DNA of 64,000 nucleotides from a virus (taxonomy: Duplodnaviria; Caudoviricetes). Where the stretch lies: the IMG/VR virus record IMGVR_UViG_3300026549_000030, positions 160,001 to 224,000 of that record; one strand, written 5' to 3'. The position numbers and the translations under genes were made by a program. Below the pieces are notes generated by a model. That model did not search any database and was not told where the DNA came from. It saw only the letters and a program-made list of their open reading frames with translations. This document shows positions 1-64,000 of the stretch, piece after piece (the stretch's first letter is position 1; each line of letters opens with the position of its first letter).

Positions 1-847
1 CCTTGTTAATTGCAGCTTCTGCGCGTGAAATGTCGTCAGGTAATCCATGAGAAGCCCATAGTTCTAAGCAGCCACGAAGAATTTCTATAATAAGAATCGG
101 CGCTATTACGGCGTGAGCCTCAATCCTCGGAGGAGTAACATCATTTCCGAGCATAACATTCACGTATCCGCCCTGTTTATGTGAATTATCTTCAATTTTG
201 AATGGCTGAGCAAAGATAAGATAATCGTTTATTTTTATTATCTTGCTGTAAAGGTGTGGAAGCTCCTCGTCAAGTTCGAATATTGCACTAAGACTGTTCT
301 TGAGCGCAACTTCAGCAAGACGCATTGCGCCGCCGACAATCAGCGCATCCGTTACTATTCTTTTATTCGTATCAGAATCTTCCGCCTCAATAGCGGCATA
401 ATTTTCATATTCAAAATTTTCGTCCGTATCTGGCTCAATATGGAATTGCGTCCTGCTTGAAATTTCAGGAACAAGCTCACATTCAAATTCAACCCCGTCC
501 CGTGGGATATCAAATAGCTCGATAACGGAGTTCATACAAATTTTTTCAAGTTGGTCACGAAGATTCTCTTCTTTTCTTAAACATTGCGCATAAAGCTTGT
601 TCAGCTTTGTCATAACTTCCTTGTTATCATAAGAAGCTATGTCGTCAGAAAAAACATCTTTAACCTCGTTGAATCTTTTTCCAAGAACGTCAAGAATAAG
701 CCCATCGTTCGGGAAACACGGATTACCGTTAAATGGCGTTTTACCACACTTTACATCGCTAAATAGGTGCGAAGGAATTTGTACCCTTGCACCTAGTGCC
801 TCATTTATAATCCGTTGTTGTTTCTCGGTTACGATTACTCTTTTCAT
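1..847 (-). CDS. Hypothetical protein, runs off window start; N-terminal shared tag (MKRVIVTEKQQRIINE)
   Basis: ATG at 847; N-terminal part translated by hand; absent from the ORF track, presumably because it is truncated by the window edge. Confidence 0.75.
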   Translation of the reverse strand, partial: MKRVIVTEKQQRIINEALGARVQIPSHLFSDVKCGKTPFNGNPCFPNDGLILDVLGKRFNEVKDVFSDDIASYDNKEVMTKLNKLYAQCLRKEENLRDQLEKICMNSVIELFDIPRDGVEFECELVPEISSRTQFHIEPDTDENFEYENYAAIEAEDSDTNKRIVTDALIVGGAMRLAEVALKNSLSAIFELDEELPHLYSKIIKINDYLIFAQPFKIEDNSHKQGGYVNVMLGNDVTPPRIEAHAVIAPILIIEILRGCLELWASHGLPDDISRAEAAINK

Positions 848-849
848 AA

Positions 850-1152
850 TTAACGAATGTCGCCCTTCTTGAAAACAGTGCAATTCTTTTTGAGGTTGGC
901 TAATTTTGCCTCCTGAATTTGTTTCTTTGTAACAAATTTTCCCTCAGTCAGGTCAGCGCCATCAACGCTTAATTTCACATTCGTACCGCTTCCAACCTTA
1001 GAGACGATGTTGTTGTACTGAGTTTTGAGTCCCGCCGTACTGACAGTTCCATTAGCGTCTGGCTGAGCGTCAACGGTAAGCTCGTTGCTCTGCTCCGTAA
1101 TTCTTTCTTTTAACTGAGCCAACTGCTCTTCTGTAATGTGTATGCTTTTCAT
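850..1152 (-). CDS. Hypothetical putative virion protein with N-terminal tag
   Basis: 100 aa ORF, MKSIHITEEQLAQLKERITE, tightly packed operon. Confidence 0.7.
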   Translation of the reverse strand: MKSIHITEEQLAQLKERITEQSNELTVDAQPDANGTVSTAGLKTQYNNIVSKVGSGTNVKLSVDGADLTEGKFVTKKQIQEAKLANLKKNCTVFKKGDIR

Positions 1153-1157
1153 TTCTG

Positions 1158-1886
1158 TTACTTTTTACTTCCGTTAATTTGTGTTTTACCCTTCCAAGCT
1201 TTCGGGGTTTCCTTCGGGACTTTCTTATCGCTCACTTCCTTAGGACGTTTCTCGTCAGTGCAAGCGTTCATAAGTTCCATAAGAGATTTCTTCGTATACT
1301 TCTCCTCATTAACGGGCTGCTGCATATCCATAGGCTTATCGTCCATAGGAATTTCTTCGTCACCGACAGTTGGCTCTTCTACTGGCTCTTCCTCTGTTTC
1401 GTCCGATGAAGCGGAATTTATTTTCTCAATCAATTCCTTCTTAGCCTTTTCATCAAGATTCTTGCAAGCCGCTGAAATTATCATACTTGCAACATATTTT
1501 GATAATCCTGCGTCAGGGCCCTGTTCATTATTGAATGAATTGAGGGACTGAGAAAGCTTCCCTGTCAATTGCTGAATGTAATGCTTAGGGTCCGTTTCCT
1601 CGTCAGCCTCAACACCTGCGTCAAAATTCGTATCGAACTGATTGCTTGCTCCATCGTCAGTCATTTGTGCATTCGGATCCATTGAAGGATCGATAGGAAC
1701 GCCCGCAGGGTCTCCCGTTGGGCCCGTAGGTCCCATTGGCACTGCTGCCGTCATAGGGTTTTCCTCAGGCATTGGAGGCATAGACGATTGTGCGTTACCA
1801 ACCTTGATAACCTTCCTGTTCTCTCTCAGAACTTTGTCTATGATAGAGAGAATTTGCCCCTCCTTTATCTGTATCTTTTCGCTCAT
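1158..1886 (-). CDS. Acidic, Pro-rich hypothetical putative virion/head protein
   Basis: 242 aa ORF, tag-like N-terminus, TATTTAT upstream (1914-1920). Confidence 0.7.
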   Translation of the reverse strand: MSEKIQIKEGQILSIIDKVLRENRKVIKVGNAQSSMPPMPEENPMTAAVPMGPTGPTGDPAGVPIDPSMDPNAQMTDDGASNQFDTNFDAGVEADEETDPKHYIQQLTGKLSQSLNSFNNEQGPDAGLSKYVASMIISAACKNLDEKAKKELIEKINSASSDETEEEPVEEPTVGDEEIPMDDKPMDMQQPVNEEKYTKKSLMELMNACTDEKRPKEVSDKKVPKETPKAWKGKTQINGSKK

Positions 1887-1980
1887 ACTATATTAACAAT
1901 ATACTATTCTCCAATAAATACAACCAAAAAAGAAAAAAGCCGCACGAATGCGGCTCATTTTCAGTATTGTTTAAGTTAGA

Positions 1981-3576
1981 TTAGTTCTTCTTAAGAGACT
2001 CTTTAAGCTGTGAAAGAACCTTGTCTGTCAGGTTGCTTACGAGCTCGTCGAAAGGCTTTCCGTCGCCGATTTTCTGTCCGTAAGGCTGCTCACCCTTTGC
2101 AGACTCGTCGTTCCAGTCTTTCTTTGCTGTTCCTGCAAGAACCTCCTTGTTGTCAGGAGTTGTCATAGGTTCCTTGCGGAAACGAGGGTGCTTTCCCCAA
2201 GCGTCAAGCTTAGTAACCTCTTCCCTGACAATCTTCTCGATAGCCTCTTCGAGGGTGAGAGTTTTCTTCGCGGGCTTCTTGCTTTCAGTTAACTTGCGAT
2301 ACACGTCCTTTGTGATTGATACGATAGCCTCGTTAAGTTTATCCCAAGACTGTGCAGGAAGCTTTTTCTCACCATTGTAACCATATTCGTAGTTCTTCAT
2401 GGTATCCTCGTCGCCCTGTTTTGTAGGCTCGTTTACGTTTCCGTCCTCTTCATTGATTCTCTTCCACTCTTCGCCCTTCTCGTCACCAACACCGTTATTG
2501 GTTCCATTGATAGGATTGTTCTCCTTGTCGAGAATAGCGTTGTCGCCAGTAATTGCGTCAGCATCCTTTGAACCTTCTACGAAATTCTTCTCAAATTCCT
2601 CGAGAAGCTCGTCGAATGATTGCTCAGGCTCATTGTCGATACCTGCAACGTCTCCGCCAACCTCTGTGTTGTCAAAATCAGAATCTGTAAGCTCTGCGCC
2701 TTCCTCTCCGCCAAGCTCAGGCTCGATTTCAGTTGAACCAAGCTCTTCTTCGCCTGTGCCGAAGTCGTCTGCATTAATGTCATCAACAGGAGTTTCCTCG
2801 CCTGCAGTAACGTCAAGAGTAGGGTCTAATTCGCAAAGTCCCTCGTTCATCTTAACAGCCTTTGCACCCTTAGGATCCTTGTCAGCAACACCGTCGCCTT
2901 CGAGGTCGTCGTGTGCGTCCTTGTAATCCTTATCAGAGCCGCTGTTAGCACTCTTCATCTTATCTGATTGAAGGTCTTCCTCAACGCCCTTAACGTCCTT
3001 GTTCTCGGTAGCACCCTCAACGGTTCCGTTGAACTTAGGGTCCTTGTCGAGCTTAGCCTCAGTCTTCTCTGTGAAAGGATCGTTGTTCTTCACAGTGTTG
3101 TCACCTGTTGACTTGCCCTTTGACTCAGGGTCGCAGATGCAGTTCTTTCCGATTGTGCAGGAATTCTCGAAAATCTGATTCATTCTGTCGATTTCCTTCC
3201 TTGCATCCTCGGTTAGCATAGCGAAAACCTTCTCGCTGCGGTTAACGTCAACGGTAGAAGTCTTCTCATGCTTGCCATAAGCCTCATTGAGTGACATAAG
3301 TTTGAACTCAAGCTGCTTAGTAGCCTTATTGTAATCGGTGAATTCGTTTTCCTTACGGTTATTGAAACCACCGATATAATCGTAAGACTCAGAGATATTT
3401 TCCTTACCAACCTCAGTTGTCTTAATGTAGTACTTGGTGCCTTCCTTAAGAATTCCGTACACCTTTCCGTCAGCGCCGTTTGCGTGATACTCTATGTTGC
3501 TGGAAACTTTCTTCTCAGGGGCTCTGTACTCCATGAGGAAATTCATTCTAGCTACCTGGTCTTCGTATTTTGCCAT
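1981..3576 (-). CDS. Large acidic low-complexity protein, possibly prohead core/scaffold-like
   Basis: 531 aa, D/E-rich middle, many (L/I/M)xE sites, TATTTAT upstream (3610-3616); function inferred. Confidence 0.55.
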   Translation of the reverse strand: MAKYEDQVARMNFLMEYRAPEKKVSSNIEYHANGADGKVYGILKEGTKYYIKTTEVGKENISESYDYIGGFNNRKENEFTDYNKATKQLEFKLMSLNEAYGKHEKTSTVDVNRSEKVFAMLTEDARKEIDRMNQIFENSCTIGKNCICDPESKGKSTGDNTVKNNDPFTEKTEAKLDKDPKFNGTVEGATENKDVKGVEEDLQSDKMKSANSGSDKDYKDAHDDLEGDGVADKDPKGAKAVKMNEGLCELDPTLDVTAGEETPVDDINADDFGTGEEELGSTEIEPELGGEEGAELTDSDFDNTEVGGDVAGIDNEPEQSFDELLEEFEKNFVEGSKDADAITGDNAILDKENNPINGTNNGVGDEKGEEWKRINEEDGNVNEPTKQGDEDTMKNYEYGYNGEKKLPAQSWDKLNEAIVSITKDVYRKLTESKKPAKKTLTLEEAIEKIVREEVTKLDAWGKHPRFRKEPMTTPDNKEVLAGTAKKDWNDESAKGEQPYGQKIGDGKPFDELVSNLTDKVLSQLKESLKKN

Positions 3577-3647
3577 ATTTTTTTATTTATTATCGTCGTT
3601 TATTTTTATATAAATACGCTTTGCTCGTCAAAAAACACTTATTGTGT

Positions 3648-4553
3648 TTATTTTATGGAATATATCTTATCGTAAGTTTTCGATTTAACGTCAGCAAGAC
3701 GCTCGATATAACGGAAACGCCTTAGGCACTTGAAGATTATATTGCCGACAGACATTTCTCCGCCCTTTTTGAGAGATTCCCTTCTCATTGATTTTATCTT
3801 ATCGAACAACGCCTTAGCTTTATTCGCAGTCTGTTCCGCATCGTACTCGCCGCTATCGTTGTCGCACTCGTCTTCAAGCTTTTCAATTGCCTTCATAAAT
3901 TTGAACACCTTTTCTTTAATAAGGAATTTATCAAGCTTGATAGCCTTTATATTGTCTGGTTCTGGTTCCTTTATCCATTCATTTCTTTCGAGAGAATAGA
4001 TACCGCTTGCAGCGTGTTCCTCATTGGTGTCCTGAACATAAACCTCCACAGGAAATCCGTAGATTTTCAAATTCTCGTGCTTTTCATTCCAAAGATTCTT
4101 CTTAGAATCAAAATAATCCTTTACAAAGTTAGTCCTATCATCAACTTTCTTGAAATCCATTAAAATATGAAGATCAAAATCAGAAAACTTACTCCAATTG
4201 TAATTTGCGAGACTTCCTGTCAAAATGATATCGTCCGGCTTCACCCAGTCAACCTCAAGAGAGGAAATGAAGTCGTCGGCAATATCGAGGAGGCGAAGTC
4301 GCACGCGTGAATTAAGTTTTCCGTTAACCCAAACCTTAGGGTGAAGTTGTTTCTGCGGCTTAAAGGAAGATAAATCGAAGCCGGGATTGAGTAAGTCCCT
4401 TTTCTTAAAAGAATACTCAACAGTCTCTTCCCTTTCAGGAATACTGTCTATATCTTCATAAATGACATGGCAATATTCACCAAGCCGCTCGCCCGTTAAT
4501 TTGTACTTAGGGCAGGCGGCTGCGTCGAAGATATTGCCATTCTTATTAGTCAT
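3648..4553 (-). CDS. Pol-beta superfamily nucleotidyltransferase
   Basis: LTGSLANYNWSKFSDFDLHI = GS...DxD motif, plus third acidic strand VEVYV. Confidence 0.8.
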   Translation of the reverse strand: MTNKNGNIFDAAACPKYKLTGERLGEYCHVIYEDIDSIPEREETVEYSFKKRDLLNPGFDLSSFKPQKQLHPKVWVNGKLNSRVRLRLLDIADDFISSLEVDWVKPDDIILTGSLANYNWSKFSDFDLHILMDFKKVDDRTNFVKDYFDSKKNLWNEKHENLKIYGFPVEVYVQDTNEEHAASGIYSLERNEWIKEPEPDNIKAIKLDKFLIKEKVFKFMKAIEKLEDECDNDSGEYDAEQTANKAKALFDKIKSMRRESLKKGGEMSVGNIIFKCLRRFRYIERLADVKSKTYDKIYSIK

Positions 4554-4936
4554 TAACTAAGAGTCTCAAGATATTTCCACTTATAAATCTTTGAAAGGAA
4601 ATCGTCGGTAACGTTGTAGATTCCGCCGTATCCGTGTTCACCACCAATGGAGTCAATGAACTTATTCACATCTTTCTCCAATTCGTCAAGAATACCACTT
4701 AGTTCAGAAGCCTCTGGGAGCATAGTCTTCAAATCTCCCTTACCAAACTTTTCCCCAAGTTTACCCATAACTACTTCGGCGAGTTCGTCCTCAAACTCGA
4801 GAACACCCTCGTCAATTTCATCAGTAAGGATATGCCTTGAATGGTTGTCTGTTGACCAGTGTAACTCTTTAAGAGTCTGGTGATATCCTTCCAAGCTTCT
4901 AAGAAGCTCCAACGCGTTTTCTTTTGTAAGTGCCAT
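4553..4936 (-). CDS. Ferritin/Dps-like four-helix protein
   Basis: LKELHW...RHILTDEI...FEDELAE resembles the Dps ferroxidase pattern. Confidence 0.65.
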   Translation of the reverse strand: MALTKENALELLRSLEGYHQTLKELHWSTDNHSRHILTDEIDEGVLEFEDELAEVVMGKLGEKFGKGDLKTMLPEASELSGILDELEKDVNKFIDSIGGEHGYGGIYNVTDDFLSKIYKWKYLETLS

Positions 4937-4942
4937 AATAAA

Positions 4943-5305
4943 TTAGTTTATAACGTAAATGACAGCCCTTTCACCCTCAGTATAAGGGTCTTCTGACTGA
5001 TATTTTCTCTGCACGATTTCAGCCCTCTTTCCGAACACTCTGATATCGTCGATAAGTTCGTCAAGATTAAGAGTTCCCTCTGTATTTCCGAATGCACCCG
5101 TTTTCTGGGTTATAAGGTAAAGCGTTCCACGCCCCGTTTTTGAAGGGCGCTGCTGTTTGATAATCCAACCGTTGCGTTCGATAACATCATTCACCGTAGG
5201 ATTCGGAATTTCCTTATCGGAAGGGACGTGTGCCATATAAAGCTTATTTAGAAGCCCTTCCCTCAATATTGTCTTAAATGCCTTTTCGTCAATCGTTATG
5301 TTCAT
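4943..5305 (-). CDS. Hypothetical protein with N-terminal tag (MNITIDEKAFKTILRE)
   Basis: Start trimmed to ATG 5305, downstream of TATTTAT at 5325-5331. Confidence 0.65.
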   Translation of the reverse strand: MNITIDEKAFKTILREGLLNKLYMAHVPSDKEIPNPTVNDVIERNGWIIKQQRPSKTGRGTLYLITQKTGAFGNTEGTLNLDELIDDIRVFGKRAEIVQRKYQSEDPYTEGERAVIYVIN

Positions 5306-5369
5306 AATGATACATTTTACTATCATAAATACATTTAAATTGCGAATAGTTGCGTATTTATTTGTGAAA

Positions 5370-6176
5370 ATGGCGAAACAGTATCCATACGTAAACTTTC
5401 ACGATTACACGTACTTAAACGCGAACGGCTATCTGCAGAAATTCAGGAATGCACTTGGCAGAAGTTACCTTGACCGTGCGACGCTTACAAAACTCTTGAA
5501 AGTTATCAACAAGGATTTCAAGTTAGTTGGCTTCATAGTCCCAGATTATAAGGGGAATTACGCGCTCTATAACAAGAATACGCTTAACAACCTACTCGGA
5601 ATTGACGAAACAGGATATGAGCATACAAAGCCCGAGCATAACAAATACCTACAAATCCTCGAAAGGTACCTTGAAAGATGGGAAGCTATGGATTTTGAGA
5701 AGGAAAGAACGGACTATGAGGAAGAGCCTGAGGAGGACGAAATGGAACGAGTTTCGCGTGAGCTAATAGATTACGACAATCTCAACGAGAACAAAATGGG
5801 AAGAAAAATTTACATAACCGAATCTCAGTATAATAGAATTATCAGTGAGGGAATCGAGGTAGCAAAATATTCCGTAGAGCCCGATAAGGTTAAAGTTGTT
5901 AAAGAATTCCTTGACAATAACTTTATTAAAGGCGGAATTGCTGCAATAGGGGAGGACGGATATCCTTCAACAACGCCAATCGTTGCTCTCAAGGGTACCG
6001 ACGGAAAACCAGCAAGGAACATGTCAGACAAGCAGGCATTCGAACTCCTCAAAGATAAATTTGGAAAGATATATTCAGATAAAATTCAAGCAAATAAATT
6101 CCTTGCTCAGATACTCAAGGATTGGTATTATGATAGAATCAGCAAACAAGGGTTGCTAAGCGTAAACAGATATTAA
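5370..6176 (+). CDS. Hypothetical two-part protein with internal tag (RKIYITESQYNRIISE)
   Basis: Start trimmed to ATG 5370 after TATTTAT 5355-5361. Confidence 0.7.
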   Translation: MAKQYPYVNFHDYTYLNANGYLQKFRNALGRSYLDRATLTKLLKVINKDFKLVGFIVPDYKGNYALYNKNTLNNLLGIDETGYEHTKPEHNKYLQILERYLERWEAMDFEKERTDYEEEPEEDEMERVSRELIDYDNLNENKMGRKIYITESQYNRIISEGIEVAKYSVEPDKVKVVKEFLDNNFIKGGIAAIGEDGYPSTTPIVALKGTDGKPARNMSDKQAFELLKDKFGKIYSDKIQANKFLAQILKDWYYDRISKQGLLSVNRY

Positions 6177-6205
6177 AAAACACGCTCGATTGAGCGTGTT
6201 TTTCT
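6175..6205. terminator. Bidirectional intrinsic terminator
   Basis: A-run, CACGCTC/GAGCGTG stem, T-run between convergent genes. Confidence 0.8.
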
Positions 6206-7276
6206 TTAATCCCCGTAATATTTTTTCAACCAAGCCTTGTATTCTCCACTTTTTACTTTCTTCACCCATTCCTGATTTTCAATGTACCACTTAACTGTCT
6301 CTTCGATTGATTGCTCAAAGGTGTGTTTCGGTTCCCACCCAAGTTCATTCGTTATCTTGGTATGGTCGATATCATATCGAAAATCGTGGGACTTACCGCG
6401 AGGATCCTTGATAAACTTTATCTGCTTTCTGAAATCAACAGTCTTATCTTCTGTGTAGTATTTCGCTACTTCAAGAATCAAGTGCTCAATAATTTCGATA
6501 TTCTGTTTGCAGGCGTCCCCGCCAATGCAATAGAGCTCACCCGGCGTTCCCTTGTGAACAAGCAAGTCGATAGCGTCAGCAATATCGTGAACGTTAGTCC
6601 AATCACGCATTTGCTTTCCTTCTCCGTACACGGGGATATCACCTCCGTTGATAAGCCTGTCAATAACGAGCGGAACGAGTTTCTCGGGGAATTGGTTTGG
6701 ACCAATAGCATTACCACACGCAAGGTTAATTACAGGAAGCCCGTATGCTTCGTAGTATGTCTTTCCGAACATAACCGCAGCAGTCTTTGACGTGCTGTAC
6801 GGACTATGAGGGTCTAACGGAGTTTTCTCACTGAATGGCTCGTCGTCAACGCCAAGTGCGCCGAAAATCTCGTCGGTACCCATATTAAGGAAAACGTGCG
6901 AGGACAAATCGTCCTTCCAATATTTCAGTGCGGCGTTCAGAAGATTCAACGTTCCCATTATATTCGTCTCTGCGAACAGCGTAGGGTTAAGCATACTTCT
7001 GTCAACGTGGCTTTCAGCCGCGAGGTGGATAACGTCCGTAATTCCGTATTTCTCAAATGCTTCCTCGATTTTCTTCTTGTCTTTCACAATGTCCAGCATA
7101 ACCATTTCATAATTCTTTTCACGATAGATATCGTTAAGATTTGAGATGTTTCCCGCGTATGTTATACTGTCAAGATTGTAAATCTTATAATTAGGATACT
7201 TTTGTACAAAATGCCTTACAACGTGGGAGCCAATGAATCCATAGCCACCAGTAATTAGTATTCTTCTTTTTGCCAT
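6206..7276 (-). CDS. rfbB: dTDP-glucose 4,6-dehydratase
   Basis: ITGGYGFIGS, HLAAESHVDRS, TDE, PYSTSK (YxxxK), PEKLVP, RDW motifs. Confidence 0.95.
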   Translation of the reverse strand: MAKRRILITGGYGFIGSHVVRHFVQKYPNYKIYNLDSITYAGNISNLNDIYREKNYEMVMLDIVKDKKKIEEAFEKYGITDVIHLAAESHVDRSMLNPTLFAETNIMGTLNLLNAALKYWKDDLSSHVFLNMGTDEIFGALGVDDEPFSEKTPLDPHSPYSTSKTAAVMFGKTYYEAYGLPVINLACGNAIGPNQFPEKLVPLVIDRLINGGDIPVYGEGKQMRDWTNVHDIADAIDLLVHKGTPGELYCIGGDACKQNIEIIEHLILEVAKYYTEDKTVDFRKQIKFIKDPRGKSHDFRYDIDHTKITNELGWEPKHTFEQSIEETVKWYIENQEWVKKVKSGEYKAWLKKYYGD

Positions 7277-7279
7277 ATA

Positions 7280-7846
7280 TTAAAACGGATTTTCGATTTC
7301 TTTTAACGGTTTATGCAACTTATCCTTTGGTGATAGGATTGCGTCCTTAATATCAATCCACTGATTCCAAGGAATCGCAATGACAGGATCGTCCCAAGCA
7401 ACGGCGCCCTCACTCTCCTTATTGTACAGATTATCGCACTTATATTGGAAAATAGTGTTATCCATTAGGGTTACAAATCCATGAGCGAAACCCCTCGGAA
7501 CAAAGAATTGCCTATGATTTTTCGCTGAAAGGAAAGCATAATAAAACAACCCATATGTTTCAGAATCTTTTCTTAAGTCAACAACCACGTCAATAACCGC
7601 GCCGCTTACAACGCGAACGAGTTTCGCCTGAGCATATGGGGGTTTCTGAAAATGAAGCCCGCGTAGAACGCCGTACGACGACTTGCTTTCATTATCTTGA
7701 ACAAATTTAACATCCGCCACCATTTCGCGGAACTTCTCTTCATTATAACTCTCAAAGAAATAGCCGCGTTCATCCTCGTAGATATCTGGAATAATCAGAA
7801 CCGGGCCTTCGCTACCTTTACTCTCATGAAACCTAATTACGTCCAT
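7280..7846 (-). CDS. rfbC: dTDP-4-dehydrorhamnose 3,5-epimerase
   Basis: DERGYFFES, QDNES, GVLRGLHFQ, QAKLVRV, GFAHGF, YKCD; start trimmed. Confidence 0.95.
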   Translation of the reverse strand: MDVIRFHESKGSEGPVLIIPDIYEDERGYFFESYNEEKFREMVADVKFVQDNESKSSYGVLRGLHFQKPPYAQAKLVRVVSGAVIDVVVDLRKDSETYGLFYYAFLSAKNHRQFFVPRGFAHGFVTLMDNTIFQYKCDNLYNKESEGAVAWDDPVIAIPWNQWIDIKDAILSPKDKLHKPLKEIENPF

Positions 7847-7919
7847 CTTTTTTCTTTTAAACATACATAAAAATTTTTCTATTTCAACGAAATATGTTAT
7901 ATTTGTAAAAAGTTTTAGT

Positions 7920-9677
7920 ATGGAGGATAAGCATATTATCATAATGGGTGACAAGCAGTTTTCCGCCTCCCCGTATCAAGAGAAAGTTTTCGAATTCCTT
8001 GAGAAGGGCTGCGGAAATCTTGTCATAAACGCGTCGGCTGGTTCAGCGAAGACTACTACGCTCGTTAACTGCATGAGGTTCATACCTAAGGATAAGAAGG
8101 TTATGTTTGTCTCATTCAACAAGCATATTGCGGAGGAAATCAACCGTCGCCTGACAAACCCGAATGCTACGGCAAGGACGTGTTCGAGCGTAGGCTTCGA
8201 AATTTGCAGGGAAAACGGAGTCGGCGTCGGTACTGTAAATAACGACAAATACACCAATTACATTCGAGAAAATATAAATTCGATAACGAAGTACGGAGAG
8301 ACAGAAAGCCTCAGCCGTTCGCGTGTTACATATATGCGCAACATACGTCAGCTTGTGGACTTGTGCCGTTACACACTAAGTTTTACACCAAGGGAGATAA
8401 AGAACCTCGCTGATAAGTATGGAATTGTTCCAATCAGGGATGAATTTGACGTGTGTAGAAATATTCTTATTTGGGGAAAGGAGCATACTGACGTTATTGA
8501 TCAGACAGATATGGTTTGGCTTCCAAGCGTACTAAACCTTACTACAAAGTGGGTGTTGAAGGATTTTATTTTCATAGATGAGGCCCAGGATATTACCATT
8601 GCCCAACAGGAACTCATTATGAAATGTGCGAAACGCGGGGCAAGAATTATTGCCGTCGGTGACAAAAATCAACAAATTAACGTATGGTGCGGAAGCGACG
8701 AAGAAGCAATTGAACGGTTCAAGGAAATGCCGGGAACGATAGAAGCCTCCCTTCCCGTTTGCTACCGTTGCGGAAAAAAAATAATTGAACTCGCCAACAA
8801 AATTTCAGATGGAAGAATGATAGCCCCCGAAACGGCGCCCGAAGGAGAAATAATCGAAAACGTTAAGATTGGAGAGATAAGAAATGGCGATATGGTTCTG
8901 TCAAGAAACACCGCCCCGCTTATTGAACTTCAACAGAAACTTCTCAGAATACACAAGAAGGTTTACATTCAGGGATTTAAGGAAATCCGAGACGACTTCC
9001 TTGATATTATCAAGAATACTCACAGTACGAAAATAGATGCGGCGTGCATAACGGAGAATGGTATGTTTCCGCAAATGTACCGTATGCTGCTTGACGAAAT
9101 TGACAGGCTTAGAACACAGGTTGGAATGGACGAGGACGAGGCAATGTCGCACCCGTCAGTTCTTTACCTCTACGACAACATTAAGGCTATTGAGGTTCTG
9201 TCAGCAGGCGTTCTTTCTGTTCAGGAACTTGTCGATAAGATTAACGTAATTTTTAACGGATCAAAAGACGAGGCGATTCTCCTATCAACGGTGCATAGGG
9301 CAAAGGGGCTCGAGGCTGACAGGGTATTCATATATCAACACTCGCTCCTTGTAAATAATCCACTTGCAAGGAAAGATTGGGAGATTAAGACAGAGAGGAA
9401 TCTTTTATATGTTGCGTACACGCGCCCGAAACTTCTTCTCGGATTCATTGAGGAAGAGAACCGATTCAAGAAAAACCCGTTCATTGCGCAGAATAGCTTT
9501 GGGGCGGAAGTTCACAGAATTAGAGTGCTTCTTAACAGAGAAGATAAAGTGGAATCCTTTGATTACGGTACACAATCTTGTGGGTCACAAATTAGTACAC
9601 CTTCAACTCAGGCGACAGAAACAGCTAAGAATACAAAAAAAGGTGGATTAAAATTTGCTAATTTGCTTAAAAGGTAA
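7920..9677 (+). CDS. UvrD/Rep-family SF1 helicase
   Basis: ASAGSAKTT, IDEAQD, VGDKNQQI, CYRC, STVHRAKGLE, YVAYTRP. Confidence 0.9.
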   Translation: MEDKHIIIMGDKQFSASPYQEKVFEFLEKGCGNLVINASAGSAKTTTLVNCMRFIPKDKKVMFVSFNKHIAEEINRRLTNPNATARTCSSVGFEICRENGVGVGTVNNDKYTNYIRENINSITKYGETESLSRSRVTYMRNIRQLVDLCRYTLSFTPREIKNLADKYGIVPIRDEFDVCRNILIWGKEHTDVIDQTDMVWLPSVLNLTTKWVLKDFIFIDEAQDITIAQQELIMKCAKRGARIIAVGDKNQQINVWCGSDEEAIERFKEMPGTIEASLPVCYRCGKKIIELANKISDGRMIAPETAPEGEIIENVKIGEIRNGDMVLSRNTAPLIELQQKLLRIHKKVYIQGFKEIRDDFLDIIKNTHSTKIDAACITENGMFPQMYRMLLDEIDRLRTQVGMDEDEAMSHPSVLYLYDNIKAIEVLSAGVLSVQELVDKINVIFNGSKDEAILLSTVHRAKGLEADRVFIYQHSLLVNNPLARKDWEIKTERNLLYVAYTRPKLLLGFIEEENRFKKNPFIAQNSFGAEVHRIRVLLNREDKVESFDYGTQSCGSQISTPSTQATETAKNTKKGGLKFANLLKR

Positions 9678-9707
9678 TATCTTTGCAGCAAGAAAATACA
9701 CAATTCT

Positions 9708-10802
9708 ATGGCAACAAAGAAAGTAAGCACATTTAATTTACCGCGTCCCGATCAGATTAAGGCGTATCTTGATCAATATGTTATTGGACAGGAGGAGGCA
9801 AAAAAAGTTTTGTCGGTTGCGGTTTATAATCATTACAAGAAAATCAGCCACAACTCAATTTCAACCGAGATGGAGCTCGGAAAGTCCAATGTTATCCTCC
9901 TTGGAGACACCGGCTGCGGAAAGACGTTGTTGGTTAAGACAATAGCAAAACTCCTGAACGTACCCTGCTACATTCAGGACTGCACAAAGATTACGGCAAG
10001 CGGATATGTCGGTTCAGACGTTGAGGACTGTCTTGCTGGGCTTCTTCGTTCCTGCAACTACGATATGGACGCCGCACAGCTGGGTATTATCATGCTTGAC
10101 GAAGGCGATAAGATTGCAAAGAAAGAAGCGGGCCCCTCGATTACTCGCGACGTTTCTGGCGAGTGCGTTCAGCAGTCCCTTCTCAAAATTGTTGAGGGTG
10201 ATTTGGTTGGCGTACCCCCGGCTGGCGGCAGGAAACACCCCGAACAGCCACTTCTCTACGTCAATACAGAGAACATTCTTTTCATTCTCTCAGGCGCATT
10301 CGTTGGGCTTAACGAGATTATCGAGAAGCGTCTTGGCGGAGGAAGAATTGGCTTCGGACAGGAAGTCATTCAGCGCTCAGAGGAAGAATGCCTCAAGTAT
10401 GCAACCCCTCAGGATATCCGCGATTTCGGGTTCATTCCTGAATTTATCGGGAGGTTCCCTATTATTACAAACGTAGAGCCGCTCAGCGAGGAAAGTCTCG
10501 TAACCATTCTGAAAGAACCCAAGAACGCTCTCGTAAAACAGTACACAGCGCTTATGGAAATGGATAATGTCAAGTTGACGTTTACAGACGACGCGCTCTT
10601 CGAAATCGCAAAGGTTGCGAATAAACTCAAGACAGGTGCCCGCGGACTCCGTACCGTTATGGAAACCATTATGACGGATATAATGTACGAGTGCCCGGCA
10701 AAGGCAGCAAAATCTCGCGGAATGTATAAACTTACAATCGACAAAGATACGGTTGTAGCCAAAACAGAGTATAAATTTAAAAACTTAAAGGAGGCTTCAT
10801 AA
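9708..10802 (+). CDS. clpX: ClpX ATPase lacking the N-terminal zinc-binding domain
   Basis: YVIGQEEAKK, GDTGCGKT, GYVG, ITRDVSGECVQQ, GRKHP, IGF loop, TGARGLR. Confidence 0.93.
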   Translation: MATKKVSTFNLPRPDQIKAYLDQYVIGQEEAKKVLSVAVYNHYKKISHNSISTEMELGKSNVILLGDTGCGKTLLVKTIAKLLNVPCYIQDCTKITASGYVGSDVEDCLAGLLRSCNYDMDAAQLGIIMLDEGDKIAKKEAGPSITRDVSGECVQQSLLKIVEGDLVGVPPAGGRKHPEQPLLYVNTENILFILSGAFVGLNEIIEKRLGGGRIGFGQEVIQRSEEECLKYATPQDIRDFGFIPEFIGRFPIITNVEPLSEESLVTILKEPKNALVKQYTALMEMDNVKLTFTDDALFEIAKVANKLKTGARGLRTVMETIMTDIMYECPAKAAKSRGMYKLTIDKDTVVAKTEYKFKNLKEAS

Positions 10803-11242
10803 TGAGCAGGCAAGATAAATTCACCGAATTCGTTTCATTCGAAATAGCCGAGAGGCTTAACAATGCCATATATCCCGACGAGGGTTTCGCATATGCGGCG
10901 GAGGACTTGGAATGCACCAACGATCACTTTACGGGTTCCGTGAAGCATAAAAAGGGTGAGTTTTTCGACGCAGAGGGTGACTATGTTCATGGAAAGCACT
11001 ACTGGGCGCCGACTTACGGTGATGTGCTTGACTATTTATCAAGGAAATTCGGAGTTCACGTAGAATTTACGCCTTGGTTCACGTACGCCCTTGAGGGGCA
11101 CACAGCTTACACTTACAGGGTGTTCAAGGTAAACGACGAAACCGCAAAAATGGACTTGCTCTTCGAATCTGGCGAAGGAATAGGAAGTTTCGGGCTTTGT
11201 ATCAAAGAGATAGTCGATAAACTTATTAATACCGTAAAATAA
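10802..11242 (+). CDS. Hypothetical protein
   Basis: 146 aa ORF overlapping the clpX stop. Confidence 0.7.
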   Translation: MSRQDKFTEFVSFEIAERLNNAIYPDEGFAYAAEDLECTNDHFTGSVKHKKGEFFDAEGDYVHGKHYWAPTYGDVLDYLSRKFGVHVEFTPWFTYALEGHTAYTYRVFKVNDETAKMDLLFESGEGIGSFGLCIKEIVDKLINTVK

Positions 11243-11244
11243 TT

Positions 11245-11424
11245 ATGTCATTTCCATTTTGGCCCATAGTGAATTTGTGCGTTGCAAACAGATTGTTCTC
11301 AGACGACGAAGAAAGTAAATGCTTTACCTGCAGACATTATCGCGGAAAGGGAAATTGCAAAGAAGGGCATTACGATGCCGGTGGAGATAAGAGTTATTGC
11401 TATGATTACGATGAACGGGATTAA
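11245..11424 (+). CDS. Small Cys-rich hypothetical protein (59 aa)
   Basis: Hand-translated, CxxC...C...C; followed by terminator hairpin at about 11428-11455. Confidence 0.55.
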   Translation: MSFPFWPIVNLCVANRLFSDDEESKCFTCRHYRGKGNCKEGHYDAGGDKSYCYDYDERD

Positions 11425-11499
11425 AGACGCCGTAGGTTAACCTACGGCTTTTTTATTGACTATAACAATATTTTTCCGTATTTTTAAATAAAAAAAGAT

Positions 11500-11763
11500 A
11501 TGGCAAAGAAAGAGGAAACAATTGACAGCAAATACAAAAATCTATCTGGAAAAACATTAAAGGAGCTTTTAACCTTAAAGGATGGTTTAACATACTTGAT
11601 TCAATATTGGGATAACGTTGCACAGGCAACAAGCGGAAACTATCAATATGGTGTTAAGGAATCATATGAGAATGCTAAGTTAATGTCTTCAAAATATAAT
11701 TTAGCATTGCTAAATGCCATTTCAGCTATTGAGGAGAAAGTTAATGAAGAAATTTTTGGTTAA
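11500..11763 (+). CDS. Hypothetical protein
   Basis: 87 aa ORF after TTG-N20-TATTTTTA promoter-like site. Confidence 0.7.
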   Translation: MAKKEETIDSKYKNLSGKTLKELLTLKDGLTYLIQYWDNVAQATSGNYQYGVKESYENAKLMSSKYNLALLNAISAIEEKVNEEIFG

Positions 11764-12736
11764 ACTACGCATATTCCTCGAATCGCTTGCTTGGGGAATG
11801 AAGGGCTCGGATAAGCTGATATCGACTTCCAACAAAGAAAATGATGGAGGTGATATCGGCGGCATTGAGCAGCACAAGGAAACACAGAGCGTGTATGCGG
11901 ATCTTCTTCGTGGAGAGGTAACGCAGGAAGTGAAGGAGTTCCGCCATGAAATGTACTATGCCGAGAGAAAATCGCACGATTACGTTTACGGTGGCGGCGG
12001 ACACGCCGTTAAGAGAAATAAGATATTCGACTACCAAGGTAACGTCGAGCGAAGCGACGGACTTAAGATACAAATCGTTCAAGACAATAGGGAAGATATG
12101 TCTTCTCTCATTGAAAACGGAATTTATTCTCAGGGAGAAGAATTCGAGCTATCAGAGAAGGCCAAGGGTGATTTGAAGGAAAAGGATAAGAGAGAATTCA
12201 CAATTAAGATTGAACGAGACTTCTTCCCTTCATTCAGATTGGAACAGTACGCAACAAAAATTGTTGTCAAGAAAGCGGACGATACCAACGTAATTCTCGA
12301 TATCTATACTTGGAGCGACTTACGTCAGTTTGACAACAGACACAAGCTTTTCCTATCAGGAATTAAGAAGATTATAGGGGGTGACACGCGTTCCGATATT
12401 ATAGACTTTGATAACCTATCATTCGTAACATACAACGCCTACGGCGCCGACGATTTAAGGCTGTACGAATACAACAATGTACATTTCATTGAGATTATCC
12501 CGTTTGACGGCAACTACGTCCTTAGGTTCAGCGCGAGTATTGTGAAAGACGGAGAGGACTTGATACAGGAATTTTACAACGAAATCGCCGCAGAGAAGTC
12601 GAAAAATCATGAGGCAAGGAAGAATGCGCCAGAAATTAGCATTGAATCTGTAATGGAAGCACAGGCAGCAGAAAATTATGATTTCGACCAGGCGAAAGAA
12701 TTAATGGAAGAATTAAAGGACGATGAAGAAAAGTGA
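11744..12736 (+). CDS. Hypothetical protein
   Basis: Long ORF; start trimmed to ATG 11744. Confidence 0.75.
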   Translation: MKKFLVKLRIFLESLAWGMKGSDKLISTSNKENDGGDIGGIEQHKETQSVYADLLRGEVTQEVKEFRHEMYYAERKSHDYVYGGGGHAVKRNKIFDYQGNVERSDGLKIQIVQDNREDMSSLIENGIYSQGEEFELSEKAKGDLKEKDKREFTIKIERDFFPSFRLEQYATKIVVKKADDTNVILDIYTWSDLRQFDNRHKLFLSGIKKIIGGDTRSDIIDFDNLSFVTYNAYGADDLRLYEYNNVHFIEIIPFDGNYVLRFSASIVKDGEDLIQEFYNEIAAEKSKNHEARKNAPEISIESVMEAQAAENYDFDQAKELMEELKDDEEK

Positions 12737-13067
12737 ACCAACATCGCTATGCGATATGCTTCATTTCGATAGAGGTGAAGGAAAACGGGTTAAAGTAAGG
12801 GATTGCGAGTTACTTAACTCGTTTTTCTTTAGCAGGAACGATTATTACCTTCTAAGGAAGAAAAGGATATATTATATCTGTATTCCCGTTGACGGCACAC
12901 CAGTTCTTGTGTGGTGCCACCCAGAAGTAAAGAACGGAGAAACATTCCTCCCGAATGAGGTTATCAGTATGTTCAGAAATGAATATATGAAGAAGGGGAT
13001 TACACAGAAAGACATAGACGAATTTATCAACGACCCAGTTGGGTACGAAAAAAAGCGACTCAAATAA
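12723..13067 (+). CDS. Hypothetical protein
   Basis: 114 aa overlapping ORF in operon. Confidence 0.65.
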   Translation: MKKSEPTSLCDMLHFDRGEGKRVKVRDCELLNSFFFSRNDYYLLRKKRIYYICIPVDGTPVLVWCHPEVKNGETFLPNEVISMFRNEYMKKGITQKDIDEFINDPVGYEKKRLK

Positions 13068-13135
13068 GTCGCATTATCCCCCATAGTTGCCACAAAGTAC
13101 AACTTAAACAGTCACAAATTTTCTTTCAAAGTGAC

Positions 13136-13429
13136 TTAGATTGTCACGAATAAAAGTACCCACATGCAACCCAACACCGCAGCCAACAGTCCGTCGCGAA
13201 ACTCTCTTGTTTTTACGAGCTCCTTTGGCGTTTGCTTGGCGAGCCTACCGACAAAATAAAACATCACGGTTACGAACGGACTGAGTATTGCACTCACAGC
13301 CAAAGATAAATGAACCGTCAATGCGAGTAGGCTCAGAACGGCGAAAACCATGCCGGCGTAAAAGCTTAATGTTTGGGTTGCACAAAAATACTTGAATCGT
13401 TCAGCCAACGAATTGATTTGGATTTTCAT
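13136..13429 (-). CDS. Small membrane protein (about 3 TM segments)
   Basis: Hydrophobic stretches; TATTTAT upstream (13453-13459). Confidence 0.6.
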   Translation of the reverse strand: MKIQINSLAERFKYFCATQTLSFYAGMVFAVLSLLALTVHLSLAVSAILSPFVTVMFYFVGRLAKQTPKELVKTREFRDGLLAAVLGCMWVLLFVTI

Positions 13430-13478
13430 GCAGTTTCTTCCACGCTTTTATTATAAATAGAAAAATTAAGAAAAAAAA

Positions 13479-13823
13479 TTAATTTTCCTTTTTTTCTTTT
13501 TCACTCTTAACTCGTTTATAATATTCAAGTTGGGCGTTAAGTTGTGCCAAGTCAGTATCCCCGACTTTTTCGTATTCGCACTTTCCCTTGATAAATTTGT
13601 TCAAAGCCTTTCCGTTAGAACCGTCAAGTCCGCCCGCCATGAACATAAGGTAATCGTTCACGTTAACGTTCTTATAGACGTACGTTGCGCCGTTCTTAAA
13701 AACAACCCTGAGAACCTTCAGTTCGTCAACCTTGTCCTCACACTCAGAATAAACAACATTTGAGGAATCGTACCAAGCGTGATCAACACGCGCTTCCTCG
13801 TCATAGTACCTAAAAATTATCAT
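13479..13823 (-). CDS. KTSC-domain protein
   Basis: SSNV...LRVVFKNGATYVYKNV...SNGKALNKFIKG. Confidence 0.75.
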   Translation of the reverse strand: MIIFRYYDEEARVDHAWYDSSNVVYSECEDKVDELKVLRVVFKNGATYVYKNVNVNDYLMFMAGGLDGSNGKALNKFIKGKCEYEKVGDTDLAQLNAQLEYYKRVKSEKEKKEN

Positions 13824-13880
13824 ATCAAAAGTTGATTTACGAATAAATTTTAGTATTTTTATTGAAAAAAGCAACAGTAC

Positions 13881-16583
13881 ATGGCAACACAGCCAATTAA
13901 AAACACATCCAATTACGAAAAATATTTCTCAAACGAGATAAAGAAACTTCTTAATGAGGTTGTATTAAATGTTGCTCAGGAAACTATTCCCGCAAATTCG
14001 ATTGCGCCAGAAATATTTTTCATAGCCGCACTCGGCTACCCTGATTGCATGCTATATAAGGCAGTTAACGGATATCTTACGACGTTAAAAATCGACGAGA
14101 TATACGACAAGCTCGTATTGTATGCACAGGATAAATATGCGCTTGCTTCTGCGCGTCCGAACAGGATAATCGACTATTCACCTGAAATGAGAACGCTGTT
14201 CCAAAAGGCTAACGCCGAGCGCTCAGAATTAAACGATAAACTAATCACGTCAGACCATGTTCTGCTCGCGGTTCTAAATGAGAAAACAAAAGCATACGAC
14301 AAGATTCAAGAATTATTTGAAAGAGAACGTCTGACTTATAATATCGCCAAGGACCTTTCACGGAAGCTACACACCACGACAGATATAATTGCTTCAAACG
14401 CAGAGGAAGAAGACGGTGCGGAAGATATTCCAGATGCATTCAAGGCAATGCTTAACAACTACGACAGATATATAAGTGGTGTTGACACCGCAGCCGACGA
14501 CTCTGGTGGTTTAGACTCGATAACGATTGTCGGAAATCTGCCAAGTGGAGTAGATCCTGAATCCTTCATGGAAGAATTAAAGAACAGCCTCAATGGAGTA
14601 ATTGCGAACAACGCGAAGAAGGAAACGAAGAAGAATGCAAATGGTTGGACGAAAGCGCCATCATTTTCCAAGAGTCTAAATGAAGCGGCAGACAAGGGAC
14701 TCATTGATACAATTATCGGGCGGCAGAAGGAAATCGACTTAATGGCGAAGATATTCGGCAGAAGAAAATGTAACAACGTTCTTTTAGTGGGAGAACCTGG
14801 CGTCGGCAAGACTGCAATTGTTGAAGGACTTGCGAGACAAATTGTTGACGGCAACTCACCCGCAAGCCTTAAGAACTGCAAGATATTCGAACTCAACTAT
14901 TCCGATATGATGGCGGGAACGCAATTCAGGGGAGTATTTGAGGACAGACTTTCTTCATTCATAAAGGAAATAAATAAAATTGAGAACGCAATTCTTTTCA
15001 TAGATAACGTTCACAATATATTTGCAGAAAGGCAAAGAAATGATTATGATTTCTCCGGCATTCTTTCAACACTTCTTTCGGAGGCGAACGTTAAGGTTGT
15101 AGCGACGACAACGCCAAAGGGATACCACACAACATTTGAGGGCGACCCTGAGTTAAGACGTAAATTCCAGAAGGTTACTGTTGACGCTCCGTCTATCGAC
15201 GAGAGCATAGAAATCCTTATGGCTAATAAGGAATATTATGAACAATATCACGGTGTCACATACTCAGACGAGGCTATCAAAGCTTGCGTAACGCTCTCAA
15301 GCCGATACATTACCGACAGAAACCTTCCTTCCTCAGCAATGGATATTATGGACGAAGCCGGCTCAAGTAAAAAGAACGGACTTATCGAACCTGAGGGAAT
15401 CAGGAAGAAACGCAACGCGATTGCTCTGTTCAAACGCGAGAAAGAAAACTTCATTAAGGAAGATAAAATCAAAGAAGCCACAGACGCAAACAACAAGATT
15501 GAAGGGCTGAAACTTGAAATAGCGAAGGAAATGGATACGTATTCCAATCCTATGAAGAAAAGGGACGACACTGTTTCCGTTAACGATATCTATAAGGCAA
15601 TATCAGAGCAAACCAATATTCCCCTTCAAAAGCTTGATGTATCCGAGAAGAAAGCTCTTTCAAATATTGACAAGATATTGAAGAAATCTATTATCGGACA
15701 GGACGAAGCGATTGATGTGGTGTCAAGGGCTATCAAGAGAAACAAGGTTGGACTCACGCCCGCAAACCGTCCGATATTCAGTTGTATCTGCATTGGTAGC
15801 ACAGGAACGGGTAAAACCCTTATGGCAAAGAAACTCGCTCAGGAAATATTCGGCGACGAGAAATACCTTGTTCGTTTTGATATGTCGGAATATTCAGACG
15901 AAACTGCCGTGAACAAACTTATCGGTGCTTCAGCAGGATATGTCGGATATCACGAGGGAGGATTGCTCACAGAGGCTATTAAGAATAAGAAGCACGCCGT
16001 TCTGCTCATAGACGAAATCGAGAAAGCCAACGAGAAAATTTATAATCTGTTCCTTCAGGTACTCGACGAAGGTTTTCTTACTGACAACACAGGGCAAAAG
16101 GTTGATTTCAGAAACACGATTCTGATAATGACTTCGAACATTGGCGCCAAGAGAGCCGCTACGGAAAAGGGTATTGGCTTCGCGGTTGACGATAATGCAA
16201 ATAAGAAGGATATCATTGAGAAGGAACTCAAGAATAAATTTCCTCCTGAATTTATTAACAGAATTGACGAAATTGCATATTTCAACAACTTGACAGACGA
16301 TAATCTTAGAGATATTATCAGGCTCGAGCTTAATAAACTCAAGGCAAAGATTGAATCGCTCGGGCACACGTTCGATTATGACGACGGTTCCGTTGAATAT
16401 GTCTTTGAGAAAATTTCGAAGCAGAAGGAATACGGCGCCCGTCCAATCCTCAGGGCAATACAGTCAGAGTTCGAGAATAAAATAACAGACTTGCTTATCG
16501 ACAACGAATTCACAAATCACCACTTCAACTCTTTCATTGAATATGAAGAGGGAGGAAACGGAAAACGACTGATTATAAACTAA
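13881..16583 (+). CDS. ClpC/ClpB-family double AAA+ chaperone
   Basis: Clp-N region, GEPGVGKT, AGTQFRGVFE, GSTGTGKT, RFDMSEY, GYVG, DEIEKA, YGARP. Confidence 0.92.
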   Translation: MATQPIKNTSNYEKYFSNEIKKLLNEVVLNVAQETIPANSIAPEIFFIAALGYPDCMLYKAVNGYLTTLKIDEIYDKLVLYAQDKYALASARPNRIIDYSPEMRTLFQKANAERSELNDKLITSDHVLLAVLNEKTKAYDKIQELFERERLTYNIAKDLSRKLHTTTDIIASNAEEEDGAEDIPDAFKAMLNNYDRYISGVDTAADDSGGLDSITIVGNLPSGVDPESFMEELKNSLNGVIANNAKKETKKNANGWTKAPSFSKSLNEAADKGLIDTIIGRQKEIDLMAKIFGRRKCNNVLLVGEPGVGKTAIVEGLARQIVDGNSPASLKNCKIFELNYSDMMAGTQFRGVFEDRLSSFIKEINKIENAILFIDNVHNIFAERQRNDYDFSGILSTLLSEANVKVVATTTPKGYHTTFEGDPELRRKFQKVTVDAPSIDESIEILMANKEYYEQYHGVTYSDEAIKACVTLSSRYITDRNLPSSAMDIMDEAGSSKKNGLIEPEGIRKKRNAIALFKREKENFIKEDKIKEATDANNKIEGLKLEIAKEMDTYSNPMKKRDDTVSVNDIYKAISEQTNIPLQKLDVSEKKALSNIDKILKKSIIGQDEAIDVVSRAIKRNKVGLTPANRPIFSCICIGSTGTGKTLMAKKLAQEIFGDEKYLVRFDMSEYSDETAVNKLIGASAGYVGYHEGGLLTEAIKNKKHAVLLIDEIEKANEKIYNLFLQVLDEGFLTDNTGQKVDFRNTILIMTSNIGAKRAATEKGIGFAVDDNANKKDIIEKELKNKFPPEFINRIDEIAYFNNLTDDNLRDIIRLELNKLKAKIESLGHTFDYDDGSVEYVFEKISKQKEYGARPILRAIQSEFENKITDLLIDNEFTNHHFNSFIEYEEGGNGKRLIIN

Positions 16584-16616
16584 AAAAAACGCGTCCTTAC
16601 GGGCGCGTTCTTTTTA
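16583..16616. terminator. Bidirectional intrinsic terminator
   Basis: A-run, ACGCGTCC/GGGCGCGT stem, T-rich tail between convergent genes. Confidence 0.75.
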
Positions 16617-17252
16617 ATATTCTATGATTACCGACTTATGATCGGAAACATCATAATCGCTTGCAATCTTATAAGAGGAAGGAAGTCCCCAAATGTTGTA
16701 AACGATAAAGTGGTCCAGTTCTCCGTGCTGATACTCCTTCGTGTAATTTTGGAAAGTATCTTTCTTTTCAATTCCGAGAGCCTCACGAACGGACGTTCCC
16801 ACCAACCCATTCCTTCTTGCGTCTTCAAGTTCTGCATTGAAATCTCCACAAAGAATGCATTTGTGGCATTTCATATCCTCAGTCACGCCCGTGAACGTTC
16901 TTGCGGCAATATTATCCTCACACCTTGTGTGAATGTTGAATAAGCGAAACTCCGGATATTTCGGAATGGTAATATCTACATATTCGTAGAAAATTTTGAA
17001 CTTGTGGTTTCTTGTTTTTATGCCATTGTTCTTTTTAATGAAAATTGAGTGATGCGCTGAAATTCCTACACGCTTGTATCCTGACGGAATGTAGCAAGTT
17101 GCCGGAAACATCATTTCCTGAAAGCAGATAACATCGGGATTTTCCCTACTGATTAGCTCCTCCATCCGCGCCATTCTCTTCTTCCAAAACGTATTGGCGG
17201 ATGAATCCGTGTCCCTCGTCCAAATACGAACGTTAAATGTCATTATTTTCAT
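16614..17252 (-). CDS. Endonuclease/exonuclease/phosphatase family protein
   Basis: MTFNVR, DVICFQE, LCGDFN, LDH, SDH. Confidence 0.9.
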   Translation of the reverse strand: MKIMTFNVRIWTRDTDSSANTFWKKRMARMEELISRENPDVICFQEMMFPATCYIPSGYKRVGISAHHSIFIKKNNGIKTRNHKFKIFYEYVDITIPKYPEFRLFNIHTRCEDNIAARTFTGVTEDMKCHKCILCGDFNAELEDARRNGLVGTSVREALGIEKKDTFQNYTKEYQHGELDHFIVYNIWGLPSSYKIASDYDVSDHKSVIIEY

Positions 17253-17255
17253 AAG

Positions 17256-19610
17256 TTATTTTTTGTTAGCAATTTCTCGAAGAATATCCTTTGCGTAATC
17301 CTCGTTACGTTTTTCTCGTAAAAATTGTCGGCACAAAGCCTTAAACTGTGCTTCGCTAAGATAAATTTTCCTTCCCGTATTTTTAGCAACCAAGTCCCTT
17401 GCCTTAGCTTTAATCTTATCAACAGTTTTGTTATCGCCCATTTCCTTATTAACTTTATATTTGTTTCTTAATGATTGTGAATATCCTGCTCTTTCAGAGG
17501 ATTGCCATCCGTTATACGGTGCACTTACAGCCTTTTTTTCGTTGCCGTTAAATGCGTCGGGCGTTTTGTTGTGGTCTCCCGTATCTCCTATTCCACTCAA
17601 ATATCTGGCAATCTTTCTATCGCCAGAATGGCGGTTAAGATTGGAATCCTTGCGAAGCGCAATAGCCATTCCATCATTGAATAGAATAGCATTGTCCGAG
17701 TCATTACTGTAAGGAGTGTCCTCAAATGGCTCACCGACAATCATATCGTCCGTAATTTCAGACGGATTTACGCTGTGTCCATATATGAATGCGCAAGGAA
17801 ACGTCCTAACACCGCCATTGTTTGAAATCTTTATTCCACCGTGTTCTTTCGCTAATTTAGCAAGTATGTTAGATGAAAAATCTTCGTTAATCATATCTTT
17901 ATTCCAGTTTTCAATATTTGATGGATCCCTTCTTTTCTTCAAATTTTTCAATGCTTTCCCAACATTAAAGCTTTCCCTTACAAACGGTACCGTCCCGTAA
18001 TATTTTCCGCATTTATCACAGATAAATACAGGTTCTCCATGTATTTGTACGCAAACATTTCCGCCGCATTCGCACTTCTCGGGAATTTCATTTCCCTCAT
18101 CGTTTTTTCTCCTTTTTGATTCCTGTAATGAGCCACCACCAGTAACTGTGCTGCAACTTTTCGAGCCGCCTTCTATGAAAGCAGAGGCAAGATTACCTCG
18201 GCAGTGCCCAACGTCCAACGCCCTGTCTATAAGCATAAGAATATCACCGGGCGACATATTTTCAGAAAACTCCTTTATAATGCTGTAAAGCGGAGTAAGC
18301 CCATAGTCACTCCAACCGTCACTTCCGTCAGGAAGCTTAGACCAATCATAAAAGCCCATGCTATCAAGCAGCTTCCATCCGTCCGAGTATCCCTCAACCT
18401 CCTTTCCGAGGACATACTCAACGTCTTCAGAAGGAAAATATGAACTGTGCCCCGCAAATTCGGTTATATATGAAATTGAAAGTGTGTTGTGGATTACAAT
18501 GTCAAACCATGACAAGACGGTATTCAACGGAATTCTTGCCATAGCAGGCTCTTGAAGAAATCTTTCACGGATATTCCTGTACTGCTCGAATGGAATAAGA
18601 TTCCACCTCTTCTGTGTAATCCCGTTTTCTTTGTCCCTGACAAATTCGCTAAGCAAATCGGCAGGCGAATAATCTTCCATCGCGCTATATAGACGGTCAG
18701 AAACCCCCTCATTAAGTCTATGTATTCTTGCAACCTGCCCCTCTTCAACATTTATCCACGCAATATCAGATGTTGGAAGCGTCTCTGAGAAAATTTTCCC
18801 TCCGCCTGCGTAATCCTTCGCGCACATTTTTGACGTTGTTATGAAATTTCCGTCAGTAATCGGCTTAGAACTGTAAACGGTTATCCTTCCAGTCTTTAAC
18901 GCGTCTTCGAGAACGGAGTTGGGAGTATCAGGGTAAGAGGAATATGTTCCGTATTCGTCAAAATCAGCTTTAGCCTCAGCCATTGCTTCCTCAAATGTCT
19001 TTATATCGTCAACCTTTCGTATCCCCGTATGATAATCGTCAAGCATTGGATTGGTATCATTAATGATACTAAGCTGCGTTTCCTTGTTCTCCGTGAGGCG
19101 GACGTACTTGGCAAATGGTTTTCTTTGGCGATACCCGTCATACAGCCATTTTTTGAATTTATCCAAATTAACTTCCGTTATGTATTTGAATCCTTTCCAA
19201 TCTTTTTCGTAATTAGAAAGATACGCTGCTTTTGCCTCTTCTGCCGTATTGAATCCGAGCATAACCTTCGTCTCGTCAAATTCATTTCCGTTGAACTGAT
19301 CAATAGGAAATACCTTTTCAGAGTTAAGGTTCGGTCCAAGGAAAACATCTATCGCGTCGCCATCCTTTCCAACCGTCTTGGTGAAATACCCATAATCGTT
19401 GTGCATAAGTGTTTTCCACTCGTGCCCGTTCTTATCTTTTCCGCGACGATAGCTCCCCTTCGGATTCTCAATTGTAATCTCAAATCCGAGAACACGGAAG
19501 TGCCCCTTCTTATAATTTCCAGCACGAATTTGTCCGAGTGTTGGATTTGTATCAACACTTCCGCGTGCAAGCTTTATATCATCTGTTATTGTTTCGTTTA
19601 TTTTTTGCAT
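17256..19610 (-). CDS. Multidomain polyvalent-type protein: InPase-like domain, possible ART-like domain, Zn-ribbon, C-terminal tag
   Basis: AGNYKKGH..ITIENPKGS..YGY..GKDGDAIDVF; CECGG..CDKCG; RKIYLSEAQFKALCRQFLRE. Confidence 0.7.
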   Translation of the reverse strand: MQKINETITDDIKLARGSVDTNPTLGQIRAGNYKKGHFRVLGFEITIENPKGSYRRGKDKNGHEWKTLMHNDYGYFTKTVGKDGDAIDVFLGPNLNSEKVFPIDQFNGNEFDETKVMLGFNTAEEAKAAYLSNYEKDWKGFKYITEVNLDKFKKWLYDGYRQRKPFAKYVRLTENKETQLSIINDTNPMLDDYHTGIRKVDDIKTFEEAMAEAKADFDEYGTYSSYPDTPNSVLEDALKTGRITVYSSKPITDGNFITTSKMCAKDYAGGGKIFSETLPTSDIAWINVEEGQVARIHRLNEGVSDRLYSAMEDYSPADLLSEFVRDKENGITQKRWNLIPFEQYRNIRERFLQEPAMARIPLNTVLSWFDIVIHNTLSISYITEFAGHSSYFPSEDVEYVLGKEVEGYSDGWKLLDSMGFYDWSKLPDGSDGWSDYGLTPLYSIIKEFSENMSPGDILMLIDRALDVGHCRGNLASAFIEGGSKSCSTVTGGGSLQESKRRKNDEGNEIPEKCECGGNVCVQIHGEPVFICDKCGKYYGTVPFVRESFNVGKALKNLKKRRDPSNIENWNKDMINEDFSSNILAKLAKEHGGIKISNNGGVRTFPCAFIYGHSVNPSEITDDMIVGEPFEDTPYSNDSDNAILFNDGMAIALRKDSNLNRHSGDRKIARYLSGIGDTGDHNKTPDAFNGNEKKAVSAPYNGWQSSERAGYSQSLRNKYKVNKEMGDNKTVDKIKAKARDLVAKNTGRKIYLSEAQFKALCRQFLREKRNEDYAKDILREIANKK

Positions 19611-19627
19611 TTTTATGCCGTCAAATA

Positions 19628-19639
19628 TATTTATAAATA
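19628..19639. promoter_or_regulatory. Palindromic TATTTATAAATA, putative bidirectional late promoter
   Basis: Lies between divergent genes that both carry the shared tag. Confidence 0.6.
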
Positions 19640-19670
19640 GTGTTTTATACATTAAAAATAGGCTTTTATA

Positions 19671-20477
19671 ATGAAAAAGACAATAACGGAAAGACAGATA
19701 AAGGGCGCAATAGAAAATGTAATTCTTGAATATTTTAAGTCACCCCGAAACGCAAAGGCTCCTCAACAGCCGACGGCTCAACAAGCTAATGCGGAAGATG
19801 ATGACGAAAAATATAATCAAGTCCCAAAGGTTAGAAGTGGAAAGGAATGGCACGAAAAGGGAGGAAATTTCCCAATTGTTAGGGACGGAAAGACCTTTTA
19901 TGTGTCACGTTCAGTCGCCGTATCATTCTATGCCTTCTGCCAAGACAGGAATGGGGAATGGTGTGTTCTCGCAAATAAGAGAGGACCAGGTGCCCCGAAT
20001 AACAGGGGCAGGTGGAATGTTATCTGCGGATACCTCGATTATGGCGAGACTGCGGAAGAGGCGGCATTAAGGGAGTGTTGGGAAGAATGCGGACTCAGAT
20101 TGGACCCATCAGTTGTAAAACAACAGGGTGTCAACTCAAAATCAGAGAACGTAACAATAAGGTTCGCAGCCGTTCTTTCAGGAACAACAGACAACTATCC
20201 GCTTTCTATGGATAATTGCGAGCCGGGAGAAGTGACTTCCGTTGCTTGGGTTCCGCTATCAAAAGTGCCAATGCTCGAATGGGCGTTTGGACAGGGACAC
20301 AAGATTCTTCCTCAGGCTAAGACTTCTATCGGCTATGATGAAAAAACAATGAAATGCAATACCGACTTAACGTATAAGATTAATGCGCTCAAAAGCGAAC
20401 TGAGGGGAAACAACCCATATGCATTCCAATTGTTCTCGCAAATATTACAGGAGCTTAAAGAATACAGAATGTTATGA
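19671..20477 (+). CDS. NUDIX hydrolase with N-terminal tag
   Basis: GYLDYGETAEEAALRECWEECG Nudix box. Confidence 0.9.
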   Translation: MKKTITERQIKGAIENVILEYFKSPRNAKAPQQPTAQQANAEDDDEKYNQVPKVRSGKEWHEKGGNFPIVRDGKTFYVSRSVAVSFYAFCQDRNGEWCVLANKRGPGAPNNRGRWNVICGYLDYGETAEEAALRECWEECGLRLDPSVVKQQGVNSKSENVTIRFAAVLSGTTDNYPLSMDNCEPGEVTSVAWVPLSKVPMLEWAFGQGHKILPQAKTSIGYDEKTMKCNTDLTYKINALKSELRGNNPYAFQLFSQILQELKEYRML

Positions 20478-20764
20478 TAAAAATTTATTTGACAGAAGCT
20501 CAGTTAAACAACTATCTTAGAACGCTTTGCGAGGAAGAATATAATATCAAAAAGAAAATCGGCCCATTCGCAACACAAGAAGAAGCAGCCGCAGAACTTC
20601 ACAGGCTTAGGAAAGAAAACGGATTCTCTGACAATGACAGCTTCATTGAAGGAAATTATATTGTCCTATACATCGAAATGGACAGATTTGACGACGATTA
20701 CGTTGGAAACCTTTTAACTAATATAGATAAAAAATACGGAAAAGTTGCTGAAAGCCGCGATTAA
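20474..20764 (+). CDS. Hypothetical protein with N-terminal tag
   Basis: MIKIYLTEAQLNNYLRTLCEE. Confidence 0.7.
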   Translation: MIKIYLTEAQLNNYLRTLCEEEYNIKKKIGPFATQEEAAAELHRLRKENGFSDNDSFIEGNYIVLYIEMDRFDDDYVGNLLTNIDKKYGKVAESRD

Positions 20765-20805
20765 TTCGCGGTTTTTTTGTATGTTTGGTGAAAACATATT
20801 GAAGA

Positions 20806-22269
20806 ATGTTAGAACTAAACAGAATTTACAATTGCGATTGCCTTGATGGACTGAAACGGTTAGACGACAATTCAATTGATATGACAGTAACGTCGCCGCC
20901 GTATGACAATCTTCGTACCTACAGTGATAAGAATACGGGAGACGAGTGTATTTGGAACTTCGAAGTGTTCAAGCCAATTGCACAGGAATTATACCGCGTA
21001 ACTCGAAAGGGCGGCGTAGTAGTGTGGGTTGTTGGAGACGCGTGCCTTGATAATGGCGAAACAGGAAGTTCTTTCCGTCAGGCGCTCTATTTCCAAGAGC
21101 TTGGATTCAAGATTCACGATACAATGATTTACGAGAAGAACTCGTCGAGTTTTCCCGCAAAACTTACGTCGAAGCGCTATTCCCAAATTTTCGAATATAT
21201 GTTCGTGTTTTCAAAGGGTAAGATTCGCGGTGACTTGAAACTTATTGCCGACAAACGAAATAAGTGGGCAGGTTGGACAAACTGGGGCGAACATTCTCAG
21301 TACGACGCAGACGGCAACCTCATAAAGACACAGAACATTAAACCAATTGCTGAATTCAGCCTCAGGACAAACATTTGGAGATATCCCGTTTCTTTCAACG
21401 ACAAGACAGGACACCCCGCGGTGTTCCCAGAGAAACTTGCAGAAGATCATATCCTCAGTTGGTCAAATGAGGGTGAAACAGTTCTTGATCCATTTATGGG
21501 AAGCGGTACAACTGCTAAAATGGCAATGATGAACCACAGAAACTACATTGGTTTTGAGGTTAATACCGAATATTTCAAGAACTCTCTTCTTCGTGTAGAA
21601 AAATATGAAGGAAAATTCAACGATAAAGTGCAATCTGTCGATGTTCAGGAGCTGCAGGATATTGATGAGAAGGAAATTGACACGGATTCGTTACAGCTAA
21701 ATCCTGTTGACGATAAGGATTTGGAGAAAAAGGCTGAATTATGGAAGGAGCTTACCGCTGAACTAAGCGACTACTTCAACACACAGTCCCTCGGTATTCT
21801 TAAAAACCTTAAGGTAAGCCTCACATTCGCTTCCAAGGCGAATGACAAGAGAGTGGAGAAGGTACTTCAGGAACGTGGTGAACAACCCGTTCAACAACAG
21901 AAGGAAACATACGTTCCACCAACCGTTACAGTAGCACCAATAGAGACAGAGCCGCCGATTAAAATTCCAGAGTCAGAGGCTGAGGTTATCTTGCCCGAGA
22001 AGGTGGTTACAAAATTCCGATTAATCGTTAACGAGGAATTGGATAAAAGGATTAGCGAACTCAGAAAGGAACTTCACAAATCCGAGCCAGTGCAGCTTGA
22101 ACTGTTTCCGGATTATAAACCCATTACCATAACAGAACAGGATAAGGAAATGCTCCTTTCCGTACCGTCACCAACTCCGCAAAAGAAACGCGGGCGCCCG
22201 AAGGGTTCAAAAAATAAGACTAAGACGGTTATCCCGGAGGATAACGTTCCAATCAATCCAGAAGATTAA
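20806..22269 (+). CDS. Beta-class N4-C/N6-A DNA methyltransferase with C-terminal extension and AT-hook
   Basis: TSPPY, HPAVFP, LDPFMGSGTT; KKRGRPKGSKNK. Confidence 0.9.
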   Translation: MLELNRIYNCDCLDGLKRLDDNSIDMTVTSPPYDNLRTYSDKNTGDECIWNFEVFKPIAQELYRVTRKGGVVVWVVGDACLDNGETGSSFRQALYFQELGFKIHDTMIYEKNSSSFPAKLTSKRYSQIFEYMFVFSKGKIRGDLKLIADKRNKWAGWTNWGEHSQYDADGNLIKTQNIKPIAEFSLRTNIWRYPVSFNDKTGHPAVFPEKLAEDHILSWSNEGETVLDPFMGSGTTAKMAMMNHRNYIGFEVNTEYFKNSLLRVEKYEGKFNDKVQSVDVQELQDIDEKEIDTDSLQLNPVDDKDLEKKAELWKELTAELSDYFNTQSLGILKNLKVSLTFASKANDKRVEKVLQERGEQPVQQQKETYVPPTVTVAPIETEPPIKIPESEAEVILPEKVVTKFRLIVNEELDKRISELRKELHKSEPVQLELFPDYKPITITEQDKEMLLSVPSPTPQKKRGRPKGSKNKTKTVIPEDNVPINPED

Positions 22270-22862
22270 TGAGAAGAGAATCAAATTTTAAGAATGATAT
22301 TAACATTGGGAAAATAGGAGAACAGGATTTTGAGAAATTCCTTTCATCTTCTTCTAAGTGCGAACATTTTGAGAACGTAACAGAAGACGCTTTCTTTCAA
22401 TTATTAGATATCGACTACATTCAATTCACAAAACTGAAGGAGGACGGAACTCAGTACACATCTGAGGACGTGAAAGACGCCCTTCTTGGGCACAAGAAAA
22501 CGACAGAAAGGGACTTCTGCAACCTTTACGAAGTCAAGACGGATACTCGTTCGGAAAAGACGAGAAATGTCGTCTACGAGCTTATTTCGCACGATAAAAC
22601 GGGGTGCGCAGCAGCAACGAGAGCCGACTATTTCTACTATGTATTCACAGACGAGTACAATTTCGGAGAAATTAAAGAAAGGTGGCTGATTGATATAAAG
22701 AAATGGCGCCGCCTTATAAGAGAAAACGCAGAGAAGGGACAGGACGTGCGCTTGCACAATTTCGACAGAACCAAAGACCACGTTCTCAATTTCCTCATCA
22801 ATATCGAATATATGAAAGAAAACGGCGTAGCAATTAAAATTCAGCCAAGAAGCAATGGGTAA
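22269..22862 (+). CDS. Putative PD-(D/E)xK nuclease
   Basis: GKIGE...DID...YEVKTD pattern; coupled to the methyltransferase. Confidence 0.55.
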   Translation: MRRESNFKNDINIGKIGEQDFEKFLSSSSKCEHFENVTEDAFFQLLDIDYIQFTKLKEDGTQYTSEDVKDALLGHKKTTERDFCNLYEVKTDTRSEKTRNVVYELISHDKTGCAAATRADYFYYVFTDEYNFGEIKERWLIDIKKWRRLIRENAEKGQDVRLHNFDRTKDHVLNFLINIEYMKENGVAIKIQPRSNG

Positions 22863-23109
22863 CGAGAATTACAGTACGGTAAAACTATTCATACTCAGAA
22901 CATTCCTATCAATCGTAGGAATGTTTCGTTGTATTAGGTATAAGAAAGGAAAAACCTATTACGGAGGAAGAAACAAGCGCTACGGAGTCTACATGGGAAA
23001 GAAAACGTTCTATGAACAGTTCACAGTTGAAGGGCTCGGTTACTGTTACTATGATAATAAACCAATCAAATACAAGAATTGGGAACTTGGAATGTGGAAA
23101 TGGCTGTAA
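22855..23109 (+). CDS. Hypothetical protein
   Basis: 84 aa overlapping ORF. Confidence 0.6.
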   Translation: MGNENYSTVKLFILRTFLSIVGMFRCIRYKKGKTYYGGRNKRYGVYMGKKTFYEQFTVEGLGYCYYDNKPIKYKNWELGMWKWL

Positions 23110-23160
23110 AATTTGCTTTTCACATTTAAATTTCATATATTTGCCAAAAATTAGCTGAAT

Positions 23161-24450
23161 ATGACAATTAACGTTTATGACATTGTTAAGACATTGCTGA
23201 AATATGCAATTGCCGGCACTGAGTGGGAAGGACACGTCTACACCGTTGGCGGGTGCGAGCGCGACAGGCTTATGGGTAACGAAATCAAGGATATTGATAT
23301 CGTTGTCGATTTGCCCAACGGCGGTATCATGTTCGCGAAGTGGCTTGAAGAGAAGAAACTCACGAAGGGTTCCGTCGTGGTTTATGAGAACTATGGTACG
23401 GCAATGTTTAAGCTCAACGCAATGCCCGATATCGAAATCGAGGCGGTTCAGACGAGAAAAGAGTGCTATCGTGACATTTCCACGAGAAACCCAGAGACGG
23501 CGTTCGGAACAATTAAAGACGACTGCACGCGCCGCGATTTCACATACAACGCGATTTATTTCGACATTACAAATGGTGTAACGAGAGACTTTTCAGGTAA
23601 CGGAATCAAGGATTTGGAAAATAACATTCTTAGAACTTGCGGAGAACCTGAGATTATCTTTAACGAGGATCCTTTGAGAATCCTTCGTGCCGTAAGATTC
23701 GCAACGAGATTTGGCTCAGAAATTGACAACAGCGTAATAGATGGGATGAAAAAATTCTCCAATAGGCTCGAAATTATTAGCTTAGAGCGCATTCAGGACG
23801 AATTTTTCAAGATTCTAAGGTCAAAAGGCGCCAAGGAAGGACTTGAGTTAATCAACAGCATTGGGGCGAGAAAATACGTCTTGCCATTTGTTGACGACGC
23901 CAAAATGGAGAATATTATTTCCGTTGCAGACAGATTCGACAAATATGCATTATTGGAAATGCGCCTTGCAGCTATCCTATGGGATGAAGAACTTGCGAAG
24001 AAATCGCTTCTTTACTTGAAATGTTCTAATGAGCTTATCAAGAAAGTTTGCAATATTATTTACATTTCGAAGAAGATAGCCGAACTTAAGGATATGAATA
24101 TCTACTCAACGGGTGAGGCTTACGACTACAGGAAGATTCAATGCAAACATGACGAGATTACTGTTTGCCAGAGTGCTACTATACTAACATACGTCAAGGG
24201 AACTCATGAATACTGTTCTCACTTTTACAACATTGCATGTGAAATGAAGAGGAACGGTACCGAAACATACGGATACAAACTTCCTATTGACGGAGAGGAC
24301 GTAATGAGGGAAAGGAATATTCCCGCAGGTCCGGATGTTAAGTATTGGCTTGGAGAAGCAATGAAATATGCTTATATGAATCCTAAGATTACAAGGGACG
24401 AACTTCTTAGGATCGTTAGGGAAGGTTTAGTGTCTAGCATTAAAGGATAA
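23161..24450 (+). CDS. cca: CCA-adding tRNA nucleotidyltransferase / poly(A) polymerase family
   Basis: VGGCERD..DIDI, RRDFTYNA, EDPLRILRAVRF, ERIQDEF. Confidence 0.88.
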   Translation: MTINVYDIVKTLLKYAIAGTEWEGHVYTVGGCERDRLMGNEIKDIDIVVDLPNGGIMFAKWLEEKKLTKGSVVVYENYGTAMFKLNAMPDIEIEAVQTRKECYRDISTRNPETAFGTIKDDCTRRDFTYNAIYFDITNGVTRDFSGNGIKDLENNILRTCGEPEIIFNEDPLRILRAVRFATRFGSEIDNSVIDGMKKFSNRLEIISLERIQDEFFKILRSKGAKEGLELINSIGARKYVLPFVDDAKMENIISVADRFDKYALLEMRLAAILWDEELAKKSLLYLKCSNELIKKVCNIIYISKKIAELKDMNIYSTGEAYDYRKIQCKHDEITVCQSATILTYVKGTHEYCSHFYNIACEMKRNGTETYGYKLPIDGEDVMRERNIPAGPDVKYWLGEAMKYAYMNPKITRDELLRIVREGLVSSIKG

Positions 24451-24505
24451 ACGAGGTACATATTTTTATGGATTTAATGGAGTTTTTGCTATCATAAAAG
24501 TATTT

Positions 24506-25636
24506 ATGAATAAAAAAAATGCAAACATGGAAAGCAAAAGACGTTATAGAAAATGGACAAAAGAACTAATAATAGAAGAGGCGAAGAAATACGAGTATAG
24601 AAGCGACTTTAAAAAGTCAGAGCCTAATCTTTACAAGAAAATAATAAAAGAGGGGTGGACGAGCGATGCCTTCTCGCATATGGTTCACAAGCCAAGTATG
24701 TGGACAAGAGAAGCCTGTTATAACTCAGCCTCAAAATGTAAAACAAAAAGCGAATTTGCCAAAAAGTTTAACGGCGCGTATTCTTCCGCAAAAAAGCGCG
24801 GATGGCTTAACGATATTTCAAAAAAATATTTTACAAAAGTAGGGAGTAGAGGATTTAGGTGTATATACGCATATGAATTTCCTGATAATTGCGTGTATGT
24901 TGGTTTAACTTTTGACATACAAAAAAGGAATCAATCACACATGCATTCAGACACGAGCGCTGTTTTTAAACATATGAAAAAAACCGGGTTAACGCCAAAA
25001 CTTATAATTCTAACAGACTATGTTGATATAAATGAAGCATCAGAATTGGAAGGGGAAAAACTAGAAGAATACGTAAAAAATAATTGGATTCCGCTTAATC
25101 GTGCAAAAACAGGAGGAACTGGCAGTGTAATAACACCAAAGAAAAAACACGAAAAAGCAAAGAAATTCATATGGACAAACGAACTAATTGCTGAAGAAGC
25201 TAAAAAATATAATACGCGTAAAGAATTTTCGAAAAACTCCCCATCGGCATATTCGTGCGCAAGCAAAAAACGAATTCTAGATACCGTGTGCTCCCACATG
25301 TTGTTACTACAAAGAAGAAAATGGACTAAAAGTGAAGCACAAAAAGAAGCATTAAGATACGAGACAAGGGGAGATTTTGGTAAATATTCAAATGCTTGTT
25401 ATATTGTTTCTGCAAGGAATGGATGGCTTGATGATATTTGTAACCACATGAAAGATGGGCATCACATAATATACACCACAGAAATTGTAAAAGATACGGT
25501 ATCAAAGTACGAAAAAATGCAGCATTTAAGAGATTCAGACGACAAATTTGTAAGGGGCTGTTATTGGTGGCTGAAAAAGAAGAAATTAATATATGAATAT
25601 AAAAAATTTTTAAGAAATGGAAAAGTGGACAATTGA
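24506..25636 (+). CDS. GIY-YIG-like free-standing homing endonuclease with helical repeats
   Basis: CIYAYEF..VYVGLT..R; 4-5 WT.E...A.KY repeats; AT-rich. Confidence 0.7.
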   Translation: MNKKNANMESKRRYRKWTKELIIEEAKKYEYRSDFKKSEPNLYKKIIKEGWTSDAFSHMVHKPSMWTREACYNSASKCKTKSEFAKKFNGAYSSAKKRGWLNDISKKYFTKVGSRGFRCIYAYEFPDNCVYVGLTFDIQKRNQSHMHSDTSAVFKHMKKTGLTPKLIILTDYVDINEASELEGEKLEEYVKNNWIPLNRAKTGGTGSVITPKKKHEKAKKFIWTNELIAEEAKKYNTRKEFSKNSPSAYSCASKKRILDTVCSHMLLLQRRKWTKSEAQKEALRYETRGDFGKYSNACYIVSARNGWLDDICNHMKDGHHIIYTTEIVKDTVSKYEKMQHLRDSDDKFVRGCYWWLKKKKLIYEYKKFLRNGKVDN

Positions 25637-26825
25637 TTTTTTAAGAAAGAATAGCCTTATCGTTTATGAATATATGCGCGGAAGCCATAGCTACCATTTG
25701 AATGTTGATACCAGCGATATCGATGTAGGTGGCGTCTTCATTTGCCCTGGTTCATTTTTACTCGGAATGAGGGAATTTTACCCAGAACAAGTTGCAGACG
25801 AGAAGAATGACACCGTTTTCTATGAGTTCGGCAGGTGGGTTGAATTACTTATCAAGTCTAACCCTTCTGCTCTTGAAAGCCTGTTCGCTCCTGACGATTG
25901 TGTGATTGGCGAGGTTCACCCTATCATTCAGAAGTTCAGGGAGCATAGGGATTTGTTCTTGACAAAGGAATGCTTCAAGCCGTTCTACTCCTACGCCGCA
26001 ACGCAGATTCAGAAGTGCAGGGGCTATAACAAGAAGTGCAATATCCCTGAGGATTTCCAAAGGAAAGACATTCTTGACTTCTGCTACACGTTCAAGAATC
26101 AAGGCTCACAACCAATCAAAGACTTCCTTGCTGAGCATTTTCTTGATCAAAAATATTGCGGACTTGTTAACATTCCCAACATGAAGGACGTTTACGGAGT
26201 TTACTATGACTTCGCCGCATATTGGAAATTTGAGAATATTTCCCCGCTTGATAGATACAAATCAGTCAAGTGGTTCGACGACGGCGTAGCAAACATGGAC
26301 GCGTACGTTAGGCGAATGAATAATAAAGAATTCTTCCACTATAACGGAATCGTTCACCCAGACGAGATTACGAAGTCGAACACCGTTCGCCTCTGTTCGA
26401 TTCCAAAGGGAGAGAAGCCAATCTGCTTCATGACGTACAACAAGGATGGATATATGTCACACTGCCGCGACTATAAGGAGTGGGCAGAGTGGAAGGAGAA
26501 GCGCAACCCCGTCCGTTACGAGTCGAACCTCGGGCACAACTACGATTCGAAGAACGTAATGCACTGCATGAGACTTGTCCGTATGGCGAAGGAAATCGCT
26601 CAGGGCAAGGGCTTCAACGTCGTTCGTGACGAGGACAGAGAGTACCTCCTTGATATTCGTAACCATAAATTCGAGTATGAGGAAGTTATTTCACAACTCG
26701 AGAAGGAGAAGGCTGAGTTCGAGAAAGCCTTTGAGACTTGCACGCTACCTGATAAGGTTGACGTCAACGCAGTTAATGAGGTTCTCAAAGAGTGCCGTTC
26801 CGAATATTACGGATGGAAATACTAA
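25617..26825 (+). CDS. RlaP/YcgL-like Pol-beta nucleotidyltransferase
   Basis: RGSHSYHLNVDTSDIDVGGVF, KSNPSALE, YDSKNVMHCMRL. Confidence 0.8.
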   Translation: MEKWTIDFLRKNSLIVYEYMRGSHSYHLNVDTSDIDVGGVFICPGSFLLGMREFYPEQVADEKNDTVFYEFGRWVELLIKSNPSALESLFAPDDCVIGEVHPIIQKFREHRDLFLTKECFKPFYSYAATQIQKCRGYNKKCNIPEDFQRKDILDFCYTFKNQGSQPIKDFLAEHFLDQKYCGLVNIPNMKDVYGVYYDFAAYWKFENISPLDRYKSVKWFDDGVANMDAYVRRMNNKEFFHYNGIVHPDEITKSNTVRLCSIPKGEKPICFMTYNKDGYMSHCRDYKEWAEWKEKRNPVRYESNLGHNYDSKNVMHCMRLVRMAKEIAQGKGFNVVRDEDREYLLDIRNHKFEYEEVISQLEKEKAEFEKAFETCTLPDKVDVNAVNEVLKECRSEYYGWKY

Positions 26826-26864
26826 TCTTGACAATAGCCAATAAAACGTTATTTTTAAGACAGT

Positions 26865-27335
26865 ATGTTTCAGACAAATTACGGAAGTCCAAATATAGGT
26901 AAGGGGTGCAGCTTCGTAGGAACACCGAATTTCGGCTCGGAGCCGTACCTCATTACTATTGGTGATAAGACAACCGTTTCGTTCGATGTGGCGTTCGTTA
27001 CGCACGACGCTGCGACCAGGGTACTCAGAAATCTTCCCGGGCACAACCCTGAGACAGTTATATATGGTACAATCAACGTAGGTAAAAACTGCTTTATAGG
27101 CTGCAGAAGTGTTATCCTACCAGGCGTAACAATCGGGGATAACACCATTGTCGGCGCAGGAAGTATAGTAAATAGGGATCTTCCGGCAAACAGTGTTTGC
27201 GCGGGGGCTCCATGTAAAGTCATCTGCTCATTGGAAGAGTACGAAAAAAAACACAAAGATGACTTCCTATATATGGTTAGTCTGCCACCTGCGGAAAAGA
27301 AGAAATACCTACTAAACCATTTTAATAGAAAATAA
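26865..27335 (+). CDS. Hexapeptide-repeat (LbH) acyltransferase
   Basis: IGDK..FVTHD..VGKNCFIG..ILPGVTIGDNTIVGAGSIV..AGAP. Confidence 0.88.
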   Translation: MFQTNYGSPNIGKGCSFVGTPNFGSEPYLITIGDKTTVSFDVAFVTHDAATRVLRNLPGHNPETVIYGTINVGKNCFIGCRSVILPGVTIGDNTIVGAGSIVNRDLPANSVCAGAPCKVICSLEEYEKKHKDDFLYMVSLPPAEKKKYLLNHFNRK

Positions 27336-27359
27336 TTTTTATAGAAAGAATTTTATATT

Positions 27360-27890
27360 ATGAAAGGAAAAGTTATTGACAAATCATTGGAAAATTATGG
27401 ACAAGTCATTGATGTTGTTCTAAACAAGTACATGGGAAAATATACCGACGGAGTAAAGACGTACCCGAAGGATTCTATCTCATTCGACAATGTGGACGAG
27501 GTTGATAGCAACAAACCTGTCAATAAGGAACTCAATGAGCTTGCTTTCCGAGTGCTTCTAGCAAAGGAATCTGCAACAACAGAGAAGAGCACGGGCGAGC
27601 AAATTACACAAGACATTGATTACGCTTTCGGCGTTGCAAAAATGTTCCAAATTCACGCTGGATGGGTTCAGGAAAACGAGAGACGTGAGAGGGAACTGAA
27701 AGCAAATCCTTGTGAGGACGAGTGCTGCTGCAAGCCACTTAATGTAGAAGAAGTGCCAACAGAGGAAGTGGCGAAGAAGAAAGAGGAAGCCACCAACAAG
27801 CGCGGTAAGAAACCCGCCCCCGCCGAGCAAAAACCCGCAGAGGAAGAGGAGAAGGGACTTAACGATTATCTCGCTGAATTGGGCGAATAA
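27360..27890 (+). CDS. Hypothetical protein
   Basis: 176 aa ORF. Confidence 0.7.
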   Translation: MKGKVIDKSLENYGQVIDVVLNKYMGKYTDGVKTYPKDSISFDNVDEVDSNKPVNKELNELAFRVLLAKESATTEKSTGEQITQDIDYAFGVAKMFQIHAGWVQENERRERELKANPCEDECCCKPLNVEEVPTEEVAKKKEEATNKRGKKPAPAEQKPAEEEEKGLNDYLAELGE

Positions 27891-28507
27891 TGCTTGAAGG
27901 ACACGGTTATCTATTCGGGCAGAGCCTTAGGGCTCAGCCATACAGACTAAGGGAATTACTTGACGCAGGGCTTAGAGTCCTGTGTTTTCCTTGGTATGAA
28001 GAGGGCGGAACCGAGGAAGATAGGGAAAAGAGTGGCGATATTGCCGTCGCTGAAAAAACGGATAAAAAATACGTTATCAAAATTCGAGGACGGGAAGAAG
28101 AACCGCTTGTTTGTCTTTCAAAGCATTGTTCCGAAAAGGAATTTCACGAGGCGGTTATCAAACACCATATTTTGTTTATTGATATCTACGAACATATAAA
28201 CCACAAGGATATTTTCGATAAAAACGGAAATTTTGACAAGTCTAAGAAAGGTGAAATCCTTGACTATCTTGCACAGTCTGGATTCCTTCGCTCTTATGGC
28301 AAGGAGGAAGAAGATTGCCAAATGAGCCCGTTCCAAGTATTCGTTCGCGATTATCCGACATTCGGGCAAGACGGTCGTCCGATTATTGGACAATATCTAT
28401 ATAAGAAAGGAGACGTTAATTTTGGCGTACAATTCTCGTCAATTATTGACCCATTCTCTTATAGGCAAATGAGTTGGAGAGAATTCTTCTTGTGGCTTTA
28501 CGCGTAG
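27890..28507 (+). CDS. Hypothetical protein
   Basis: 205 aa ORF, stop/start overlap. Confidence 0.7.
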   Translation: MLEGHGYLFGQSLRAQPYRLRELLDAGLRVLCFPWYEEGGTEEDREKSGDIAVAEKTDKKYVIKIRGREEEPLVCLSKHCSEKEFHEAVIKHHILFIDIYEHINHKDIFDKNGNFDKSKKGEILDYLAQSGFLRSYGKEEEDCQMSPFQVFVRDYPTFGQDGRPIIGQYLYKKGDVNFGVQFSSIIDPFSYRQMSWREFFLWLYA

Positions 28508-28525
28508 GATTGGACAAAATCGGAC

Positions 28526-28556
28526 AAAAAAACCCGCCTTTCGAGGCGGGTTCTTT
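28526..28556. terminator. Bidirectional intrinsic terminator
   Basis: A-run, ACCCGCCT-TTCG-AGGCGGGT. Confidence 0.8.
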
Positions 28557-28558
28557 GT

Positions 28559-29899
28559 TTATTTTCCGATACCGAAATATTTCATTCCTGCGTCTTCAAT
28601 TTCCTGTTTCTTGAAGATATTTCTTCCGTCAACAACTACACTGCAGGACGGAAAGCGTAGTTTGAATGTTTGCCAATCAATGTTCCTGAACTCATTCCAT
28701 TCAGTAAGGAGAATTAGCGCGTCAAAATCCTCAACGTCAAATTTCTTATTAATCAAATTGAAGTGCTCTCTTGCGCTTGGGTACGTTACTTCCGTATTAA
28801 TAAACTTGCTGAAATTATCACCGGCAACAGGATCATATCCGTAAACCGTAGCCTGCTCATAGAGAAGACTTGACACCACAACCTGAGATGGGGCTTCCCT
28901 GATATCGTCAGTCTCGGGTTTGAAAGCAAGTCCCCATACGAGAACCTTCTTACCCGCAAGGGCACCAATATAATTACGGAGCTTAACGAGCGGAATAGAC
29001 TTCTGATATTGATTAGCCTCTTCAACGGCAATAAGCACGCGTAGGTCAATGTCATTCTCCTTTCCCGTATTAATGAGAGCCTTAACATCCTTAGGGAAGC
29101 AACTACCGCCGTATCCGCAGCCCGCATAAAGGAACTTGGAGCCAATTCTTGTATCAGTTCCTATGCCCTTCCTTACTGAATCTACGTCTGCGCCAACCTT
29201 TTCACAGAGGTTTGCAATCTCATTCATAAAGCTGATTCTCGTGGCAAGCATTGAATTACTTGCATACTTCGTCATTTCAGCACTCGGAATTGACATTGAT
29301 AGAATCTTTGAAGGATTGTTGATTGCAAACGGTGCATAGATATCTTCAAGAATTACCCTTGCACGTTCTGTCTTTGTTCCAATGACAATTCTGTCAGGAT
29401 TCATAAAGTCCGAAACAGCCTTTCCTTCCTTAAGAAATTCAGGATTGGAGGCTACGTCGAACTGAACGTCAACATTTCTTTCAGCAAGTTCTTTGCAAAT
29501 TGCGTCATGAACCTTTTCAGCCGTCCCTACCGGAACGGTGCTCTTGGTAATGAAGACAGTATATTTGTCGATAAGTTTTCCAAATTCGGAAGCTGCCTGA
29601 AGAATATACGTCAAATCGGCGCCACCATCGCCCCTCGGTGGAGTACCTACCGCGCAGAACACAACGTCGCAGTATTTGATAACCTCAGAGAGACTTGTGT
29701 GGAAAGTGAGGCTTCCATTCGCAGTGTTCTTCTTAACGAGTTCCTCAAGACCCGGCTCATAAATCGGAATTCCGCCGTTCTTCAATATCTTTATCTTTTC
29801 TTCATTAACATCTACGCAGTGTACGCGGTGCCCCATTTCAGCAAGGCATGTTCCCGTTACAAGTCCTACGTATCCAGTACCGATAATTGCTATCTTCAT
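28559..29899 (-). CDS. ugd: UDP-glucose 6-dehydrogenase
   Basis: IGTGYVGL, PIYEPGL, KSTVPVGT, NPEFLKEG, GYGGSCFPKD, GLAFKPETDD, DGRN. Confidence 0.95.
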   Translation of the reverse strand: MKIAIIGTGYVGLVTGTCLAEMGHRVHCVDVNEEKIKILKNGGIPIYEPGLEELVKKNTANGSLTFHTSLSEVIKYCDVVFCAVGTPPRGDGGADLTYILQAASEFGKLIDKYTVFITKSTVPVGTAEKVHDAICKELAERNVDVQFDVASNPEFLKEGKAVSDFMNPDRIVIGTKTERARVILEDIYAPFAINNPSKILSMSIPSAEMTKYASNSMLATRISFMNEIANLCEKVGADVDSVRKGIGTDTRIGSKFLYAGCGYGGSCFPKDVKALINTGKENDIDLRVLIAVEEANQYQKSIPLVKLRNYIGALAGKKVLVWGLAFKPETDDIREAPSQVVVSSLLYEQATVYGYDPVAGDNFSKFINTEVTYPSAREHFNLINKKFDVEDFDALILLTEWNEFRNIDWQTFKLRFPSCSVVVDGRNIFKKQEIEDAGMKYFGIGK

Positions 29900-29971
29900 A
29901 TTCTTTTTTATTTAAAAAATATGCTTACACGTGGATTAATCAATATTTTGTTTGTATATTTGGATTGTATT

Positions 29972-31423
29972 ATGGAGAAAAATAAAGAGAAAAAATTAGG
30001 GCAGATTAATACCCCAGACAGAATCGTATCTAAAATGTTGGATTTTGGTGCATACAACAAGCCTATCAACATATTAGAAAAGCACATCATGGACAATAGC
30101 TGCGGGAATGGGCAATTTCTGTCGGAAATAGTTCGCAGGTATATAAAGACTGCACTCGAATACGGGAAAACGGAAAACGATATCACAGGTGAGCTTTCCA
30201 AATATATACACGGAATAGAAATAGATGAGCCAACTTGTAATGAATGCAAGGAGCGGCTTTCTTCTATTGCCGAGCAATTTGGAATAGTTGGTGTAAATTG
30301 GGATATTATTTGTGCAAACACCCTGCTTGTTCATGAGTATGACGGGAAAATGGATTACGTATTCGGAAACCCGCCATACGTTCGCGTGCATAACGTTAAG
30401 GGCAGTGACAACTATGATATTTTAAAAGGATACACCTTCGCAGAAAAAGGCTCATCTGATTTATATCTGGCATTTTATGAATGTGGGCTGAAATCGCTTA
30501 ACGAAAACGGAACCCTGTGCTATATAACGCCGAGTTCTTGGCTATCTTCCGCATCAGGAAAGAAAATGAGGGACTACATACTTGAAAATAGAAACCTTTA
30601 CGCGGTAGTTGATTTTGAGCATACACAAGTGTTTGATAATGCGCAAACATATTCGATCATAACATTGTTCTATAATGGAAAGAAAGAGGACGAGGTTGCG
30701 TACAATCTATACGAAAATCATGACTTCAATACCGTATCGTCTGTAACATATGACGAAATCATACATGACGGGGCTTTCAGATTTGTCCCGAAGGAATATT
30801 CCAAAACCTTCAATAACATTGATAGCTGCAAGATACGAAAAATTCGTGTTAAAAACGGGCTCGCTACACTTAATGACAAGGTATTCATCGATGAGATTCC
30901 GAAAGATTTTCCGGCAATTTATTATATACCCGTCATTAAGGCTTCCACAGGAAAGTGGGGTAAGTGCCTTTTTCCTTATGAAATCTGTTATGATAGGAAT
31001 ATTGAATCAATACCGCTTGAAGATATTGAAAGTCGCTACCCTTACTTATACAAGTATATAATGCTTCATGAAGAAGAACTCAAGGCGAGAACCTACGATA
31101 AGGGAAGCAATTGGTGGGAAATAGGACGCAGACAAGGGCTATCCGACACATTCAAGGATAAGATTGCGATAAATAATTTAACCAAGGGCCCGGGCGATAT
31201 TAAAATTACTGCAGTTCCCGCAGGCTCGCACGTTTACAGCGGATTCTATATTCTCACTGACACGCCATTCAATGACATTAAGGAAGCCCTCCACTCGAAG
31301 CAATTCTTCAATTATGTTAAGGCGCTTAAAAAATATAAGAGTGGAGAATATTACACATTCTCTTCTAAGGACGTTGAAAAATTTTTAAATTATTGGATAT
31401 ATGGCAACAAGCAAAATTTATAA
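29972..31423 (+). CDS. Gamma-class N6-adenine DNA methyltransferase (TaqI/Eco57I-like)
   Basis: GQINTP, DNSCGNGQFL, GNPPY, DLYLAF; start trimmed to ATG after promoter at 29955. Confidence 0.88.
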   Translation: MEKNKEKKLGQINTPDRIVSKMLDFGAYNKPINILEKHIMDNSCGNGQFLSEIVRRYIKTALEYGKTENDITGELSKYIHGIEIDEPTCNECKERLSSIAEQFGIVGVNWDIICANTLLVHEYDGKMDYVFGNPPYVRVHNVKGSDNYDILKGYTFAEKGSSDLYLAFYECGLKSLNENGTLCYITPSSWLSSASGKKMRDYILENRNLYAVVDFEHTQVFDNAQTYSIITLFYNGKKEDEVAYNLYENHDFNTVSSVTYDEIIHDGAFRFVPKEYSKTFNNIDSCKIRKIRVKNGLATLNDKVFIDEIPKDFPAIYYIPVIKASTGKWGKCLFPYEICYDRNIESIPLEDIESRYPYLYKYIMLHEEELKARTYDKGSNWWEIGRRQGLSDTFKDKIAINNLTKGPGDIKITAVPAGSHVYSGFYILTDTPFNDIKEALHSKQFFNYVKALKKYKSGEYYTFSSKDVEKFLNYWIYGNKQNL

Positions 31424-31910
31424 GCTATTTAAAGAAGTCAAAGACTGCGAAGGCAAAATTGCCGCGTTAATGAACAAGAAAACAGACGCAAAGAAAGAAC
31501 TCGAGGAACTCCTCAAGAAAAACTTCTACAGACTCCGCGACTTTATAGCAAAGGCTCTCTACGAAGAGCTTGGGGACGAGCAGAAGCGAAAAATCGACTT
31601 GAAAAAACTCGAAGCTCAGAAGAAAGAAGAACAAAGAAAATTATTGAAAGAGCTTGGCGTAAAAGATAATGAAGATTGGCTAAGCGATTCAACGGTATAT
31701 TCATGGAATTCATTGAATTCAGATTTTGATCCATTCGTTGACCAATTTGAAATTTATGATTGCAAACTTTCAGAAGATAAGAAAAGTATGAAGATACGTG
31801 TCGAGTGTTTAAAGAATCGACAATACCTAGGTATTTCAGGCTGCTGGATTCCGTCAACGTATGAAACAGGGTGGATTTCGATAAAAGAAATTGCAGAATA
31901 CGAAAAATAA
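31401..31910 (+). CDS. Hypothetical coiled-coil protein
   Basis: 169 aa ORF. Confidence 0.65.
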   Translation: MATSKIYKLFKEVKDCEGKIAALMNKKTDAKKELEELLKKNFYRLRDFIAKALYEELGDEQKRKIDLKKLEAQKKEEQRKLLKELGVKDNEDWLSDSTVYSWNSLNSDFDPFVDQFEIYDCKLSEDKKSMKIRVECLKNRQYLGISGCWIPSTYETGWISIKEIAEYEK

Positions 31911-31992
31911 AAAAAGAGCGAATCTGCACGATTCGCCCATATGTTCCGTAAGTCTATCGGCAATGTGACTATAAAGCCGTTAAGATGGTGGT

Positions 31993-33072
31993 TTAGACAG
32001 AGCCAATAAGTCTGTTGGTGTCTGCATTATATTTAACATGAAAGTCGTTCAATCTTCCAACGGCTTTATCGTACCTATCAAACAATGTGGCTGTAAGTAT
32101 TTCACTCCGTTCGTCATCCGATAAACCGAATGATGAACCTGCGAATAAATCAAAACACATAATATTCTCTTGCTCATTATTCCAGTTTTCATCGTTATAT
32201 TCAGATTCCCCATCGGGAACAAACCGCTCTTTCAACACTTTCTTTACGCTCTCAGCAACCATCTTCCTGAGGGTGTTTTCGTTTATTTTTACAACATTCT
32301 TTTTCATATTTTCTTTTAGCTCTTTATTTAATAAATACTTAACAGTTTCGAAAACCCGCTTTTTATTGTTAAAATACGATATTATATCATTCATAACCCT
32401 TTCAGGGTTGCAACTTTGGTATTGCTGAGAAAAATTCCCAATATTCTTGTTGAATAAATCCAGATAGAGAACATCCCCATAATAAGAATCAAGCACCTCC
32501 CAAAGTACCTTAGTTTGCTGCGGAGTCGGCTTCTTGCAAATATCAATACTATGATCAAGAACCCTGATATTTCCAAGTTCAATAAAGTGCGACGTACCCT
32601 TTACGCCTGAAATTCTCGTGCAATTGTTATGCTCTGATTCCGTATAGACGACAACACCGTTTGTGAGAATAAATCCACGGCAGCCCTTGAAATAATCTCC
32701 GTGACGAAGAACCTTTACAGCCATTGCATTAACCTCGTCAGGGTTGTTCACGTTTATCACGTCATTCTGATACGCAAGAGGCTCAAACGCATGCTCGCGT
32801 CCGTCCATACACTCCCTGAATACATCTGCAGCTACAGCCTCGCCGAAATTCTCTTCAATCTCCTCGAGCGTCATTGTATCGTATTCACCCATTGAATGAT
32901 ACGTATCAGAGTCGAAATACTCGATTTCATAATCGCAGTTTTCCTTAATGTAATTTGCCCTTACATCGGGAGAATCCTGAAGTCCGTTATCGGATAGATA
33001 TTCCTCATACCAATCTTCATCGAAATTCAACGTACAACGAATTTCTCCTATTTCACTTGGTTCAAATTTCAT
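31993..33072 (-). CDS. Hypothetical protein with internal tag and possible nested start at 32307
   Basis: MKKNVVKINENTLRKMVAESVKKVLKE internal. Confidence 0.7.
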   Translation of the reverse strand: MKFEPSEIGEIRCTLNFDEDWYEEYLSDNGLQDSPDVRANYIKENCDYEIEYFDSDTYHSMGEYDTMTLEEIEENFGEAVAADVFRECMDGREHAFEPLAYQNDVINVNNPDEVNAMAVKVLRHGDYFKGCRGFILTNGVVVYTESEHNNCTRISGVKGTSHFIELGNIRVLDHSIDICKKPTPQQTKVLWEVLDSYYGDVLYLDLFNKNIGNFSQQYQSCNPERVMNDIISYFNNKKRVFETVKYLLNKELKENMKKNVVKINENTLRKMVAESVKKVLKERFVPDGESEYNDENWNNEQENIMCFDLFAGSSFGLSDDERSEILTATLFDRYDKAVGRLNDFHVKYNADTNRLIGSV

Positions 33073-33773
33073 TGCTGTACCCCTCTTCTATAATAACTAT
33101 CGAAAACTTCATCTGTAAGTCCGAAATCTATGATAACAAGGTTTTCCTGCCCATTCTCAGATACTACACCCCAAGAAGACAGTCTTGTCAAGTCCCCGTA
33201 TGCGCCCGTGCATGTATCGCACAGGTATCCGTGAATAGCTTGGAAGATATTGTAATCGTTAAGAAGTTCTGCCCATTCATTCGAATCAAAGAGAGCGTCA
33301 TATGTGTGGTCTCTATATGGCATTTTGGAAGGTGGAGTATAAAGGCTTGCCGTATATTGTATCCAAGCACACATTACTTCCCAATCATATCCGGTAATAC
33401 GCTTGAAATCGCTTGCCTTTGCCCTTCTTGCCGCCTGCATTTCAAGGAATGTCCCGTCCTCAGTAGCGTCATACACTTTTGCAAAGCAATCGTAATATTC
33501 TTGCCTCCAATCTTGCATTCCCTCCTGATTCTGCGCAACGCCCTTCTCATTCTTAGCAACTTTCAGAACCTTCTCACCATCAACGGCGAATACAACGCGA
33601 GAAGAGCCTGCGCCAATCTTCTTAAGGTGCTGCTGGCAATACTTAACGCGCTTGGCATATGAGCCGAGGCTCTTAAGCGTATCAAGGCTGAAACCGGCAG
33701 GGTATGCCATTTCATCCATCACCGATTCGGTAATGATTCTGCAAAGCTCAGAAAGTGTTATATTGTTAGCCAT
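33069..33773 (-). CDS. Protein-kinase-like fold protein with N-terminal tag
   Basis: IGAGSSRVVF, VLKVA, GDL, IIDFG. Confidence 0.7.
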   Translation of the reverse strand: MANNITLSELCRIITESVMDEMAYPAGFSLDTLKSLGSYAKRVKYCQQHLKKIGAGSSRVVFAVDGEKVLKVAKNEKGVAQNQEGMQDWRQEYYDCFAKVYDATEDGTFLEMQAARRAKASDFKRITGYDWEVMCAWIQYTASLYTPPSKMPYRDHTYDALFDSNEWAELLNDYNIFQAIHGYLCDTCTGAYGDLTRLSSWGVVSENGQENLVIIDFGLTDEVFDSYYRRGVQQ

Positions 33774-33788
33774 TGTTTTAATAAATAC

Positions 33789-34232
33789 ATGAAAAAGTTT
33801 GTAAATACCGATTATAATCAGTATATTTACAATATGAGAGAAGATATAATGAATAGAAAAATCGGTCCAAGGGACTTAATGATAGGTGATTACTTCATGC
33901 TAAAGAGCCTTGACGGTAAGGGGACGGAGGTTATCCAAATCAACGGTATAACGAAGCGCAAGTTCGGATATGTTGCAAAGAACGGGCAGGAAAGGTATGT
34001 TCGTTTCTGCGAAAATCGCCTTATTCCGATTGAGTACTCTGACGTTATGTGGAAATACTTTGAAACTACGGACTTTGAAGTCCATGGTTGGAAAGGAGAC
34101 TTCAAGAGAATGAAGAAAGAGCTTTCACATAGAATGGCGGATATAAAAACGCTTCACGAACTACAACATATTATTAATTTAAAAGACCCGAAAGCGTGGG
34201 TTATTTTTAACGAGCATGGATTCGGACATTAA
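33789..34232 (+). CDS. Hypothetical protein (true start probably 33834 or 33849)
   Basis: ORF; promoter-like TATATTTA inside the annotated 5' end. Confidence 0.6.
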   Translation: MKKFVNTDYNQYIYNMREDIMNRKIGPRDLMIGDYFMLKSLDGKGTEVIQINGITKRKFGYVAKNGQERYVRFCENRLIPIEYSDVMWKYFETTDFEVHGWKGDFKRMKKELSHRMADIKTLHELQHIINLKDPKAWVIFNEHGFGH

Positions 34233-34680
34233 ATTTGAATACAATCCCCCGCTATGGGATGCTTTAAACTTTCAGCCACTCACATTGGCGGAACTCGAAG
34301 CCGCCATGTGGAAAATACAGTACAATGATAAAATTAATTCGTTTGTTCTTGGCTTTACAATAGCAAACGATAACGAGGCATGGGTTGTTGATAGGAATTA
34401 CCGCACGCAGAACGATAAGAGCATTGTTCTCATTAAGGCAAAGGGAACCCTTCACAAGAAACTCGTTGAACTTGAGGAGAAATATGATTTCAAATTTGAC
34501 AGGATTAACGAGAAAACAATTGAAGCATTGAGCGGATTCGGACTTACAGACGAAAACGGATATCCGTATCTTCCGAAATTCCTTAAAGAATTTGATCCTT
34601 CAAATCTGTTCGTTACAGACAAGCAGTTTAACGATTATAAATGTTATGTTAATGACTACCTATGGAAATGGAAAAAGTAA
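34216..34680 (+). CDS. Hypothetical protein
   Basis: 154 aa overlapping ORF. Confidence 0.65.
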   Translation: MDSDIKFEYNPPLWDALNFQPLTLAELEAAMWKIQYNDKINSFVLGFTIANDNEAWVVDRNYRTQNDKSIVLIKAKGTLHKKLVELEEKYDFKFDRINEKTIEALSGFGLTDENGYPYLPKFLKEFDPSNLFVTDKQFNDYKCYVNDYLWKWKK

Positions 34681-35009
34681 CTGAGAAATGGTTCAAGGAA
34701 CACGGCTGGGAAAAAACCGATACGGGAAATTACGTAGAGGAACCGGGTGTTCAACGCAACGGTACTATATACTGTTTATATGGCAAGAAAGGGCTCATTG
34801 CAAGATGGGATAGAATTGTCTACACTTATACACACCCAGTGGTCGAAAGGGGTAAGAAAAGTATTTCAAGAACATATATGTTCTACGCACGCGGAGAGAA
34901 CGGATTCCAAGTCGAAAACAGACTCAGCCACTTCAATTTTCCCATTGAAACAATTGTTGCCGCATTGAAAGTGGTGGGATATGATGAATTTGGGAAGAAG
35001 AAATTATGA
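34662..35009 (+). CDS. Hypothetical protein
   Basis: 115 aa overlapping ORF followed by terminator. Confidence 0.65.
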   Translation: MEMEKVTEKWFKEHGWEKTDTGNYVEEPGVQRNGTIYCLYGKKGLIARWDRIVYTYTHPVVERGKKSISRTYMFYARGENGFQVENRLSHFNFPIETIVAALKVVGYDEFGKKKL

Positions 35010-35028
35010 ACAAAGCAATAGAAAACAT

Positions 35029-35060
35029 TAAAACTCGGTAGAAATACCGAGTTTTTCTTT
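35029..35060. terminator. Bidirectional intrinsic terminator
   Basis: AAAACTCGGTA-GAAA-TACCGAGTTTT; near-identical hairpin at 39940-39966. Confidence 0.8.
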
Positions 35061-36853
35061 TAGAATCCGCCGCTTGAATATCCATTAACGAGACAGGTAA
35101 TGTTGCTTTCGGGTATTCCGTAATCCCCAAGTGCATCGCCAAGCATTGCGAGCGTCGCGCCGGAGTTCATATCCTCATCGAAGATAATGTACTTCTTTCC
35201 GGCATACCTCGTGAATAGGCTCTTATCCTTGTTAAGCTGCTCGTCGGCAATAACAAACGCACCCTTCAGATACTTTCTTACGTTCTTCGGGAACTTAGTC
35301 ACCTTAAAGCTAGTTCCATCAAAATTAGGCGTAAATCCCGTAACTAATGCCTCATGACATGATGCTATAAGCCAAGCCGTTTTTCTTATTGCTGCCGTGA
35401 AATCTTGCAGACAATTCCTGTAAATAATTGTACCTATCTTCTTTGACAGCTTTTCCGTATCGAAGGTGGAGGATTTTGAGTTTATAGTCAATCCGCTAAG
35501 GATCACCTTCGTCGCGTTATCGTCAAGCATCTGCCCGGGAGTGAATATTATTCTCTTTATTTGTTCAAACGCACTATCGGCAATAACCTGATATACCTGC
35601 CCCTTCTGCGCAACGGAGCCATTGAATTGATTGTATTTAACCTCCTCGGGACGCGGAACAGCGGGCTTTCTTCCCCTGAATGACGGGCGATTGATATCGA
35701 ACTCGATATTGCCAAGTATATCCCAATGCCTATTGACAAAATCCTTAAGCGGTGCTGAAATCTTCCATGAAATTTCTTTCATTGCAGCCTGCTTGACATT
35801 GTGTTCGAAGCTGTTTATGCTTTCCTCGGAAATTCCTTCTTTTTCCATTCCTTCCCTGTCGAAATGGACGTTGATAAGTTTCTTTGAGAAGAATCCATCT
35901 ATGAACGGAATGCCGGTTTTGTCCTGCAGCCTCTTCGAGTAGTATACATTGAATTTTGAAGAAGATGGGGCGCATACGATATAATCGGCTTGTACACCCT
36001 CTTTTTTCAATGCATATTGTGCATAATTTATGCTCTTATCAATAAATCTTGCTATTGAATGGTATGCATTGTCAGAAAATCCGTACGATACTCTATTGAA
36101 GTGATCGGAATCCCCTTCGGTTCCATTCAATGAGAAATTCTTTTCTATATCAGGAGTCTGCCCGTTGTAGGTAATCGGTACGTTTCTGAATGTCGCCTGC
36201 CCTTTTCCTATGTTCGGATTCAATGGCCTTGCGTCTTTGTTTATCCCAAGAACCTTATCAGTAATTTTACCCTGCCTCATATATCCGTTCTTAAGAACGT
36301 CTGAAATATTGAAATCGTCAAAATCAAACAACGAAATTACTTTTATTGTCGTGCCGGGAACAGTTCCGACATTATATCTCGCTATCTTATCCTCCCCATT
36401 CGCAGAAGATGCCCTATTATATTTGTTTTGCTGAATCTGTTGAAGGGTTTGAATTCTTTCTATTGTACTATCTATCCATTGGAATGCGTCTTCGTCGCTC
36501 GATGAAATTGCGTTCAATAACGCGTTTTTTGCCTTACCCTTGAATGAAGATATATCAGGGGCATTACCCTTCCTACCACCTTCTATCCAAGTACGCAGCT
36601 CTTCCAACTTAGCAATAATGGAATTTCTATATCCCTGTTTATCAGAAAACGAAGTATAATGCCCATTCAAAGTATTATCACCGTTCAGGATGCTGTTTGC
36701 TGTTCCGAAAAGCCTCGTATCAAAGTTCTTATTATCAACATCACGCTGGTTTGAATCTATGTTGACATCAACGCCGAAATTACCCGACTTGGCATAGTTA
36801 ATACCCTCGGTTAACATATCGAACTGTCTCTTTGTGATAATAATATTCTTCAT
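35060..36853 (-). CDS. Large protein with type I phosphoribosyltransferase motif and N-terminal tag
   Basis: DYIVCAPSSS; YIIFDEDMNSGATL PRPP-binding loop. Confidence 0.7.
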   Translation of the reverse strand: MKNIIITKRQFDMLTEGINYAKSGNFGVDVNIDSNQRDVDNKNFDTRLFGTANSILNGDNTLNGHYTSFSDKQGYRNSIIAKLEELRTWIEGGRKGNAPDISSFKGKAKNALLNAISSSDEDAFQWIDSTIERIQTLQQIQQNKYNRASSANGEDKIARYNVGTVPGTTIKVISLFDFDDFNISDVLKNGYMRQGKITDKVLGINKDARPLNPNIGKGQATFRNVPITYNGQTPDIEKNFSLNGTEGDSDHFNRVSYGFSDNAYHSIARFIDKSINYAQYALKKEGVQADYIVCAPSSSKFNVYYSKRLQDKTGIPFIDGFFSKKLINVHFDREGMEKEGISEESINSFEHNVKQAAMKEISWKISAPLKDFVNRHWDILGNIEFDINRPSFRGRKPAVPRPEEVKYNQFNGSVAQKGQVYQVIADSAFEQIKRIIFTPGQMLDDNATKVILSGLTINSKSSTFDTEKLSKKIGTIIYRNCLQDFTAAIRKTAWLIASCHEALVTGFTPNFDGTSFKVTKFPKNVRKYLKGAFVIADEQLNKDKSLFTRYAGKKYIIFDEDMNSGATLAMLGDALGDYGIPESNITCLVNGYSSGGF

Positions 36854-36914
36854 TCCTTAATAAATATCAAATTTATTTGGAATTGTGAATATTATTTCCT
36901 ATATTTGCAGTACT

Positions 36915-37136
36915 ATGATTAAGATAGACAAAAATTTTTACACACTTATGATTGCGGGAGCAATCGAAGATGAAAAACTCCCCGGCATTAAAGACGAAGA
37001 AGCGGTTAAGCTGATCGGAGAATCAATCGACGAAACTGTAAAATTCTACGAAGATACCTTCGGCGAGATTGAAGATTGGGAGGTTTTTGAAGACGACTTA
37101 CTTGCGGACGCCAAGAAAAAACTCGGCGTGCAATGA
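36915..37136 (+). CDS. Hypothetical acidic protein
   Basis: ATG after TATATTTG promoter. Confidence 0.6.
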   Translation: MIKIDKNFYTLMIAGAIEDEKLPGIKDEEAVKLIGESIDETVKFYEDTFGEIEDWEVFEDDLLADAKKKLGVQ

Positions 37137-37236
37137 TTTGATCAAAAAAAAAAAGTTTAAGAAAATTTTTGTAAATCGAATTAAACTCTGTATATTTGCA
37201 TTGGATAAACACAATAAACCATTTTAATTTAACAAT

Positions 37237-37875
37237 ATGTTTGAAAACATTCAGAATTCCTTTAACGGAATGTTCGGTAAGGTTGCTCCCGGTATGTGCC
37301 GGCTTACCATGAACGGCAATGTCGCCGTCAAATGCAGCAATGGTTACAAGACGTATAACGTCAAGAAGGGTACGCTGACTAATGTCACTAACTTCTGCTT
37401 CAACATCGGTGATGAGATGTTCTTCATCATCCCTACCAACAAGGTTGCTGTTGGCGATATCATTCTCGTCGGCGGTAAGCCCAAGTGCGTTACGGCTGTT
37501 GACAAGAAGTCCATCACCGTAATCGACTACGAGAACAGCGAGGAGCGCAAGGTTATCCCTGAGCGTCACGTGTTCATGGGTAGTACCTATTTCTACGGCA
37601 AGATTGTCTCCATGTTCGGCAACGCCTTCAAGGGTGGCAAGGGCCTCGGAAACGCTGTCAAGATGATGGTTTTCTCCCAGATGCTTGGCGGTAGTAAGGA
37701 TTCCAACAGCAACGGAAACGGCAATGGTGCCAACGGCTTCGGCGCGATGCTTCCTATGATGATGTTCATGGGCGGCGGCAGCAACCCGTTCGAGGGCATG
37801 TTCGAAGGACTCGACTTCGACTTGAATCTCACCGCAGACGCCGACGATGACGAAACAACTAACGAGGAGGAGTAG
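37237..37875 (+). CDS. Hypothetical protein with M/G-rich C-terminus, first gene of vWA-PurA-like operon
   Basis: 212 aa, strong codon bias, own promoter at 37191. Confidence 0.75.
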   Translation: MFENIQNSFNGMFGKVAPGMCRLTMNGNVAVKCSNGYKTYNVKKGTLTNVTNFCFNIGDEMFFIIPTNKVAVGDIILVGGKPKCVTAVDKKSITVIDYENSEERKVIPERHVFMGSTYFYGKIVSMFGNAFKGGKGLGNAVKMMVFSQMLGGSKDSNSNGNGNGANGFGAMLPMMMFMGGGSNPFEGMFEGLDFDLNLTADADDDETTNEEE

Positions 37876-37972
37876 TCATGGGCGTAGTTAACAACACGGA
37901 CTTCAAGTCCTACGGAAAGTCTCTCGAGGAACTCGCAGAGCAGGAAGAGGAAACCGCAAAAACTGAAGAGTA

Positions 37973-38857
37973 ATGGGTTCTGGTTCTTTTTCACTTAAAA
38001 GTTACGCTGATTACAGTACGTCCCGTGGAAAGTTATTTAACGTCACCACGAGCCGTATTGACAGCGGACAGGTGTTCGAGTCAAAGAGACTCGACGAATC
38101 TCTCAATCCGAAGAGGTTCACTGTCAGGGAGTGCGCCAACAGCGATGAACACCCGAACACAATTCCGGTGATTCTCGCCCTTGACGTCACTGGTTCTATG
38201 GGCGACGCCTGCACCGAGACTGCTTCCGCACTCGGCGTCATTATCACCAACCTCTACAAGGAGTTCAAGGATATTGAGTTCTGCGTAATGGGTATCGGCG
38301 ACTTGGCATACGACGAAGCCCCCGTTCAGATGAGTCAGTTTGAGTCCGACGTTCGTATCGCCGAGGCTCTTGACAAAATCTACATGGAGCACGGTGGCGG
38401 TGGAAACCGCTTTGAAAGCTACACCGCAGCTTGGTACATGGGACTCAAGCGCACGAAGCTCGACAGCTTCGATAAGCAGGGAAGAAAGGGTATCATTATC
38501 ACAATGGGTGACGAGCCCCTCAACCCTTACCTTCCCGTGAGCCAACTCAACGGAAGCACCAATTCCAAGGAGCAGGCGGACGTTGACACCAATGATCTCT
38601 ATAAGCTTGCAACAGAGAAGTTCGACATCTATCACATTGCCGTTGACAGCCCGCACGATTCCTATCGGTACTACGCCGACGATATCAAGGAGTCTTTTGG
38701 CAAGCTGCTGGGTGACAACTTCAAGGTATCCACAATCAACAACCTTTCCAACACCATTGAAGAGTGCATTAAGAACTCTCTTAATGACGCGCCAGTCGCT
38801 GCCACAGAGGAGCCTTCCAAGACGCTCATCAATGAGAACGGAGAAATCGAATGGTAA
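37973..38857 (+). CDS. vWA (MIDAS) domain protein
   Basis: LALDVTGSM, GGGGN..ESY, ITMGDE. Confidence 0.85.
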   Translation: MGSGSFSLKSYADYSTSRGKLFNVTTSRIDSGQVFESKRLDESLNPKRFTVRECANSDEHPNTIPVILALDVTGSMGDACTETASALGVIITNLYKEFKDIEFCVMGIGDLAYDEAPVQMSQFESDVRIAEALDKIYMEHGGGGNRFESYTAAWYMGLKRTKLDSFDKQGRKGIIITMGDEPLNPYLPVSQLNGSTNSKEQADVDTNDLYKLATEKFDIYHIAVDSPHDSYRYYADDIKESFGKLLGDNFKVSTINNLSNTIEECIKNSLNDAPVAATEEPSKTLINENGEIEW

Positions 38858-38860
38858 AAG

Positions 38861-39934
38861 ATGAAAGCGAGAATAGTAATCGGAGCTAATTACGGCGACG
38901 AGGGCAAGGGAACAGTAGTAGCAAACTACACAAAGCTTGCAAATGGCAAGGTTCTTAACGTCCTCACAAACGGCGGAGCTCAGCGCGGGCATTCAATCCT
39001 GACGAAAGACGGAAGTATTACATTCCAGCACTTCGGCTCAGGAACCTATCACGGCGCAGATAATTACTATTCTCGCTACTTCATTCTCAACCCGATGCAG
39101 TTCGTTAAGGAGTATGAAACGCTCCTTGTGAAGCCGACTATCTATCGCAGCCAATGGTGCCGTTGGTCCACTCCATACGATTCAATGGCAAACTTAATTC
39201 TCGAGCAGCAATTGGGGCGCCACGCTTCCTGCTGTATGGGCATTTGGAATACAGTAAGGCGTTACCGCGAGCTCGGTGCAAATGGTACCATGGGTTTTGA
39301 CGATTTCGTGAAGGACGAGGCGAAAGCTATTATGCACCTTGCGGACGTCAAGCACTACTATGAGAAACTGATTTTCGTGCCTCAGGAGTGGAAATCAATT
39401 TGGGACAACCCGAACATTATGACACACTTCCTTAACGATTGCCGCTTCATGTCCGAACATACGATTGTCTGCGACAACCTGTATCAACTTGATTATGACG
39501 AACTTATTTTCGAGAATGGGCAAGGACTGCTGTTGTGCGACAGGGGGTTAGACGAATCGGACAGGACGCCAAGTCAGACAGGCATTCAGTATGCGCGTGA
39601 TATGGCGGCTGGAATTATTTTCGACGATATTACAGTCCATTATGTGACCAGGCCTTATCTTACCCGTCACGGCGACGGAAACCTCTCAGGGGAGTCGAGT
39701 AGGAAATTCATTTCTTCAACCGTTCATGAAGATAGGACGAACCACTACAACGAAGGACAGGGTGAGTTCCGATTCGGTAATCTCGATATTGACTCGCTTA
39801 AGGAAAGAGTCGAGGGAGACGCAGGAAAATTCAAATACGAAATTGAACTCACACACTGCGACGAAATGGATAGAGTTGCGGAATTCAAGAAGAAATTCGG
39901 GGTTGTGAACACATACGACACTCCGCTTGTCTAA
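38861..39934 (+). CDS. Divergent adenylosuccinate synthetase (PurA)-like protein
   Basis: GANYGDEGKG, NGGAQRGH, FENGQGLLL, TPS.TG, YLTRHGDG, QGEFRFG. Confidence 0.8.
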   Translation: MKARIVIGANYGDEGKGTVVANYTKLANGKVLNVLTNGGAQRGHSILTKDGSITFQHFGSGTYHGADNYYSRYFILNPMQFVKEYETLLVKPTIYRSQWCRWSTPYDSMANLILEQQLGRHASCCMGIWNTVRRYRELGANGTMGFDDFVKDEAKAIMHLADVKHYYEKLIFVPQEWKSIWDNPNIMTHFLNDCRFMSEHTIVCDNLYQLDYDELIFENGQGLLLCDRGLDESDRTPSQTGIQYARDMAAGIIFDDITVHYVTRPYLTRHGDGNLSGESSRKFISSTVHEDRTNHYNEGQGEFRFGNLDIDSLKERVEGDAGKFKYEIELTHCDEMDRVAEFKKKFGVVNTYDTPLV

Positions 39935-39964
39935 AAAGAAAACTCGGCAGAAATGCCGAGTTTT

Positions 39965-40495
39965 TTATATAGAAAGTAGAACTTTTTTGATTGACTCCGA
40001 TACGATTACCCTGAGAGTATCCTCATTAATGGTAACTGTCTCATTTTCAATTCCCTTATTATAGACATCGGGCCAATGATACCTATCGCTAGCAAGTTTT
40101 CCGTTAACCTTAACGCCATTAATGGATTCTACGTAATCCGCGCCATCGCCGTCAATATAGAATACCTTCTTACCGATACACATCTCGTAACTATGCCCCC
40201 CGTTTCCGTGCGCACCCATTGTAACCAAGAGCGCAAATACCGCCCTTGCGTTTTTCGTATCGAACGTTGCCTCAAACGCCCTATCATCATCAACTTTTTT
40301 AAGTTCCAAGTGGCTTATCTTAATGGATGGGAAGAAGAAATCTTCCTCATCAAGCCCATATTCACTTTTCTTGTTGTAATCAATCCTCACAACGATATCC
40401 TTCTCAGTAAGTCCGTTGAGGTGCTCCAATACGGCATATACCCCGTCCTCGGGAGAGCCGTCTTTCTTTGTGTAACTTCTAAATCTGACTGTCAT
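39965..40495 (-). CDS. Hypothetical protein with C-terminal tag
   Basis: TVTINEDTLRVIVSESIKKVL; TATTTAT upstream (40503-40509). Confidence 0.7.
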   Translation of the reverse strand: MTVRFRSYTKKDGSPEDGVYAVLEHLNGLTEKDIVVRIDYNKKSEYGLDEEDFFFPSIKISHLELKKVDDDRAFEATFDTKNARAVFALLVTMGAHGNGGHSYEMCIGKKVFYIDGDGADYVESINGVKVNGKLASDRYHWPDVYNKGIENETVTINEDTLRVIVSESIKKVLLSI

Positions 40496-40554
40496 AACAT
40501 TGATAAATACCTTTTTATTCGCGAATAATTAAAATTTTGGAGTATATTTGTCAT

Positions 40555-40728
40555 ATGACAATAGAAGAAATCAGACTACAAGTAGCAATCTCCTGCATTC
40601 AGGGAGTATTGGAAGCCAAGCACGGCGTTATCGGTGAAGTTGTTCCCGCATTGGCGGTTGAGGAATCGCTCAGAATTGCCGATGAGTTCGTTAAACAATG
40701 GGAAGAACGGTATGGCATACGAAGCTGA
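40555..40728 (+). CDS. Small hypothetical protein
   Basis: ATG after TATATTTG. Confidence 0.55.
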   Translation: MTIEEIRLQVAISCIQGVLEAKHGVIGEVVPALAVEESLRIADEFVKQWEERYGIRS

Positions 40729-40963
40729 GATTCGTGAATTGTATGAGGAATATCTATCACTGCGTGAATGCTTTGATGCTAGCGTAAAAAAAGCCAATAT
40801 AAGTGACGATATACTCGAGCGCGTGTTTTATTTCAGAGCCGCCGCAGAATATGCGCGTAAAATGAATGAAGTGGCGGAAAAACGCTACGGCTATATTAAG
40901 AGAAAATTCCCAAGTAAGCCAATATCATTAATAGAATATATACAAAAAAAGGAGGACGCTTGA
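40712..40963 (+). CDS. Hypothetical protein
   Basis: Start trimmed; overlaps upstream ORF. Confidence 0.55.
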   Translation: MAYEAEIRELYEEYLSLRECFDASVKKANISDDILERVFYFRAAAEYARKMNEVAEKRYGYIKRKFPSKPISLIEYIQKKEDA

Positions 40964-40995
40964 TCCTCCTTTAATTTTATCCATAATATGTAAGG

Positions 40996-41343
40996 TTAAA
41001 ATTTCCAGCTGTTCCTGTCGCCAGACGTGCAGTAAACAAGCGTATTTTCATCATAGTAGTTATTCACACACCCGAATACGCTGAATGAACCGCCCCTTGT
41101 CTCCTGCGCCTTCTTCTTTGCGTCGTTAATCGCGTCCTTCTCAGCATCGTACCCTTCTCCCGTAGAGGTGTAATTCTGAATAACGGCGTCGCAACTGTCG
41201 TCAACGAGAACATAGCTGTCGTAACCGTTCTTCCACTTCAAGTCCCCGAATTCATTTTCAGATAGAACCTTCTGTATTGTTTCAGAAACCATTTCACGAA
41301 GTTGCGCCTCGTTGATTTTTATAACGTTCTTATTTTTTCTCAT
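40996..41343 (-). CDS. Hypothetical protein with N-terminal tag
   Basis: KNVIKINEAQLREMVSETIQKVLSE. Confidence 0.7.
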   Translation of the reverse strand: MRKNKNVIKINEAQLREMVSETIQKVLSENEFGDLKWKNGYDSYVLVDDSCDAVIQNYTSTGEGYDAEKDAINDAKKKAQETRGGSFSVFGCVNNYYDENTLVYCTSGDRNSWKF

Positions 41344-41353
41344 AATATTTTCT

Positions 41354-41575
41354 TTATTTCTTATTCCATTTCTTAGCATTCTGAGAGAATGTTGCCCTTT
41401 TCCTTGTAATGGGATTCTTTGAATGTGTAAGTTCCTCAGTACTCTTCCCTGTCCTCTCCTTCGTGGCGTTAAACTTCCCCTTGTTCTTTTCCTTTATATG
41501 AATACCCCCCTCCCTGAGACTTTCCATGATAACGGAAGATATTATTTCCCTTAATTGCGATTCTGTTATTCTCAT
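41354..41575 (-). CDS. Small basic protein with N-terminal tag
   Basis: MRITESQLREIISSVIMESLRE + GGIHIKEKNKGKF...RKRATF; TATTTAT at 41598-41604. Confidence 0.7.
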   Translation of the reverse strand: MRITESQLREIISSVIMESLREGGIHIKEKNKGKFNATKERTGKSTEELTHSKNPITRKRATFSQNAKKWNKK

Positions 41576-41640
41576 GCCTTTGCCTTTTATTTTATAGATA
41601 AATACCTTAATATAAGGTAAAGCAAGTAATATTGTAAACC

Positions 41641-41845
41641 GATTTTGAGGAAATTGGAATTTTTTTCCGGGAAAATTTTTTGAAAATGGTACCCTTTGAA
41701 AAAAGAAGGGGGTACCCCATGGAAAAATTCGAAAATTTTTCCGGAAATTCATGCGCGGCATTGCCCCCCGCCTTTTGGGTATTGACGGGCAGGGTAACAT
41801 AGGGGGGAGCTTACGTAGGGAGGGGTAGGGGGAGGGGCTCCCTCC
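41641..41845. other. Non-coding boundary element with palindromes, A/T tracts and G-quadruplex-type G-runs; candidate origin, terminus or packaging site
   Basis: GGGGTACCCC 41709-41718; GGAAAAATT-CGAA-AATTTTTCC 41721-41742; GGGAGGGGTAGGGGGAGGGG 41818-41837. Confidence 0.55.
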
Positions 41846-42394
41846 GTGTGCCAAGACAGTGGATACGCCTCCACCCGGGTGAATATATTCTTTAAAATAC
41901 TCGAAGGCGCCGCATACGCAAGTGAATCTACAGTTTTTTTGTATCTGCACGAGAGGAGTGTCTTCCCAATCGCAATCCGTGACTGGTTTCTCAGATAATC
42001 ACCCAAATTTAGAAAATGCGGTGAAAAATGTCTTTGTAACATATTGATTTTCAACAACATACAAAACAGAAGAAAAACAGGAAAAATCTCGAAGTTTTGA
42101 ACTTTATATTCGTTAAAATAATACAGCAGCGTGCATGGGCAAGTGTTTGTTTCAAAAAGTTAAGAGAAAGTCAGAGTGGGAATGGTTGATAGAGATTCTG
42201 CGGAGATAATGTCTGAGATACTTGCGAGTGCGACGAACCTTCTTATTTTAAAGAATATATACAGCCATCTGCAGGCTGGCTCGGGCTTCGGAGAAATTCA
42301 GCGAAAACGAAGAGAATTTTTTGAAAATCGCTGACATTTATTTGCGAATGTAAAACTAATTCACTATCTTTGTATGTAGATAAAGGAAGATATT

Positions 42395-42559
42395 ATGAAA
42401 TGGTTATTCAAGACAATCGTTGACGGAGTAGTAAACACTTGCTACGAATTTGATAGTGAGGAGAAAGCCGAGAGGTGGAGAAAGAACTACATTGAGGAAA
42501 TGAGAAAAATCGGTTGCTATCCGTTAAAGGGTTTGGAACTGAAAGTTGAACAAGCATAA
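42395..42559 (+). CDS. Small early hypothetical protein (54 aa)
   Basis: Hand-translated, directly after promoter. Confidence 0.6.
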   Translation: MKWLFKTIVDGVVNTCYEFDSEEKAERWRKNYIEEMRKIGCYPLKGLELKVEQA

Positions 42560-42570
42560 AATTTATCGTT

Positions 42571-42888
42571 ATGATTAAGGAACACTTTTACGAGGACATT
42601 GCACGAAAGTATCAGTTCGACAAACACATTTGGGAGGGTTGGACTGTAGGCGATTTCGTTGCAGAGTTGGAACCGAGCCTTGACAACATTATGGATTTCA
42701 GTGAGAGCCGTGCATATTGTGAACCGAGATTGACTACCAAGGTAGAGATTAAGGATTGGGTGCGCAACAATCTTCCGTACACCACCAAGGCGCTGAACGA
42801 AGTTACCAAGTATTTCGTGGACAAGTACAATGGAATGGCTATCTTCGATCCTGAAAAGCCGAACTGCATAGGGAAACTGAAACTTTAA
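42571..42888 (+). CDS. Early hypothetical protein
   Basis: 105 aa ORF followed by terminator. Confidence 0.7.
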   Translation: MIKEHFYEDIARKYQFDKHIWEGWTVGDFVAELEPSLDNIMDFSESRAYCEPRLTTKVEIKDWVRNNLPYTTKALNEVTKYFVDKYNGMAIFDPEKPNCIGKLKL

Positions 42889-42911
42889 GGGAAACGATAT
42901 TTTTGAGAGAG

Positions 42912-42937
42912 GGCAATCCGAGAGGGTTGCCTTTTTT
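42912..42937 (+). terminator. Intrinsic terminator, representative of a family closing the early units
   Basis: GGCAATCC-GAGA-GGGTTGCC-T6; similar hairpins near 45151, 46687, 47630, 49856, 52651; GCCACCGA-GAAA-TCGGTGGT type near 49116, 50973. Confidence 0.85.
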
Positions 42938-43261
42938 CGTATCTGTTTCCCATGAGGAGAGTCCTGAGGTGAACTGTAGTATATTCCTTAAAATAGATGA
43001 AGGCGCCGCACGAGCAAGACTTCGGGGAGAAAATGCTGGGGCAATGGGTGGGTGGCAGTTTCTGAAAAAAAGTGAGCGACAGACTTGTCAGTGTCGTCGA
43101 CGTGGATATTTTAAGGAATATATACAGCCAGCTGCAGCTGGTTATCAGGGCAGTCGGGCTTCGGGGCGTTGCTTCCAAAAAAAAGATGAACTTTTTTGCG
43201 CAGGGTATTGCATATGTAAAAAATAATGCGTATCTTTGAATAACAAAAGAAAAGAAAGAAT

Positions 43262-43648
43262 ATGGAAATCGTATCAATGAAGAAAGATTGTCTTGGGACA
43301 ATGGAGTTCACGCTCAAGATTGGAAAGATGAAAAAGGCGGAGAGTTTTTGCACTTATCCAATACAAAAGGGCGATAGTGGGGATAAGGTGTATTTGCAGT
43401 CGCATCATCGTTGGGCGGAGTTGAACACGCAGACGGGCGAAATTATAATGTCAGCAAGAAGAGCGCAGTACGCGAACTCAATGTGGCTGCTTGAATGTCG
43501 CATCAAGGGAACGGATGAAATCGACAAAGCGACAAGCGAACAACTTGAGCAGATGCTTTCAGCAATTCGGAAAACCGCAAGTCCAATGGCAGGTGGCAAC
43601 AATATATTGTCAATGTTCTGCGACAATTCCAACGCAGGGTTAGTGTAG
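43262..43648 (+). CDS. Early hypothetical protein
   Basis: 128 aa, own promoter and terminator. Confidence 0.75.
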   Translation: MEIVSMKKDCLGTMEFTLKIGKMKKAESFCTYPIQKGDSGDKVYLQSHHRWAELNTQTGEIIMSARRAQYANSMWLLECRIKGTDEIDKATSEQLEQMLSAIRKTASPMAGGNNILSMFCDNSNAGLV

Positions 43649-44013
43649 GTTACTTCAGTTGGTTGGTAAAGTCCGTGCCGTATGGCGCGGATTTTTTTGC
43701 TACAGTGTTTTCGGGTGAGCCATAGTCGGAGAAAATTTTTGAGAAAGACTTGCGAGTGTCGCCAGGTGAAGTATTTTAAAGAATATATACACCAGCTGCA
43801 GCTGGTTATCAGGGCAGTAGGGCTTCTTTGCTTATAATATTGAGATGACATACCGTGGATACGTCTTTGCTGTCTGGAGTATATTCTTTAAAATAGCCAG
43901 AGGCATCGCATGGGCAAGAAAATAGACGGATAATTTGTGATAAAAAACTTAAATTAAATTTTGTAATGTTGATTATTTTTATTAAATTTGATGTAAATTA
44001 AAAAGATAATAAT

Positions 44014-44187
44014 ATGAAAAAGAACGAGAAACTTTGCAACGAGTTCAAGGGATTGACTATCTACGATTCCGAGAACGAGCAGTTCCCCTACTTCGTGAAA
44101 GAGTGGGACGAGTGCTTCACCTACGAAGAAATTAAGGAACATTGGAGAGAAGATATGGACTTCGCCAACATTGACACGGAGCAGTAG
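44014..44187 (+). CDS. Small acidic early protein (57 aa)
   Basis: Hand-translated, after promoter 43983. Confidence 0.6.
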   Translation: MKKNEKLCNEFKGLTIYDSENEQFPYFVKEWDECFTYEEIKEHWREDMDFANIDTEQ

Positions 44188-44714
44188 CGCACGAAAGAAA
44201 TGCCTTTGGATTACGGGCGACATTTTGGATAAGGTACCAAAATGTAGATAGCCACCCACCAAATCGGTGGGTGGTTTTCTTTTATCAGGGAGAGTATCCT
44301 GAGTAGAACTGTAGTATATTCTTTAAAATAACAGAAGGCGCCACACGAGCAAGGGTTTGTTCAGAAAAGTGCATTTGGAAGCGTTAGGCGCAGTTTTTCT
44401 GTTCAGGGACTTGCAGATGCGGGTTCTTCATGTATTTTAAAGAATATAATGCGCCGCAGCGAGCGTGCTGAGGCTCTTGGCACAGTTTCACTCGAATGAC
44501 AGACAGAGATTCTTCTGAAATTTCTCGTTCAGCGACTTGCAGGTGTCGTCGATACAGGTATTTTAACGAATATATACAGCTGGCTGCAGGCTGGTTATCA
44601 GGGATGGTCTGGCTTCATGAATCCGCGTTAAAAAAATTTCGCAAGGGTATTGCATAAGTAAAATATTATACTTATATTTGCATAAGGAAAGTTGAACAAT
44701 TAAATCAAGAGGAA

Positions 44715-45128
44715 ATGAACGTTTTTCAGTATTCTTCAGTAGTTGAGCAAAATTGGAAAGCCAATCTCGGAGATATGACGGATTGGAAACCGAGTTACAC
44801 TTTCTATAGCGATTTTGCTATAGCCGAGTTCTGCCAAGTTTGGCTGCGTGAGAATAACGCAGTCAAAAAAACCTACAACCAAGTTATCAAATCTTGGGGG
44901 AGCAACTACAAGGCTTTGACGGAAATCGTTATGGTGCTTAACCACAAATCGTGGGCATTTGCCAAGCCAAACCGAGTGGACGCAAAGTACCTCAATGTCG
45001 GGGATTCGTGGGCGGACTATTTCGTAGAACTCTATAGCGAACTCTATAAGAAAGCGGACGCGCTTTACCGAAAGAAGTTTGCAAAGAACGAAACCGCTAT
45101 GAGTTACTACTTTGATGTAACTGATTAG
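44715..45128 (+). CDS. Early hypothetical protein
   Basis: 137 aa, own promoter and terminator. Confidence 0.75.
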   Translation: MNVFQYSSVVEQNWKANLGDMTDWKPSYTFYSDFAIAEFCQVWLRENNAVKKTYNQVIKSWGSNYKALTEIVMVLNHKSWAFAKPNRVDAKYLNVGDSWADYFVELYSELYKKADALYRKKFAKNETAMSYYFDVTD

Positions 45129-45790
45129 TACTCGATTGAGTACAAGAAATGGCAATCCGAAAGGGTTGCCTTTTTTCGTTGGTACTACCGACAGACTGTG
45201 GTGACGGGACTCAGGAGGTATTATATTCTTTAAAATAAGAAGGCTGCCTGCATGTGCAAGAGTTCAGAGAGGAAATCTGTACTCTACTGCCGTCAATGCT
45301 GTTTTTCTCGTGGAACGACTTGCCGGTGCGGCGTCGTCATCTATTTTAAGGAATATATGGAGGCTGCCAAGACGTCTCGGGCTTCGATAGCGTGGCTTCC
45401 AACAGGGACTTACTGTAAATGCCAAAGAGAGTATCCTGAGGAGCGTGCAATATATTCTTTAAAATAATCCTTCGTCTGACTCATGCAAATTTTTCAAATG
45501 GAATTTTTCCATGAAAAATCTTAAGCGAAAACTTTAGTGGAAATTTGCCCATGCGGCGCCTTCCAGTATTTTAAGGAATATAATAACGGGCTGCCACAGA
45601 ATTGGGCTTCTTGAAAAAAAGTTAAAATTTTTTGAAAGAATCAGAGAGAAAATGGGTATAAATATATGTAAGCAACAAAGAAAAAAAAAACAAAGAAATT
45701 TTGCGCAAGGTATTGTATATGTAAAAATTATTTTGTACCTTTGTTGTCAGAAAGAGATAAGGAAGTATAACCAACAAACACACTACCACT

Positions 45791-46663
45791 ATGGCAAGAG
45801 CAATTGACGTGCGTTGCGGCAGCACCAAGAGCCGCACAATGGCTACCGAACTTTTCATGGCTGAAGCTCGCAAATATAACGTGCTTACGGCTGACGAAGA
45901 GCTTGAGCTTATCAACAAGGCGCAGGCAGGTGATGAATCCGCGAAAACCGCGCTCGTGAACCACAACCTCCGTTTCCTTTTCTCGCTCGCAAGCAAGTTC
46001 GCGAAGGGCGACGAGGCTATGGATTTAGTTTCCTACGCCACGATTGGCATGTACAAGGCAATAGACTCGTATGATGCCACTCGCGGACTACGTTTGCTTT
46101 CTTATGCCGTACATTGGATGCGTGCGGAAATTTCCGAATACTACAACGGTGACGCGCAACTTGTCCGCAATAAGCAGCAGTACAAAGTTGCCGCTCGCAG
46201 TGTACGCGTTAATGACAAGTTTTTCGCGGAAAACGGGCGGTATCCAAGCGAAGCGGAACTCGTTGAGATTCTGAACTCCGAATACAACCTAGAACTGAAA
46301 AAGCGCAGCGATGTCCTTCGCCACTCCTATACCTCCCTCAACTCCAAGATTGACGAGGACGGGGCAACTTTGGAAGAAATTGGAGAGGTTGCTATTGCTA
46401 CCGCCTGCCACAATGAGGTGGAGGACTCGATTGAGTCCGAAGATAGGGCGCACACCCTCGAGAAACTCCTTTCCACACTCCCCCTGCGGAATCGTATGAT
46501 TCTCGAAATGTCTGTCGGAATGGGCGACTACGAGGGCATTGAACGCGATGACGATGCAATCGCAGTAGAACTCGGACTTACGAGGGAGAGAGTCCGTCAG
46601 ATTCGCCTCAAGAGCCTTGCAACTCTGAAGGATAGAGCAAAGCGTATTCTCGCTACCGCATAG
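45791..46663 (+). CDS. Phage sigma70-family (RpoD/RpoH-like) RNA polymerase sigma factor
   Basis: LTADEELEL, LVNHNLRF, YDATRGLRLLSYAVHWMR, IAVELGLTRERVRQI. Confidence 0.92.
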   Translation: MARAIDVRCGSTKSRTMATELFMAEARKYNVLTADEELELINKAQAGDESAKTALVNHNLRFLFSLASKFAKGDEAMDLVSYATIGMYKAIDSYDATRGLRLLSYAVHWMRAEISEYYNGDAQLVRNKQQYKVAARSVRVNDKFFAENGRYPSEAELVEILNSEYNLELKKRSDVLRHSYTSLNSKIDEDGATLEEIGEVAIATACHNEVEDSIESEDRAHTLEKLLSTLPLRNRMILEMSVGMGDYEGIERDDDAIAVELGLTRERVRQIRLKSLATLKDRAKRILATA

Positions 46664-47000
46664 ACTCGGTTGAGTCTGAAAGAAAGGGCAACCCGAAAGG
46701 GCTGTCTTTTTTTTTATGCTTTAGCTATCGACGGCGGAGTCGTATCCGACGCCTGTTTTATATTCCTTAAAATAACGAAGGAGCCTGCACCTGCAAGTCG
46801 CTCGAACAGAAATATTCATTCTATACACCCGTACTGCGGTTTTTATCAGGAGAGTCTTGTGGATGCGGGTTCACCATGTATATTAAGGAATATAAACAGA
46901 TGGCTACCAGCTTCTTCAACAGTTTGAGGCCATGTTAAAAATAAATTTGCACAATAGAAATATTATTCATATATTTGCAATAGATAAAGAGAAAAGAGTT

Positions 47001-47240
47001 ATGAAAATCAGAGTTGTTTCTTACAATGCGTACGAAGAATGGCACGAAGAAAAAATGGCTGAAGGTAAAGGAAAAGGTTTGTCCGAACTGACGGATAAAG
47101 ACTTTATGGAAATTTACAAGAAAGATGGCGCAAATTGGGAGTTTGATTCATTTCGAGCATTTGCAGATGAATTCAATTCTGACGGGCCGTTCGCTCCGAC
47201 TCCATACGCGCATATTATCAGATTTTTCCCTAACGAATAA
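47001..47240 (+). CDS. Early hypothetical protein
   Basis: Start trimmed to ATG after promoter 46970. Confidence 0.65.
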   Translation: MKIRVVSYNAYEEWHEEKMAEGKGKGLSELTDKDFMEIYKKDGANWEFDSFRAFADEFNSDGPFAPTPYAHIIRFFPNE

Positions 47241-47252
47241 AATATTTGGGCT

Positions 47253-47591
47253 ATGAAAATTTCATTATACTTTTCAGATAGAATTAAAAATTTGAAGTAC
47301 GATTTGATTCGTGCAATTACCTCTTCCGTGCTTGGTAACGAAGGTTCTATTGCTTTCCCCACGAGTGACGAGGAAGAAGAAGATAAGGTAGTGATTGACG
47401 CGCACGTTGATATGTCGGGACAGACTGAACCTTGCACAATCGGTAGCGTGGCAATCAACCACAATTTGAATGCGGAAGTTAATATGTCAGGCAGGTTTTT
47501 TGGGCATTGGACGCTTGAAGTAACTGAATTGTCAATCGAATCGCTTTTCTCCATTGTAGAATACCTTGACAAAAATGGCTACGTTAAGTAG
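47253..47591 (+). CDS. Early hypothetical protein
   Basis: 112 aa ORF. Confidence 0.65.
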   Translation: MKISLYFSDRIKNLKYDLIRAITSSVLGNEGSIAFPTSDEEEEDKVVIDAHVDMSGQTEPCTIGSVAINHNLNAEVNMSGRFFGHWTLEVTELSIESLFSIVEYLDKNGYVK

Positions 47592-47914
47592 CGTGGCGAG
47601 GTTCATATTTCTTATTTTTCTTTCAAAAGGGCAGCCGTAAGGTTGCCCATTTTTTTTTCGAGTGTTCTGTTGCGTATGCGGCGAGCCCGTTTATTTTAAG
47701 GAATATACATCCTGTTCAGAGGCGTGGTTTCGAGATGATGTCGATTCATGCTTAAGATAATGCATGCATCCAAAACTGTAGGACATGCAATTATATTCGT
47801 TAAAATACGCTTCCTGACGACACTGACAAATATATCAGGATAAATTTTAGAAGAAAAAATATTTGCATAATTCGCTGAAAATCACTATATTTACATAGTT
47901 AAAGTTAAGTAATT

Positions 47915-48337
47915 ATGAAAGAATCAGAGATTAAAACCTGCCCTTATTGCGGCTCAGAGAACATTGAGTGGATTAGCGATGATGATTGCTACAACGAGTA
48001 CCATTGGCATTGCCACGAGTGCGATTGTTGGTTTGACGCAGACGTTTGTGAACACGAGGAGTATTGGCACCAAATTTCCGCCTTGCTGAATGGAACGAGC
48101 ATTGAGAAGCCATTGGTACTTGGCTCGTATGTTATCCTTCCGTCAGTTGAGGACGAGAGTTGCGGATTGAGCGACTTGGAGAAACTGAACATTGACAAGG
48201 TACACCAAATTGAGGGTGATGGAACTATGTGGTATCATTTTGAGGGAACTCCGGAAACTGACGACTACTGGTATGATATGTCAGAGTTGGACACAAGAGA
48301 TTTGAAGTATCTTCTTGAAGAACTTAGGAACTTATAG
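47915..48337 (+). CDS. Early acidic Zn-ribbon protein
   Basis: CPYCGS...CHECD. Confidence 0.7.
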   Translation: MKESEIKTCPYCGSENIEWISDDDCYNEYHWHCHECDCWFDADVCEHEEYWHQISALLNGTSIEKPLVLGSYVILPSVEDESCGLSDLEKLNIDKVHQIEGDGTMWYHFEGTPETDDYWYDMSELDTRDLKYLLEELRNL

Positions 48338-48615
48338 AGCATATCCTTTGGTGCCGAAACGAAATCCGTGCAGAAATGTACGGATTTTTTTGTTGGAATA
48401 CTTGCGAGTGCCGTCGTCTGTAGTTTTTTAATGAATATAAAGACGGGCTGCCACTGTTCTCTCCTGTTGAATTGCCTCAACCTCCTGAGAAGCGTGCGAT
48501 GTATTCTTTAAAATAAATCACGCTCTGGCATCCACAAATTTTCTTCTCATGTAAAAATAAATTTGGATATGTGAAATTTAATGTTTATCTTTGCAATAGA
48601 TAAAATAAAAGAAAT

Positions 48616-49086
48616 ATGTGCCTTTACATTTCAACTAAATTTCATCACTCTGTCAATGAAGAGTACAGAGCAAAAAAAGTAGGTAAGAATCCGTTGTTAG
48701 TTTGGAAAGTCCTTGAATACAACTATAGTACGCTAGGATACCAAACTCCTTATGAATATTTACCTATCACTTTCAATAATGGAATGAAAGTGGTAGATGG
48801 GATAGGATTTCGTCCCGTAAAGCAAAAGTCGTATTCATATATAAACACGGCTGTGAACGAGGGCGTTCACGCATATCACACAAAGGACGATGCAACAGAT
48901 GCCACGATAGAAGCATTAGAGTCTGGGTGGAGATTTAAGCGATTTCCTGCTATAATTCCTTCGGGCGAAAAATATTTCATTGGGATATACGGGGATATTG
49001 TTGCAAGCAAGATGATTATCTTCAAGAGTATGAAAAGTCTTAACAAATATCTTAACGGAAAAGAAACAACAACAATTGATGATTGA
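48616..49086 (+). CDS. Early protein, MCL family paralog 1
   Basis: MCL..TPYE..GVHAY..AIIPSG..IG..GDIVA. Confidence 0.75.
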   Translation: MCLYISTKFHHSVNEEYRAKKVGKNPLLVWKVLEYNYSTLGYQTPYEYLPITFNNGMKVVDGIGFRPVKQKSYSYINTAVNEGVHAYHTKDDATDATIEALESGWRFKRFPAIIPSGEKYFIGIYGDIVASKMIIFKSMKSLNKYLNGKETTTIDD

Positions 49087-49298
49087 AATTTGGTAGAGTT
49101 ACCAAGGCAGATAGAGCCACCGAGAAATCGGTGGTTTTTTTATTCCCGTACTTGTGAGTGCGGCTCCTTCTGTTATTTTAAGGAATATAAACAGTTCAGG
49201 ATACCTGTTGAACAGCCTCTTCAAAAAAAATGAAAATAAATTTTGATATGTAGAAAATTATGTATATATTTGCAAGTAGATAAATCAAGAAAGAAGAC

Positions 49299-49520
49299 AT
49301 GAAAGCAGAAGAAATTTTTATGACACTTGCGCCTATGATTAGCACCACTGACGGAAAGGTGGCATATTTGCGAATCGGTAAGGGACTTGCCTATGGAAAG
49401 GTTTGGTGCGACTATGTTCGTGCTGACAATGGAGAAAGGATTTATCTTCAAAATAAGTTCTATCCGACTTTGGAAGAATCCATAAGCGCACTCTACGATG
49501 TAGTAGTAAAAAGCAACTGA
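49299..49520 (+). CDS. Early hypothetical protein
   Basis: 73 aa after promoter. Confidence 0.65.
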   Translation: MKAEEIFMTLAPMISTTDGKVAYLRIGKGLAYGKVWCDYVRADNGERIYLQNKFYPTLEESISALYDVVVKSN

Positions 49521-49521
49521 C

Positions 49522-49833
49522 ATGAAAAAGGCAATCGTTAATGTAGAATATACAAAGAATTGGGCGAATGATGGCTATGACACATATTCTACAAAGGACT
49601 ACAAGAAGATCGCTGAACTTGATTTTCCGACAAAGGACAGAAGTGAGTTCCGCGTGTACAAGGGTGACGGATATGGTGCATACGATTTGAACTACACAAC
49701 CTATCCGACTTTGCCTATGGCTATGCAGGGCGCAGAGCAGGCGTGCAAGTCTTTTCTCCTTAACAAGAAACGCTATGTTGAAAAGTTCAACTATCCGCAG
49801 GAAACAAACGAATCGCTCAAAATGGGCGACTAA
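49522..49833 (+). CDS. Early hypothetical protein
   Basis: 103 aa then terminator. Confidence 0.65.
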   Translation: MKKAIVNVEYTKNWANDGYDTYSTKDYKKIAELDFPTKDRSEFRVYKGDGYGAYDLNYTTYPTLPMAMQGAEQACKSFLLNKKRYVEKFNYPQETNESLKMGD

Positions 49834-50237
49834 TACTTTGCGTCTCTATCAAAATGGCACTCCGAGAGGGGTGCTTTTTTTTGCTTGAGTTCTTGCCCGT
49901 GCGACAAACCTGATTATTTTAAAGAATATAATTACAGTGGTTCTCGAAGCATGGACAGGGCTCCTCAGATACGTCGGCGTGATATATTCTTTAATATACG
50001 CTGCGATCTGGCATGGGCAAATTTTCCACGATGAAAAAAAATGAAAATAATTTTGCAATTGTAAAATAAAACACATATATTTGCAATAAGAAAAATACAC
50101 AAATATGACACAAGCTGAATTAGATTTTTTAACGAGAACCCCAAGACTTCTCAATGCAATGGTGGATGAGCTTAAAAAGCTTAACGAGAATATCAAGAAA
50201 CTCACCGAAAAGGTTGAAAACCTGGAGGATTAACTCT

Positions 50238-50639
50238 ATGTACACCGAGAAATGCAAAAAAGCTATCGCAGCTCTTGAATCAATTACGGGAGCTTTCGCG
50301 AAAACAGAGCAGCTTGCTATCGCCACGCTGAAGGCATTGCTTCTTCCCGTGGGTGAACACGGAGTAACTGTTACGAATCTTGACGAGCTTGCAGAGAACG
50401 AGTTCATCGTTCTCGCGGAGGAAAAGCCGTTTGACTTTAAGCCCGTAACTCTTGTACGTTACAATGAGAAGAAAGACTCAATTGAGGTGTTTGTCTCCGA
50501 GTGGGAAGAATACAAGGTATCCGTCTCCGCAGAGGGCAGGTGGGTTGATATTGAGGACGCGCACGTTGATACGCACTTTCTCCTTGACAACGTTATCACC
50601 AATCTTGAATGGGCAGACTATTACGATGAAGATGAATAG
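50238..50639 (+). CDS. Early hypothetical protein
   Basis: Start trimmed (MYTEK); a 42 aa ORF at 50105-50233 precedes it. Confidence 0.6.
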   Translation: MYTEKCKKAIAALESITGAFAKTEQLAIATLKALLLPVGEHGVTVTNLDELAENEFIVLAEEKPFDFKPVTLVRYNEKKDSIEVFVSEWEEYKVSVSAEGRWVDIEDAHVDTHFLLDNVITNLEWADYYDEDE

Positions 50640-50862
50640 CAAGATTTGGCTGAACACGGAATACATCAGCCACGCAGGAGAAACAATAGAAACCTGCATT
50701 GTCGGTGGGACGAGAGTTATCTATGTCCACTATGAGAACGGCTACTACTCCCTTATTGAAGGGGTGAAGAATCTGCTGAATTTCCTTCACGGAGATACTA
50801 CCGAGAGATTCGCTTGCTGCGAAACTATGAGCGAAGTCCTTGATGAACTTGATAAGATATAA
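50632..50862 (+). CDS. Early hypothetical protein
   Basis: Start trimmed (MNSKIW). Confidence 0.55.
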   Translation: MNSKIWLNTEYISHAGETIETCIVGGTRVIYVHYENGYYSLIEGVKNLLNFLHGDTTERFACCETMSEVLDELDKI

Positions 50863-51184
50863 TAGACTCGTTTGAGTCCTAAAATAATACCGCCTTATGA
50901 GAAGTCCGCCCTATTAGATTATTATTCTGATTTTATCTCTAATTTTTAATAATTTTTAGTATAACTTTAACAGCCACCGAGAAATCGGTGGTTTTTTTTA
51001 TATCATTACTTGTGGGTGCGAACGTCGTGGTTATTTTAAGGAATATAAACAGAAGAAGCTCAGGACGTTATAATCAATTTTGCTCAATTATCAAAGCCAA
51101 TGATATAATGCAAAATGAGTGAAAATAAATTTGGAAATTAGATTTATTCTTCATATCTTTGCATCGAACAAAAGAGAAAGAGAA

Positions 51185-51373
51185 ATGGAAAAAACTTTCA
51201 CAATTCACTACGGATACCAAAATGGAAATTCTCGGTATCATTACAAAGTCCGCATTATGTGTGAGGAAAGCAAGGTAAAGGAAATCTCCAAGGCGGTTGC
51301 CAATGGAGAACGTGTCGATTGGTGCTACGTTGAGGGCGAGAACTATCGTTTAACAATTTGTGATTGTATGTAA
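51185..51373 (+). CDS. Early hypothetical protein
   Basis: ATG after promoter 51154. Confidence 0.55.
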   Translation: MEKTFTIHYGYQNGNSRYHYKVRIMCEESKVKEISKAVANGERVDWCYVEGENYRLTICDCM

Positions 51374-51374
51374 T

Positions 51375-51722
51375 ATGGAAAATCTTAATCGCATAGAAAT
51401 CCAAGGTACTCTTGGTAGAATCAGCACCACAATGGTAGGCGGCAAGCTCCACGCAAATTTTGCAGTGGCTACCAACTGTGCATACAAGGATGCAAGCGGA
51501 AATGCCGTACTTGAAACAACGTGGCATAGAATATCAGCCTTTGAGAGCGAAAAAATTTCTGCCGAAACTCTCAATGAAATTCGCAAGAAATATGCGGAGA
51601 AACGCGACTTTGTATATGTAAGGGTTGTGGGCAGACTGCGCCAAATAAGGTATGTTGATACCAATGGTGTCAGTAACTTAACCTATGAGGTAAAAGCAAA
51701 CGAGGTGGAAATTTTGAAATAA
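51375..51722 (+). CDS. ssb: Single-stranded DNA-binding protein (OB fold, no acidic tail)
   Basis: NRIEIQGTLG, FAVATN, TTWHRI, VVGRLRQIRY..YEVKA. Confidence 0.85.
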   Translation: MENLNRIEIQGTLGRISTTMVGGKLHANFAVATNCAYKDASGNAVLETTWHRISAFESEKISAETLNEIRKKYAEKRDFVYVRVVGRLRQIRYVDTNGVSNLTYEVKANEVEILK

Positions 51723-51788
51723 AGCCAAAATAAATTTGCAATTGTCAAAATAAAATCCTATCTTTGTAGTAGAAAAACAATAAGATAT

Positions 51789-52001
51789 ATGGAATACGAT
51801 TTCAAAAGATTAGGCTACGGATTCAAGGGATACCTTGACTGTGATGTGGATGAACTTTGCCACACCGATGTGTACGGAGTTTCCGTGTACGATGCCGAGA
51901 GCGGAGAACACCTCAAGGACATTGACTTCACCGATATCGAAACCATTGGCGATATGACAACCGATGAACTCATCGATTGGCTTGCCGACAACGAACTCTA
52001 A
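51789..52001 (+). CDS. Small highly acidic early protein
   Basis: 70 aa, D/E-rich, own promoter. Confidence 0.65.
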   Translation: MEYDFKRLGYGFKGYLDCDVDELCHTDVYGVSVYDAESGEHLKDIDFTDIETIGDMTTDELIDWLADNEL

Positions 52002-52109
52002 AAAAAGTGAAAAAAAATTGACAAAATGTTTGGATATTTGGAATTAAATCCCTATCTTTGCATTGTAAGAAAAAGAAACCATAAGTCAAACCAAAAAAAG
52101 AGAGAAGAA

Positions 52110-52577
52110 ATGAAGAAATTCAATCTCACGGGCAACACCGCAGTATGGGACGCCCTTCGCGTAGAGGCAACGAACAATGGTAAGGGACGCACCGAGAAGC
52201 TTTCCGCAATCCCCGATGGCAAAGTCCTCACTGTTTCCCTGCTTGACGGGTTCGACCCCGCCAATCCTTCCACCGAGGGAATCTCCGAGAACAATAGCTC
52301 CTACGTTTTCCGCAAGGGACGCAAGCGCAATTTCCTGCTCCGCTACAACGGAGTGTGCGTAGGGTGGGCAACTTTCCACCGCGCAGAGCGCAACTATGAC
52401 GTGGCAGTCAGCGCAACCTTCAGCTCCGTAGTGTCCGTCAAGGCAAAGTCCGCAGAGGAAGCCGAACGCAAGGCGGTTGAGAGCCTTGAATCCGCAGTCG
52501 CAGAGTACAACGCCACCGCAGAGGTTCCGATTACTCTTGACTACTACGAGGTGGACGCAACCGAAAGTTGGGAGTAG
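52110..52577 (+). CDS. Early hypothetical protein
   Basis: Start trimmed after promoter 52053. Confidence 0.7.
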   Translation: MKKFNLTGNTAVWDALRVEATNNGKGRTEKLSAIPDGKVLTVSLLDGFDPANPSTEGISENNSSYVFRKGRKRNFLLRYNGVCVGWATFHRAERNYDVAVSATFSSVVSVKAKSAEEAERKAVESLESAVAEYNATAEVPITLDYYEVDATESWE

Positions 52578-52904
52578 TCCAAAGTCAAACAACCGATTGA
52601 AGAAAAGTCCTATGTAAAACCAAAATGAAGGCATTTGGCAATCGGCAGAGAGCAACCCGAAAGGGTTGCTTTTTTTTTGTTGATACTTGTGGGTGCGAGC
52701 GCCCCCGTTATTTTAAGGAATATATTCCTCCTTCACCTATGTCACTCTCAGAGAACTCTCAGGACGACGCCGCGTGTATATTCTTTAATAAACTCACCTT
52801 CGTCACACCGGCAAGGATCTGACCAGGTAAAAAAAAATAAAAATAAATTTGCAAATTAAAATTATTTTCCCTATCTTTGCATTGAACAATAAAAGAGAAT
52901 TATT

Positions 52905-53393
52905 ATGGGATACACACATTACTGGGAGTTCAAGGGCAAGGTTGCCCCCTCCAAAATCGAGAACGGAAAAGAAAAGTGGGAGCTTGTCACGAGCAAGGTG
53001 AAGGAAGCGCTCAAGTATGTCAAGGGGAAGGGAATCAGAATCGGCAATTGGGACGGGACAAAAGAAATTCCTACCATTACCGAGAACATCATTTCCTTCA
53101 ACGGAATGGGAAAAGATGCCCACGAAACTTTCTGCATCCCTTTCAAGGAGGAGGGATGGCGTTTCTGCAAGACAGCGCGGAAGCCTTACGACCTGCTCGT
53201 CTGCCTTACGCTTCTCGCATTCAAGGAAGCCTTCGGTGACGATTTTGAGTATACATCTGACGGGATAACCAAAGAAGAATATGAGGACAGGGAGAACAAT
53301 GAGTACTGGAAAAGTATCAACTTTGTTCCCGAAGGCCCTGGAAAGGAATGGCAGGAAGCCTACGATGCGTGGGAAAAAATCAACGCAGCATAG
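52905..53393 (+). CDS. Early hypothetical protein (MGYTHYW type)
   Basis: MGYTHYW...FNG...HETF...FCKTARKPYD. Confidence 0.75.
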   Translation: MGYTHYWEFKGKVAPSKIENGKEKWELVTSKVKEALKYVKGKGIRIGNWDGTKEIPTITENIISFNGMGKDAHETFCIPFKEEGWRFCKTARKPYDLLVCLTLLAFKEAFGDDFEYTSDGITKEEYEDRENNEYWKSINFVPEGPGKEWQEAYDAWEKINAA

Positions 53394-53486
53394 ACTCGTT
53401 TGAGTTCTAAAAACGCCCTAGAATAAATTTGCAATTTCCAAATTTAATTCCTATCTTTGCGGTGAACCAATAAAATAGAAAAGAAT

Positions 53487-53933
53487 ATGTGTTTAATAAA
53501 ATTAATCAGTACGGGCAAAATGAAAGCCGAAACCGATTTGAAAGTCTATAAGTGTTTGGACTACAATCGGAGCTACGATATGTACTCAACCCCTTTCCAA
53601 TTTATGAGGGTTGAATTCGATAAGAATGGCAAGTTTGCCTTCGAAATGGACGCTGACTTGCTGAATGATTTCCCCGGCGTTTGTGGAAAGGTAGTTTGTA
53701 AAATGGTAGAAAAAGGTATGCACGCGTATCGTGCCAAGGCTGCCGCAGACATTATCTCTGCAAAATTCCACAAGGACGATGGTACTAAAACTCACTATGC
53801 CGTTATCCCGAAAGGCAGCTACTACTACATCGGCAACAAGTGCGACATTGTTTCCAATCGAATGATTATCTTCAAGCGGAAGAAAGATTTCGATGCGTAT
53901 GCGAAAGAAAATAAGGTTAAAACCGTAGAATAA
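53487..53933 (+). CDS. Early protein, MCL family paralog 2
   Basis: MCL..VYKCL..TPFQ..GMHAY..AVIPKGS..DIVS. Confidence 0.75.
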   Translation: MCLIKLISTGKMKAETDLKVYKCLDYNRSYDMYSTPFQFMRVEFDKNGKFAFEMDADLLNDFPGVCGKVVCKMVEKGMHAYRAKAAADIISAKFHKDDGTKTHYAVIPKGSYYYIGNKCDIVSNRMIIFKRKKDFDAYAKENKVKTVE

Positions 53934-54090
53934 TTTGCATATTAAAAATATTTTCCCTATCTTTGTATCGTAATCAAACAACAACATTATGGAAAAGAAA
54001 AGTGAAAAATTTTTAGAAAAGCTCAGCGAAATCCGCGAACAAATCATTGAGTCAAAAGATGAATCTTTCGACGACTTGGAGGACTAAGCT

Positions 54091-54525
54091 ATGCTGAAGT
54101 ACAGTGACAATTGGGGCGGACTGAACGCTATCGACAACCAATGGCACGATGCGATGTACGAAAGGTACGTCCCTGCCTGCGGAAAGTGCAACACCCTCGG
54201 TGGAGAAATCCTTCGCGCCATCAACAGGATTATCTATAAGTTCTACAACGATGGCGACACCGTGAGCCGCTACTACAGCTACTCTTACAACGACAGTTAC
54301 GGTGCAGAAAAGTTCCTTTACAAGCACGTTCCCGGCTATGCCCTTATGAGGGATATTGGGTACGATGAAATCTCAAGGTTTGAAGAAGCCGCCTGCAAAA
54401 ACCTCAAGCATATCGTGGACTATCTTCGCAACAACCCCGCTCTCTTTGAGGTTGAAAACCACGAGGACTTTCTGGACTTATCGCCCAAAGAGGAATGGCC
54501 TTGCGAGGACGAGGACGACTGGTAG
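54091..54525 (+). CDS. Early hypothetical protein
   Basis: VPACGKCNTLGGEILRAINRIIYKFYNDG. Confidence 0.7.
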   Translation: MLKYSDNWGGLNAIDNQWHDAMYERYVPACGKCNTLGGEILRAINRIIYKFYNDGDTVSRYYSYSYNDSYGAEKFLYKHVPGYALMRDIGYDEISRFEEAACKNLKHIVDYLRNNPALFEVENHEDFLDLSPKEEWPCEDEDDW

Positions 54526-54834
54526 ACACACTTCTTTTCTATAATAACTCTCTTTTTGAAAGACGCATCCAAATCGGGTGCGTTTTTCTGTTTTATCCCT
54601 TGCCCGTGCGACGAAGGCATCTATATTAAGGAATATAACGGTGAAGAAGGAGCCAATGGAGCTGGTGGACCGACGGCGGATACCTGTCCTGCGGCGGGAT
54701 TATATTCTTTAATAAACTGTCGGATCCGGCATCTGCAAAAATTTCCGCCACAAATATTTTATAAATTTGTGTCAAATAAATTTGCAAATTAAAATAAAAA
54801 GTCCTATCTTTGCATTGAACAAAAAACAGGTATT

Positions 54835-55110
54835 ATGAAAGCCAATCATCAGGACATTATCTATCACCTGCACGAAATCAATGGTGAGGTGAAAAGCACG
54901 CTGAAAATCCTTATCCGCGATATGCTCGAGGAAAAAGAGGGCAAACGCGTAAAACTCAAGGGTACACTTTTCAATGGCACCGAAATTCATTCCGTTGGGC
55001 TTGTGGAGAACGCCCTTTGCTTCAACGATGACTATGATATGCGTGCGTGCAATCTTGCAAGTACAGAGGACTTGTTTTGGGTTGCCGACAATCTTTCAGG
55101 CATCGAATAA
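54835..55110 (+). CDS. Early hypothetical protein
   Basis: 91 aa after promoter. Confidence 0.65.
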   Translation: MKANHQDIIYHLHEINGEVKSTLKILIRDMLEEKEGKRVKLKGTLFNGTEIHSVGLVENALCFNDDYDMRACNLASTEDLFWVADNLSGIE

Positions 55111-55112
55111 TC

Positions 55113-55310
55113 ATGGCAAAGTACAATCACACCATAGAAGATTGGTGGCGGCATTTGGGAACTTTTGATAGGCAAAATGCTTCGTGCCTTATATTTTTTT
55201 CAACGCAAGAAGATGCTACCGATTATCTTAAACGGACTGATGAATGGTGGGAATCCCTTACCAACGAGAAAAAAGCAGAAATCTACGAAGAATTTTTCAG
55301 CGAAGAATAG
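55113..55310 (+). CDS. Early hypothetical protein
   Basis: Start trimmed (MAKYNH). Confidence 0.6.
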   Translation: MAKYNHTIEDWWRHLGTFDRQNASCLIFFSTQEDATDYLKRTDEWWESLTNEKKAEIYEEFFSEE

Positions 55311-55500
55311 TATGAAAAAGAAAAACCGTAATTTGGGATTGGCAATATTCCTAATTGTGTGGGTAGTTATTCTCTTCCTGCCGTATTTCGTTATGCGCCC
55401 CACAATCAAAAATATTCAAAAAGATATGGCTGTAAGGGCAGAAAAATTTGCAATTGTCAAATCTAATTCCTATCTTTGCATTGAACAAAAGAGCAAAGAA

Positions 55501-55932
55501 ATGAGCAAGAAAGAAATGAGAAAGAAAGTCCACGAGCTTATGCTCAAGAACAATGTGGATATGGTTAGCCTCCCTGCCAATGTTGCTATGCTTGTTGGCT
55601 TGGAGTATATCACTTTCAAGGGAAAGAACGACATTCAAGGCATCAACTTTGACGAAGAATACGTTTCCATTCCTGACGATGACATTGAAGATGTGTACAA
55701 TGCAGTCCGTAGGGAACTTTCCGACATTCACCTTTACGAGCTTTCCGAAGCTGAGGTTAAGAAGCTTCAAAGCGAAATCGTGATGGGTAGCTACTATCTT
55801 GCCGACTATGCCAATTCGCTCGGTGTTTCAGCAACTGAAGTCTCCAACTACGCATATGGCTATCTTGAGGTTGCGGATGAATACGATTATTCATTCTACG
55901 ACTATATTCAGAGTGTAGAATTTTGCGAATAA
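55501..55932 (+). CDS. Early hypothetical protein; in-frame TM-bearing extension possible from 55312
   Basis: Promoter at 55447-55478 lies inside the longer ORF. Confidence 0.65.
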   Translation: MSKKEMRKKVHELMLKNNVDMVSLPANVAMLVGLEYITFKGKNDIQGINFDEEYVSIPDDDIEDVYNAVRRELSDIHLYELSEAEVKKLQSEIVMGSYYLADYANSLGVSATEVSNYAYGYLEVADEYDYSFYDYIQSVEFCE

Positions 55933-56155
55933 AATTATAGCAATATGGACTACAAGGAAAAAATGATTGCCCTTCTTAACGAAATGCATCGGGACAAAAA
56001 TGCAGGGCTTATTCCAATGGTTATTGCAGAGGCGGTTAAGGACTGCGAAGCCATTAAAGAGCAGCCCTATCTTGACTACTATGTTGCCTGCGCATTTTAC
56101 GGAAAATAGGTTGCCTTATTCAAAAATTTCCATAAGTTTATAGAAAAACAATATT

Positions 56156-56989
56156 ATGGCATATCACAAGATTCTATTCATCGGCACGGACTTGGAAAAG
56201 GCACTTGCCCCTTACGATGAGAACAATACTGACGCACTCGTACCTGTGAATCACACGGAGCATTACCGCTATGAGTATGAGAATCACAAGGACGATGAGG
56301 AGTTCCGTTCTCAATATCCCGAAGGTACGTTCGAACAATTCATTGACTATTGGGTTGGACTACCCATAGTGGAGAAAAAGGATGAGAAAGCCGCAGGGGA
56401 AAAGAAAGAACACTTTGCGCTGAAAGAGGACGATGGCACAATCAAGGTTATCCTCTTTATTAATCCAAAAACGCAGTTCAACTACTACGAAATTGTCCAC
56501 GATTTCAATGGCGATTACAATTATCGCAAAGAGTTGGAAGGCGAAGAAAGGCAGAGAAGAAAGGATTATCAAGAGGCGGTTAAGGCACTCGGACACGCAC
56601 CTCGTTTCGAATCGTGGAATAGCATTATCATCAAGGCGCAGAACGGAGAGCTTGGAGAAGCTGAAAATTCAGAGAATCTTCTGGAGTTGGCGCAGGATTA
56701 CTACTACAATCAGCCCGACAGAAAGAAGCTTGCGGATGTTCTTCCCTACGTTGAAGATTTCATCGGAAACTGCAAGGATGAAAAAGACTACGTTTCCCAC
56801 GTTTCGCTTCCCTATTATGCTATCCTTACCGATGAGGGTTGGTTTTCGCAAGTTCAGGGTTCATATTATATGGGCGTTACTGAAGAGCCACTCCCCGACA
56901 AGGAATGGAAAAAGCTCCAAATTGAGTTGGTTAAGAAAGCCACAAGCAAAAAAGGGTACAAAGCTTATATCGTTACCACGAAAATCTAA
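56156..56989 (+). CDS. Early hypothetical protein
   Basis: 277 aa ORF then terminator. Confidence 0.75.
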   Translation: MAYHKILFIGTDLEKALAPYDENNTDALVPVNHTEHYRYEYENHKDDEEFRSQYPEGTFEQFIDYWVGLPIVEKKDEKAAGEKKEHFALKEDDGTIKVILFINPKTQFNYYEIVHDFNGDYNYRKELEGEERQRRKDYQEAVKALGHAPRFESWNSIIIKAQNGELGEAENSENLLELAQDYYYNQPDRKKLADVLPYVEDFIGNCKDEKDYVSHVSLPYYAILTDEGWFSQVQGSYYMGVTEEPLPDKEWKKLQIELVKKATSKKGYKAYIVTTKI

Positions 56990-57189
56990 TCGTTCATTTC
57001 ATAGTTACTTTGTTTGGCACGGAGAAATCCGTGCTTTTTTTTGCTACGGCGGACAGACGTCGGTGACGGGTTTATATTCGTTAAAATAACGCTGCGGCTC
57101 GCATCCACAAATTTTTATTCTCGTGCAAAATAAATTTGGAAATGAAATTTATTTTACCTATCTTTGCATTGTAAGAAAAAGGCAAAGTT

Positions 57190-57417
57190 ATGAAAGAGTT
57201 TTATTCAGAGGTTAAATGCGACTACAATAACGATGAGGGTTATTGGTGTGTCGATGCGTGGCGCACAAACTGTGACGATGAGGAAGGCAAGGTTATTGCC
57301 GCAATCCATGAAACCACAGGGGATGTTTTCTACTGTGAACCCGAAGCTCGTATTTCACCTATGGCGCAGGAAACCATCAAGGCAAAAGTAGAAGAAATTA
57401 AAAACAATCAAAAATAA
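57190..57417 (+). CDS. Early hypothetical protein
   Basis: 75 aa after promoter. Confidence 0.65.
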   Translation: MKEFYSEVKCDYNNDEGYWCVDAWRTNCDDEEGKVIAAIHETTGDVFYCEPEARISPMAQETIKAKVEEIKNNQK

Positions 57418-57423
57418 AGTATT

Positions 57424-57642
57424 ATGGAAAGAATTGCTATTATCGACCACGATGAGCACCAACTTTTTGTTGAGGATATTGACGAAACCATCCTCAACCG
57501 CGACTACGGTGGCGAAGAAGAAGCATATATCAAGGACAATTACAACCTTGAGAATTTCAGTTGGGACTACATTGTCCGAACGGAATATTACCCCGAAAAC
57601 GGAGACGACCCTATGGAGGTAGATTTCACGGATTTGCTGTAA
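57424..57642 (+). CDS. Small acidic early protein
   Basis: 72 aa. Confidence 0.65.
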   Translation: MERIAIIDHDEHQLFVEDIDETILNRDYGGEEEAYIKDNYNLENFSWDYIVRTEYYPENGDDPMEVDFTDLL

Positions 57643-57708
57643 AAAAAATTGCATATTCCAAAATTTAATCTTATCTTTGCAATAGAAACCAATTAAAAAC
57701 AAAGTATT

Positions 57709-58062
57709 ATGAAAATTACGAAAGAGCAAATCAAGGCGGCAGAACAGGTGCTTATTGACAACGGCATTGAGGCTGACGATGTGAAAACCGTCCTTCAGGA
57801 AATCGGATGCACCCTTCTCGATGAGAAACTCTATCCGGAAGAAGAAACAGAGGACGCACCAAAGACGCAGAAATTCACTTTCCGTTTTCACACTCACGGT
57901 TGGACTGATATTACCGTTGAGGCGGAGGATGAAGAAGAAGCTGAAGAGCTTGCAAACGACAAATATAACAACGGTGACTACGATGATTCCGATTCGGATT
58001 TTGAGAACACCGATATGGAGAACGTAACCGACTACTACGTTGAGAACAACATTCCACAATAG
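57709..58062 (+). CDS. Acidic early protein
   Basis: 117 aa; ITVEAEDEEEAEELA. Confidence 0.7.
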   Translation: MKITKEQIKAAEQVLIDNGIEADDVKTVLQEIGCTLLDEKLYPEEETEDAPKTQKFTFRFHTHGWTDITVEAEDEEEAEELANDKYNNGDYDDSDSDFENTDMENVTDYYVENNIPQ

Positions 58063-58338
58063 TAAAATTCGCTCTTATGAAAAGTCCGAGGCAGAAATGC
58101 TTCGGATTTTTTTTGCTTCGGCCTTGCCCGTGCGACGAACCTGAATATTTTAACGAATATACTACGGTTCTGAGAACAGGGGCTGCCGTCGATAACCAGC
58201 CTGCAGCTGGCTGTTTATATTCCTTAAAATACGCTGCACGCTCGCATCCACAAGAAATTCACTGTAAAAATAAACAAAAATAAATTTGCAAATTAAAATT
58301 ATTCTTATTACCTTTGCCATGAACAAAAGAAACAAAGA

Positions 58339-58858
58339 AATGAGACATTTTGAAAAAATCAACAACGGCGTTACTATCCTCAACACCTTTGTTAACGAAG
58401 AAGATTACAGGGAAATGTATGAAGATTGGCACGAAGAAGGCGAATCCCTTTTTGACTTCGCGCAGAGGCGTATTGAGTTCGAGTGCGATGATTTTTGGAA
58501 CAATCTCCGTGCAGTCAAGGATTCTTCATATATCGACTATTATGTAGTCACTGGCGAGCTTGGACTTTGGAACGGTATTCACACCATTGTTCCCGTGACT
58601 TTCAACAATCTATATGACGCCCTTTCAAAATGCGCCACGGATGCCTACGATATTGTAGTCAAATACGAAGATAATGCCATCAAGTTCGAGTGCCATCACC
58701 ACGATGGCGTAAACTGTTTCGAGGTTCGCAACCTGAGCTTCGACGACTACGACAAAATCGAGTGGTGGGACGATGACAAGGACGGCGACGTTTTTGAATT
58801 CATAAAGAAACACGCAAAGCCTATTTCGTGGGAAATGATTGGACAGGGTGCATTCTAA
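58339..58858 (+). CDS. Early hypothetical protein
   Basis: GELGLWNG...HHDG; start trimmed. Confidence 0.7.
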
Positions 58859-58870
58859 AAGTTTAAAGAT

Positions 58871-59194
58871 ATGGCAAAGAAACTTACAAACATTACATTC
58901 GTGACAAAGACTAACAACTGGTTTGCTCCCACGAAGGAACTCAAGGAAAAATACAAATCAGTTATCGACACGGAGCTTATGGATACGACTTCTTCCGCAG
59001 GAGATTGGAGTGGATTCATAATTCAGAAGATAGGAAAGAATACTTTTGTCGCAATCGGATTCAGTCAGTACAACAATTATCCCCACGATGGATTCTGCCT
59101 TATGACTTGTGAACATCCTTTCTATCGCGGAAAACTCGACAAGAAGAATTGGATGGAAAATGTCAGGAGTTGTTGGCTTCAGTTTGACAATTAA
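58871..59194 (+). CDS. Early hypothetical protein
   Basis: 107 aa. Confidence 0.65.
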   Translation: MAKKLTNITFVTKTNNWFAPTKELKEKYKSVIDTELMDTTSSAGDWSGFIIQKIGKNTFVAIGFSQYNNYPHDGFCLMTCEHPFYRGKLDKKNWMENVRSCWLQFDN

Positions 59195-59464
59195 AAATAA
59201 ATTTGGATATTAAAAATATTATCACTATATTTGCAGTACAATAGACTCGGTTGAGTATAAATTAACAACTAAATACTATGTTTGGCGAAGATTTATTGAT
59301 AACAATTTGTGGCATTATCGTAATAGTTTTAATTGCTTTAATATTCGCTTCGCCAATTATTATAACGGAGTATAAAATTAGAAAGCGGAAAAAGCAAAAT
59401 CCAAACTATACCGATTTGGACGCATTTAATGAATTTTTTAAGTAACAATTAAAACAATAAAATT

Positions 59465-59911
59465 ATGGCACTGTTTTTTATCGGATTTGCTCTTATCATT
59501 ATCGGACTTGTTTGCGTTTCTCTTGCTATCGGACGCGGCAGGGGACTCAAGTGGGCTAAAACAATCAATTTCACTACCGATGTCGACGAAGCGAAAAAGG
59601 TTGTATCAGACATCAACGCAAAATATCAAGAAAGAATTTCTAACGAGAACGGACAAAACGGAGATACGTTATATCCGTTAGGCTGGTTCCTTCTATGGAT
59701 TGGAATTATGGTTTTCGTACCCAGCTTAGCCCTTCTTCGTGAACGCTATGTCAAGCAATATTGCGACGGAAAATATGAGTGGGAACAGGTCGCGTATGTC
59801 AATGAACGCGGAGAGGTGCGCCCTGTGGAAAGCAAGACACTCGTAAGGGTTAAGGATTTCTCGGACAGGAAAACCTTCTACCTACAGAAAGATACAACTT
59901 CAACGGAATAA
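59465..59911 (+). CDS. Early membrane protein (2 TM segments)
   Basis: Two hydrophobic segments. Confidence 0.7.
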   Translation: MALFFIGFALIIIGLVCVSLAIGRGRGLKWAKTINFTTDVDEAKKVVSDINAKYQERISNENGQNGDTLYPLGWFLLWIGIMVFVPSLALLRERYVKQYCDGKYEWEQVAYVNERGEVRPVESKTLVRVKDFSDRKTFYLQKDTTSTE

Positions 59912-59919
59912 AAATCAAA

Positions 59920-59980
59920 GGGGCACTCTAACTCAGGAGTAATAATAATGAAGCGGGAATGAGTGAAACCGCGAAGCCCC
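59920..59980 (+). ncRNA. Candidate structured RNA: three-way junction with loop-loop pairing
   Basis: GGGGC/GCCCC closing stem, ACTC/GAGT and GCGG/CCGC hairpins, loops contain ACTCA and TGAGT. Confidence 0.35.
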
Positions 59981-60180
59981 CGAGAGAAACCACGTCGAAA
60001 GGCGTGGTTTTTTTGTTGATTTGCTTGCCCGTGCCAGCAGGCGAAATATATTAAGGAATATAAACAGCCGGATCCTCGTTCAATGTCCTGATCGAAATAA
60101 ATTTCATAATAAAAGTTAAATAAATTTGGATGTTAATTTTATTTTCCCTATATTTGCATTGAAACAAAAAACAAAGTAAT

Positions 60181-60558
60181 ATGAAACACAGAAAATGGTT
60201 TTTAATTAAGGTTATCTACGATATCATTTCACAGGAAATGGTGGAGTATGTAGACATTAAGGGCGGTGGGCTCGCTATGCAGGCAAATGTGGGATTCCGA
60301 GCCGCTTTTACCGCAACGCTCAAAAGGGTTTTCCTCCCTATTGTCACCACTCCCATAATTGGAGAGTATGGTATGCTTCTCGACATTGAGAACGAGGACG
60401 GAGAGGTAGAGCAGCACACCTATTATGCAGAGGACTTTGGAGAGCAGACACTCCTCGACATCGCTCGTGCAGTCTATGAAACAATGTGGACTCCTGCCTA
60501 CAAGACTTGGAAAGAGTACCTGGTCTGGGAAGAGGAGAAATACAAGAACATTTTTTAA
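60181..60558 (+). CDS. Early hypothetical protein
   Basis: 125 aa after promoter. Confidence 0.7.
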   Translation: MKHRKWFLIKVIYDIISQEMVEYVDIKGGGLAMQANVGFRAAFTATLKRVFLPIVTTPIIGEYGMLLDIENEDGEVEQHTYYAEDFGEQTLLDIARAVYETMWTPAYKTWKEYLVWEEEKYKNIF

Positions 60559-60570
60559 AAAAATAAACTA

Positions 60571-60759
60571 ATGGCTAAATTTTCTGTTAAAGTGCACTAC
60601 GAAACTTTCTGCTATCGCGAGGTTGAGGCAGAAAACCGCAATGAAGCCTACGACAAGGCTTGTACAGCTATCGACGCGTCCACTGATGAGGAATTCGAGA
60701 AAGAAATCGTACGTAACCTCACCAACGTTCACGACCCAGAAATCTACAAAATAATCTAA
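60571..60759 (+). CDS. Small early protein
   Basis: EVEAENRNEAYDKA. Confidence 0.65.
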   Translation: MAKFSVKVHYETFCYREVEAENRNEAYDKACTAIDASTDEEFEKEIVRNLTNVHDPEIYKII

Positions 60760-61283
60760 TGTAATTTATTGTACAAATCAATTTGACTAATGCTAAATCC
60801 GTAAAAAGTTTCACCTCGCTTCATCGCCTTCATTAAATGTTCGCGTTTGCATCCGAAAAATTGCTCAGCAATGTATTGGTTATCGAATTTAATTTCAACA
60901 CCTTCTTTCTTACAAATTATATGCTTTTCAGCAATTTTTCTTTGAGATTTTTTTACATGTTCCAAACTTAACGAATTATTTGAATTTTCTTTTGGCGATA
61001 CCCATCTTAAGTTATCAACTGAATTATTTAAAATATCAGTATCAATATGATCAACGTTTGGCTTATTTTCCGGATTTGGTATGAAATATTGAGCAACAAG
61101 ACGATGTATTAAATGCCTTTCTACTACTTTCCCTTTTTTATACAATGCAATTTGTAAATATCCTTGAGATTGTTTTGCACCTTTAAGTTTTTTTAAACCG
61201 CGATTTTTACCGCACATCTTATATACAAATCCATCATTCCCGATGTAATAATTTGTAAACCCAGTTATTTGTTTTATTTCCAT
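60756..61283 (-). CDS. NUMOD4-HNH homing endonuclease
   Basis: ITGFTNYYIGNDG, IHRLVAQYFIPNPENKPNVDHIDT..NN..NLRWVS; AT-rich, antisense to neighbours. Confidence 0.88.
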   Translation of the reverse strand: MEIKQITGFTNYYIGNDGFVYKMCGKNRGLKKLKGAKQSQGYLQIALYKKGKVVERHLIHRLVAQYFIPNPENKPNVDHIDTDILNNSVDNLRWVSPKENSNNSLSLEHVKKSQRKIAEKHIICKKEGVEIKFDNQYIAEQFFGCKREHLMKAMKRGETFYGFSISQIDLYNKLH

Positions 61284-61347
61284 AACATATCAAATATACT
61301 AATAAATATCTAATTAAATCAAAATAAACTAATAAAATTTCACGAAT

Positions 61348-62217
61348 ATGGATACAATGTTACATTTCAACAACGATTCGCTTCACCGTCCTATGACTAA
61401 GGACGAAATCCGTCAGAAGGCTCCCTACATTTTCGCAGAAGGTGCCACCAACCCCGGCGTGTCCGACAGGTACGTTTTCGCCAACACCGAGACGATTATC
61501 GACGATATGGAGAAACTCGGGTGGGACGTGGTAGACTGCAAACAGCAGCGTCCGAACAAGCGCAGCAGTGTGCGAAGCTTCCATATGGTTGCCTTCCAGA
61601 ACAAGAACGTCTATATCACCAAGACGAATGCCGACGGTACTGAGAGCATTGATTGCTTCCCTCGTATCATCCTCACCAACTCACACGACGGATTCAACTC
61701 CTTTAAATTTATGGTAGGACTCTTCCGCCTCGTGTGCTCCAACGGACTCGTGGTTGCCACCGAAACCTTCGCCAACGTCGCAATCAGGCATATCAACTAT
61801 ACCTTCGACGAACTCCGCGAAATCGTCGCCAAGGCAATCTTCAACGTTTCCGACAACATTAAGGTGATGAACGAAATGCAGAACACCGTTCTTACCTATG
61901 AGCAGAAACGCGCTCTCGCTAACGAGGCAATGCGTATCCGCAACAACAGTAGCGACGACGAGGACGAGAAGCCTGTCGAGCTCTCCGACGAGGACGCCGA
62001 GGATATCCTCTCTCCTCTCCGCGAAGAGGACAAGGGCGACGACCTGTGGACAGTGTTCAACCTCCTGCAGGAGAAAATCATCAAGGGCAGCTTCAAAATG
62101 CTCTCCCCCACCAACGGCAAGACGCGTAAAGCACGCCCTATCACGGGAGTCGCTCGTGACATTGAAATCAATCAGGCTCTGTTCCTGTATGCCTCCGAGC
62201 TCCGCCTCGCAGCATAA
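61348..62217 (+). CDS. DUF932/DUF945-family protein
   Basis: SDRY..T, ILTNSHDG, GLFRLVCSNGL, DLWTVFNLLQE. Confidence 0.85.
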   Translation: MDTMLHFNNDSLHRPMTKDEIRQKAPYIFAEGATNPGVSDRYVFANTETIIDDMEKLGWDVVDCKQQRPNKRSSVRSFHMVAFQNKNVYITKTNADGTESIDCFPRIILTNSHDGFNSFKFMVGLFRLVCSNGLVVATETFANVAIRHINYTFDELREIVAKAIFNVSDNIKVMNEMQNTVLTYEQKRALANEAMRIRNNSSDDEDEKPVELSDEDAEDILSPLREEDKGDDLWTVFNLLQEKIIKGSFKMLSPTNGKTRKARPITGVARDIEINQALFLYASELRLAA

Positions 62218-62490
62218 CTCTCTCTACCTCAACCGAATTGGACTGCAGAAATGCAGTCCTTTTTTTTTTTTGTTGCCAAGCTTGCCGGTGTCGCCGCGAA
62301 GGTTTTATTATAGAATGTAGAAGCTGGTGACCCGAGCCTCTCCTCCTGGTGGTCTGCACGCTGTACATTCTATAAAAAAACAGAACAGTTCGCATCCACA
62401 AATAAATTTTCCTGTAAAAAAAAAATCGAAATAAATTTGGATATTAAATTTATTATCCCTATCTTTGCAACGTAATCAAAGAGAAACATT

Positions 62491-62811
62491 ATGAAGACAA
62501 TTACAGTTAAAATCAGTAAGGAAAAGAATTGGGCGGGTAACGAATACCTTATCTATTCTTCCGAACAGCACGGCAAGCTCGCAGAGGTTGACTATCCTAT
62601 CAAGAGCGACCCGTACAGAAAACGTCCGCGTGTTTACGGTACAGAAGAAAACCCTGTCATTATCGAGGGTGCCAACGGTTGCAACTTCGTCGAATTTAGC
62701 GGTGTACCTCAGGCACTGGTTGGTGCCGAAACCCTGTGCAAGGGTATTCTCCATGGACGTGGCTACGAAACTGTAGTCTTCGACTATCCCCGAACCATTA
62801 AAATGAAATAA
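62491..62811 (+). CDS. Early hypothetical protein
   Basis: 106 aa after promoter. Confidence 0.7.
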   Translation: MKTITVKISKEKNWAGNEYLIYSSEQHGKLAEVDYPIKSDPYRKRPRVYGTEENPVIIEGANGCNFVEFSGVPQALVGAETLCKGILHGRGYETVVFDYPRTIKMK

Positions 62812-62812
62812 T

Positions 62813-63016
62813 ATGGCAAAGTTCAGAGTAACGCGCCCCGTAATTGTCACTACCACTGACATTTGGGAAGCAGAAAACGAGCAGGAAATTTGGGACAGGC
62901 TCAACAATAAAAAGTCCCTCGCAGGTGAAATTTCAGAGTTGGGAATCGGAAATGTCCCTGACAGAACTGTCAAATACGAATTCCTCAACGACAAAGTAGA
63001 AAAGTTAAGCAATTAA
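62813..63016 (+). CDS. Small early protein
   Basis: 67 aa. Confidence 0.6.
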   Translation: MAKFRVTRPVIVTTTDIWEAENEQEIWDRLNNKKSLAGEISELGIGNVPDRTVKYEFLNDKVEKLSN

Positions 63017-63028
63017 TTTTCGAATATT

Positions 63029-63448
63029 ATGTGCCTCTACATTAAAAAGGATACCAAGAGAATGCGTGCTGAGAATGACATTCTCGTATACAAGAACCTC
63101 GACTACAGCCGCCGTACCGGGTATTGCACCCCTTATCAGTACATGCGTGTTGAATTCAACGAACTTGGGCGGGCTAAACTCACGAGCAAGATTGAACGCA
63201 TCAAGGGCGTTATCGACAGGGCTATCCACTCGTACTACAACGAAAAGATTGCAAAAGAAACTTCACTCGAGTCTAAGTACGATTACGGCACTCGTACCAA
63301 GCTCGCAGTGATTCCCAAGGGTTCGCTCTACTACATAGGCGACGACGGAGATGTAGCCTCAACGCAGCTTTACATCTTCAAGACAAAGAAAGCCCTTGAC
63401 GAGTGGAAAGAGGGAAGGGATCCGGGATTTGACAAAATTCCTGCATAA
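63029..63448 (+). CDS. Early protein, MCL family paralog 3
   Basis: MCL..VYKNL..TPYQ..AIHSY..AVIPKGS..GDVAS. Confidence 0.75.
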   Translation: MCLYIKKDTKRMRAENDILVYKNLDYSRRTGYCTPYQYMRVEFNELGRAKLTSKIERIKGVIDRAIHSYYNEKIAKETSLESKYDYGTRTKLAVIPKGSLYYIGDDGDVASTQLYIFKTKKALDEWKEGRDPGFDKIPA

Positions 63449-63524
63449 AAATTTGGATATTAAAAATTAATTCCCTATCTTTGCACCCGTAGACTCGAAT
63501 GAGTATATTTTAAAGATTATTAAT

Positions 63525-63785
63525 ATGGAAAAGTTATATTCAGTCAAATTACCCTCAACAGGCAAGTATATACTGTGGTGCGATGAGCACTGGTATGAAA
63601 CCACCCCTGAGCCGTATCCTTTCTTTGAAAAGGAGCAGGCGGAAGCAATTGTCAAGCAGCTTCGGAACCACTACACATACAACGCTGTCGTGGTTGACGC
63701 ACAGGGCAACGAAATCAACAAACCCAAGGTATCTCCCATTAAGGAGTTCACCGAGGAAAAGAAATCATTCTTCAGGAAATTTTAA
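63525..63785 (+). CDS. Early hypothetical protein
   Basis: 86 aa after promoter. Confidence 0.65.
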   Translation: MEKLYSVKLPSTGKYILWCDEHWYETTPEPYPFFEKEQAEAIVKQLRNHYTYNAVVVDAQGNEINKPKVSPIKEFTEEKKSFFRKF

Positions 63786-63806
63786 CAATTAAAAAAATTA
63801 AGCAAT

Positions 63807-64000
63807 ATGGAAACCAACAAGACTACCAAAAAGGACATTTATCAGATTGACCCGCGCAACATCGTCGTGCAGGAAGGCTTCAACTCCCGTGTCGATTTCG
63901 GCGACATTGACGAGCTTGCCTCCCAGATTCGTGAACAGGGCGTTCTGAACCCTATCACCGTCATTCCTTTCACCACGGAAGATGGAGCCGAGAAATATCG
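63807..64000 (+). CDS. ParB/Srx N-terminal domain protein, truncated by window end
   Basis: Hand translation: IDPRNI..FNSR..IDELASQIREQGVLNPITV. Confidence 0.75.
   Translation, partial: METNKTTKKDIYQIDPRNIVVQEGFNSRVDFGDIDELASQIREQGVLNPITVIPFTTEDGAEKY

Follow-up and report, generated by a model that had tools for sequence, protein, structure and literature searches.

Thirty-nine promoter-like signals pointing both ways in the early gene array of an uncultured giant Bacteroidota phage

The gaps between the early gene cassettes of an uncultured giant Bacteroidota phage are marked by 39 copies of a promoter-like signal of 40 bp, which point in both directions, and relatives of this phage have variants specific to them, located beside the same phage sigma factor gene. 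The element may represent a phage-specific promoter class, most likely read via the sigma factor encoded in the array, and located in cassettes which resemble the PeSLs of T4-type phages and double as recombination joints. To this reading as a whole, a probability of slightly less than one half, about 0.48, is assigned.

Copy number, confinement, and sequence of the element

For the window, the stretch of 64,000 nt of the viral record that was analysed, the first-pass annotation had reported 34 copies, 18 on the plus and 16 on the minus strand. A weight matrix built from the copies reproduced these numbers exactly, as well as their distribution, with 16 copies in 41.9-46.9 kb and 18 in 47.6-62.4 kb. 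In the whole genome of 241,996 bp, a record estimated to be 68% complete, exactly 39 sites scoring between 30.9 and 52.1 bits were detected, five of them directly past the end of the window. Beyond these sites, just nine positions scored above 0 bits and none above 12. Searching with the consensus of the first-pass annotation and allowing up to three mismatches yielded 27 matches versus none in 100 shuffles. All 39 copies are confined to one stretch of 24.7 kb (201884-226553 of the genome, 41884-66553 in window numbering), and none lies in 1-41.6 kb, as reported. None of the copies overlaps a plausible gene, in line with the intergenic placement described before, and even a relaxed core, TTG-N19-TWTWTTAA, was not detected in any intergenic region outside the array. 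In 185,579 bacterial and archaeal species genomes, no multi-copy matches were obtained, only single chance hits, and Rfam contained no match to 41000-64000 at E values up to 0.1. The element occurs in both orientations with irregular spacing between clusters, unlike CRISPR repeats, and does not conform to attC sites either (see below), in agreement with the earlier failure to recognise it as one of these.

Every copy could be aligned without gaps, the variable spacer between the two conserved blocks being 11 bp throughout, as claimed. Block 1 reads yTTGY-nn-RTGYG and block 2 TWTTTTAA-R-GAATATA. The spacer is GC-rich, and block 2 forms an AT-rich island of 16 bp with GC-rich sequences on both flanks. 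Among 135 non-redundant copies, T3, T4, and G5 are invariant and so are, at a fixed distance of 19 bp, T25, T27, T29, T30, and A31. At position 26, 83 copies have A and 52 (39%) have T, while positions 31-32 are always AA and never TG. Conservation ends abruptly at position 40. On the other side, T is present at -13 to -11 in 107-111 of the 135 copies and the region from -3 to +1 is A-rich, so that the element extends upstream of the reported 40 bp. These T and A tracts accompany copies of either orientation. In full, the element begins with the T-tract and A-tract upstream, continues with TTG and, 19 bp further on, a T-rich box, and closes with an AT-rich block in which conservation is complete; at least 29 positions across 40-53 bp are conserved. 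The upstream extension and the choice between A and T at position 26 are additions to the first description. Read off the consensus, block 2 is palindromic at just five of eight base pairs.

Arrangement of the copies in the array

The array opens with a G-rich, palindromic boundary element (41641..41845, unstranded), which is 82-84% identical in the related contigs L019, L038, and L039; a look-alike was noticed by eye in L209, just before the element pair and the sigma factor gene of this contig. The leftmost copy (41884..41923, minus strand, 50.2 bits) points to the boundary. It is followed by copies at 42105..42144 (-, 42.6) and 42220..42259 (+, 47.7), a divergent pair at 42980..43019 (-, 46.6) and 43083..43122 (+, 41.4), a convergent pair at 43748..43787 (+, 46.9) and 43880..43919 (-, 46.7), and copies at 44315..44354 (-, 45.2), 44409..44448 (+, 46.7), and 44535..44574 (+, 42.5). 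Four copies precede the sigma factor gene, at 45222..45261 (-, 44.1), 45318..45357 (+, 50.9), 45451..45490 (-, 32.0, with a degenerate block 1), and 45543..45582 (+, 49.5), and two are found behind it, at 46759..46798 (-, 48.1) and 46855..46894 (+, 42.1). Further convergent pairs are located at 47668..47707 (+, 44.9) and 47792..47831 (-, 37.9), 48400..48439 (+, 39.7) and 48500..48539 (-, 39.3), 49891..49930 (+, 47.9) and 49983..50022 (-, 42.5), 52685..52724 (+, 52.1) and 52777..52816 (-, 41.0), 54598..54637 (+, 44.3) and 54701..54740 (-, 36.8), 58122..58161 (+, 46.3) and 58216..58255 (-, 45.2), and, with both members degenerate, 62280..62319 (+, 30.9) and 62364..62403 (-, 32.1). Solitary copies face either direction: those at 49150..49189 (+, 47.3), 51008..51047 (+, 45.6), and 60023..60062 (+, 42.9) are directed towards a gene, the one at 57073..57112 (-, 44.5) against all genes.

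A typical intergenic region contains, in this order, the stop codon, a terminator hairpin with a T-run, one or more copies, a host-type promoter (TTG-N20-TAnnTTTG), and the ATG. The succession of terminator, element, and host-type promoter was seen in about 20 intergenic regions, which substantiates the placement given in the first-pass annotation. In one example, the T-run of an intrinsic terminator (49856..49875, +) lies about 8 nt before a plus-strand copy. The distance between copy and host-type promoter ranges from about 20 to about 120 bp; the promoter at 57134..57166 (+) is separated by 21 bp from the block 1 end of copy 57073(-). All of the approximately 29 good host-type promoters in the array are directed towards genes, unlike the 40-bp copies, of which 20 out of 39 are gene-directed; the other 19 look back towards the 3' end of the cassette before them, against every neighbouring gene. 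In the weight matrix, backward-facing copies score as well as gene-directed ones. This reversed orientation of about half of the copies is the main difficulty for any promoter reading and had been left unweighed before. Leaders 3' of the copies show no conservation or structure, and no conserved RNA is apparent 3' of the backward copies.

Inverted pairing, which had also been reported, is pronounced: in the window and its relatives, neighbouring copies are inverted in 87 of 94 cases, which are not independent since the loci overlap and share ancestry. They comprise 44 convergent, 43 divergent, and 7 tandem arrangements, spaced by about 81-134 bp from start to start with a sharp peak at 96 bp for divergent neighbours. 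Convergent pairs form 40-bp inverted arms around a core of 52-60 bp, 124-173 bp in total, and the two arms differ at all variable positions.

Sigma factor gene, related phages, and recombination joints

The candidate reader is a sigma-70-family protein of 290 aa (45791..46663, +) with Pfam matches to regions 1.2, 2, and 4 and additional sigma factor hits in NCBIfam and PHROG. Its gene is preceded by a host-type promoter (45711..45743, +), TTG-N20-TACCTTTG. The helix of region 4.2, ERVRQ, is retained as in cellular primary sigma factors, while region 2.4 has diverged (HWMRAEISEY versus WWIRQAI); an element in which the TTG box is conserved and the -10 box altered fits such a protein. In total, at least three sigma factor genes of the phage exceed the Pfam cut-off and one weaker hit was obtained, but no RNA polymerase large subunit or Rpb1-type domain was detected in the 242 kb. 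Genes outside the array are preceded by a separate promoter class, TATTTATA. Host-type promoters repeat words from block 1 of their own phage, namely TTTGGAATTACC in L083 and TTTGGAATTGCG/GTA in L081, and those in the window share TTGnnnATG with block 1. The two classes thus have a common upstream module and different downstream modules.

Related contigs were selected by the presence of a homologue of this sigma factor, and the link between this particular sigma factor and the element is one of co-location only. Lineages whose homologues show 68%, 51%, and 42% identity contain 29, 20, and 28 copies per 14-15 kb, respectively; spacing and architecture are unchanged, and the consensus is particular to each lineage. 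The sigma factor gene was found inside the array in all related lineages that were examined, and this array is dense in L080, L081, and L083. A lineage with 39% identity harbors a single pair, matching the loose core pattern only, directly before its sigma factor gene, and contigs with homologues of 33-37% identity have no copies. The sigma factor alone is common to all four lineage fragments. As judged from these sequences, the consensus shifts between lineages but the layout does not, which points to a reader encoded by the phages. Together with the absence from cellular genomes, this also lends indirect support to the earlier proposal of a dedicated cis-acting system recognised by a single protein. 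The other protein suggested for this role, the ParB-like product of the gene starting at 63807, matches ParB-like phage families only, and no counterpart was detected in the related fragments. Sites of the parS type are short and palindromic, lie in few copies near parB, and are bound by a ParB protein with an HTH domain; the copies described here number 39 and are asymmetric. Nothing was obtained in support of a parS-like function or of a protection of injected DNA.

Comparison of breakpoints in relatives revealed deletions, a swap, and joints at repeated modules. In L038, two cassettes are swapped relative to the window, whereas L089 lacks 43018-44277 and L020 lacks 49274-50035, with overlaps of 76 bp and 50 bp, respectively, within repeated modules. 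In L084, L086, and L087, homology to the window breaks off precisely at 45567, where block 2 of copy 45543..45582 begins. Other joints lie in homologies of 50-76 bp including host-type promoters or leaders, and contig ends reflect interruptions of the assembly, at repeated terminators and at an adapter. Since crossovers also occurred in repeated host-type promoters, general homologous recombination appears to be responsible rather than a dedicated recombinase system. Of the suggested role as recombination sites, the joints at copies were therefore found, but not the dedicated system.

Possible functions and comparison with known systems

If the element is a promoter, block 1 would constitute the -33/-35 box and block 2 a variant -7/-10 box plus the melted and start region, with a predicted RNA start near position 37-40. 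Block 2 is about the size of an open-complex bubble, which was counted for this reading. The T-tract near -50 and the A-tract near -40 might act as an UP element; the UP-element subsites of E. coli occupy the same positions. With AA at 31-32 and T or A at 26, such a promoter would not be one of the host primary sigma factor. The site could be bound by host core RNA polymerase with a phage factor, for which the sigma-70-family protein, itself probably expressed from its host-type early promoter, is the likeliest candidate. Gene-directed copies would then provide a second, phage-controlled wave of transcription over the early cassettes, including the sigma factor gene itself with three to four copies in front of it, and backward copies would send RNA polymerase into the preceding cassette, resulting in antisense or interfering transcription. 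Copies, terminators, and repeated host-type promoters would together form regulatory cassettes, and recombination between them may shuffle early genes. Among the roles listed in the first-pass annotation, a phage-sigma promoter class is the one with most support (geometry, UP-like tracts, partly shared block 1, linked sigma factor). It is opposed by the 19 reversed copies, as an ordinary promoter class does not predict alternating orientation, and by T in 39% of the copies at position 26, which would be the key -11 adenine. Furthermore, the lack of cores in intergenic regions outside the array would leave the supposed sigma factor without a regulon beyond its own neighbourhood, and with only about one terminator looking bidirectional, backward copies would produce long antisense RNAs. 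The leaders, lacking conservation and structure, likewise count against this reading.

Alternatively, the asymmetric site of 40-53 bp could be an operator, insulator, or architectural site for a phage DNA-binding protein other than a sigma factor, and no RNA would start from it. Inverted pairs about 95 bp apart would be bound as a unit, and the complexes flanking every early cassette could switch the early region on or off in blocks or stop read-through between cassettes. Given the backward copies and the alternating orientation of neighbours about 95 bp apart, this is a serious alternative, though a less probable one. It accommodates an orientation independent of the genes, in pairs as in solitary copies, the inversion of neighbours at narrow spacing with the 96-bp divergent peak, the position between terminator and host-type promoter, where transcription would otherwise be absent, the strict confinement to the early array, and a lineage-specific consensus, as expected of a fast-evolving phage protein. 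On the other hand, no candidate for the binding protein was found, the sigma factor alone being shared by the four lineage fragments, and the number of conserved positions, the TTG-N19-T-rich geometry, the UP-like tracts, and the partly shared block 1 would be a striking coincidence for an unrelated operator. The variable distance to the host-type promoter is also awkward for a classical repressor or activator.

It is improbable that the element is a promoter for an unrecognised phage RNA polymerase or a factor delivered with the virion, the sigma factor gene at 45791 being merely a target. Promoters of phage-encoded polymerases have high information content and are conserved through the start region, as is the element, which is limited to the early, presumably first-expressed region, and the polymerase gene could lie outside the incomplete record. 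However, no Rpb1-type domain is encoded in the 242 kb, the three to four sigma factor genes argue for the host core enzyme, the TTG box and the partly shared block 1 fit recognition by sigma region 4, and the orientation problem is the same. Still less probable is a dedicated recombination or mobility site, whose copies would be MITE-like ends or, comparable to the attC sites of integrons, substrates of a site-specific recombinase moving cassettes. Convergent pairs do resemble 40-bp terminal inverted repeats, relatives vary in which cassettes they have and how these are ordered (L038, L089, L020), and one joint coincides with the edge of block 2. But convergent copies are no more frequent than divergent, tandem, and solitary ones, conservation runs 13 bp past the outer end, and no target-site duplications were seen on reading the flanks. 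As to attC, the arms are not complementary at variable positions and would form no hairpin, the search for a tyrosine recombinase gave no Phage_integrase hit in the 242 kb, and the cassettes, in contrast to those of integrons, are each equipped with a promoter; the remaining joints are those expected of general homologous recombination.

The promoter reading can be compared with several known systems. In T4 middle promoters, a MotA box centred at -30 is combined with a -10 element, sigma appropriation is involved, and early promoters are found in tandem. Like the element on the promoter reading, they represent a second phage-controlled class beside host-type early promoters in the same intergenic regions, and both consist of two parts, the upstream box lying roughly one helical turn ahead of the -10 element. 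Unlike here, they are co-directional with genes, and in the present phage no MotA or AsiA homologue was identified but a complete sigma factor is encoded. The pR and pL promoters of coliphage 186 are located face to face 62 bp apart and show transcriptional interference; predicted starts of typical convergent element pairs are about 45-65 bp apart. However, 186 has one switch between two gene sets, compared to dozens of pairs here, in which the backward member has no gene to express.

Primary sigma promoters of Bacteroidota contain TTTG at -33 and TAnnTTTG at -7 (PMC7366714 and references cited therein). The element shares with them the TTG box, a distance of 19-20 bp to a TA..TT box, AT-rich upstream tracts, and the intergenic location. 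It differs in a box ending with AA instead of TG, in eight further downstream bases that are nearly invariant, in a GC-rich spacer fixed at 19 bp versus 20 bp in host-type promoters, and in that half of its copies are upstream of no gene. PeSLs (promoter-early stem-loops) are regulatory cassettes of T4-type phages (Arbiol et al. 2010, PMC2839356; Comeau et al. 2014, PMC4122927), and like the arrangement described here they are repeated composites of terminator and promoter, clustered where small orphan genes make up a hyperplastic region. In either case, cassettes would become transcriptionally autonomous, and the repeats would offer joints at which homologous recombination can insert, delete, or swap cassettes among closely related phages. 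The two systems are not similar in sequence and belong to phages of different host phyla. The promoter of a PeSL is a host sigma-70 early promoter aimed at the downstream gene, a description that applies here to the separate host-type module and not to the 40-bp element, which constitutes an additional, lineage-specific class with fixed spacing and alternating pairs.

Copy number and placement of the 40-bp element

The first-pass annotation had described 34 copies of the element in the window, 18 in + and 16 in - orientation, with 16 in the first 5 kb of the array, the stretch holding all copies. When its consensus was searched allowing up to three mismatches, the window gave 27 matches, whereas 100 shuffles gave none. 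A weight matrix made from the copies was applied to the whole genome, a record of 241,996 bp from a single phage with a CheckV completeness of 68%, in which the window occupies positions 160001-224000. The scan returned exactly the numbers described for the window and, in total, 39 sites scoring 30.9-52.1 bits, every other position reaching 12 bits at most. All 39 copies lie within genome positions 201884-226553 (41884-66553 in window numbering). Since all copies align without gaps, the claimed spacer of 11 bp between the two blocks is indeed rigid, and every copy proved to be intergenic, as had been stated.

Genes of the array are nearly all on the + strand. The usual order in their gaps is a stop codon, a terminator hairpin with a T-run, about 8 nt, a + copy in gene direction, 52-60 variable bp, a - copy facing against the genes, about 20 bp, a separate host-type promoter, and the ATG. 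Within the first 5 kb, most gaps have the - copy before the + copy; solitary copies occur three times on + and twice on -. The terminator hairpins (GGCAAyCCGAAAGGGTTGCC plus T-run, at 45151-45170, 46680-46716, and 42904-42939) recur almost unchanged in different intergenic regions and are break points of public short-read assemblies. Short public contig ends were considered as transcript ends and rejected, because they sit in these repeated hairpins. The 5' end of the public Logan contig L088 is a library artefact, since its bases 1-19 are a Nextera transposase adapter.

To the left, a G-rich, palindromic boundary element (41641-41845) divides leftward late-type genes from the array. It is 82-84% identical in three related contigs (L019, L038, positions 3362-3539, and L039), and a look-alike recognized by eye in L209 (9300-9520) sits directly before an element pair and a sigma factor gene. 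It may mark an end of the genome or act as a signal for packaging or replication. A DUF932 protein is encoded inside the array (61348-62217, +, E 1e-25), and a DUF932 gene is also found near a sigma homologue of 37% identity in contig L208. Early arrays of relatives (L081:6250-8691 and L083:7587-8483) contain an EcoRI-type methylase and, in L081, also a GmrSD_N-domain protein, both of which are absent from the array of the window.

Distribution and divergence among related phages

Database searches yielded little. A blastn search with 45000-52000 found no match among 50,697 phage records, nor did Rfam yield any for 41000-64000. Scanning IMG/VR with the pattern produced one chance match, the motif being otherwise absent there; a looser pattern gave single chance matches only, among the matches listed. 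In 185,579 species genomes, again just single chance matches of at most 29 bits were detected. A metagenome scan revealed 21 short contigs with 1-20 copies apiece, 111 copies in total. These contigs share the paired layout of the window, and their flanking genes are 67-98% identical to it. The 40-bp element is real, highly non-random and confined to a phage clade.

More distant contigs were reached via the sigma-70-family gene of the array (45791-46663). Three of them, L080 (sigma identity 68%, 29 copies), L081 (51%, 20 copies), and L083 (42%, 28 copies), contain the identical 40-bp frame in both orientations, with nearly all copies intergenic. Block 1 reads yTTGy..r.Gys, yTTG.TTTTGCs, and TTTG.wwTT.Cs, and block 2 TwTTTTATAGAATrTA, TATTTTA.AyAATAw, and TATTTTAAkGAATATA, respectively. 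In L209 (sigma identity 39%), one pair only is present, directly before the sigma gene, and it fits just the loose core pattern. The element is absent from contigs with sigma homologues of 33-37% identity, which are tightly packed. Judged from these comparisons, the architecture is old and constrained while its letters drift by lineage, the combination to be expected of a phage-encoded reader. Neither a host reader nor mere recombinational homology would predict such a pattern: no invariant run exceeds 16 bp.

A 140-aa Cys/His-rich protein (47915-48337, +) was also considered as a universal partner of the element. It is better conserved than sigma (84% identity in L080, 75.5% in L081), and its gene adjoins the sigma gene in both contigs. 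This candidate was rejected, because no homologue was detectable in L083 and the protein matches no family.

Promoter-like anatomy and sigma factors

For the anatomy of the element, the comparison covered 135 non-redundant copies, drawn from this phage and close relatives. Invariant in all of them are T3, T4, G5, G11, T25, T27, T29, T30, A31, G34, A35, A36, T37, and A40, and position 26 is A in 83 and T in 52 copies. Block 2 forms a 16-bp AT island between the GC-rich spacer (13-24) and 15 bp of GC-rich sequence immediately past the element. Conservation extends upstream in both orientations, with T at -13 to -11 (107-111 of the 135 copies) and A at -3 to +1. In E. coli promoters, UP-element subsites fall where this T-tract and A-tract sit. 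The TTG-to-TATA layout is the same as in the host-type promoters (TTG-N20-TAnnTTTG) found a few dozen bp away, and it matches the Bacteroidota promoter consensus with TTTG near -33 and TAnnTTTG at -7 (PMC7366714). If the T-rich box served as the -7/-10 box, RNA would start near position 37-40, and it is at this predicted start region that conservation stops.

Host-type promoters cluster in the array, where about 29 good ones, all gene-directed, are located between 42340 and 66690 (for example at 57134-57166). They constitute a near-identical repeat of about 45 bp (AAATAAATTTGGATATGAA...CTATCTTTGCA) with the very uniform consensus aTTTGsAwaTkwA-N12-TAtcTTTGca, and bases well outside the two boxes (-33 and -7) are conserved too, among them a T located five bases past TTG. 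In the window, TTG-n3-(A/R)TG is common to the element and these promoters, and block-1 words of the element recur in some host-type promoters of L083 and L081 (TTTGGAATTACC and TTTGGAATTGCG/GTA, respectively). The two classes thus have an upstream module in common and differ in downstream box and spacer.

The sigma factor encoded at 45791-46663 shows 30-33% identity to primary-type sigmas of 287-289 aa in our own alignment. The region 4.2 helix ERVRQ of cellular primary sigmas is kept and region 2.4 differs, a pattern that fits a conserved TTG box combined with a changed -10 box. Besides this gene, sigma-70 region 2 matches were detected at genome positions 7915-8112 (-), 17845-18054 (-), and 131787-131978 (+); with three genes above the Pfam cut-off and one weaker match below it, the phage therefore carries three to four sigma factors. 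At many genes outside the array, (G/C)TATTTATA is found about 20-30 nt before the start codon without an upstream box, for example at window position 3616 (genome 163616) and genome positions 16356, 23111, 81838, and 105248. This motif probably represents the late promoters of a different phage sigma factor.

These features argue for a phage-specific promoter class read via the array sigma, arranged in cassettes resembling the promoter-early stem-loop (PeSL) cassettes of T4-type phages, the backward copies giving rise to antisense or interfering transcription. We assign this reading a probability of about 0.48; we infer from the comparisons where transcription would start, what reads the element, and how the backward copies function. 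That the element serves an unrecognised polymerase or factor as promoter appears quite improbable; a polymerase large subunit is not recognisable in the genome.

Orientation of the copies and exchange of cassettes

Several observations fit a promoter class poorly. Half of all copies are backward, and these are conserved as well as the gene-directed ones. Across loci, which overlap and share ancestry so that the counts are not independent, 44 neighbouring pairs are convergent, 43 divergent, and 7 tandem, with start-to-start distances of 81-134 bp, the divergent ones peaking sharply at 96 bp. Outside the array, the relaxed core TTG-N19-TWTWTTAA has no intergenic match in the genome, suggesting that the reader acts on the array only; a wider regulon search with spacings N17, N18, N20, and N21 gave just 0-4 matches. 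About one terminator only looks bidirectional, and the sequences that follow the copies are heterogeneous and lack structure. In the 34 nt past the element, no universal motif is shared, and structure does not exceed that of shuffles (mean z -0.25, equal to the upstream control), so that a terminator formed by a backward-read copy and its neighbouring hairpin, or copies heading a structured RNA, were rejected. These misfits keep operator or insulator sites for some phage protein in play, a reading we regard as less probable than the promoter class, yet as a serious alternative.

A role as recombination site had also been proposed. Joints do fall at copies: in three contigs with a 99% identical sigma gene, homology to the window ends precisely where block 2 of copy 45543 begins (45567), and another copy arrangement is present upstream. 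From L089, 43018-44277 is missing, and an overlap of 76 bp lies in leader and backward copy. In L020, the missing stretch is 49274-50035, with an overlap of 50 bp that maps to the host-type promoter region. L038 has two cassettes in reversed order plus extra ones. Crossovers thus fall in any repeated intergenic module, which argues against a dedicated recombinase, and no tyrosine recombinase was found in the genome. A dedicated recombination or mobile element is therefore very improbable.

To our knowledge, the transcription programmes of Bacteroidota phages are almost unknown, above all those of uncultured giant phages from gut and rumen. With variants found in three or more other lineages, the 40-bp site offers a precise handle, and a phage sigma that resembles the host primary sigma, save for a change in the region reading the -10 box, is an obvious candidate reader. 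If the link between both is true, orthogonal sigma/promoter pairs for Bacteroidota and a model for joint divergence of a phage sigma and its promoters would be available; if the backward copies are active, antisense or colliding transcription would systematically time early genes. With considerable doubt, we consider that the element is no ordinary promoter class but a two-way module around every early cassette. It would consist either of sigma-dependent back-to-back and face-to-face promoters, whose backward members would direct polymerase into the cassette before them and silence early genes as the phage sigma builds up, or of sites at which some phage protein insulates each cassette. Both versions would mean that the whole clade of Bacteroidota giant phages controls and reshuffles its host-takeover genes by one co-evolving protein-DNA code. 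On either reading, the cassettes account for gene gain, loss, and reordering in the early region of such phages, and the joints in repeated modules match those of the PeSL cassettes of T4-type phages (PMC2839356, PMC4122927).
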